This document shows positions 1 to 37,021 of a stretch of 37,021 nt of DNA, piece after piece. Numbering within the stretch: position 1 is the stretch's first letter; each line of letters opens with the position of its first letter. The notes below the pieces were generated by a model that was given only the letters and a program-made list of their open reading frames with translations, ran no database searches and had not been told where the DNA came from. This DNA comes from Clostridia bacterium (GTDB lineage Bacteria; Bacillota; Clostridia; RGIG6154): contig JAGARF010000220.1 of the NCBI GenBank assembly GCA_017622395.1, positions 1 through 37,021 on the forward strand, given 5' to 3'. Position numbers and translations under genes: made by a program.

Positions 1-3000
1 AATCTTATTTTTATTTGAGCTTGAAACCGCTCCGCCGTCGTATTGCACACCATCTACCGTAAGTATTATGTCGTAACCCGGGTTGTTGTAATAGGTTGTG
101 TAATACTGACAAAGCTCCACTAAACCTGTCTGATGGCTTGAGTCGGTATAATACACTTCTATTTCATAGTCTGTAACAGCTACCGCTGCAGACATAGCAA
201 ATCTTATATAGTCATAATTACTCTTTTCGGTTTCTTTTAATGTGTATGTATAGTTGGTATTACCTGCCTGCTTTTCTGCAGAACTGCAATTATCCTTGTA
301 GGTTTTTGTACTTATGGCATTTAAAGAGTTTGTATCATATCCAACCTGTGGGAATTTATAAACAGTATCACCGAATTTATAATATCCGTCTGCAGGTACA
401 AGTCTTTTTAGGTTTGTAAGATTATACATACCAAGAGTGTTGTTCGTTCCGCCAAGAAGGTTTTTGTCGTTATGTGTTTCACCCTCATTGTTAAATACAT
501 CAACATTAAAATCCCCTTCAATATCAAACTGAACAGATGCAGGCATTTCAACAAGTGCAAGGTCATATGTGTGGAACACATTGACTCCGTCGCTGTTTTG
601 CCACTTACTTCCGTCTCTTGCGATATTTCTTGCAGTTACTCTCCAATAGAAGGTATCAAACTCTTCAGGAAGGGAGGTTACGGTTTCAAAGTTAAAGTAA
701 GAATTTTCATTTTTGTATACAATATTGTTCATCTGAGGGTCTGTTGCAATCTCCAATGTGAAATAATCGGAGGATACAGGTCTTTCCCACATAAATGTAA
801 CATTTTTCTTATCAGCAACTCTGCCGTTGTTTTCAGGATATGTTAAGTTAAACTCCTTATACTCAGCAGGAAGGTTTTTGGCATTTTTAAGTGCAACCTG
901 ATTAAGCTCAAAGCCTAAATCATAAGAAGTCTTCCCGTTTTCCAAAAGTCCGATTGTGTTTAAATCAAAGCTTTCGTCAAGTGCTCCGCCACCTGTTTCG
1001 CCTTTTATTCTGAAATCTCTTTCTTCGTAGTTAACAAAGGTATCCTTGCTTGCGTCTTCTATGTTATCCTCAAACACACTTCCGAATTCTCTGTAAACAT
1101 CGTAAACATTACCATCTACATCCTTGTTTTCAGGTGCTCTCCACGGTCTGTTTGCAATATTTCCTATATATTCGTTTCCGATAGTTGATTTTAATGATAA
1201 AAGTCTGTATTTTGTTAAATCAGCTCCGTTGTCAATATCTGTCTGTATCTGCGGATTTACCCTTGTAACGATAGGATATTTTTTAGCAAACTGAGGTACG
1301 GTTTCATTTGGATTTAAAAGTGTTTCGATTGAGTCGTTCATTTCAGGGTATCTTTCAAAGAAGAACTCATTTCTCTCAATCAAATCATAAGTTTTAGGTT
1401 TTCCGTCATCAAGGACAATATCTATTTTCGTGCCTTTTTCACCAACTCCTGAAATCTTTATTATTTCATCAAAAGCTGTGCAATCTGCGTGATTTCTGTA
1501 ATCCTCAACAAATCTGTTTGCACGGGTCATAGTTTCGTCTGCATCAACAATTGTGTTGTAGTTTATTTTGTTATGATGTCCTCCGCCGTTTTGTATGCCG
1601 TTTGCATCTTCACCGACACCATTTGAGAAAATAATGTTATGGTGAATACTTATTCCGCTTAATCTGTCGTCAAGATATACACCTACACAATTATCCTTTG
1701 TTCTTTCATCAAGCTGCTTGTAGTCGTGGATATAGTTGTATGCAATTTCTGTGCCTCTTGTTGCAAGCTGTCTGCCGTTGTAGATAACACCGCAGTCGCC
1801 TGTATCTCTGAGCATATTGTAAAGCTCGTTGTAGGCAATAACATTTTCATTACCTGAATGGTTGATTGCGTGGAAGGTACCCATATGTACCTCATTATTC
1901 AACGCATAGTTTAAAACACCGTTTACCTGTATGTTAGGGGTACATCTTTGCTTGTTTGAAGCATTGTAAATATAGTTGTTTGCAATAACATTGTTTCCTC
2001 TTGAAAGTGTTTCTCTTTCTCCGCCTGCGAAACTTATTGCAGATGCTCCTATATTTATAAATCTGTTATTTCTTACTTCACAATTTTCAGCCGCATCGTA
2101 ATAGTTTGCAGTTCCCCACAGCTTACTGCTGTAAACATTTACACCATTATATTGTACTGCTCTGTTTGAAATGTTTTTGAACTCACAGTTATAAAGATTA
2201 AGCTCTTCAACACTTAATCCTGCAGTAAAAGCATTTCCTCTTATTTTGTCGAACTTAAGTCCGTCAAAATTTATATAGTCTGTATTAATCACATTGACTG
2301 TATCAAGCTTTCTTGCCGCAAACTGAATTTCTGCATTTTCATCAAAATCTTCGGTGGGGTAGTAGTAGAAAATATTTGTATCTCTGTCTAAATACCATTC
2401 ACCCGGCACATCAAGCTCAGAAAGTGCGTGCTTTATTTTATATCTTCTGCTGTGTTTTTCGTCTGCATCAAATCTTGCAGGATTTTTGAATTTAATCAAA
2501 TCTCCGTCAATGGTTAAATTATTTCTTTCGTTTGAATAGTCAACAGAAGGGTAGCCCTCAAAATATGCATACTTTTCACCCTGCCAATTCTTTGAACGCA
2601 AAGCATCCGCCTTTATTGTGACAGAATTTATATTAGTGTCTGCAACAGATACCCATGTATCATAGTTACTTTCGCCGTTTGGATACTGTGCAACCATCTG
2701 CTCCTTGTCATTTACAAAGAATGAGATATCCTCAAAGCTGTCTCCAAGAATATTTGTACTTGAATAAACAGGCATAGCTCCTGCATCTATTCCGAGTAAA
2801 TCAAGGTCAGCCTTATAAATTTTTCCTATCAGGTCTGACGGAATTCTGCTGTCCTCACCCTCTTTTACAAGTTTGAAATCCTTAAAATCAACGGTGTCAG
2901 CAGTTGTGAAAACCGCATCGCCGTCAGCCCTGTAGGTTACAGGAAATCCCTCTTTGCCCGAATCGTTTATATCGAAAACAACTGTTTTATCTAAATGATA

Positions 3001-4668
3001 TACTCCTTCGTGGATAATAACATTTACAGGTCTGTCCTTTTTAAGATTTTTTACAAAAACTCTTGCTCCGTCAAGAGTTTTAAGAGGGTCCTTTTCACTT
3101 CCGCTCCCATTGTCATTGCCATTTGGTGCAATATGAACCTCATATTTTCCGTCTGCACCTACATTATATTCTGTAAGGGCGGTCAGCTTTTCCATCAGGG
3201 CTTTGTCAAAGTCACCCTTTGATATACCCTGATTTAAAAGAAAATCAATACGCCTTTTAATTCTGTTTAATTCTTCATATATGCTTGCATCAAAATTTTC
3301 GGGCAGGTCTTTTATTTCATTTTCAAGCTTTGCAATATCATCATTATAAGAGGTTGCCTCTGTTTTGCTTGCGGTTACTGCGTGAAGATAAACAGGATAG
3401 TTTACATTATGAATTACACCTATGTAATAATCTCTTTCTTCCTCATAGCCTGCAACATTTTCAAGCTGTTTGCTGTTTATTGGTATAAAGTAGCTGTCTG
3501 AGCAGGATCTTTCCTGCGGCGTTGTTTCTCTTGATGTATATTTGCTGTAAGCTATACCGCCAAGTGCCTTAATTTCGTCAACAGTTGCATAAGACACCTT
3601 AACTCTGTCTATAGCCTTGTCCTCTGTATCAACAGTAACTGCCGTTGCATTGCCTGAATTGGTCTCTTTCCCTATCGTTTTGACAGAGGTGCCATCTTCC
3701 TGGCTTACATAGTAGACCTTTATGCCGTCACCAATTTTAAAATATCTGTCAATATTCGCCTCGTCGGGAGACCAGAGAGTATCAAGACTTTTGGCAAGGG
3801 TATCTTTACCTAAATATTCACTATATATTACCTCTTTGTCCTCAAGAGTTGAATAAAGGGACATTCTGTAACCGTAACAGTAAGGACCTATAATATGGAG
3901 CTGTTCTTTTGAGGTTCCGTCTGCGAAATATATTGTTGTCTTTGCCATTTGAACCTGTCTTGCATACTCTCCTGCAAGGTAGTTAATACCTGACATAAGA
4001 AAGCTTACCTGATTGTATTTTGTGCTTCCGTCAAATCTTATCTCATAAGAATTTGATGAGGATACAATACCTGCATTATAGGTGTTTTCTCCTGTTTTTT
4101 CAGAAATTCCGCTGTATACATACTGAAAATTATTATCTGCAGTGATATAATATTCACCAAATTTATCCGGGAAAGTTTTGGGGTATTTTGCTTTTACGGT
4201 GTCAGTATTATAAAAACCTATAAAAGAGCCGTATGGAACTGTTGCAGGAAAATGTTTATCATTGGTTGGTTGCATAACAATGCCCTTCTTGTATGCAATC
4301 TCATCAACACTTTGAACTGCATCATATTCAAACATATCAACACAGGCAAGAGAATCTTTCTCCTGCCAATTTATTTTTATTCTGTCCTGATAAACAGTGC
4401 TTTTGAGCCAGGTGTTGTGGGGATTTTTATGTTTTGTGAAATATTTTCTATATTTTTCTTTGCCTATATCATTCTCCATAAAACCGTTGGTTTCTATAAG
4501 TGCGTCAATTTCTGCAATTATATCCCCGTTTCCCACCTGATAGCTTTCAGGCAAAGCATTAATAAGAGAAATAACTCTGTCAAGGTCTGTCTGCTCAGCA
4601 GATGCAGGCAGACAAACCATATTTAATACTAATAATAACGCTCCGATTATAGCTACTGTCTTTTTCAT
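1..4668 (-). CDS. Giant secreted right-handed beta-helix (pectin-lyase-fold) protein, 3'-truncated by the window edge; paralog of residues ~820-2496 of the adjacent 2496-aa protein
   Basis: Absent from the ORF track because no stop codon lies in the window. Hand translation of the minus strand from ATG at 4668 (SD aagggag 5 nt upstream, only 11 nt after the stop of the upstream gene) gives MKKTVAIIGALLLVLNMVCLPASA/EQTDLDRVISLINALPESY... The frame (codon first bases = 0 mod 3) stays colinear with the paralog at three checkpoints (positions 1872, 1215, 513) and is still open at base 1 (...ILTVDGVQYDGGAVSSSNKNKI). It contains the same beta-helix motifs as the paralog: EWYLDRDTNIFYYYP, NRFINIG, DTGDCGVIYNGRQ, VYLDDRLSG. 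Confidence 0.85.
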   Translation of the reverse strand, partial: MKKTVAIIGALLLVLNMVCLPASAEQTDLDRVISLINALPESYQVGNGDIIAEIDALIETNGFMENDIGKEKYRKYFTKHKNPHNTWLKSTVYQDRIKINWQEKDSLACVDMFEYDAVQSVDEIAYKKGIVMQPTNDKHFPATVPYGSFIGFYNTDTVKAKYPKTFPDKFGEYYITADNNFQYVYSGISEKTGENTYNAGIVSSSNSYEIRFDGSTKYNQVSFLMSGINYLAGEYARQVQMAKTTIYFADGTSKEQLHIIGPYCYGYRMSLYSTLEDKEVIYSEYLGKDTLAKSLDTLWSPDEANIDRYFKIGDGIKVYYVSQEDGTSVKTIGKETNSGNATAVTVDTEDKAIDRVKVSYATVDEIKALGGIAYSKYTSRETTPQERSCSDSYFIPINSKQLENVAGYEEERDYYIGVIHNVNYPVYLHAVTASKTEATSYNDDIAKLENEIKDLPENFDASIYEELNRIKRRIDFLLNQGISKGDFDKALMEKLTALTEYNVGADGKYEVHIAPNGNDNGSGSEKDPLKTLDGARVFVKNLKKDRPVNVIIHEGVYHLDKTVVFDINDSGKEGFPVTYRADGDAVFTTADTVDFKDFKLVKEGEDSRIPSDLIGKIYKADLDLLGIDAGAMPVYSSTNILGDSFEDISFFVNDKEQMVAQYPNGESNYDTWVSVADTNINSVTIKADALRSKNWQGEKYAYFEGYPSVDYSNERNNLTIDGDLIKFKNPARFDADEKHSRRYKIKHALSELDVPGEWYLDRDTNIFYYYPTEDFDENAEIQFAARKLDTVNVINTDYINFDGLKFDKIRGNAFTAGLSVEELNLYNCEFKNISNRAVQYNGVNVYSSKLWGTANYYDAAENCEVRNNRFINIGASAISFAGGERETLSRGNNVIANNYIYNASNKQRCTPNIQVNGVLNYALNNEVHMGTFHAINHSGNENVIAYNELYNMLRDTGDCGVIYNGRQLATRGTEIAYNYIHDYKQLDERTKDNCVGVYLDDRLSGISIHHNIIFSNGVGEDANGIQNGGGHHNKINYNTIVDADETMTRANRFVEDYRNHADCTAFDEIIKISGVGEKGTKIDIVLDDGKPKTYDLIERNEFFFERYPEMNDSIETLLNPNETVPQFAKKYPIVTRVNPQIQTDIDNGADLTKYRLLSLKSTIGNEYIGNIANRPWRAPENKDVDGNVYDVYREFGSVFEDNIEDASKDTFVNYEERDFRIKGETGGGALDESFDLNTIGLLENGKTSYDLGFELNQVALKNAKNLPAEYKEFNLTYPENNGRVADKKNVTFMWERPVSSDYFTLEIATDPQMNNIVYKNENSYFNFETVTSLPEEFDTFYWRVTARNIARDGSKWQNSDGVNVFHTYDLALVEMPASVQFDIEGDFNVDVFNNEGETHNDKNLLGGTNNTLGMYNLTNLKRLVPADGYYKFGDTVYKFPQVGYDTNSLNAISTKTYKDNCSSAEKQAGNTNYTYTLKETEKSNYDYIRFAMSAAVAVTDYEIEVYYTDSSHQTGLVELCQYYTTYYNNPGYDIILTVDGVQYDGGAVSSSNKNKI

Positions 4669-4679
4669 AATTTCTCCCT

Positions 4680-7600
4680 TTATTTTATAGGTAATTTAGT
4701 TGTATATGGCTTCATTGTGTTAGGGTCTCTTTCCCATAAAAACATAGCTCTGCTTGTCATTCTCTCTGCCTTTTCAGGAATTTCTATGTTAAGTACTCCT
4801 GCATATTTATTGTTTCTTATTGTTGCAGTAACCATAATAACCGTATATTCCCCGTCTATATAGCCTGTTATTATAACATTTGCATTTTTCTCTGCTCCTG
4901 AGTAGTTTTTCATAGAAATTGCCTGCACCTTATTTCCGTTTGCAAGAATTCTTTCGGACTGAACACCTGTTATGGCGAAGATATATTCGTCATTAGTACC
5001 TCCATTGTATACAGTTCCGCTTGTTCTTACAAATTCAATGCTTTTAAGGACTTTAGTATTATCTGTGTCAATAACAGCCTCATATATTTTATTCATAGTA
5101 TACGGAGTTACAGATGATACTTTCTGTCCCTGATAGTTTACGCCGTCAACAGTAAGAATAATATTTGCTGTTTCGTAGCTGTGTGCAGTTGAGTAATACT
5201 GATGAAGTGCAACCGTAAGGGTTTCTGATGAATTATCAGTATAATGAGCAATTATCTGATAATCCTTTGCAGCCAATTTAGAACTCATTGCAAGTTTAAC
5301 CTTATCATAATAGCCCTGTTCTTCGGTTTTAAGTGTGTATGTATAATTACCTTTTTTGCCCAAAAGCTTATCCCAGGAACTAAGGTTATCATAACAAACC
5401 TGTGTACTTACAGCATTATTCTTGCTTGTGTCATAACCAACCTGAGGGAAGCAGAAAGCCGCTCCTCCATATTCATAATATCCGTTCGCAGGAACTATTT
5501 TCTTTAAATTTGTAAGGTTATACATACCAAGAGTACCGCCTGAACTTATACCTCCAAGGAGATTTTTGTCACTGTGAGTTTCTCCTTCATTATTGAATAC
5601 ATCAACATTAAAGTCTGCAGAAATATCAAAAGGTACCGCCGCATCTTCATAAATATCAATACTTACTGAATATAGAGTTTTGATTTTTCTTACTCCGTCA
5701 GAATTTGTCCAGCTGTTTCCATTTCTGCCGATATTTCTTGCAGTAACTCTGAAATAGAATTCATTCTGGCTGTAATCGCTTAAGTCAACATTAAGTCTTG
5801 AGAAGTACGCATTTTCGTTTCTGTAGATAATGTTGCTCATATTTTCATCTGTTGCGATTTCAACTGTGTAATAGTCAGCAGGAGCAACTCTTTCCCATTC
5901 AAGATAAACATTTGATTTATCAGAGCCGTCAACGCAGATTATTTCAAAGCTTCTGTCAAGTCCTGCTTTTGGATTAACTGTATTAATTCTGTTAAGCTCA
6001 AAGTCAAGGTCGTATGAAACAGAGCCATCTGCCTGAATACCGATTTTGTTTAAATCAAAGCTTTCATCAAGTGCTCCGCCATTAGTTTCGCCTTTAATTC
6101 TGAAATCTCTGCCTGCGTAGTTAACAAAGGTATCTGTTGTTGCATTATCAACATTGTCTGTATTTGTGCTTCCGAATTTTTCGTAAACATCATAAATATT
6201 ACCATCTATGTCCTTGCTTTCAGATGCTCTCCAAGGTCTGTTTGCGATATTTCCGATATATTCGTTTCCGATAGTTGATTTTAATGATAAAAGTCTGTAT
6301 TTTGTAAGGTCATTGCCATTTGCAATATCCTGTGAAAGATTTCCGTATCTTCCGCCCTCTGAAAATTCAGGAAGTGTTAAAATAAACGGATATTTATTAA
6401 CAAACTGCGGTACAGTTTCATTTGGATTTATGAGAGTTTCAATTGAGTCATACATTTCTGGATATCTTTCGAAATAGAACTCGTTTTTTGCAAGCATTTT
6501 GTATTTCTTGGTATTTCCGAGGTCAAGAAGCAGTAACACTTCTTCTCCTTCTGAAGCCATACCTGAAATTCTTATAAGCTCGTCAAATGCTGTGCAGTCT
6601 GCATTATTTAAATAATCAGCAATCAATCTGTTTGTTCTTGTCATTGTTTCGTCAGCATCAACAATTGTGTTGTAGTTTATTTTATTGTGCTGACCGCCGC
6701 CGTTCTGGATACCGTTTGCATCATCACCCACACCGTTACTAAAAATTATGTTGTGGTGAATATTTATTCCGCTTAATCTGTCATCAAGATAAACAGCAAC
6801 ACCGTTATCCTTTGTTCTTTCGTCTAAATGCTTATAGTCGTGGATATAGTTGTATGCAATCTCTGTACCTCTTGTTGCAAGCTGTCTGCCGTTGTAGATA
6901 ACACCGCAGTCGCCTGTATCTCTGAGCATATTGTAAAGCTCGTTGTAGGCAATAACATTTTCATTACCTGAATGGTTGATTGCGTGAAAAGTACCCATAT
7001 GTATTTCGTTATTTAATACATAGTTTTTAGCACCTGTAACCTCTATGTCAGGATTACATTTTTGCTTATCACTTGCATTGTATATATAGTTATTTGCAAT
7101 TACATTGTTGCCCTCTGATAATGTTGAACGGTTACCGCCAATAAATTTAATTGCATTGCTACCGATATTTATAAATCTGTTGTTTCTTATTTCGCAGTTT
7201 TTAGCCGCATCTGTGTAGTTTGCAATATTTGCAAGAGTTGATGAACTTGTTTTAGCTGTATATCTTACTGCTATATTTGAAATATTTGTAAACTGACAGT
7301 TGTATATATTAACATTATCCTGAGAAGCTCCTGCGACAAATGCATTTCCTCTTATTTTATCAAACTTAACACCGTCAAGATAGAAATTAGATAAACCTGT
7401 TGTGGTTGTAATTGCATCTAACTTTCTTGTTGCAATCTGAATTTTTGAGCCTTCGTTAAAGTCAGCTGTTGGGTAGTAGTAGAGAATGTTTGTATCTCTG
7501 TCTATATACCATTCGCCCGGGGAGTCAAGCTCATAGAGCATATGCTTAACCTTGTATCTTCTTGAGTGGTTTTCATCAAGCTCAAATCTTGCCTTATTTT

Positions 7601-10600
7601 TAAAGCAGATTAAATCTCCCTCAATTGTTATGTTGTTTCTTTCGTTTGAATAGTCGGGAGAAGGATAGCCTTCAAAGTATGCAAACTTTTCGTTTTGCCA
7701 TTTTTTCGCACGATTTGCATTAACCTTTATTTTTCCTGAATTAATTGAAGTATCTGCAAGGTCAACCCAGGTTTCATAGTTACTTTCGCCGTTTGGATAC
7801 TGTGCAACGCTTTGCTCCTTATCATTTACAAAGAAGGTAACATCCTCGAAGCCGTCACCGCCTATTGCAGTTGAGTAAAACATCGGCATATCGCCTGCAT
7901 AAATTCCGTGGTCTGAAAGGTTAACCTTTAACACCTTTCCTATAACCTTTGGCTGAAGTCTTTCTCCTGCTTCTTTTTCGGTAACCTTTTCAAAGTCGTA
8001 GTAGCTTAAAGTATCTGCAGTTGTAATAACACCGCCCATACCTTTGATTGTAACAGGGTTTTCCTTTGTTCCTGAATCAAAGGCAGTAAGCTCAAGGGTT
8101 TTTGACAGGTTGTGTTCACCTTCAAGAAGAATTATATCTACAGGTCTTGCATTTTTATATGTTCTTGCAATTGCCTTTGCTCTTTCCAAAGTCTTAACAG
8201 GAGAGCCATAGTATCCGTATCCGCTGTCGTCTCCGTCTGGGGAAACATAAATTTCATAATGTCCGCTTTCAGCAACATTGCTTTCAAGGAGATTTTCAAG
8301 CTTTTCAAGTAAAGCACTGTCAAAGCTTGCTTTAGATACACCCTGATTTTCAAGGAAAGCTATTCTGCTTTCAGCATCTTTCATAGCCTTAACTTCATTA
8401 ATATCAAATTCCTCTGAAAGGCCCTTGATTATGTTTTCTATTTCGGCAATATCCTCTGCATATGAACTGCTTTCTGTTCTAACGCCCGTTACGCCGTGAA
8501 GATATACAGGGTATAAAGGATTTATGATAACAGACATATAATAATCTCTGTTTTCTTCATAGCCTGTTATGCCTGCAAGCTGAGATTTGTCTATCGGAAT
8601 ATAATATGTGTTTTTACTTTCTCTCTCAATATCAGTTGTTACGCCGTCGTTAGTTTCCTGTCTGACATATTTATCGTAAGCAACGCCGCCCATTTTCTGA
8701 AGGTCGGAGGCTGTTGCATAAGATACGCTTACTTTTTCAACTGCTTTACCCTCTGCATCAATATTTATAGCTGTTGCTCTGCCAAGTGTTGAGTCTTTTT
8801 TGATTTCCTTTGTAACCTGGTCAACGTTATAATAAAGTCTGATACTGTCAGGTGCAAGCTTGAAATAACTGCTTACATTAGCCTCTTTTGGATACCACAG
8901 TTCATCAAGATTCCTTTTTATTCTTTCGCTTAATAATTCGCTGTATGGCAATGCATCACCATCAAGCATTGAATAAAGTGCCATTCTGTAGCTGTAGGCG
9001 AAATTACCAACAAGAGAAATTTCCTCTTTTGATGTTCCGTCTGCAAAAGAAACCTTTGTTTTTATTGCCTGAAGCTGTCTTGAATACTCACCTGCAAGGA
9101 AGGTAATACCATTTGCAAGAATACTGATTGTGTCATACTTTGTAACTGAGTCAAAGGGGATTTCAAATCCGTATGATGGTGCAATCATACCTGCATTATA
9201 GGTATTTTCGCCAATTGTTTCTGAAATTCCTCTGTAGCCGTATGTAATATTATTGTTTTTGATGTAATATTGGTTATATTTATCAGGGAAGGTGTCAGGG
9301 TTTTTAGTTTTTGCTGAATCTGCAGAATAAAAACCGATAAATTGACCGTGAGGATAGTTACTTGGCAAAACATTGTTTGTAGAGCTCATAACAATACCCT
9401 GCTTGTTTGGAATTTCTTCAAGCTTTGCTGTGCTGAATTCAAATATGTCTGCTGCGTGCATATCGTCCTTTGCTGTCCAGTCAATAACCATTCTGTCCTG
9501 ACTGTTTTTAACATTAAGCCATTCATTATAAACAGCAAGATGGCTTTCATATCTTTCATAATAAGGTGATAAAGATTTAATATACGCCTCTGCTACACCG
9601 TCTTTTATAAGACCTTCTATAAGTCTTTTTGCTTCAGCAGCAGTTTTACCTGTTTCATTTGAATATTTTTCAGGCATATTGTTTAAAATCGTAACAAGCT
9701 CTTTTATAGACTCGCCGTAAGAATCCATAAGCTCTTTTTGTTCATAAAGATATTCAATTTTTTCATAAAGCTTTTCATCAAAGTCTTCTTCGGTAACTAC
9801 ACCGCCTGCTATGATTTCTTTGATTTCTTCTCTTATTGCAAGGATTTCCTCTGCATCTTTTTCAAGATACGCTTCAGGAAGCTTTTCAATTCTTGCTTCA
9901 ATAGCATTGATTTTGTCTGATAAAGAAAAACTTGAAACTGACATACCAAAAAGATCTGTCCTTCCCTGACATGTTCTGCCGAAGTCTATGAATAAATCAT
10001 AGTTGCCGTTATAGCCGTCAAGAGTAACCTTGTGATATGTATTCTGTGTCTGTGATCCAAGTCTTTGATCATGCGGAGCTATTACCTTATCTGAGTCGCC
10101 GGTTCCCATCCAGCTAGAAATTGAAATCTTTTTAATAATTCTTGTGCTATCTATTGGTATTGATGCATCTTCAACATAATAAGTTGCTGTATAGCCATTT
10201 TGAGTAGGTCTATAGACTCTTGTTGTTCCAAGGTTGAATTTTTTAGTGTATATCAGTTTTACACCACTTGCAAGACCTGTAAATACAAAGTCTTCTATTT
10301 TTGCATCTGCTTTTACACCAACTGTGCTCATACCTGCTGTATCAAGAGATACATAGTTTGTTTTTGCATCAACCAACTCCTGCTGAGTATATTCGCTGCC
10401 GTCTGCCTTTTTAGGGAAAGCTCTTACAATTTTTGTACGATCTTCTTCCTTGAGTTTCTCTTCTGTTGTTATTATATAAACAGTTTCAGGGTCACCTGTT
10501 GTATACTCTATTGTTACAGGAATAAGAGTCATATCTCCTTCCTTCTCATATGTACGCATTAAGATATTGAGATAGTCGCCCGAAATATTTATATTGTCGA

Positions 10601-12170
10601 AAACATTGGTATTTATATGTTCATTCGTTGTTCCTGTTCCGTCTTCTTTATACATTCTTCCAAGCTTGATACTGTTATAAACATTGAATATATCAGTTGT
10701 TATATTATCGTCTTCATTAACAACAGGACCCAATTCATAAGTTCCTGTCGCACCAGGCACTTTATAATAGCTTGCAGTATAACTTTCTGCTTCAGTACCT
10801 TTAGCATAAGTTCCGTCCTTCTGCAAAGTTGCTCTTATGCCTGTTCCTGTTATTGTTGAAGAGACTTCATAGTCTGTTAAATGCTCCATATTTGCAACTA
10901 CGTTAGCAACTGTTGGATAAGAGTAGGTAGAATAAGCCCCACCTGAACCTAATTTGTATACATTAAGGAACAACCTTGCTTCGGTATTGTCTACACCATG
11001 TTTGTAAACACCTTTCTCTGTGTTATACTCACCCATAGTGTCTTTAGGGTCGATTCCAACCAATGTATTTCTGAAGTCTTGTCTGTACCCTTCTTTTGGT
11101 GCTACTGCTGTAGAGATTATATCAATTCTTGTTGAAGGGCGTATACCTAAAGCTTCGGCTTTGTTAAGCTCTGCAATCTTATTTGCAAGTGCAGTTTTCT
11201 GTGCTGTTAAAGTACAATTAAATTCTTTTTCAACCGACTCAACATCTATAGATTTAAGTTCTTTAGCTGTTGTTGCTTTTTCAATCGCAGCATCAATTTC
11301 AGCAACAACTTCAGCTAATGTAACCTTTGTTCCCCATGCTGAGAGAACATAAATGCAAAGAGCAGTAGTAGTAGTTGTTGTTGCATCTTTGATTTTTATT
11401 GCAGTAAGGGTCTTTGTGGCATCTGTATTGATTGTAAAGGGAATAAAACCATGTGCTCCGCTGGAGTTATCATTACTATTAGTAAAGTTTTTTAAATAAA
11501 TATTTCCGTTTGAATATTTTTGTGCATCAGTCATTGTCGGAGCAGTAATAGTAATTGTTTTTTCCACTTCTTCATCTGAATAAACAAGTGTAACAGTTGC
11601 ATCTCTGGTCTTGCCTGACATTATTCCCGCAAGAAGACCTATATTTTTGTATCTTCCGTCTGTAACATCGATAACTGCTTCCTGATTTATAGATTTGTAG
11701 CTTTTAATTTTTTCCGAATCTGTAAGAGCAGAGGTATCAACAGCATTTTTACAAACCTTGATTACATTTTCATTTAAATTTAAAAGGTAGTCAACCCCAT
11801 TGATTGTCCAATAAGCGGTATTTTCTGTTACCTCTGTAAGAACAGTAGTGCTCCATCTGCTATGTGTATCGCTGGGTTCTCCCAGCTTGTAGAAAAACAT
11901 ACCGCCGCCGTTTCCGGGGTTTATTACTGCCGTCTGGTCAGTTTTGACTTCACCTGTAGGTGCTGCAACAAAGCCTGCAAAATCTACACCGGGGAGGTAG
12001 TCTATGTATGACAATCTGTTTTCATATATGCCATCACCTGATTCTACAAAAAATCTGCTGTTACCTTTAATTTCAAACCAGACTCTGTTGTCTGTTTCAG
12101 CTGCTGCAGGTAACATAAATATACTGCAAAGCATTGTAACAACTAAAATAAAACTGATAATTTTTCTCAT
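4680..12170 (-). CDS. Giant (2496 aa) secreted modular protein: four unclassified beta-rich modules, helical-hairpin spacers, a central right-handed beta-helix putative glycan-active catalytic core, an FN3-like module and a C-terminal beta-sandwich
   Basis: Complete ORF in the track. Signal peptide MRKIISFILVVTMLCSIFMLPAAA/ETD. SD gagggag upstream of the ATG. The beta-helix region (about residues 1303-1850, nt 6621-8264) starts YEIYVSPDGDDSGYGYYGSPVKTLERAKAIA and carries repeated N-x-I/V rungs plus DTGDCGVIYNGR and VAVYLDDRLSG acidic motifs. The FN3-like motif is YLEWERVAPADYYTVEIATDENMSNII. Confidence 0.9.
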   Translation of the reverse strand: MRKIISFILVVTMLCSIFMLPAAAETDNRVWFEIKGNSRFFVESGDGIYENRLSYIDYLPGVDFAGFVAAPTGEVKTDQTAVINPGNGGGMFFYKLGEPSDTHSRWSTTVLTEVTENTAYWTINGVDYLLNLNENVIKVCKNAVDTSALTDSEKIKSYKSINQEAVIDVTDGRYKNIGLLAGIMSGKTRDATVTLVYSDEEVEKTITITAPTMTDAQKYSNGNIYLKNFTNSNDNSSGAHGFIPFTINTDATKTLTAIKIKDATTTTTTALCIYVLSAWGTKVTLAEVVAEIDAAIEKATTAKELKSIDVESVEKEFNCTLTAQKTALANKIAELNKAEALGIRPSTRIDIISTAVAPKEGYRQDFRNTLVGIDPKDTMGEYNTEKGVYKHGVDNTEARLFLNVYKLGSGGAYSTYSYPTVANVVANMEHLTDYEVSSTITGTGIRATLQKDGTYAKGTEAESYTASYYKVPGATGTYELGPVVNEDDNITTDIFNVYNSIKLGRMYKEDGTGTTNEHINTNVFDNINISGDYLNILMRTYEKEGDMTLIPVTIEYTTGDPETVYIITTEEKLKEEDRTKIVRAFPKKADGSEYTQQELVDAKTNYVSLDTAGMSTVGVKADAKIEDFVFTGLASGVKLIYTKKFNLGTTRVYRPTQNGYTATYYVEDASIPIDSTRIIKKISISSWMGTGDSDKVIAPHDQRLGSQTQNTYHKVTLDGYNGNYDLFIDFGRTCQGRTDLFGMSVSSFSLSDKINAIEARIEKLPEAYLEKDAEEILAIREEIKEIIAGGVVTEEDFDEKLYEKIEYLYEQKELMDSYGESIKELVTILNNMPEKYSNETGKTAAEAKRLIEGLIKDGVAEAYIKSLSPYYERYESHLAVYNEWLNVKNSQDRMVIDWTAKDDMHAADIFEFSTAKLEEIPNKQGIVMSSTNNVLPSNYPHGQFIGFYSADSAKTKNPDTFPDKYNQYYIKNNNITYGYRGISETIGENTYNAGMIAPSYGFEIPFDSVTKYDTISILANGITFLAGEYSRQLQAIKTKVSFADGTSKEEISLVGNFAYSYRMALYSMLDGDALPYSELLSERIKRNLDELWYPKEANVSSYFKLAPDSIRLYYNVDQVTKEIKKDSTLGRATAINIDAEGKAVEKVSVSYATASDLQKMGGVAYDKYVRQETNDGVTTDIERESKNTYYIPIDKSQLAGITGYEENRDYYMSVIINPLYPVYLHGVTGVRTESSSYAEDIAEIENIIKGLSEEFDINEVKAMKDAESRIAFLENQGVSKASFDSALLEKLENLLESNVAESGHYEIYVSPDGDDSGYGYYGSPVKTLERAKAIARTYKNARPVDIILLEGEHNLSKTLELTAFDSGTKENPVTIKGMGGVITTADTLSYYDFEKVTEKEAGERLQPKVIGKVLKVNLSDHGIYAGDMPMFYSTAIGGDGFEDVTFFVNDKEQSVAQYPNGESNYETWVDLADTSINSGKIKVNANRAKKWQNEKFAYFEGYPSPDYSNERNNITIEGDLICFKNKARFELDENHSRRYKVKHMLYELDSPGEWYIDRDTNILYYYPTADFNEGSKIQIATRKLDAITTTTGLSNFYLDGVKFDKIRGNAFVAGASQDNVNIYNCQFTNISNIAVRYTAKTSSSTLANIANYTDAAKNCEIRNNRFINIGSNAIKFIGGNRSTLSEGNNVIANNYIYNASDKQKCNPDIEVTGAKNYVLNNEIHMGTFHAINHSGNENVIAYNELYNMLRDTGDCGVIYNGRQLATRGTEIAYNYIHDYKHLDERTKDNGVAVYLDDRLSGINIHHNIIFSNGVGDDANGIQNGGGQHNKINYNTIVDADETMTRTNRLIADYLNNADCTAFDELIRISGMASEGEEVLLLLDLGNTKKYKMLAKNEFYFERYPEMYDSIETLINPNETVPQFVNKYPFILTLPEFSEGGRYGNLSQDIANGNDLTKYRLLSLKSTIGNEYIGNIANRPWRASESKDIDGNIYDVYEKFGSTNTDNVDNATTDTFVNYAGRDFRIKGETNGGALDESFDLNKIGIQADGSVSYDLDFELNRINTVNPKAGLDRSFEIICVDGSDKSNVYLEWERVAPADYYTVEIATDENMSNIIYRNENAYFSRLNVDLSDYSQNEFYFRVTARNIGRNGNSWTNSDGVRKIKTLYSVSIDIYEDAAVPFDISADFNVDVFNNEGETHSDKNLLGGISSGGTLGMYNLTNLKKIVPANGYYEYGGAAFCFPQVGYDTSKNNAVSTQVCYDNLSSWDKLLGKKGNYTYTLKTEEQGYYDKVKLAMSSKLAAKDYQIIAHYTDNSSETLTVALHQYYSTAHSYETANIILTVDGVNYQGQKVSSVTPYTMNKIYEAVIDTDNTKVLKSIEFVRTSGTVYNGGTNDEYIFAITGVQSERILANGNKVQAISMKNYSGAEKNANVIITGYIDGEYTVIMVTATIRNNKYAGVLNIEIPEKAERMTSRAMFLWERDPNTMKPYTTKLPIK

Positions 12171-12251
12171 AATTTCTCCCTCTTTTATTTATTTTACTAA
12201 AAATTTTATTTACAAAACACAGGTGTTTTTCTCCATTTTATACCTAATTTT

Positions 12252-12280
12252 ATTATATCATACATTACTGCAATAATCAA
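12252..12280 (-). promoter_or_regulatory. Sigma-A type promoter for the 2496-aa gene
   Basis: The minus strand reads TTGATT, a 17-nt spacer, then TATAAT with an extended -10 (TGATATAAT). The -35 is at 12275-12280 and the -10 at 12252-12257. It lies just downstream of the terminator of the preceding operon and about 80 nt upstream of the ATG at 12170. Confidence 0.6.
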
Positions 12281-12315
12281 TAACAAATTTCCTGCAATTT
12301 TACTGAATTTTTGCA

Positions 12316-12352
12316 CAAAAAAACAACCCCTGTGCGTGGTCACGCACAGGGG
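12316..12352 (-). terminator. Rho-independent terminator ending the SLH/1274-aa operon
   Basis: Perfect 12-bp GC-rich stem cccctgtgcgtg/cacgcacagggg (12327-12338 pairs with 12341-12352). On the minus strand it is followed by ttgttttttt. It sits 13 nt after the stop at 12365. Confidence 0.85.
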
Positions 12353-12364
12353 TTTTATGTTTAT

Positions 12365-15300
12365 TTATTCAAAATAATATGTGTTGTATACTTTTCTGCA
12401 GTTTGTAAGTGAGTCAAGGATAAGACATTCAATTGTCTGTCCATCCTGAAGGTCAAATGCAACTGCCTGTGAAATTGTTTCGCCTGATGCAAGAGTTTTA
12501 TTTACAAGGTATTTTGCAACCATAGAATTGTTTGCATCATATACGGCAATTATTGCTGTAACCTCCTGATCTTTTGTCATATTATTTGTTAATACAACAG
12601 TACCTGCAGCATTTTCCATTGTGATTTCTGCATCAACAGCAGGCTTTGAATCATATGCTTTCTTTGTATCTGTTAAGATAGTCTTGCCTGATACGCCTGC
12701 AACCTCTCTTGAAATTGTAAGGTTATATTTTCTGTCATAGTCATAGTCGTTTTTAATAACAACTCTAACTTCTCTGATTTCACCATCTGTTTCAACAGGA
12801 ATTAATTCATAGTTTGTGAAAGCAACTTCTTTTGGAACAGTACCTTCAACGATTGTTTCTGTAACTGCAAAAAATTCCTTTGTAATTGATGAAGGTGCAA
12901 CAGGACCTGTGAATTTAACTGTAAAGGTCATATTATCCAGGTCTGTGTATGCTGTAACACTTTCAATTGCAACGAAAATGTTCTTGTTTTCTGCAACTGT
13001 CTGAGCGAACTCTGAATTATATAAAACTTCTTTTTCGTCAAGAGAGTTCATAATGTTTGTGCAGCCCTCAAGGATTGCTCTTACATTAGCCTCTGCTGTG
13101 TTTTCAAGGTTTTCAATACTTTCTGTAAGCACCTTGTTAAGAAGGACAGAGTTTGCAACCTGGCCTGTCAAAGCAAACAAATGAGCATCATTTGTTCTGA
13201 ATATGAATTCAATCTTATCAAGAATTTTCTTATCATCAGGAGTTAAGATATGGTCACCAACTGCAATGCTGTATCCGCCGCCTGGTGAACTATCATACTG
13301 AGGCATATATGCTCTGTAATATCTTAAGCTTACTTTACCGTCATTATTTAAAACCTTATAGTATGTTGGGTTGTCCTTGTAAAGCTCAGACATTTCTCTG
13401 TAGCCTGCAATCTTCTTAACATTTGCTTCTTCTGATGATGAGCCGTCTGCATAAATATACTTAACAGTTAAACCTGCACCTTCTGTATCAGCCCACATTG
13501 CTGCGTGAAGCTTTGAGTATGCATTGTTTGGAACATCAACTGTAACTGTTGTAGAAACTGCTGATGCCACAGAGTTATTTTCCTTGTCAATCTTACCATC
13601 TACAGTTGTTTTAATCTTACCAAACTGATAAGGAACGCCGTTAATTGTTGTTTTGTTTGTTGTAAGGTCAACTCCAAGCTTTGAAACAAAGTCCTCTTCA
13701 ACCGCAGCCATATTGCCTGTTAGGGATGCCACAATTGTCCACCTTTTTTCAGCAGGAAGCTGATTTGCAAAATGGTTGTTTTCATCCTTAACGTAGTTTC
13801 CGTCCGGACCTCTGAACTGAGCCTGATATCTTTCAAGACTGTCAACTACATCCTTATTATAAGGAAGGTCAAAGGTTGTATAGCTTGCCTTTTCATCTCT
13901 CTGTGCAATAAGGCTTTCAAACTTTGCTATTGTCTGTGAAGGAATAACACCGCCGTCATTTTGAATAGCAGTAATTGCCTTCTCAATTTCAACTATTTCA
14001 TTATCAATTGCAGCTGTGTAAAGCTCAGGGAGAGCTTTGATCTTTTCAACTACGATATCAATATCTCTCTGCAAGAGGTTAGAATCTGCTGCCTCGTATA
14101 AAGCATCAAATATTTCGATATTTGCAAGACCTTTAGCTGTACCGCCGTTTTCATAGAATTTATCAATATCAGCTTTGATTTCAACAATTGTTTCAAGCTG
14201 TTCCTTGTCATACTCGATATCAAGACCGTCAATAGCTGTATCTATCTTTGCACCTTCTTCAGCAAGAGAAGCAAGTTTGTCGATTTTGTCAACAACCGCC
14301 TTGTCAACTACACCTGTACCTGCTGATGGGTTTTCTTTTAAGCCGTCTGCAAGAGCTTTTGCAGCAACAACTTCGTCATACATTTCGTATAAGTATTCAT
14401 TTCCCCAGCCTTTTGCCTTGTCTTCAAGACCTGAAGACATAACATAAACATCATAAACCTTTGCAAATTTCGCCATTAAGTCTTCATTAAATTCTGAAGA
14501 TAAAATGCCTGAACTTAAAAGTGCATCATATTCTGCCTTAATGCCTTCAACCTCTGCTCTCATTGATGAGATATACTTAAATGCCATATTTGTGATTTTG
14601 CCTTCAACTGATGCAATCTGGGCAGCCTTGATTTCTGCTTCGGCTGAAGCATATAAATCATTAAGCTTTGTTAATAAGGCGTCTTCAAAATCAGTATCTT
14701 CAACACCCTCTGTCTTTAAAGCCTCAAGTGCATTTTTAATTTCAGCAATTTCCATTTTCTGTGTTGAATTGTATGTATCATCTAAAGCATCAATTCTTGC
14801 CTCTAAAGCGTCAATTTTCTCCTGAAGTGACTGACCTACAACTGTTACAGCAAATACAGCCTGTTCATCCTTACAAAGTCTGCCAAGCTTTGCAAAGTAG
14901 TAGTAATCATCAGATGCACCTTCAATTGTTACAGGGATATATGCACAATTGCCGTCAATAACAGCTATTGCATTTCCCATTTCGTCTTTCCAATTTTTAG
15001 CAGCCTCAGTATCTCTTTCCATCTGAACTGATTTAACCTTTTGGTTTACAGGAATATTAATATAATCCACATAACCGAGAGGGCAGTATCTTCTTGGGTT
15101 TGTTCCGCCTGCTGATGGGCTTCTTGCAATGTTAAAGTCACCAAAGAGAACTGAATCACCTTTGATAATTAAATCATCATTTGGGAATTTAACATCATCA
15201 AGTGTGATAGCTTTACCGATAATCTCTTCTGAATTTGATTCAGAAAGATATGAATAAACATAGCCTGCTTCTCTCTTGTATTCATTTGTTTCATGTTCAG

Positions 15301-16189
15301 CATTTCTTTCTATTATTGAGGCTTCCTTAATCTTTTCGCCTGTAGAAATATCTGCCGTTTTTGGAATATAGATAATTGTTTTTGCAAGTCTGTCCCCGTC
15401 ACCTTCGTTGTTTGATGCACCGCCTGTTCTTGCAACATGGTCATCTCTTGAAATATTAGTGTCAACTGAAAGAGCATATTTTGTAAGAGTTGTTCCGTCT
15501 TCATAGGTGATTTTTACAGGGAATAAACCTGCATAACCGCCACCGTTAACAACCCATGTGTTCATAAGAATGTTAACAGATGTAGGACTATCAATAGTTC
15601 CCTGTGCGTTGTATGCACCAACAGTGTTTGGAAGCTTATGTGCATTCAAAACACCTGTTGTTGTATGATGTGCGCCTGTGCCGCCGATAGGACCCATTTT
15701 GAAGTTGACACCATTGTGGTTGTAAAGGAAATTCATAGTTCCGTCTGTTTCTGTAGACTGGAGCTTGAAGTTTGAAACTCCGTTTGCTTTGAATTTGTAT
15801 GTTGTTTCTTTAACTGTTGTTAAATCTGATGTAAGGTATTTGCCTTTATAGCTTCCGTCTGCATTGCCAATAATTGTATCAATAAGAAATACATTACCGC
15901 TAAGGTTCTTTGAAGATGAAGTATAGCTTGCAACATTCCAGCTGTTTGTTATAGGTGTTCCGTCAGGAAGCTTGCTTTGGAATATTGTATGGCTATTATC
16001 TGACGGGAAATAATGGAACAGTTCTTCAACAGTTGCAAAAGCATCGTTTGTGAAAGGAATATCAAGATATTCCATTTTAGGGGTGTTTAAAAATTCTTCT
16101 CTTGTTTGCTCAGCTGAAACAGGAGCAACGAAAGTTGTTATGCTTAAAAGCATAGCAGCTGTTAAAATTAAAGATATAATTTTTTTCAT
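12365..16189 (-). CDS. Secreted 1274-aa modular protein with no recognisable catalytic domain: two unclassified beta-rich modules, a five-unit helical-hairpin array and a C-terminal beta-sandwich
   Basis: Complete ORF. Signal peptide MKKIISLILTAAMLLSITTFVAPVSA/EQT. SD aaaggag 9 nt upstream. Shares module motifs (INGVPYQFG, VKYIYADGSSSE, ILDKIEFIF, AHLFALTGQ) and the hairpin spacer with the 2496-aa protein. Confidence 0.9.
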   Translation of the reverse strand: MKKIISLILTAAMLLSITTFVAPVSAEQTREEFLNTPKMEYLDIPFTNDAFATVEELFHYFPSDNSHTIFQSKLPDGTPITNSWNVASYTSSSKNLSGNVFLIDTIIGNADGSYKGKYLTSDLTTVKETTYKFKANGVSNFKLQSTETDGTMNFLYNHNGVNFKMGPIGGTGAHHTTTGVLNAHKLPNTVGAYNAQGTIDSPTSVNILMNTWVVNGGGYAGLFPVKITYEDGTTLTKYALSVDTNISRDDHVARTGGASNNEGDGDRLAKTIIYIPKTADISTGEKIKEASIIERNAEHETNEYKREAGYVYSYLSESNSEEIIGKAITLDDVKFPNDDLIIKGDSVLFGDFNIARSPSAGGTNPRRYCPLGYVDYINIPVNQKVKSVQMERDTEAAKNWKDEMGNAIAVIDGNCAYIPVTIEGASDDYYYFAKLGRLCKDEQAVFAVTVVGQSLQEKIDALEARIDALDDTYNSTQKMEIAEIKNALEALKTEGVEDTDFEDALLTKLNDLYASAEAEIKAAQIASVEGKITNMAFKYISSMRAEVEGIKAEYDALLSSGILSSEFNEDLMAKFAKVYDVYVMSSGLEDKAKGWGNEYLYEMYDEVVAAKALADGLKENPSAGTGVVDKAVVDKIDKLASLAEEGAKIDTAIDGLDIEYDKEQLETIVEIKADIDKFYENGGTAKGLANIEIFDALYEAADSNLLQRDIDIVVEKIKALPELYTAAIDNEIVEIEKAITAIQNDGGVIPSQTIAKFESLIAQRDEKASYTTFDLPYNKDVVDSLERYQAQFRGPDGNYVKDENNHFANQLPAEKRWTIVASLTGNMAAVEEDFVSKLGVDLTTNKTTINGVPYQFGKIKTTVDGKIDKENNSVASAVSTTVTVDVPNNAYSKLHAAMWADTEGAGLTVKYIYADGSSSEEANVKKIAGYREMSELYKDNPTYYKVLNNDGKVSLRYYRAYMPQYDSSPGGGYSIAVGDHILTPDDKKILDKIEFIFRTNDAHLFALTGQVANSVLLNKVLTESIENLENTAEANVRAILEGCTNIMNSLDEKEVLYNSEFAQTVAENKNIFVAIESVTAYTDLDNMTFTVKFTGPVAPSSITKEFFAVTETIVEGTVPKEVAFTNYELIPVETDGEIREVRVVIKNDYDYDRKYNLTISREVAGVSGKTILTDTKKAYDSKPAVDAEITMENAAGTVVLTNNMTKDQEVTAIIAVYDANNSMVAKYLVNKTLASGETISQAVAFDLQDGQTIECLILDSLTNCRKVYNTYYFE

Positions 16190-16206
16190 AATTTATTACT
16201 CCTTTC

Positions 16207-18015
16207 TCAGTTTGCAAGACCTGAAGTCTTTAAGTAGTTGTAAATGATAACTGCAGCCTGTGCTCTTGTGCAGCTGTCTGTTGGTCTGAAGGTATTATCT
16301 TCAAAGCCGTTGATAATCTTTAATTCTGCAAGAACATTTACAGGCTCAATTGCATAATCTGCAATTTCGTTCTTATCTGTAAATAATGCAGGTGTCATTA
16401 TTTCTTTAACAGGCATTGTTCTGTAAATCATAGCAGCAATATCCTGTCTTGTAACAGCCTGACCGAAACCGAACATATTTTCGCCGATGCCAGAAATTAC
16501 GCCTGCTTTAACAGCCTTTGCGATGAAAGTCTTAGCCCAGCTTGCAGAGTCTACATCAGCAAAAGCCACTTCAGCTTCTTCTGTAAGACCTACAGCAATT
16601 GAAATCATCTTAACGATTTCTTCTCTTGTAACTGTGCCGTTTGGATCAAACACTCTGTTTGCCTTACCATTTACAATACCCTTTGTGTAAAGGTATTCAA
16701 TAGCATCTATAGCCCACTGTGTCTGTGCTATATCGTCGAATTTATATTTATATGTATTAGCATGATTCTGGTCGTTCTGATTTAACGCGTTTTGATTTTC
16801 TACTACAGGAGGGATAACAGCATTTCCGCCTGCTGAAACACCGGGGGCAACTCCGCCGCCACCGCCGCCGCCACCGCCGCCGGTAACGCCGCTGCCTGAG
16901 CCTGCCTCTGACTCTGCCTGGGCAAAGCCTGCAATAAGACCGTTAAGACCTTCAATAGTTGTTATAGCTGAGCCGTAGCCTGCTAAGTTCTTTGCAACAT
17001 ATTCAGTAATTGAGCCTGTAACACCTGCTTTTGTTTTGTTAGCTGATGTAAAGAGTGCGTCAATATGTGAATAACCTGAATAGCTTGTTGAGTCTTTTTG
17101 TGTTGATTTATTTGCACCGTTGCAGATAACTGCCTCGATAAATGCATCGTAAAGTTCCTCTTCGTCTGCAAAAGCCTTGTTTAAAAGTGCATTCTGAACC
17201 TGAGCTTTTCCTTCTGAAGATAATGTGTATTTTTTACCGTCCTTTTCTGAACCTTCTGCGTAATATTTATAAACTGAAATGCCGTATTTAGCATCAATTC
17301 CTGATACCTTTAAAGCAGAATCATACTTAAATGTACCGTCTGTGTTAAAGCTGTATGCTGCAGCCTTGCCCTGATTTAAAAGCTCAAGAGCTGCAACCTT
17401 TTTGATGATGAGCTGAAGTGCTGCACCGTTCTGAGCATCTGTTCCTGCAAATTTGCCCTCATCATCAGCAGCTCTTACTGCTGCTAAAAGCTTAGATGCA
17501 TAAGTCTCCATATCAAGACCAATTTCAGTTGAAACCAATGGCTCGTATTTGTCTATAGAGAAGGTTGCTAAAACTGATGGGTCTGTAACCTTTGCTGTAA
17601 ATGTAACAAGGTCATTAGCTCTTGCAGCTGTAAGTATAGCCTGAGTGTCTGTTGTAAGGGAAGCAACTGCAAAATTAAATGTCTGTTTTTCAACACCGTC
17701 TGCATAAACCTTGTACTGACCCTCTGTAGCTGAATAGAGTGTAAATTTATAAATAAATTCACCGTTTGCGTCGATTTTAACTTCTCTTACATTCTGCACT
17801 GCAGAGCCTGCAAGGTCTGTATCTGTCTGAGTTTTACCCGGATTTGTAACGAGTAAGATAAATGAGCTGTTTGCCGCGCCTGTACCTGTGATTGTAACAG
17901 ACTTTGTTGAAAGGTCAACATCGGCAGGGTTTACAGTAACAGCTGATGCGGCTGAAACTGTTAATGTGGCAAGCACCATTAAAGATGCAAGTAAAACTGA
18001 AATAAACTTTTTCAT
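16207..18015 (-). CDS. SLH-domain cell-wall-anchored surface protein (602 aa) with an Ig-like N-terminal module, poly-Gly linker and three C-terminal SLH repeats
   Basis: Signal peptide MKKFISVLLASLMVLATLTVSAASA. The linker is GSGSGVTGGGGGGGGGGVAPG. Three SLH-type repeats occupy residues ~425-598 (nt 16222-16743): FDDIAQTQWAIDAIEYLYTKGIVNG...TREE, FADVDSASWAKTFIAKAVKAGVISG...TRQD, FTDKNEIADYAIEPVNVLAELKIINGF...TRAQAA. Confidence 0.9.
   Translation of the reverse strand: MKKFISVLLASLMVLATLTVSAASAVTVNPADVDLSTKSVTITGTGAANSSFILLVTNPGKTQTDTDLAGSAVQNVREVKIDANGEFIYKFTLYSATEGQYKVYADGVEKQTFNFAVASLTTDTQAILTAARANDLVTFTAKVTDPSVLATFSIDKYEPLVSTEIGLDMETYASKLLAAVRAADDEGKFAGTDAQNGAALQLIIKKVAALELLNQGKAAAYSFNTDGTFKYDSALKVSGIDAKYGISVYKYYAEGSEKDGKKYTLSSEGKAQVQNALLNKAFADEEELYDAFIEAVICNGANKSTQKDSTSYSGYSHIDALFTSANKTKAGVTGSITEYVAKNLAGYGSAITTIEGLNGLIAGFAQAESEAGSGSGVTGGGGGGGGGGVAPGVSAGGNAVIPPVVENQNALNQNDQNHANTYKYKFDDIAQTQWAIDAIEYLYTKGIVNGKANRVFDPNGTVTREEIVKMISIAVGLTEEAEVAFADVDSASWAKTFIAKAVKAGVISGIGENMFGFGQAVTRQDIAAMIYRTMPVKEIMTPALFTDKNEIADYAIEPVNVLAELKIINGFEDNTFRPTDSCTRAQAAVIIYNYLKTSGLAN
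16852..16882 (-). repeat. GCC/ACC trinucleotide tract encoding a Gly10 linker
   Basis: The plus strand reads tccgccgccaccgccgccgccaccgccgccg, a nearly pure GC triplet repeat in an AT-rich genome. It is in frame within the 602-aa SLH gene (residues 379-388). Confidence 0.8.
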
Positions 18016-18036
18016 AATTCTCCGATTCTCCTTTCT

Positions 18037-21000
18037 TTAGCGGTCAACATTAATAACAACAAGCTTGTAAATTGTACCTTGATAATCATGTATAAACAAT
18101 CTTGAACAGCTTGCGCCATAATCTTCATAGGTTTTTATGTCGGTAGTGGAGCCTTCTCTTGCAGATGCCTTTTCTCCCTTAATGTCCACAACGGTAATAA
18201 TTGTTGGAAGCACCCATGTGTTAGTTACCTGATTTTCGTCTGTTTCTTTATAAACCTTTGAACTGTCTGACAAGTCCATATTTGTAACTGTTATAAGTCC
18301 CTCATTAATTCTTACAGGGAAGCAGTCAAACATTCTTACACTACCACTCGTAACTTTTGAAGGAGTGCCTTCTCCCGGTGCGTTAACAACAGCACCTGTT
18401 TCAGGGTCTTTAACCTGTGTTCCGCCGCTTTCATTAACAATATATGGGTTACCGCCCTTAATTTCATCAAATAAGCCGCTTACCTGACCTGCAAGCGCAC
18501 CGCCCATTTTTCTTGGGTTATTTGTATAGTTAAGGCTCTGTCTGTATACAAGTGATGCATATATAACATTTCCGTTCACCTGATGGAGATTGATTATGTC
18601 ACCTTCTTTTACACTATATGAAGGGGTGTTATTTCCATTGTTAACAAATGCTTTCATATTGTTGAATGCACCTGTTGAGCTTTCATATACAGCATTGACC
18701 TGTTTTCCTGTGCTTGTTGCAGAGAGCTCAAGTCCTTGAATTCTCACGATAGGTTCACCATCAATATTAAGTGCATGCTTTACAGACTCAACTATAACAA
18801 ATGGCATTGTTCTTATGCTTGGTTTGTAATTTGTAAGCTTATCATTTTTCATAACAATATATTTTGCATTATATGATTTAGGGTCTGTATTATAAGCTGT
18901 AACATTTCCATATTTCATATCATTCAAAAGTACAGAAGTTGTCTTTATCTGGTACTTTGAATATTCGTCTGTTATGTCACCTGTTGAAACAAAGAATATC
19001 TTCGGTGAATTTCTTGTAAATGCTTTTCCGCCAAAGCCCTGCTGTAAATACTGTTCATCGTCTGCAGAATAGAATACTGAAAGTCTGCCGTTTGCTCTTG
19101 TGTCCTGATTTGAAATTGCAAGAGGAATTGAAACCTCTGAAATAAGACCTTCTTCTGTAGTTGTAAAGGTAATAAGAGTATCCTTGTAATTTTGAAGAAT
19201 TGCAATCATATCTAATGCTTCTTCTTTTGAATATGCATCGTTTTCGTTTGTAAATGCAACCTTTTCAGCAAGGATATAGTCAGCAAAAGCACCTGTTTCA
19301 AGGAAAATTCTAACCTTGCAGTCCTTCTTTAATCCTCTGCCGTCTTCAAAGCCGTTGATTAAAATACCAAGACCTTCAAGTGTTGTTGAAGAAGAATCAA
19401 AGTATACAATTTCACCGAAGGTATTGAAGTATGCAGTAGTTTCTGTACCTATGTCAGGAATCTTCACTGTCTCTGAGGTTACAAGTTTCTTTGCAAGTAA
19501 ATATTCTTCACCATCTGAAGAATATATGTATGATTCGCTTTCCTTGTCAATAGATGTACCGCCAACAGTCATAGTTTCTTTCTTGTCGGAAATAAGAATC
19601 TTGATTGCATTTTTGCTCTTTGCAACATCAATAACCATACCTGATTTGATATCTCCGAAAGTTGCGTTTGCTCCGTTTTTGATAATTGTAATTTCTGTGT
19701 TTTTGTTGTTCTTTTCGCTTAAATCAAGATTTGCGTATTCGTCTTTTACCGGCTCAACAAGTCCGTTTGAAATAATCTTTTCGCTTGCGATTACAGACTT
19801 AGTATACATTGAAACAAAGCCTTCAATAACGATTGTGTCATAAATATCGCTTGAGCCTGATTTGAGTGCTGTTACAGTACCATTTGAAAATTCCTTGATT
19901 TCTTCTTTTGTAACACCCTCAACCTTACTGCCGTTGAAAATTATAGTAGGAACACTTGCAATATCAAGATAATCCTCCTCTTCGTTCTCATCAATGTATT
20001 CAAGTTTTCCGTATGTAAGGTTTTCAAATTTATCTATTTCTATTACGAACTCTTCGCCGTCTTCTGCAAGAGCCGCATAGATAACCATCATTTTGTCTGT
20101 TTCTTCATCTTCAACAACATAAAATTCAACAACTCTGCCGATGAAGCCCTTAACATAATTTGCTGTGTCAGCAAGCTCAAATACAACATTTCCGATTTTG
20201 ATTTCATCATCATCAATTTCTGACTGACCTAAAAGGGCAGTTGTTCCGTTGTCTGTAACCTTACCTTCATACTTGTAAACACCTAAAACATCATATAAGA
20301 ATGTCTTATCAGATGTTGTATATGTAGCAACACCTGTATCTGTAACAGAAACAGCAGCAATCATATTAACATCAAACATATTGTAGAGCATTTTAGCAAG
20401 CTCACCGCGTGTTATTGGGTTTTCGCCAAAGTTGTTAACACCCTTTAACACCTTTAATGTGCTTGCAAGATAGTTAAAGCCTGCAGGATATCCGCCGTTT
20501 ATATTTGCAAACTGCTCATAGCCTAAGATTTTAACCAAAACCTTGTTAACCTGATTAACAGTAACAGGGTCTTCAGGTGAAAATTCTGTTTCAGATGTAC
20601 CAATCATATAGCCGATATCAGTAATCTGTGAAATTACACCAAATGCCCAATGAGTTGTAGGAACATCAGCAAATTTCTGAACCTTTTCAGCAGTATCAGG
20701 AGCAGAAGAAGCTGTTTCTTCTCCTGTTACAAGTCCTGTAGAAGGAGTTAAGAGGACATTGTCTAAATCCTCAGGAATTTCAAATTTATAGTACCATGCG
20801 TTTTCCTTTGCAACATCACCATGGTTGATTTTAAGCAAAACGGTAAGCACCTGAGCAAATTCTGCTCTTGTAAGATTTGCGTCAGCATTAAAAGCGCCTG
20901 TTTCGTCGCCGTTAATGATGCCCATTGCTTTGATTACTCCGATTTCCTCTGCATACTTTACAGCCTGAGTGGTTGCACCTGTGTCTTCAGCATAAACCAT

Positions 21001-21069
21001 AACGAACATACTGAGTACCATAGCACACGCAAGGATAACCGAGATAATTTTCTTCATTGAATTCATCAT
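18037..21069 (-). CDS. SLH-domain surface (S-layer-like) protein (1010 aa) with three N-terminal SLH repeats and a long beta-rich C-terminal region
   Basis: Signal peptide MMNSMKKIISVILACAMVLSMFVMVYA/EDT. SD aaggagag 5 nt upstream of the first ATG. SLH-type repeats span residues ~36-235 (nt ~20365-20964): YAEEIGVIKAMGIINGDETGAFNADANLTRAEFAQVL, FADVPTTHWAFGVISQITDIGYMIG...VNQVNKVLVKILG, YLASTLKVLKGV...ITRGELAKMLYNM. Confidence 0.9.
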   Translation of the reverse strand: MMNSMKKIISVILACAMVLSMFVMVYAEDTGATTQAVKYAEEIGVIKAMGIINGDETGAFNADANLTRAEFAQVLTVLLKINHGDVAKENAWYYKFEIPEDLDNVLLTPSTGLVTGEETASSAPDTAEKVQKFADVPTTHWAFGVISQITDIGYMIGTSETEFSPEDPVTVNQVNKVLVKILGYEQFANINGGYPAGFNYLASTLKVLKGVNNFGENPITRGELAKMLYNMFDVNMIAAVSVTDTGVATYTTSDKTFLYDVLGVYKYEGKVTDNGTTALLGQSEIDDDEIKIGNVVFELADTANYVKGFIGRVVEFYVVEDEETDKMMVIYAALAEDGEEFVIEIDKFENLTYGKLEYIDENEEEDYLDIASVPTIIFNGSKVEGVTKEEIKEFSNGTVTALKSGSSDIYDTIVIEGFVSMYTKSVIASEKIISNGLVEPVKDEYANLDLSEKNNKNTEITIIKNGANATFGDIKSGMVIDVAKSKNAIKILISDKKETMTVGGTSIDKESESYIYSSDGEEYLLAKKLVTSETVKIPDIGTETTAYFNTFGEIVYFDSSSTTLEGLGILINGFEDGRGLKKDCKVRIFLETGAFADYILAEKVAFTNENDAYSKEEALDMIAILQNYKDTLITFTTTEEGLISEVSIPLAISNQDTRANGRLSVFYSADDEQYLQQGFGGKAFTRNSPKIFFVSTGDITDEYSKYQIKTTSVLLNDMKYGNVTAYNTDPKSYNAKYIVMKNDKLTNYKPSIRTMPFVIVESVKHALNIDGEPIVRIQGLELSATSTGKQVNAVYESSTGAFNNMKAFVNNGNNTPSYSVKEGDIINLHQVNGNVIYASLVYRQSLNYTNNPRKMGGALAGQVSGLFDEIKGGNPYIVNESGGTQVKDPETGAVVNAPGEGTPSKVTSGSVRMFDCFPVRINEGLITVTNMDLSDSSKVYKETDENQVTNTWVLPTIITVVDIKGEKASAREGSTTDIKTYEDYGASCSRLFIHDYQGTIYKLVVINVDR

Positions 21070-21117
21070 TTTATCTCTCCTTAAGATAGTTTAGTCGATT
21101 ATTTAGAATTTTCCTTT

Positions 21118-21155
21118 CTGTGTAGGGGCGACCCTGTGTGGTCGCCCGTTCACAG
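21118..21155 (-). terminator. GC-rich hairpin without U-tract between the 1634-aa gene and the SLH operon; possible weak terminator, RNA processing or stability element
   Basis: Stem gggcgacc (21126-21133) pairs with ggtcgccc (21140-21147) around loop ctgtgt. An outer stem ctgtg (21118-21122) pairs with cacag (21151-21155) across a 3-nt internal mismatch. Neither strand has a T-run after it. Confidence 0.35.
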
Positions 21156-21168
21156 TGTAGGCAATTTA

Positions 21169-24100
21169 TCATTTAACATTTGAGTAATAAGTCATCATTG
21201 CCTCAAGTCCGCCAAAGATTAAATCCTTATTAAATGCGGTGTTTGTAATGGCAATAAGACCGCTGCCTGACTCTTCCCAGAATACCTGTTTTCCAAGGTC
21301 CTCAGAAATAACTCTGATTGGGAGCATCATTCTGTTATTAACTATGGTTGCAGGCTGGTCAAGTGTTCTTGCAGCACCGTCATAGTAATAGGTTGTCTGA
21401 TTTTCGGTAAACTTCAGTGTATGTCCGTCTGCAACAACTGTAGCAGTTGCTGTTGCACCGTCCCATGTTACTTTAGCTCCGAATGCTTCGGAAATAAATC
21501 TTATAGGAACAAGTGTTCTTCCGTTAACAACTGCAGGAGCTGCCTGAAGGTAACTGTGCTGACCGTTAATCATAGCAGTCTGTTTTCCTACATTAAGAAT
21601 AATACTGTCGCCGTTTACCTTAATAAGCTGAGTTAAGAGCTTGTCATTCTTTGTTGCCTCAACCATCTTAAATCCGCCGATAAGCATTACGCCGTTTCCT
21701 GAGCCTTCAAGTTCAACATCAAGGTCTGAGTTTGTATCCTGAAGTGCACCGAGATAAATCCAGCCTGCCTCGCCGTTTCTGTTGTCGATATTAAATATTC
21801 TGTCCTCACCGTCATAGGTTGACTTTGTTTTTAACCTAATATTTGTATCGCCGTTTTCAGCTTTACCTACCCAATAATAAACATGCTGATATTCATAAGG
21901 AGCTTCAAAGCTGATTGTTATTCTTTCTCTGTTTCCTTCCTGGTCTTTTGAAAGGAGACGAACACCGTCTACACCGATTTGTGTTTCCTTCCAGGTCTTC
22001 TTATCTGCAAAGCTGTATACACTTGCCATATTATGATTAAATACTTTACCCTTTGTTAAGTAGTAGTCTGTATAAAGCTCATCAAGAACAAGTGCACCTG
22101 ATGATGCAGGCCATATTTCCAAAGGCTGATTTGCATAATCATAGAATACGAGTTCGCCATCGTCTACAAGACCGTTCGGGTCTAACACATCGCAAAGTAC
22201 AACATCGTTTACATAAAGAACAACTCTTGTTCCGCCCTTAACATTAGGTGCACCGAATTTGATGTTACATCTTTCGCCCGGTGTGTAATATCCGTTGTTA
22301 GGAATAATCGCAATAAACTGCTGAATTCCGCCGCTGAATCTCTGTACCTCAATCTTGTCTTTCTTAAATACTGCAGCATATGAGTTTACATTATAGAAGT
22401 TCTTTGTTTTGTCTGAGTTCTTGACTGTAACCGCCTGATATCCGTCTGCAGGGTTAAGTACCATATCAAAGTTATAAATATCAGTCTTTCCGCTTGAACC
22501 GAATTCCCATTGAGCATATCTAACCTGAATATCTTCTCTTGGAGTAAACGGTGCGTGGTCAACAGGAGTTCTTAATCCCATAAGTCCGTTTGCATTCCAG
22601 CCGCTTGCATTGGTAACATGCTTAGTCGCTGCTGTCTGCCACTTGGTTTCAAATACTTCTTCAACTTCCGTATCTTCCTTAGGTGTTGAATTTGTAAGCT
22701 TCATTTCCTTATATTCTTCATTGTCCTGAAGTTCGATTGTAACTCCGCCTGTTGATGTATAGAATGAAAGATAACCAGGTTTTGTTACAGGGAGAACTGT
22801 GTCTACTGTATCATAAATTACAGTTCCGTTTAATTCAAAGTAGTATCTTACACCTGCGATGGTGTTAACAATACCAAAGGCAACATCTGCCCATTCACCG
22901 TTCTTTAAGTATGCGTTGTTAACAGTTGAAAGGATACCTGACTGTGAGCCTCTTCGCTGAACTTCAACCTGTTCCTGCTTGATAACAACCATATAACCGT
23001 CGCCTGCATAGTTGTGCTGAGAAACCGCCTGTTCTCTGTGCTTAACAGCAACATAAGCTGAGCTTCCTTCAGGCCATGTAATTCTCATCTTAAAGCGGTT
23101 GATTTCACCGATGCCCGGCATATCAGGAGCTGCAACTGTTGCTGCACCGTCAAAGAGCATCTTTATAGTCTTTGTTCCCTCGTCATAAGAAAGGGCATTT
23201 GACATATCTGTGTTTCCGCCGTTCTTTATCCAGCTGTCTGTATTAACACCGTCTTCCTTAAATATGAAGTGAAGGTTTCTTTCTTCTGAGTAAACGCTGA
23301 GTGATACTTCCTCATAAACCTTTATAAGCTCTGCGGAGGCTGCGTCAACCTCAGCCTGTGTAGCCTGACCGTCTGCCATAGATGCATAAAGTCTTGCCTT
23401 TGCAAGTGCGTCCTCAAGCTTTTTCTTTGAGCCTGCAGGATATCCGCCGCCCACTTCTCCTTCAACAAGGTTTGCAAGCTTTTCACTTATCTGTTCAATA
23501 TTGTAATTGATTGTATCAAATTTAAGCTGTTCGTATTTAGATGTTGTAAAGAGGTGAGGAACACCTGTGCTCATCCAGCTTGAAGGATAGTTAGCTGAAT
23601 AGTTCTGTGCCTCAACTGTCCAATAATATGGAGCATTGCCAACCTGAAGGTCGTCAAAGGTTGCATATGCGTTATGGCAAATCTGCTCTTTAACAATATT
23701 CTTCATTTCAGGGTCTGTGGCAATTCTTATAATATATTGGTCAGCACCCTTTGCATTTTCCCAAACGAATTCTGCCTGCTGTGCATCAATTCCTGTTGCA
23801 CCGTTTGCAGGATATAATTTTCTGAAAGGTGAAGATTCTTCATTAAATAATGGAAGGTGGTCTCTTGTTTCTGAGATATACACACCTGTATCTTTATAAT
23901 CAAAGTTTAACTCTGTAAGAGCATTTGGTCTTGATTTTGCAAGCTCTGAATCTGACTTTAATCTGTAGTCATTATTTTTATAATCAACAAATTGGTCTTC
24001 CATATCACTTGTAATAAGTGTATTGTTTTCAGCAACAAGTGTTGGCTCGTCGAAAATTCTTTCACTCCATGACCATGGAAGGTTTGCTATATTATGTGAA

Positions 24101-26073
24101 ATAGTTGATTTATAAGGAAGCCAGCCGACGCTTCCGTTTGCTTTAGCCTTCTGAGCATATTCAAGCTCCTCGTAAAGCTCAGGCCATTCCTCGTAAAATC
24201 TTGTTTCATTATCACGGACATCTTCCATAAATGAAACCCAGTCCTGACCGCCTGATAAAAGGAGAAGCATAGTTCCGTTAAAGGTTTCACCTGAATGTGA
24301 GTATGTAAGCGAGCCTCTTGCGCAGTCAATCATTGTGTTGTCAAGAACTGTGCAGAAATTAGCACCGTTAATATGAACACCTGCACCTGTATCCCACATA
24401 ATGTTGTTGTAAATATGAGTATCTGACAGCATATCGTCAGCATAAATAGCATTTGTACCGTTAGAAGATGTGCCGCCCTTTGAGTTTGTGTTGTGAATTA
24501 AGTTGTGGTGGATTATATTATCTCTCATAATAAAGTCGCGGCCTTGATAAATAGCACCTGCATCGTATGGCTCTCTTGTTACATTCCATACGTGGTTGTA
24601 TGATGTGTCTGAACGGATATAACCGTAGTTATATGCGTGGAACATCATATTATGCATAGAGTTGTTTGTAACCTCAAGACCCATAGAGTTGTTTGCATAA
24701 ATACCTGCCTGAGATGTTATAAGAGAAGCTCTTTCTAAAAAGTTGTTATGAATTCTTGAATGACCGTCTTCAAGATTATAAGGGCTTCCTGTGGCAACCG
24801 ATATGTGTGAGAAGCCTGCATCATAGAAATCATTTGACTCTATATTAATATAAGTAGAATCGTTATGCTGAGTTGTAGATTTCCAGCCGATAGACGTTCT
24901 GTTTCTTCCGTTAATAATTCTGTTCTTCCAGTTTTCACCCTGTGTCATCTGGATTGAACGCTTCTGCATACCAAAGAACTCATTTCCTACTATATTAATA
25001 TGGTGATTGTCTCTGCCCATATAAATACCTGTTTCAGCACCGAAGAATTTCAGGCCCTCAAAGTTAACATAGTTTAAAAGCTCAAAGTTGATTAAAGGAA
25101 ATGTCTGGTATGAAACATACATTTCGTGGCCCTTAAGGTCGTATGGTGGGTAATAATAAAGAGTGTTGTCGTTTCTGTCTAAATACCATTCTGTAGGACA
25201 ATCCATTTCTTCTAAAAGGTTTTTAACCTTCCATCTCTTTGTTTTATTACACACAACACCGAAGTCTGTACCGTATCTTAAGGTAATTTCAAGAGTTTCC
25301 TCGTCGATTTTGGCAATTTTATTGATTTCGTGTCTGTAGTCTTCGCCCCAGTATCCAACAATAAGCATCTGCTCTTTATCTGCAGTCTGCCAGTTGCCTA
25401 TTCTTGAGGTTTCAGCCTGAAATACACCGCCGCCGTTTGTAACTGCTCTGCCTGTTTTACCGCCAATAACGGTTTTAACATACTTTCCATAGTGCATTTC
25501 GCCGTTTGGCCACTGAGAAAGCATCTGTGTTTTACCGTCAAGATAAACATCAACCCAATTAAGAGGACAAGTGCTTTCACTTTCAGCCCAGCCGATAACA
25601 CCAAGCTTTCCAATGTTATAGTCGTCTAAATCAAGCTTCATAACCTTGCCTCTTCCTTCTTCAGGAATTCTTGCAAGTGTTTCGGCATCTGTTACGAACT
25701 GAAACTTGCTTGTATCAAGCTTTAAAGCTGATGTAAATACAGGAGTTTCTCCTTCATATGCCTTATAGGTTATGGGAGCATGCTTTGTTCCCGAATCCCT
25801 TGCATCCATAAATACTGTGTTGTCAAAATTGTAAGTACCTTCACGAAAAATAACCGTAACAGGCTTGGTTTTGTCAATCTGTCTTACTTTTTTAACAGCA
25901 CCCTCAAAGGTTGCAATAGGGTCATCAATGCTTCCGCTTGCAGAATCTGAACCCTTAGGGCTTACATAGATAAATATTTCGCCCTTATCTGTTGCAGGGG
26001 TTGCCGCAAGAGAGGTCATTGTTGGCATTATCAATGTTATAACTAACAATACCGATAGTAATACCTTTTTCAT
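21169..26073 (-). CDS. Secreted 1634-aa right-handed beta-helix protein with an FN3-like module, two tandem ConA/LamG-like jelly-roll modules, a CBM-like module and a C-terminal copper-amine-oxidase-N-terminal-like domain
   Basis: The track ORF starts at 26112 (MDRHIKIYRKVKK...). The internal ATG at 26073 has SD aggtga 5 nt upstream and begins a canonical signal peptide MKKVLLSVLLVITLIMPTMTSLA/ATPA. Beta-helix motifs are IFIYVSPKGSDSASGSIDDPIATFEGAV, TEWYLDRNDNTLYYYP, YDAGAIYQGRD, NAIYADDMLSD. The FN3-like motif is FVWENAKGADQYIIRIATDPEMKNIV. The duplicated segment is VVIKQEQVEVQRRGSQSG / AVFKKDKIEVQRFSGGIQ. The C-terminal part VNGRTLVPIRFISEAFGAKVTWD...NNRMMLPIRVISEDLG (nt ~21238-21630) is typical of the Cu_amine_oxidN1-type domain. 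Confidence 0.88.
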   Translation of the reverse strand: MKKVLLSVLLVITLIMPTMTSLAATPATDKGEIFIYVSPKGSDSASGSIDDPIATFEGAVKKVRQIDKTKPVTVIFREGTYNFDNTVFMDARDSGTKHAPITYKAYEGETPVFTSALKLDTSKFQFVTDAETLARIPEEGRGKVMKLDLDDYNIGKLGVIGWAESESTCPLNWVDVYLDGKTQMLSQWPNGEMHYGKYVKTVIGGKTGRAVTNGGGVFQAETSRIGNWQTADKEQMLIVGYWGEDYRHEINKIAKIDEETLEITLRYGTDFGVVCNKTKRWKVKNLLEEMDCPTEWYLDRNDNTLYYYPPYDLKGHEMYVSYQTFPLINFELLNYVNFEGLKFFGAETGIYMGRDNHHINIVGNEFFGMQKRSIQMTQGENWKNRIINGRNRTSIGWKSTTQHNDSTYINIESNDFYDAGFSHISVATGSPYNLEDGHSRIHNNFLERASLITSQAGIYANNSMGLEVTNNSMHNMMFHAYNYGYIRSDTSYNHVWNVTREPYDAGAIYQGRDFIMRDNIIHHNLIHNTNSKGGTSSNGTNAIYADDMLSDTHIYNNIMWDTGAGVHINGANFCTVLDNTMIDCARGSLTYSHSGETFNGTMLLLLSGGQDWVSFMEDVRDNETRFYEEWPELYEELEYAQKAKANGSVGWLPYKSTISHNIANLPWSWSERIFDEPTLVAENNTLITSDMEDQFVDYKNNDYRLKSDSELAKSRPNALTELNFDYKDTGVYISETRDHLPLFNEESSPFRKLYPANGATGIDAQQAEFVWENAKGADQYIIRIATDPEMKNIVKEQICHNAYATFDDLQVGNAPYYWTVEAQNYSANYPSSWMSTGVPHLFTTSKYEQLKFDTINYNIEQISEKLANLVEGEVGGGYPAGSKKKLEDALAKARLYASMADGQATQAEVDAASAELIKVYEEVSLSVYSEERNLHFIFKEDGVNTDSWIKNGGNTDMSNALSYDEGTKTIKMLFDGAATVAAPDMPGIGEINRFKMRITWPEGSSAYVAVKHREQAVSQHNYAGDGYMVVIKQEQVEVQRRGSQSGILSTVNNAYLKNGEWADVAFGIVNTIAGVRYYFELNGTVIYDTVDTVLPVTKPGYLSFYTSTGGVTIELQDNEEYKEMKLTNSTPKEDTEVEEVFETKWQTAATKHVTNASGWNANGLMGLRTPVDHAPFTPREDIQVRYAQWEFGSSGKTDIYNFDMVLNPADGYQAVTVKNSDKTKNFYNVNSYAAVFKKDKIEVQRFSGGIQQFIAIIPNNGYYTPGERCNIKFGAPNVKGGTRVVLYVNDVVLCDVLDPNGLVDDGELVFYDYANQPLEIWPASSGALVLDELYTDYYLTKGKVFNHNMASVYSFADKKTWKETQIGVDGVRLLSKDQEGNRERITISFEAPYEYQHVYYWVGKAENGDTNIRLKTKSTYDGEDRIFNIDNRNGEAGWIYLGALQDTNSDLDVELEGSGNGVMLIGGFKMVEATKNDKLLTQLIKVNGDSIILNVGKQTAMINGQHSYLQAAPAVVNGRTLVPIRFISEAFGAKVTWDGATATATVVADGHTLKFTENQTTYYYDGAARTLDQPATIVNNRMMLPIRVISEDLGKQVFWEESGSGLIAITNTAFNKDLIFGGLEAMMTYYSNVK

Positions 26074-26235
26074 TTTCTTCACCTTTCTGTAAATTTTAAT
26101 GTGTCTGTCCATAATTTCATATTACAAAAAATAAAAATTATTTACTTTTTTAAAATTGCAGAAAATCCCTTAAACCCCTGTAATTACTTGATTTTTCGGG
26201 AATCCTCTGCATAATATTCCATTATGGTTTTATAC

Positions 26236-26264
26236 ATTATAATATAAATTTTGCAGAATTGCAA
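26236..26264 (-). promoter_or_regulatory. Consensus sigma-A promoter for the 1634-aa beta-helix gene
   Basis: The minus strand reads TTGCAA (26259-26264), a 17-nt spacer, then TATAAT (26236-26241). An A/T-rich UP-like tract lies upstream. It implies a leader of about 155 nt before the ATG at 26073. Confidence 0.6.
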
Positions 26265-26369
26265 GAGTTTTTCTTGTTTTTTAGAAAAAATTTCGTATAA
26301 AATAGTCATTTTCCTTCTTTTACTCAAGAAAAGTAAATTACTGCCTTTTTTCCCCTTCGTTTTTTGTGT

Positions 26370-26396
26370 AAAAAAAAGAAACCGCGGAGCGGTTTC
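26370..26396 (-). terminator. Rho-independent terminator (second of two) downstream of the mutarotase-like gene
   Basis: An 8-bp stem gaaaccgc/gcggtttc (26378-26385 pairs with 26389-26396) with loop gga. On the minus strand it is followed by eight T (plus-strand A-run 26370-26377). Confidence 0.8.
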
Positions 26397-26433
26397 AGAA
26401 TTCACTGTGCACTGTGCGTTTTGCATTGTGCAC

Positions 26434-26459
26434 TAAAAAAAGCCCTACAGGGCTTTTTT
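26434..26459 (-). terminator. A/T-flanked short hairpin overlapping the stop codon of the mutarotase-like gene; bidirectional-type terminator
   Basis: The sequence is aaaaaaagccctacagggctttttt. A GCCC/GGGC core is extended by A:T pairs, and a T-run follows on the minus strand. The stop codon (26445-26447) lies inside the stem. Confidence 0.5.
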
Positions 26460-27377
26460 AATTTTTTCCATAACTTTCTCGATTTCTGCATCATCGTGAA
26501 GGTCAGGAGTTTTGATGTCTTTAAACATATACCAGGTTTCGGTAAATGTTGCTGTATCGTTATATTCTAAGGTTTCAAGCTTGCCGAGAGATTCACATTC
26601 GATAAATTTATCGTTTGTAAAGGTTTCAAAGTTCATACCGCCGTCAGGGTATTCGGCATTTTCGTCAAAATCGAAGGTTTTAACAAACATTTCGTTGTTT
26701 AAAAGGTATGCTGCATATTTTTCGCTGTTGCTGATACCGAGTTTAAATTTGTTTGTGTTGTTGCTGTCAGGTTTAATTGCAATAAATTTTTCTCCGAAGT
26801 TTACTCTCTTATCATTTAATTTGCCATAAGGCCAGATACCGATAACACCGTTTGAAACAAGACCTGTATCCTTAGTTGGCATAGGTACGATTTCAAGACC
26901 GCCGTTTTTTAATACTGTAAGTGCCCATGGTGCAAACTTAACAGGCCATGCGTTTTTGTTTGTAATTCTGTGGATAATATCTGCTTTCGGTTCATTTTCA
27001 TACATAACAATTTCGATTTCCTGCTGAGTGTTTGTAAACTCAAATAACTGTTGTTTGAAAATTCCGCCTTTTTCTGTTATTTCATACTCGATTGGCTCAT
27101 TGCAGGGGAGATATGTTCTTGGCATAGCCTCAGGTGACTGCCATAATCTGTGACCGCCGTAATTATGCCATACAGCACCCTCATAGAAAGCATTTAAGCT
27201 TTCATCATATATGCTTAACTCTTTTTCAGGGTCAAGCTTCATAAAATTCTGTCCTCCGCAGAAGCCTAAATTTAAGATGTGGGGTCCGAATGCTGTTGAA
27301 ACATCAATGTCAATAATACCGTTTGAAATTCTTACAAGCTCGCCCCAACCGCCGATTTTTTTTACTTCTATTGCCAT
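26445..27377 (-). CDS. Cytoplasmic galactose-mutarotase-like (aldose-1-epimerase fold, DUF4380-like) protein, 310 aa
   Basis: The track ORF extends to 27440, but the ATG at 27377 has an SD (agaggaag) and the upstream 21 codons overlap the promoter. There is no signal peptide. The motif WHNYGGHRLWQSPE and the overall beta-rich pattern resemble mutarotase-like DUF4380 proteins. This assignment is from memory of the family only. Confidence 0.5.
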   Translation of the reverse strand: MAIEVKKIGGWGELVRISNGIIDIDVSTAFGPHILNLGFCGGQNFMKLDPEKELSIYDESLNAFYEGAVWHNYGGHRLWQSPEAMPRTYLPCNEPIEYEITEKGGIFKQQLFEFTNTQQEIEIVMYENEPKADIIHRITNKNAWPVKFAPWALTVLKNGGLEIVPMPTKDTGLVSNGVIGIWPYGKLNDKRVNFGEKFIAIKPDSNNTNKFKLGISNSEKYAAYLLNNEMFVKTFDFDENAEYPDGGMNFETFTNDKFIECESLGKLETLEYNDTATFTETWYMFKDIKTPDLHDDAEIEKVMEKIKKAL

Positions 27378-27392
27378 TTTATTCTTCCTCTC

Positions 27393-27421
27393 TTGTTTTT
27401 TTATTAATTTTATTATATAAT
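27393..27421 (+). promoter_or_regulatory. Sigma-A promoter for the phosphofructokinase operon
   Basis: The plus strand reads TTGTTT (27393-27398), a 17-nt spacer, then TATAAT (27416-27421), 40 nt upstream of the ATG at 27461. Its -10 overlaps the -10 of the divergent promoter. Confidence 0.5.
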
Positions 27422-27440
27422 AAGGTTTGGTAAAAATCAA
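27412..27440 (-). promoter_or_regulatory. Sigma-A promoter for the mutarotase-like gene
   Basis: The minus strand reads TTGATT (27435-27440), a 17-nt spacer, then TATAAT (27412-27417). Confidence 0.55.
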
Positions 27441-27460
27441 TAAAAATCAGGAGAAAAAAG

Positions 27461-28681
27461 ATGAATTGTATTGTTGCACAGTCAGGAGGCCCTACAGCCG
27501 CAATAAATGCCACACTTGCAGGTGTTATAAAAGGTGCATTTATTAATAATTTTGACAATGTTTACGGAAGTGTTAACGGCATTGAGGGAATTTTAAATGA
27601 CAATATTGTAAGCCTTAATGTTTTTAAAGACGAAAAGAAGTTTGCACTTTTAAAGCAGACGCCGTCAGCTTTTTTAGGCTCTTGCAGACTAAAGCTTCCC
27701 GAATATACGGAAAATGAAGAAATTTTTGAAAAAATAACAGCTTTTATGCTTGAAAAAGACATTAAGTATTTTTTCTATATCGGCGGTAATGACTCTATGG
27801 ACACAGTTGCAAAATTAAACCGCTATGTGAAGGCAAAAAATATAGACATTAAATGTATGGGTGTTCCAAAAACCATTGACAACGACCTGCCTGTTACAGA
27901 CCATACCCCCGGCTTTGGCTCTGCCGCAAAATATATTGCAACCACAGTCCGCGAAATTACCTGTGACAGCAGAGTTTATGATAAGGACACCGTTACAATA
28001 GTTGAAATTATGGGAAGAAGTGCAGGCTGGCTTACAGCATCTTCTGCCCTTGCAAGAAGATATGAGGGAGACGGTCCTCACCTTATTTATCTCCCTGAAA
28101 GAGATTTTGATATTGAAAAGTTCCTTGAAGATTTAAAGGCAGTTGTTAAAAAAGAAAAGAACGCAGTTGTCTGCGTTTCAGAGGGAATTAAGGACAAAGA
28201 CGGTACATACATCTGCGAAAAAACCTCAAGCGGTCTTTTTGATACCTTCGGCCACAAATATTTAAGCGGTACTGCAAAGGCTCTTGAAGATTTGGTAAGA
28301 GAAAGACTTGGATTTAAGGTTCGCGGTGTTGAATTAAGCGTGTGCCAGAGATGTGCGGGACATATTATTTCACTTCGCGATATTGAAGAAGCTGTTTTAA
28401 TCGGTAAATCTGCAGTGGAATTTGCATTAATGGGTAAATCGGGAGAAATGGTATTTTATAAAAGAGTTTCAAACAACCCTTATAAAATCAACATTGAAAG
28501 CCACAACATTGAAGATATTGCAAACCTTGAGCAGAGAGTACCATGCAATATGATAAACAATGAGGGCAATGATGTTACAGATGATATGATTACCTACTTA
28601 AAGCCTCTTATTGAGGGAGAGTATCCTGTTGTTTATGAAAATTCTCTTCCTGAAATTATAACTCTGAGGGAAATATTATGA
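27461..28681 (+). CDS. pfp: PfkA-family phosphofructokinase, probably PPi-dependent (diphosphate--fructose-6-phosphate 1-phosphotransferase)
   Basis: AQSGGPTAAINATLAGV at the N-terminus, then IGGNDSMDT, GVPKTIDNDL, MGRSAGW. Lys in PKTIDND (Gly in ATP-dependent PfkA) is the classical PPi-PFK signature. SD aggag upstream. Confidence 0.85.
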   Translation: MNCIVAQSGGPTAAINATLAGVIKGAFINNFDNVYGSVNGIEGILNDNIVSLNVFKDEKKFALLKQTPSAFLGSCRLKLPEYTENEEIFEKITAFMLEKDIKYFFYIGGNDSMDTVAKLNRYVKAKNIDIKCMGVPKTIDNDLPVTDHTPGFGSAAKYIATTVREITCDSRVYDKDTVTIVEIMGRSAGWLTASSALARRYEGDGPHLIYLPERDFDIEKFLEDLKAVVKKEKNAVVCVSEGIKDKDGTYICEKTSSGLFDTFGHKYLSGTAKALEDLVRERLGFKVRGVELSVCQRCAGHIISLRDIEEAVLIGKSAVEFALMGKSGEMVFYKRVSNNPYKINIESHNIEDIANLEQRVPCNMINNEGNDVTDDMITYLKPLIEGEYPVVYENSLPEIITLREIL

Positions 28682-29469
28682 ATTTTTCGAGAGCAAAAAG
28701 CTATTTAATAGTTATATTTGTTATAGTAAACCTCTTTTTGATTTACCACCTTGTTTCTATGACGAAATCAGACACAATTTCTGCACAGACAGTAGAAAAC
28801 ACCATTTCAATTCTCTCAAAAAAAGAAATAAAGGTAAACAAAGAGCTTATAAAAACCACGCCTGACAGCCTTTTTTATCTTAACCTTGAAAACCCTCTTG
28901 CAGACAAAGAGGCATTTATAAATTCTCTAAGGGGAAAGGTTAATATAACAAAAGAGGGCTTTGAGTTTGTGCCTGAAAACAAAAAATTTGAGTTTAAATA
29001 CCTTCTTCCAAGCTACGATGCTGCAAGACAGGCACTTTCCCACTTGAAAGACTGCGGTTTTTCGGGAAAGTATCTTGAATGCATCGGCACACTTGATATG
29101 GGAAAGGGAGTTTACAAGGCAAGCTTTATTCAAAGCTTTGAAGGCTATGACATATATAATACAAGCATTGATATTTTCTATAAAGAGGGTGAGGTTTTAA
29201 GTGCCTCGGGAATTTACTACAACATTGACTCTTTCTCCGCACCTGAAGAAAGTATCAGGACTCAGCCTGAAATTTTAATAAGATTTTCAGGGGATATAAA
29301 GGAAAAATGTATAGTAAAATCCATAGAAAGCGGATACTTTACTCAGCCCTATGAAAACGAGTATTCAATGATTTCCGCTCTGCCCTGCTATAAAATCACA
29401 ACAGACAACGGAAATAAATATTACTACGACGCAGTTTTGTCAACACTGCTCAAAATCGATGAATTTTAA
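28678..29469 (+). CDS. Single-pass membrane protein, YycI-like (WalK-regulator-like) extracytoplasmic domain protein
   Basis: The ATG overlaps the pfp stop (ATGA). The N-terminus MNFSRAKSYLIVIFVIVNLFLIYHLV matches the characteristic YycI-family start (M-x-W/F-x-R/K-x-K-x-hydrophobic TM ending NLFL). The rest is a ~230-aa extracellular region. Confidence 0.5.
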   Translation: MNFSRAKSYLIVIFVIVNLFLIYHLVSMTKSDTISAQTVENTISILSKKEIKVNKELIKTTPDSLFYLNLENPLADKEAFINSLRGKVNITKEGFEFVPENKKFEFKYLLPSYDAARQALSHLKDCGFSGKYLECIGTLDMGKGVYKASFIQSFEGYDIYNTSIDIFYKEGEVLSASGIYYNIDSFSAPEESIRTQPEILIRFSGDIKEKCIVKSIESGYFTQPYENEYSMISALPCYKITTDNGNKYYYDAVLSTLLKIDEF

Positions 29470-29510
29470 GCCTGTAGCGAATTAATGACTTTCTGCGTAT
29501 AGGTATAATA

Positions 29511-29547
29511 AAAATACCATCTCTATAAATTAGATGGTATTTTTTTA
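29511..29547 (+). terminator. Rho-independent terminator after the pfp/yycI-like operon
   Basis: A 9-bp stem ataccatct/agatggtat (29514-29522 pairs with 29532-29540), flanked by an A-run and followed by ttttttt. Confidence 0.75.
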
Positions 29548-29554
29548 ATTTTAC

Positions 29555-29583
29555 TTGCAATTATATTTTTTTTGTGGTATAAT
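29555..29583 (+). promoter_or_regulatory. dnaA promoter (sigma-A, extended -10)
   Basis: TTGCAA (29555-29560), a 17-nt spacer, then TATAAT (29578-29583) preceded by TGg, about 50 nt upstream of the dnaA ATG. Confidence 0.6.
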
Positions 29584-29634
29584 TTATCAGTAAAAAATTG
29601 TATCTTCAGTACAGACGAAAAAGGATGAAAATAT

Positions 29635-30975
29635 ATGAAAAACAGTATACAAGTCTGGAGGGAGGTTAAGGAGCGTATCAAAAACAGCGGTGCTATATCC
29701 GAGGTGCAGTATAACACCTGGATTGATTTCATCACCGAGGCAGAATTTAAAAACAATATTCTCTATTTATGGGTGCCCAACAGTGTTGTTAAAACCGCTA
29801 TTGAAGAAAGATATGTTGACCTTATAACAACTTCAGTCTTTAAAACCACCAAAAAAGAATATATGCTGTATGTTCTTTTAACAGGGACAAAAGCTCCCGA
29901 AGAAATTGAGGTTATTGAAAAAATAAATAACCCTATAATTAAAAATGACGAAACAAAGCTTAATCCTAAATACACTTTTGAAAATTTCGTTGTAGGCAAT
30001 TCAAACAGATTTGCCCACGCTTATGCCTTATCTGTTGCAGAACAGCCGGGCGGAAGATTTAATCCCCTTTATCTTTACGGTAAATCGGGACTTGGCAAAA
30101 CACATCTTTGCCATTCTATCTGCCATTTTATGAGACAGACAAAGGAAAATACAAGAATTGTTTATGTATCCTCTGAAAAGTATACAATCGACTTTATCGC
30201 GTCGCTTCAGAACAAAACTCAGGATGTTTTCAGAGAAAAATACAGAAACCTTGATATTTTAATAGTAGACGATATTCAGTTTATTGCAGGAAAAGAATCA
30301 ACAGTTGAAGAATTTTTCCATACCTTCAACTATCTTTACGAAAACGGAAAACAGATTGTTTTAACATCTGATAAACCACCCAAGGACATTGACAATATTG
30401 ACGAAAGATTAAAACAAAGATTTGGTATGGGTTTAACTATTGATATAACTCCTCCTGATTTTGAAACAAGAGTTGCAATCCTTAAAAATAAGGCAAAAGA
30501 CCTTGATGTTTCTTTTTCTGACGAGGTTTATGTTTATATTGCGGATAATATTAAATCAAACATCAGAGAGCTTGAGGGTGCACTTAACAAATTAACTGCA
30601 TTTAAAGAAATCAACCCAAATATTATCATTAACGAAAGTACCTGTGCAGATATTTTAAAGGAAACTGTTTCCGATGAAGAAATAAACTACAGCTATGATA
30701 TTGTTAAAACTGCTGTATGCAAATACTTCCATATTACAGAAGAAGAATTAACAGGTAAAAGCAGAAGAAAGGAATATGTTGTTCCGAGACAGTATTGCTT
30801 CTACCTTTGCGAAAAGTATGTTAAAAAGGCTACTTCTATCGCAATCGGCAGAGAATTTGAAAAAGACCATTCAACCATTATTTACGGTATAAACAAAATA
30901 AAAGACGAAATCAAAAATAAAAATCAGAAAACACTTACAATTATTGAAGATATTAAAGCATTAATGCACAATTAA
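29635..30975 (+). CDS. dnaA: Chromosomal replication initiator protein DnaA
   Basis: 446 aa. N-terminal W-x-x-V...YNTWI. AAA+ Walker A GKSGLGKTHL, Walker B ILIVDDIQF, sensor NIRELEGAL. C-terminal DNA-binding helix DHSTIIYGINKI. Confidence 0.97.
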   Translation: MKNSIQVWREVKERIKNSGAISEVQYNTWIDFITEAEFKNNILYLWVPNSVVKTAIEERYVDLITTSVFKTTKKEYMLYVLLTGTKAPEEIEVIEKINNPIIKNDETKLNPKYTFENFVVGNSNRFAHAYALSVAEQPGGRFNPLYLYGKSGLGKTHLCHSICHFMRQTKENTRIVYVSSEKYTIDFIASLQNKTQDVFREKYRNLDILIVDDIQFIAGKESTVEEFFHTFNYLYENGKQIVLTSDKPPKDIDNIDERLKQRFGMGLTIDITPPDFETRVAILKNKAKDLDVSFSDEVYVYIADNIKSNIRELEGALNKLTAFKEINPNIIINESTCADILKETVSDEEINYSYDIVKTAVCKYFHITEEELTGKSRRKEYVVPRQYCFYLCEKYVKKATSIAIGREFEKDHSTIIYGINKIKDEIKNKNQKTLTIIEDIKALMHN

Positions 30976-31172
30976 TGTGGAAAAGTTAAAAACTTACTGT
31001 GGAAAATGTTGATAAAAAACACCCTGTTCATAAAAATTAAAATTTTAAACAGAGTTTTAAACAGCTTGTCCACATAAAAAATTCTTTAAAATAAAGTTTT
31101 TCTTAAGTTTTCCACATAATCAACAAGACTACTGCAAACTAATTCTATAATAATACATTTATATCATTCATT
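30976..31172. other. oriC candidate: DnaA-box cluster plus AT-rich unwinding region in the dnaA-dnaN spacer
   Basis: There are five 9-mers, each one mismatch from TTATCCACA. Three are in reverse orientation: tgtggaaaa at 30976-30984, tgtggaaaa at 30998-31006 and tgttgataa at 31007-31015. Two are in forward orientation: ttgtccaca at 31066-31074 and ttttccaca at 31108-31116. The two groups face each other across an AT-rich core containing a direct repeat ttttaaacag at 31043-31052 and 31055-31064. A further AT-rich tract runs 31117-31172. Confidence 0.75.
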
Positions 31173-31194
31173 TTTGAGAGGACGGGTGCCTATT

Positions 31195-32304
31195 ATGAAA
31201 TTTACATGTCTTAGAGAGGATATTTTAAGCGCTGTTATGAAAGCGGAAAAAGCAGTTTCTCCAAAGTCAACCCTTGCTGTTATGGAAGGTATGTTAATTG
31301 AGGCTGAAATAGACAAGGTTTATATCAGCGGTAATGACCTTGAAATTGCAATTGAAGCATCATTTCAGGCAAGAGTTGAAAGAACAGGAAGAATTGTTTT
31401 AAATTCAAGAATGTTTACAGACATTATCAGAAAAACAGGCGGAGTTGATGTAACCTTTGAGGTTGGTGAAAACTATCACACAACTATTACATCAGGACCT
31501 GCAGTATTTAAAATTGCAGGCATTAATGCTGACGAATTCCCTGATACCTACGATTTTGAAATAAGCGACAGTATTATTATAGAAAGCAAAGTTTTAAAGG
31601 ATATGATAAGACAGAGTATTTTTGCAGCAAGCAAGGATACCTTCAGACAGATTTTAACAGGTGAGCTTTTCAGAGTTCGTGATAATATTTTAAATATTGT
31701 TGCAATCGACGGCCACAGATTTGCAATCCGCCGTGAAGAGCTTATTAAATCAGGAGATGTTAAAGATTTTGTTGTTCCCCACAGAACACTTAATGAGCTT
31801 ATGAAGATTTTATCTGATGAGGGCGAAATTGAAATTTTCCCATCAAAAAAATATATTATGTTTGAATTCGGAAACTGCAAGCTTTTCTCAAGAACACTTG
31901 AAGGTGATTTCTTTGATTATGAAAATCTTGTTAAAACTGAATGTTCAATCAAATTAAAAACAAATGTAAGAGAATTAAAAAGCTCTTTTGAAAGAGTTTT
32001 ACCTATTTTGTATGAAGAAAAGAAAGCAAAAAGTCCTGTTCGTTTAACCTTATACGAAAATGAAATAACAGTTGATTGCGTAACACTTACAGGTACTGTT
32101 CACGACAGAGTTGATGTTGAAAAAATACAGGGCGGAGATATAGAAATAGGTTTTGTTAACCAATATCTTTTAGATGCTTTTTCTGCCTGTGATGATGAAG
32201 AGGTTTTTGTTGAATTTTCTACACCTTTATCACCTATGCTTTTAACTCCTGTAGAGGGCGATAAATTCTTCTACTTCATACTTCCTGTTGTACTTAAAAA
32301 ATAA
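31195..32304 (+). CDS. dnaN: DNA polymerase III beta sliding clamp
   Basis: MKFTCLREDILSAVMKAEKAVS... is colinear with Bacillus DnaN (MKFTIQKD...). The track ORF begins at a TTG (31174) with no SD, so ATG 31195 is preferred. 369 aa. Confidence 0.93.
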   Translation: MKFTCLREDILSAVMKAEKAVSPKSTLAVMEGMLIEAEIDKVYISGNDLEIAIEASFQARVERTGRIVLNSRMFTDIIRKTGGVDVTFEVGENYHTTITSGPAVFKIAGINADEFPDTYDFEISDSIIIESKVLKDMIRQSIFAASKDTFRQILTGELFRVRDNILNIVAIDGHRFAIRREELIKSGDVKDFVVPHRTLNELMKILSDEGEIEIFPSKKYIMFEFGNCKLFSRTLEGDFFDYENLVKTECSIKLKTNVRELKSSFERVLPILYEEKKAKSPVRLTLYENEITVDCVTLTGTVHDRVDVEKIQGGDIEIGFVNQYLLDAFSACDDEEVFVEFSTPLSPMLLTPVEGDKFFYFILPVVLKK

Positions 32305-32580
32305 TGTATATTTATTTAAGCAACGGATATGTTTTGGACGAAAAGGATATTTTAATTCTTTCTGATTTTGACAGGGTTACAAGAACCTCAACTTCAAAGG
32401 ATTTTATTAACAGACAGCTTAAAAATAATGAGGCTGTGATTATATCAGAGGTTCGTGACTGTAAAACATTTGTGTTGTCTGTTGATAAAAACGGAAAGGA
32501 AATTCCTTACTTTTCACCGCTTAACTATAATTTAATTGTTAAAAACAATGTTAAAGGCGATTTTTTCGACGGAGAAGATT

Positions 32581-32606
<26 letters not shown>
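32304..32606 (+). CDS. RemB/YaaB-like DUF370 small protein
   Basis: MYIYLSNGYVLDEKDILILSDFD...YFSPLNYNLIVK parallels B. subtilis RemB (MYIHLGDDFVVSTRDIVGIFDF...YYSPLSSSTLKK, recalled from memory). Its start overlaps the dnaN stop (TAATG). Confidence 0.6.
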
Positions 32607-35590
<2,984 letters not shown>

Positions 35591-35604
35591 GGAGGTGGAG
35601 CACG

Positions 35605-37021
35605 ATGGCTAAAAAATTTGTAAATAATAATGATACTAATTTCGTAGAAAATTTAGAGCATCAGACTATTATTGATGTTGATATAGAAAAAAGAATGAAA
35701 GAGGCTTTTATTGACTATTCTATGTCAGTTATTATAAGCCGTGCCCTGCCTGATGTTAGGGACGGACTTAAGCCTGTTCACAGAAGAATACTTTATGCTA
35801 TGTTTGAAGAGCATTTAACAGCAGATAAGCCATTCTTTAAATCTGCTACAACAGTTGGTAATGTTATCGGCAGATACCATCCCCACGGCGACGCATCTGC
35901 ATACGATGCCCTTGTTCGTATGGCTCAGGACTTTTCACTCCGTTATCCTTTGATTGACGGTCACGGTAACTTCGGTTCAATCGACGGCGACCCACCGGCT
36001 GCTTACCGTTATACAGAAGCAAGAATGAGTAAAATTTCAAACGAGCTTTTGGCTGATATTGATAAAAACACAGTTGATTTTATACCAAACTTCGACGAAA
36101 AGAGAAAAGAGCCTGTTGTACTTCCAACAAGAATTCCTGTTCTCCTTTGTAACGGTTGCTCAGGTATTGCCGTTGGTATGGCAACAAATATACCTTCTCA
36201 CAACTTAAGAGAGGTTATAAATGCTGCAATTGCACAGATTGATAACCCTGATATTACTGTTGATGAGCTTATGGAGCATATTAAAGGCCCTGATTTCCCA
36301 ACCCGTGCTACTATTATGGGTAGAGGGGGTATCCGTTCTGCTTATGAAACAGGAAGAGGTAAAATTGTAATCCGTGCCAAAACAGAAATTGTTGAAAACG
36401 GAAGAGATGACAGATATTCAATTGTCATTTCTGAGCTTCCTTATCAGGTTAACAAGAGTGTTCTTGTTAAATCTATCGCAGATTTAGTCAAGGATAAAAG
36501 AATTGAAGGTATTGCTGATATCCGCGACCTTTCTTCAGACAGAGCAGGTATTAAAATCGTAATTGATTTAAAGAGAGATGCAAACCCACAGGTTGTATTA
36601 AATCATTTGTTTAAATTCACAAGACTTCAGGACAGCTTTTCAATTAATATGCTTGCAATTGAAGACGGTAAGCCTGTTACATTAACACTTAAAGGCTATC
36701 TTGATAACTATATCAGATTCCAGGAAGAAATCGTAACAAGAAGAACAAAGTTTGATTTAGAAAAAGCAAAGGCAAGAATGCACATTTTAGAAGGCTTAAA
36801 GATTGCCCTTGCAAACATTGATGCTGTTATTAAAGTAATAAGAGAATCATATGATGATGCTAAAGAAAAGCTTATGGAAAAATTCGGTTTCTCCGAAATT
36901 CAGGCACAGAGTGTACTTGATATGCGCTTAGCACAGCTCCAAAGACTTAATGGAGAGAAGATTGACATTGAATTTGATGAGCTTAAAGCAAAATGTGAAG
37001 AATATGAGGCAATTCTCTCTG
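35605..37021 (+). CDS. gyrA: DNA gyrase subunit A, 3'-truncated by the window edge
   Basis: ATG at 35605 after SD aaggaggtggag. Hand translation gives [68 protein letters not shown]...[23 protein letters not shown]...AYRYTEARM. The frame is open to the end of the window. Confidence 0.97.

Follow-up and report, generated by a model that had tools for sequence, protein, structure and literature searches.

A conserved six-gene cluster of GH141-like giant proteins and SLH proteins as a candidate cell-surface polysaccharide-degrading system in Clostridia

We analyzed a 37,021-nucleotide stretch of DNA (the window) that probably comes from an uncultured ruminant-gut Clostridia bacterium and found in it a conserved cluster of six genes, here called A to F, that pairs large GH141-like proteins with separate SLH proteins. 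We infer, with a probability of roughly 0.55, that the locus is a lineage-specific cell-surface polysaccharide-degrading system, in respect of its enzyme activity, wall binding, association, and substrate alike. Such a cluster is an unusual, lineage-restricted form of familiar surface polysaccharide degradation and not a wholly new machine. A preliminary description of this DNA had proposed a surface glycan-processing complex; the enzyme cores and the co-conservation of the genes uphold that proposal in part, and it needs correcting for F, which has a putative wall-binding tail of its own.

The six genes lie back to back on the minus strand and occupy positions 1 to 26112, 98.7% of which is coding (Table 1). 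The open reading frame coordinates exactly match the layout and gene order described earlier, the intergenic gaps of 11, 194, 17, 21, and 99 nt are correct, and an RBS-supported start codon accounts for the 1,634-aa size given for F. The genes are real, as judged from full-length homologues in other assemblies (36 to 95% identity). In a heuristic scan, the sole means by which signal peptides were judged, all six proteins began with a Sec-type signal peptide in which a positively charged N terminus precedes a hydrophobic stretch and an AxA-type cleavage site. The shared M-[RK]-K-[IF]-I-S start reported for four proteins belongs to B (MRKIIS), C (MKKIIS), D (MKKFIS), and E (MKKIIS). The terminator and promoter reported between C and B and the promoter reported upstream of F were all located, and the hairpin reported between F and E folds stably, with a core stem of GGGCGACC/GGUCGCCC (positions 21126 to 21147) and no T-tract. 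This hairpin is possibly an attenuator or a processing/stability element. The immediate upstream neighbor of F is a mutarotase-like gene whose terminator (26378 to 26396) precedes the F promoter. The predicted transcripts are F, E-D-C, and B-A.

Table 1. Genes, protein modules, and regulatory elements of the cluster (positions are those of the window)
Feature	Residues	Positions	Strand	Remarks
Gene A		1-4668	-	Cut by window edge, 1556/1689 aa; full 1689 aa on source contig (L004)
A signal peptide	1-24	4597-4668	-	
A "AN" accessory module + helical module	25-495	3184-4596	-	
A core + FN3-like domain	~486-1375	544-3213	-	GH141-like beta-helix
A candidate catalytic residues	Asp958, Asp1000	1795-1797, 1669-1671	-	
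A beta-rich C-terminal region	from 1369		-	
Gene B		4680-12170	-	2496 aa; A paralogue (55-56% identical)
B N-terminal extension	817 aa	9720-12170	-	Weak copy of C's N-domain + helical module
B AN module	818-1290	8301-9719	-	
B beta-helix core	1282-2173	5652-8327	-	
B candidate catalytic residues	Asp1754, Asp1796	6909-6911, 6783-6785	-	
Promoter-like site for B-A		12252-12280		
Likely terminator after C		12325-12354		13-bp GC-rich palindromic hairpin, then minus-strand T-run
Gene C		12365-16189	-	1274 aa
C signal peptide	1-26		-	
C beta-rich N-domain "CN"	~27-455	14825-16111	-	
C helical-bundle array	455-765	13895-14827	-	
C two Ig/FN3-like sandwiches	1075-1274	12368-12967	-	
Gene D		16207-18015	-	602 aa
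D signal peptide	1-25		-	
D Ig-like + helical N-part	25-375		-	
D poly-Gly linker	376-400	16816-16890	-	
D three SLH repeats	~420-600	16210-16758	-	TREE/TRQD/TRAQ motifs
Gene E		18037-21069	-	1006-1010 aa
E SLH triad	30-228	20374-20970	-	TRAE motif at 63-66; signal peptide before
E small all-beta domain string	231-1005		-	
F-E intergenic RNA hairpin		21113-21161	-	dG -29.7 kcal/mol, z -5.35
Gene F		21169-26112 (ORF); 21169-26073	-	ORF 1647 aa; 1634 aa from RBS-supported ATG 26073
F core + FN3-like domain	21-865	23479-26013	-	GH141-like beta-helix
F candidate catalytic residues	Asp504, Asp546	24562-24564, 24436-24438	-	
F FIVAR-like helix bundle	~859-916		-	Weak match
F beta-sandwich region	to ~1490		-	
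F Cu_amine_oxidN1 tail (PF07833)	1502-1602	21268-21570	-	
Promoter upstream of F		26236-26264	-	Sigma-70-like, TTGCAA-17-TATAAT

A, B, and F carry three copies of one beta-helix core, as claimed earlier: A and B are 56% identical over 1,550 aa, and their cores share 27 to 28% identity with residues 28 to 857 of F. We built a family profile from 17 core sequences (A, B, F, and 14 others) that share only 20 to 49% identity. The profile matched PDB 9rx2 with nearly the entire catalytic module aligned (E = 3.4e-87) and the GH141 protein BT_1002 (5mqp) over profile positions 25 to 527 (E = 5.2e-48). The right-handed beta-helix module is common to the GH141 enzymes BT1002 (an alpha-L-fucosidase of B. 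thetaiotaomicron), Xyn141E of C. thermocellum, and the Wf141 endo-fucanases. The A/B/F family also has an N-terminal G-x-D-x-x-x-G-T cap and an "LLEELDxPGEWYxD" insertion-domain motif like those of GH141, the latter present in all eight F orthologues. BT1002 depends for its activity on both Asp523 and Asp564, and the A/B/F family keeps both of these catalytic aspartates (PMC12786026; PMC5593877). They align with aspartates found in 17 of the 17 family sequences, A, B, and F included, within the equally invariant motifs D-[AC]-G-x-I-Y and Y-x-D-D. A noncatalytic role is hard to reconcile with such invariance at 20 to 49% identity. These results support the earlier view of three enzyme-like giants. 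By sequence, A, B, and F are distant relatives of GH141, and we infer that they are glycoside hydrolases.

The likeness to GH141 is remote, which is a counterpoint to the degradation reading: a search with F as a single sequence gave an E value of just 2.4e-5, and Pfam GH141_M stayed below threshold, with only the last ~35 model positions matching at 16 to 20 bits against a gathering cutoff of 27. Unlike GH141 enzymes, A, B, and F are two to four times larger and have accessory modules of their own. As an alternative to GH141 membership, the cores may be founders of a sister family with 9rx2, a 717-aa "Parallel beta-helix repeat protein" that is their closest solved relative. Judged from the alignment, the N terminus of 9rx2 resembles the lipoprotein signal of a Gram-negative organism, and we found no publication or function for this protein in the literature. 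It lacks all flanking modules of A, B, and F and also an FN3-like domain, absent from BT1002 too, that 14 of the 17 family sequences, including all from clusters with D/E-like SLH neighbors, have directly after the core. A polysaccharide lyase identity was set aside since precomputed Pel9A-like and weak PL6 profile matches fell far below those to GH141 and 9rx2.

The two SLH proteins of the preliminary description are D and E, and Pfam recognized SLH domains in both (E = 1e-36 with three repeats in D; E = 1.4e-11 with two stretches in E). D also gave a profile match to the Sap SLH domains (4e-16), and residues 30 to 228 of an AlphaFold2 (AF2) model of E (pLDDT 80) matched the SLH trimers of SpaA and Sap in Foldseek (E = 1e-5; TM 0.63 to 0.79, normalized to the target). 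Three SLH repeats in tandem were thus found by Pfam in D and by Pfam together with AF2/Foldseek in E. These triads, with TRAE-type motifs, resemble those of the S-layer/SLH proteins Sap of B. anthracis and SpaA of P. alvei. The E family comprises 61 N-terminal-SLH proteins of ~850 to 1,050 aa. No genes for a CsaB pyruvyl transferase or a pyruvylated secondary cell wall polymer (SCWP) were found within the window or the 44.8-kb source contig. Many described SLH enzymes bear the SLH triad on the enzyme itself, unlike the arrangement here, where it sits on the separate partner proteins D and E.

The Cu-amine-oxidase-N-like tail reported for F was confirmed by Pfam (Cu_amine_oxidN1, E = 6.6e-47, 158 bits against a cutoff of 24.2), and it is kept in all eight F orthologues. 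In the literature, Cu_amine_oxidN1 is treated as a module by which wall hydrolases bind the cell wall (PMC4137172; bioRxiv 10.64898/2026.09.23.753664), and we therefore do not count F as anchor-less; the earlier statement that the giants lack a wall anchor stands for A, B, and C, which have no recognizable anchor, but not for F. Being typical of enzymes that act on their own cell wall, this module is another counterpoint to the degradation reading. The cluster had also been said to show no cohesin/dockerin or sortase logic, and we found none. The six proteins had no match to Pfam Dockerin, Cohesin, or Gram_pos_anchor even at E≤5, no D-x-[ND]-x-[DN]-G dockerin motif in a motif scan, no LPXTG-like motif in their last 80 residues (taken from L004 in the case of A), and, signal peptides aside, no hydrophobic 19-mer that would indicate a membrane anchor. 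No cohesin fold was among the top 50 Foldseek matches listed for each of the E and C models, the two proteins that this fold search covered; D, the A/B flanks, and residues 766 to 1071 of C may hold a cryptic docking module. The missing dockerins had been treated as an oddity; the absence stands, but to our knowledge it is by itself not unusual among Gram-positive surface enzymes.

In the C. thermocellum cellulosome, SLH-bearing anchoring scaffoldins carry cohesins that bind dockerin enzymes (PMC5593877). The present cluster is like it in that noncatalytic SLH proteins are encoded by the genes for secreted, putatively polysaccharide-active enzymes in an anaerobic member of the Clostridia. However, Pfam at E≤5, a motif scan, and the E/C fold search revealed neither cohesin nor dockerin in it, and so it is not a cellulosome. 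Xyn141E is anchored by a CBM6 and a type I dockerin, and A, B, and F differ from it in having no dockerin. The FIVAR-like three-helix module after the catalytic region of F is weakly reminiscent of the FIVAR-dockerin/cohesin toxin-glycosidase complexes of C. perfringens (2jnk, 2ozn), but F lacks the dockerin half, and its weak match to 2jnk (chain residues 10 to 65, E = 0.014) covers the FIVAR half only. A literature search on SLH plus GH141 systems found nothing relevant.

The Pfam check that had been suggested for the six proteins does not place all modules in characterized families: Pfam and NCBIfam, even at E≤5, gave only SLH, Cu_amine_oxidN1, and a weak GH141_M. By sequence comparison, A, B, and C have accessory modules that are essentially without relatives. 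CN had 17 relatives among 1.84e9 representatives searched, and neither AN nor the C-terminal region of A and B had PDB sequence relatives; the non-SLH parts of D and E and the middle of F gave no informative PDB sequence or profile match apart from the weak FIVAR match. C had no Pfam, NCBIfam, or PDB match and no recognized catalytic module. Its AF2 model (mean pLDDT 62.6, about 30 at residues 766 to 1071) gave only tandem Ig/FN3 matches in Foldseek, with the biofilm scaffold RbmA and macroglobulin-type Ig domains among the best. Because these matches are dominated by the C-terminal Ig pair, CN has no fold assignment. Both CN and AN are also borne by SGNH/GDSL esterase giants. HMMs of C segments run against the other five proteins identified one helical module common to A, B, and C but nothing in F, D, or E and hence no docking module common to A, B, C, and F. 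The extra modules most likely bind or space substrate.

Related Clostridia MAGs share the gene order F-E-D-C-(B)-A, at 36 to 82% identity; JAZROD01 has all six genes in this order, and JAZSLZ01 has a version with five genes. F-E-D is kept in all seven related loci that have downstream sequence, and one MAG has three paralogous, divergent F-E-D cassettes. In three distant clusters (L014, L015, and L019), beta-helix enzymes that lack an anchor are again paired with SLH proteins resembling D and E, in a changed order. L014 encodes D and E as a single 1,791-aa protein; a read-through artifact was ruled out because the junction has no residual signal peptide and runs straight into mature E-like sequence. 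In the wider enzyme family, D/E-like neighbors occur among the best 80 metagenome loci only at the three that rank first, second, and fifth by E value (L035, L036, and L039). A survey of co-conservation had been proposed as a check, and the enzyme genes travel with both SLH genes across MAGs, distant rearranged clusters included.

This pattern raises the question of whether D and E are a wall platform that captures the anchor-less A and B (and C) through an undescribed, cohesin-independent module pair. Anchor-less beta-helix enzymes adjoin D/E-like SLH proteins despite reshuffled order and down to 24 to 30% identity, and the D-E fusion, the FN3-like domain after the core, and the helical module of A, B, and C all agree with such docking. 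This support is purely genomic, however; A, B, C, and F share no candidate docking module, the E and C models show generic small beta domains only, and co-location is explicable by co-regulation of surface proteins acting separately. We therefore consider docking a tentative idea that is rather unlikely to be correct.

The array had been described as origin proximal, and in this genome it is: the cluster lies to the left of dnaA-dnaN-recF-gyrB (dnaA at 29635 to 30975), five near-consensus DnaA boxes lie at 30976 to 31116, and the cumulative GC-skew minimum is at ~26 to 28 kb. The position is not kept in relatives, whose clusters adjoin a pseudouridine synthase or HU gene. We rejected origin proximity as a conserved trait and regard it as a trait of this genome only because no related locus has any of the genes on the window's right flank.

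Next in the L014 cluster come AraC, a GH78 rhamnosidase, and GH28, and next in the L019 cluster come two genes for sugar-binding proteins. In the window, no sugar transporter, regulator, or other CAZyme gene adjoins the cluster, a further counterpoint to the degradation reading; downstream lie a sodium/solute symporter, whose specificity is not evident, and an acyl-CoA ligase. The lack of sugar-uptake genes in the window would fit a role in remodeling of the cell's own envelope, in which the beta-helix enzymes cut or trim the secondary cell wall polymer, S-layer glycan, or capsule. D and E would then serve as structural proteins of the S-layer type, with each F-E-D cassette as an alternative surface-layer unit that brings its processing enzyme. 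This role would also fit the description of Cu_amine_oxidN1 as typical of cell wall hydrolases, the three divergent cassettes in one MAG, and the makeup of E, in which an N-terminal SLH triad is joined to beta domains spanning ~770 aa and neither an enzyme fold nor a cohesin fold is seen. S-layer protein genes often stand alone among housekeeping genes, as do those of the distant E homologues P0067 and P0083. Nevertheless, three enzymes of 1,634 to 2,496 aa with CBM-like modules, as on SGNH esterases, better fit an external polymer, distant clusters lie beside GH78, GH28, AraC, and sugar-binding proteins, and all characterized GH141 enzymes target dietary or algal glycans. On balance, envelope remodeling is an unlikely role.

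Beta-helix folds are frequent in adhesins and in autotransporter-like or tailspike-like binding proteins, and A to E consist mainly, by mass, of noncatalytic beta-sandwich and helical modules, with C, which has no catalytic module, matching RbmA and macroglobulin-type Ig folds, but it is very improbable that the beta-helices are merely rigid stalks or adhesins building a coat or fiber attachment, given both GH141 aspartates and their surrounding motifs invariant in 17 sequences at 20 to 49% identity and an entire catalytic module that aligns to 9rx2 and BT1002.

For the preferred reading, a surface polysaccharide-degrading system, we propose that Sec would export the six products and signal peptidase I would then process them. 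F, A, and B would hydrolyze glycan by means of the Asp pair of a divergent GH141-type right-handed beta-helix, while the noncatalytic beta-sandwich, helical, FN3/Ig, and FIVAR-like modules would bind or space substrate. D and E would bind the secondary cell wall polymer through their SLH triads as one wall-attached unit, and the Cu_amine_oxidN1 tail of F would attach that protein to the wall. A, B, and C may be released, or contacts beyond current sequence recognition may keep them close to D and E. The substrate would be an external complex glycan, and our leading guess, by analogy with two distant loci, is a pectic or rhamnogalacturonan-type plant polymer. A nutritional role is suggested by the occurrence of CN and AN on SGNH/GDSL esterases, the sugar genes of L014 and L019, the mutarotase-like gene, and the known GH141 activities (RG-II fucosidase, xylanase, and fucanase).

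Clostridia of the gut and rumen are major fiber degraders, and enzyme display in Clostridia is known mostly from cellulosomes and from enzymes with their own SLH or sortase anchors. The locus described here pairs divergent GH141-type enzymes with separate SLH partners in a conserved arrangement and adds several large modules that are almost without relatives in 1.8 billion protein clusters. It is a well-supported candidate for biochemical follow-up, and its mechanism is still a proposal. If the enzymes are active, they would be a new GH141 subclade or a sister family with 9rx2 as a solved relative. If D and E hold the enzymes, this would be a new surface-assembly principle, and true docking would mean a second, independently evolved route to a surface multienzyme complex in Gram-positive anaerobes.

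Minus-strand genes A to F, numbered from the left, form one cluster: A, B, and F encode giant beta-helix proteins, D and E encode SLH proteins, and C encodes a giant without a recognized catalytic module. An ORF scan found five complete minus-strand ORFs between 4680 and 26112 (2496, 1274, 602, 1010, and 1647 aa for B to F), with gene A continuing past the left window edge, a coding density of 98.7%, and intergenic gaps of 11, 194, 17, 21, and 99 nt. A GGTGA ribosome-binding site precedes a downstream ATG of F that is most likely the true start and gives a 1634-aa product. These results reproduced the gene sizes, order, and gaps of the preliminary description, and we located the strong terminator, the promoter-like sites, and the hairpin between F and E (z = -5.35) that it had named. 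Its Sec signal peptides were also seen: in a heuristic check (not SignalP), all six N termini combined two basic residues with a hydrophobic core and a cleavage site of the AxA type, and four began with M-[RK]-K-[IF]-I-S. The window's DNA also lies on the 44.8-kb metagenome scaffold ERZ28654132 (XIEF21-1_SAMN15830103), where gene A is whole (1689 aa) and is followed by sodium/solute symporter and acyl-CoA ligase genes. Judging by its sample names, the scaffold may come from a MAG survey of the ruminant gastrointestinal tract. Compared with L004, an ENA copy of the same scaffold, B, C, and D showed 100% identity from end to end, as did the 333-aa part of F present there, and E was 99.8% identical (L004:1102-4134); the difference is small strain-level or assembly variation, in E alone.

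Features of the gene cluster and its right flank
Feature	Position	Strand	Detail
Gene A start	4668	-	
Promoter-like site	12252-12280		
Strong terminator	12325-12354		
D linker with ten-glycine run	16816-16890	-	aa 376-400
Gene E	18037-21069	-	
E insert	20689-20820	-	aa 80-123 of 1006-aa form
F start, ATG	26073	-	
Promoter-like site	26236-26264		
Terminator of 331-aa ORF	26378-26396		
331-aa ORF, mutarotase-like	26445-27440	-	
Perfect DnaA box	26969-26977		TTATCCACA
263-aa ORF	28678-29469	+	
Five DnaA boxes	30976-31116		
Aligned Asp pair, F	D504/D546		
Aligned Asp pair, A	D958/D1000		
Aligned Asp pair, B	D1754/D1796		

A and B were 56% identical across 1550 aa, and a core of about 880 aa was common to A, B, and F, with 27 to 28% identity between A/B and F. 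F alone matched PDB entry 9rx2 (9.5e-13) and the GH141 fucosidase BT_1002 (2.4e-5), and a core profile of 17 sequences matched them at 3.4e-87 and 5.2e-48, respectively. The entry 9rx2, the nearest solved structure to the core, was deposited merely as "Parallel beta-helix repeat protein," and our literature search found no published description of it. D523 and D564 of BT1002, which are essential (PMC12786026, PMC5593877), aligned to invariant Asp residues in the motifs D-[AC]-G-x-I-Y and Y-x-D-D. A GH141 insertion-domain motif was found, yet it fell under the Pfam threshold. Together, the profile matches, the Asp pair, and the insertion motif suggest that A, B, and F belong to a divergent GH141-like clade and are glycoside hydrolases. 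Unlike 9rx2 and BT1002, 14 of the 17 aligned sequences have an FN3-like domain after the core, including all those from clusters with D/E-like SLH neighbors. In F, this domain is followed by a weak FIVAR-like bundle, a beta-rich stretch of about 560 aa, and a Cu_amine_oxidN1 domain (E = 7e-47) that all eight orthologues retain.

Outside the core, A and B carry an N-terminal module (about 470 aa) and a C-terminal region (about 320 aa) for which PDB and Pfam gave no relatives; B has an extra 817-aa N-terminal extension. The A/B N-terminal module also occurs on GDSL/SGNH esterase giants, and the N-domain of C has a weak copy in B and a strong copy in giants with a terminal GDSL/SGNH esterase; a helical module is common to A, B, and C. 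Since such modules are used with two unrelated catalytic domains, we infer that they are most simply accessory, for binding or spacing. An exhaustive HMMER search of 1.84 billion cluster representatives with the C N-domain found only 17 proteins. The esterase giants (L007:5014-9645, P0041, P0043, P0044, and P0137) are 1500 to 2100 aa long, with A/B/C-type N-terminal modules and a C-terminal esterase, and one lies directly upstream of an F orthologue. C itself had no protein-family or PDB matches; its model shows a moderate-confidence beta-rich N-domain, a confident helical-bundle array, a 300-aa unmodeled segment, and two Ig/FN3-like sandwiches.

In D, a poly-Gly linker connects an Ig-like and helical region to three SLH repeats. 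The Gly/Ala/Val-rich linker between its N-terminal part and the SLH triad contains a run of ten glycines, kept in all five aligned orthologues. In E, the SLH triad comes first, and the next 770 aa or so are modeled as a string of small beta domains (AlphaFold, pLDDT 80). Between its SLH repeats 1 and 2 is a 44-residue insert (pLDDT <50); canonical triads such as those of SpaA and Sap are not known to have one like it. Foldseek matched the E model significantly only to the SpaA and Sap SLH trimers; other matches were weak, to small beta-barrels, and none of the matches listed had a cohesin fold.

The preliminary description had seen no dockerin, cohesin, or LPXTG signals, and this was borne out: Pfam gave no dockerin, cohesin, or Gram_pos_anchor match in the six proteins at E ≤ 5, and motif and hydrophobicity scans gave no LPXTG, dockerin loop motif, or membrane segment. 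Fold-based anchoring negatives cover the models of E and C. F would not be unanchored: its putative wall anchor, Cu_amine_oxidN1, is treated as a module through which wall hydrolases bind the wall (PMC4137172; bioRxiv 10.64898/2026.09.23.753664).

The right flank carries PFK, dnaA, dnaN, recF, and gyrB. Five near-consensus DnaA boxes (9-mers with at most one mismatch) in the 198-nt dnaA-dnaN spacer likely mark oriC; the window-wide count of 16 box-like 9-mers was reached by 6 of 100 shuffles and is not significant in itself, and the notable feature is how closely the five are grouped. Cumulative GC skew has its turning point near 26 to 28 kb, and the gene cluster is therefore co-oriented with a leftward fork. 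The origin-proximal setting described earlier thus holds here, but the position beside oriC is not conserved in relatives. Directly upstream of the F promoter, a 331-aa ORF with its own terminator matched the NCBIfam model "TTE1925 family mutarotase" at E = 1.7e-91, a score under the curated cutoff, and had no Pfam match; a perfect DnaA box lies within it. At its end, the phosphofructokinase gene overlaps by 4 nt with a 263-aa ORF for which neither Pfam nor NCBIfam gave a match.

The F family is rare (29 matches among 5.8 billion proteins), and homologue searches gave 15 matches for C and 61 for E. The gene order noted in the preliminary description recurred in relatives: F, E, and D lay next to one another in each of the seven loci whose F orthologues showed 36 to 82% identity, JAZROD01 retains all six genes (1637, 1012, 601, 1262, 2201, and 1677 aa), and JAZSLZ01 retains five, with a short C. 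In the MAG CAZMRY01, three divergent F-E-D cassettes lie on separate contigs (L011, L012, and L013), with F copies 82%, 38%, and 36% identical to the window F, which indicates old duplications of the entire cassette. Three distant clusters (L014, L015, and L019) pair D-like and E-like SLH proteins with beta-helix enzymes lacking an anchor domain, in altered order. In the related Clostridia MAG JAZULN01 (L014:4607-9982), D-like and E-like proteins form a 1791-aa head-to-tail fusion (D-type N-part, D-type SLH, E-type SLH, E-type beta string), with both SLH regions mid-protein and no signal peptide at the junction. By a Rosetta-stone argument, this fusion suggests that D and E act as one unit.

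We favor, at a probability of roughly 0.55, a system for polysaccharide degradation at the cell surface, in which divergent GH141-like enzymes are combined with a two-protein SLH unit and with dark modules specific to the lineage. The observations behind the surface glycan-processing apparatus proposed earlier were confirmed, and its interpretation was supported in part. A cohesin-independent docking platform is a tentative reading that overlaps this model, since it addresses the way the components stay together rather than their function. Remodeling of the cell's own envelope is somewhat less probable still, and a mainly structural or adhesive role is improbable.

For a polysaccharide-degrading system, pectic material is our leading guess at the substrate, though a doubtful one, and the clues are weak. 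The L014 cluster with the fusion goes on with genes for AraC, a GH78 rhamnosidase, DUF6786, an ADP-ribosylglycohydrolase, a beta-lactamase-like protein, and GH28; the L019 cluster goes on with genes for two sugar-binding proteins, and a further clue is the mutarotase-like gene upstream of F. GH141 enzymes act on rhamnogalacturonan-II (BT1002), xylan (Xyn141E), and fucoidan (Wf141). More distant E homologues stand alone among housekeeping genes. Enzyme-core relatives occur in at least 537 metagenome loci, and among the best 80 of these, D/E-like neighbors were found only in L035, L036, and L039 (E-value ranks 1, 2, and 5), which makes the pairing of enzyme with D/E a trait of this Clostridia sub-clade.
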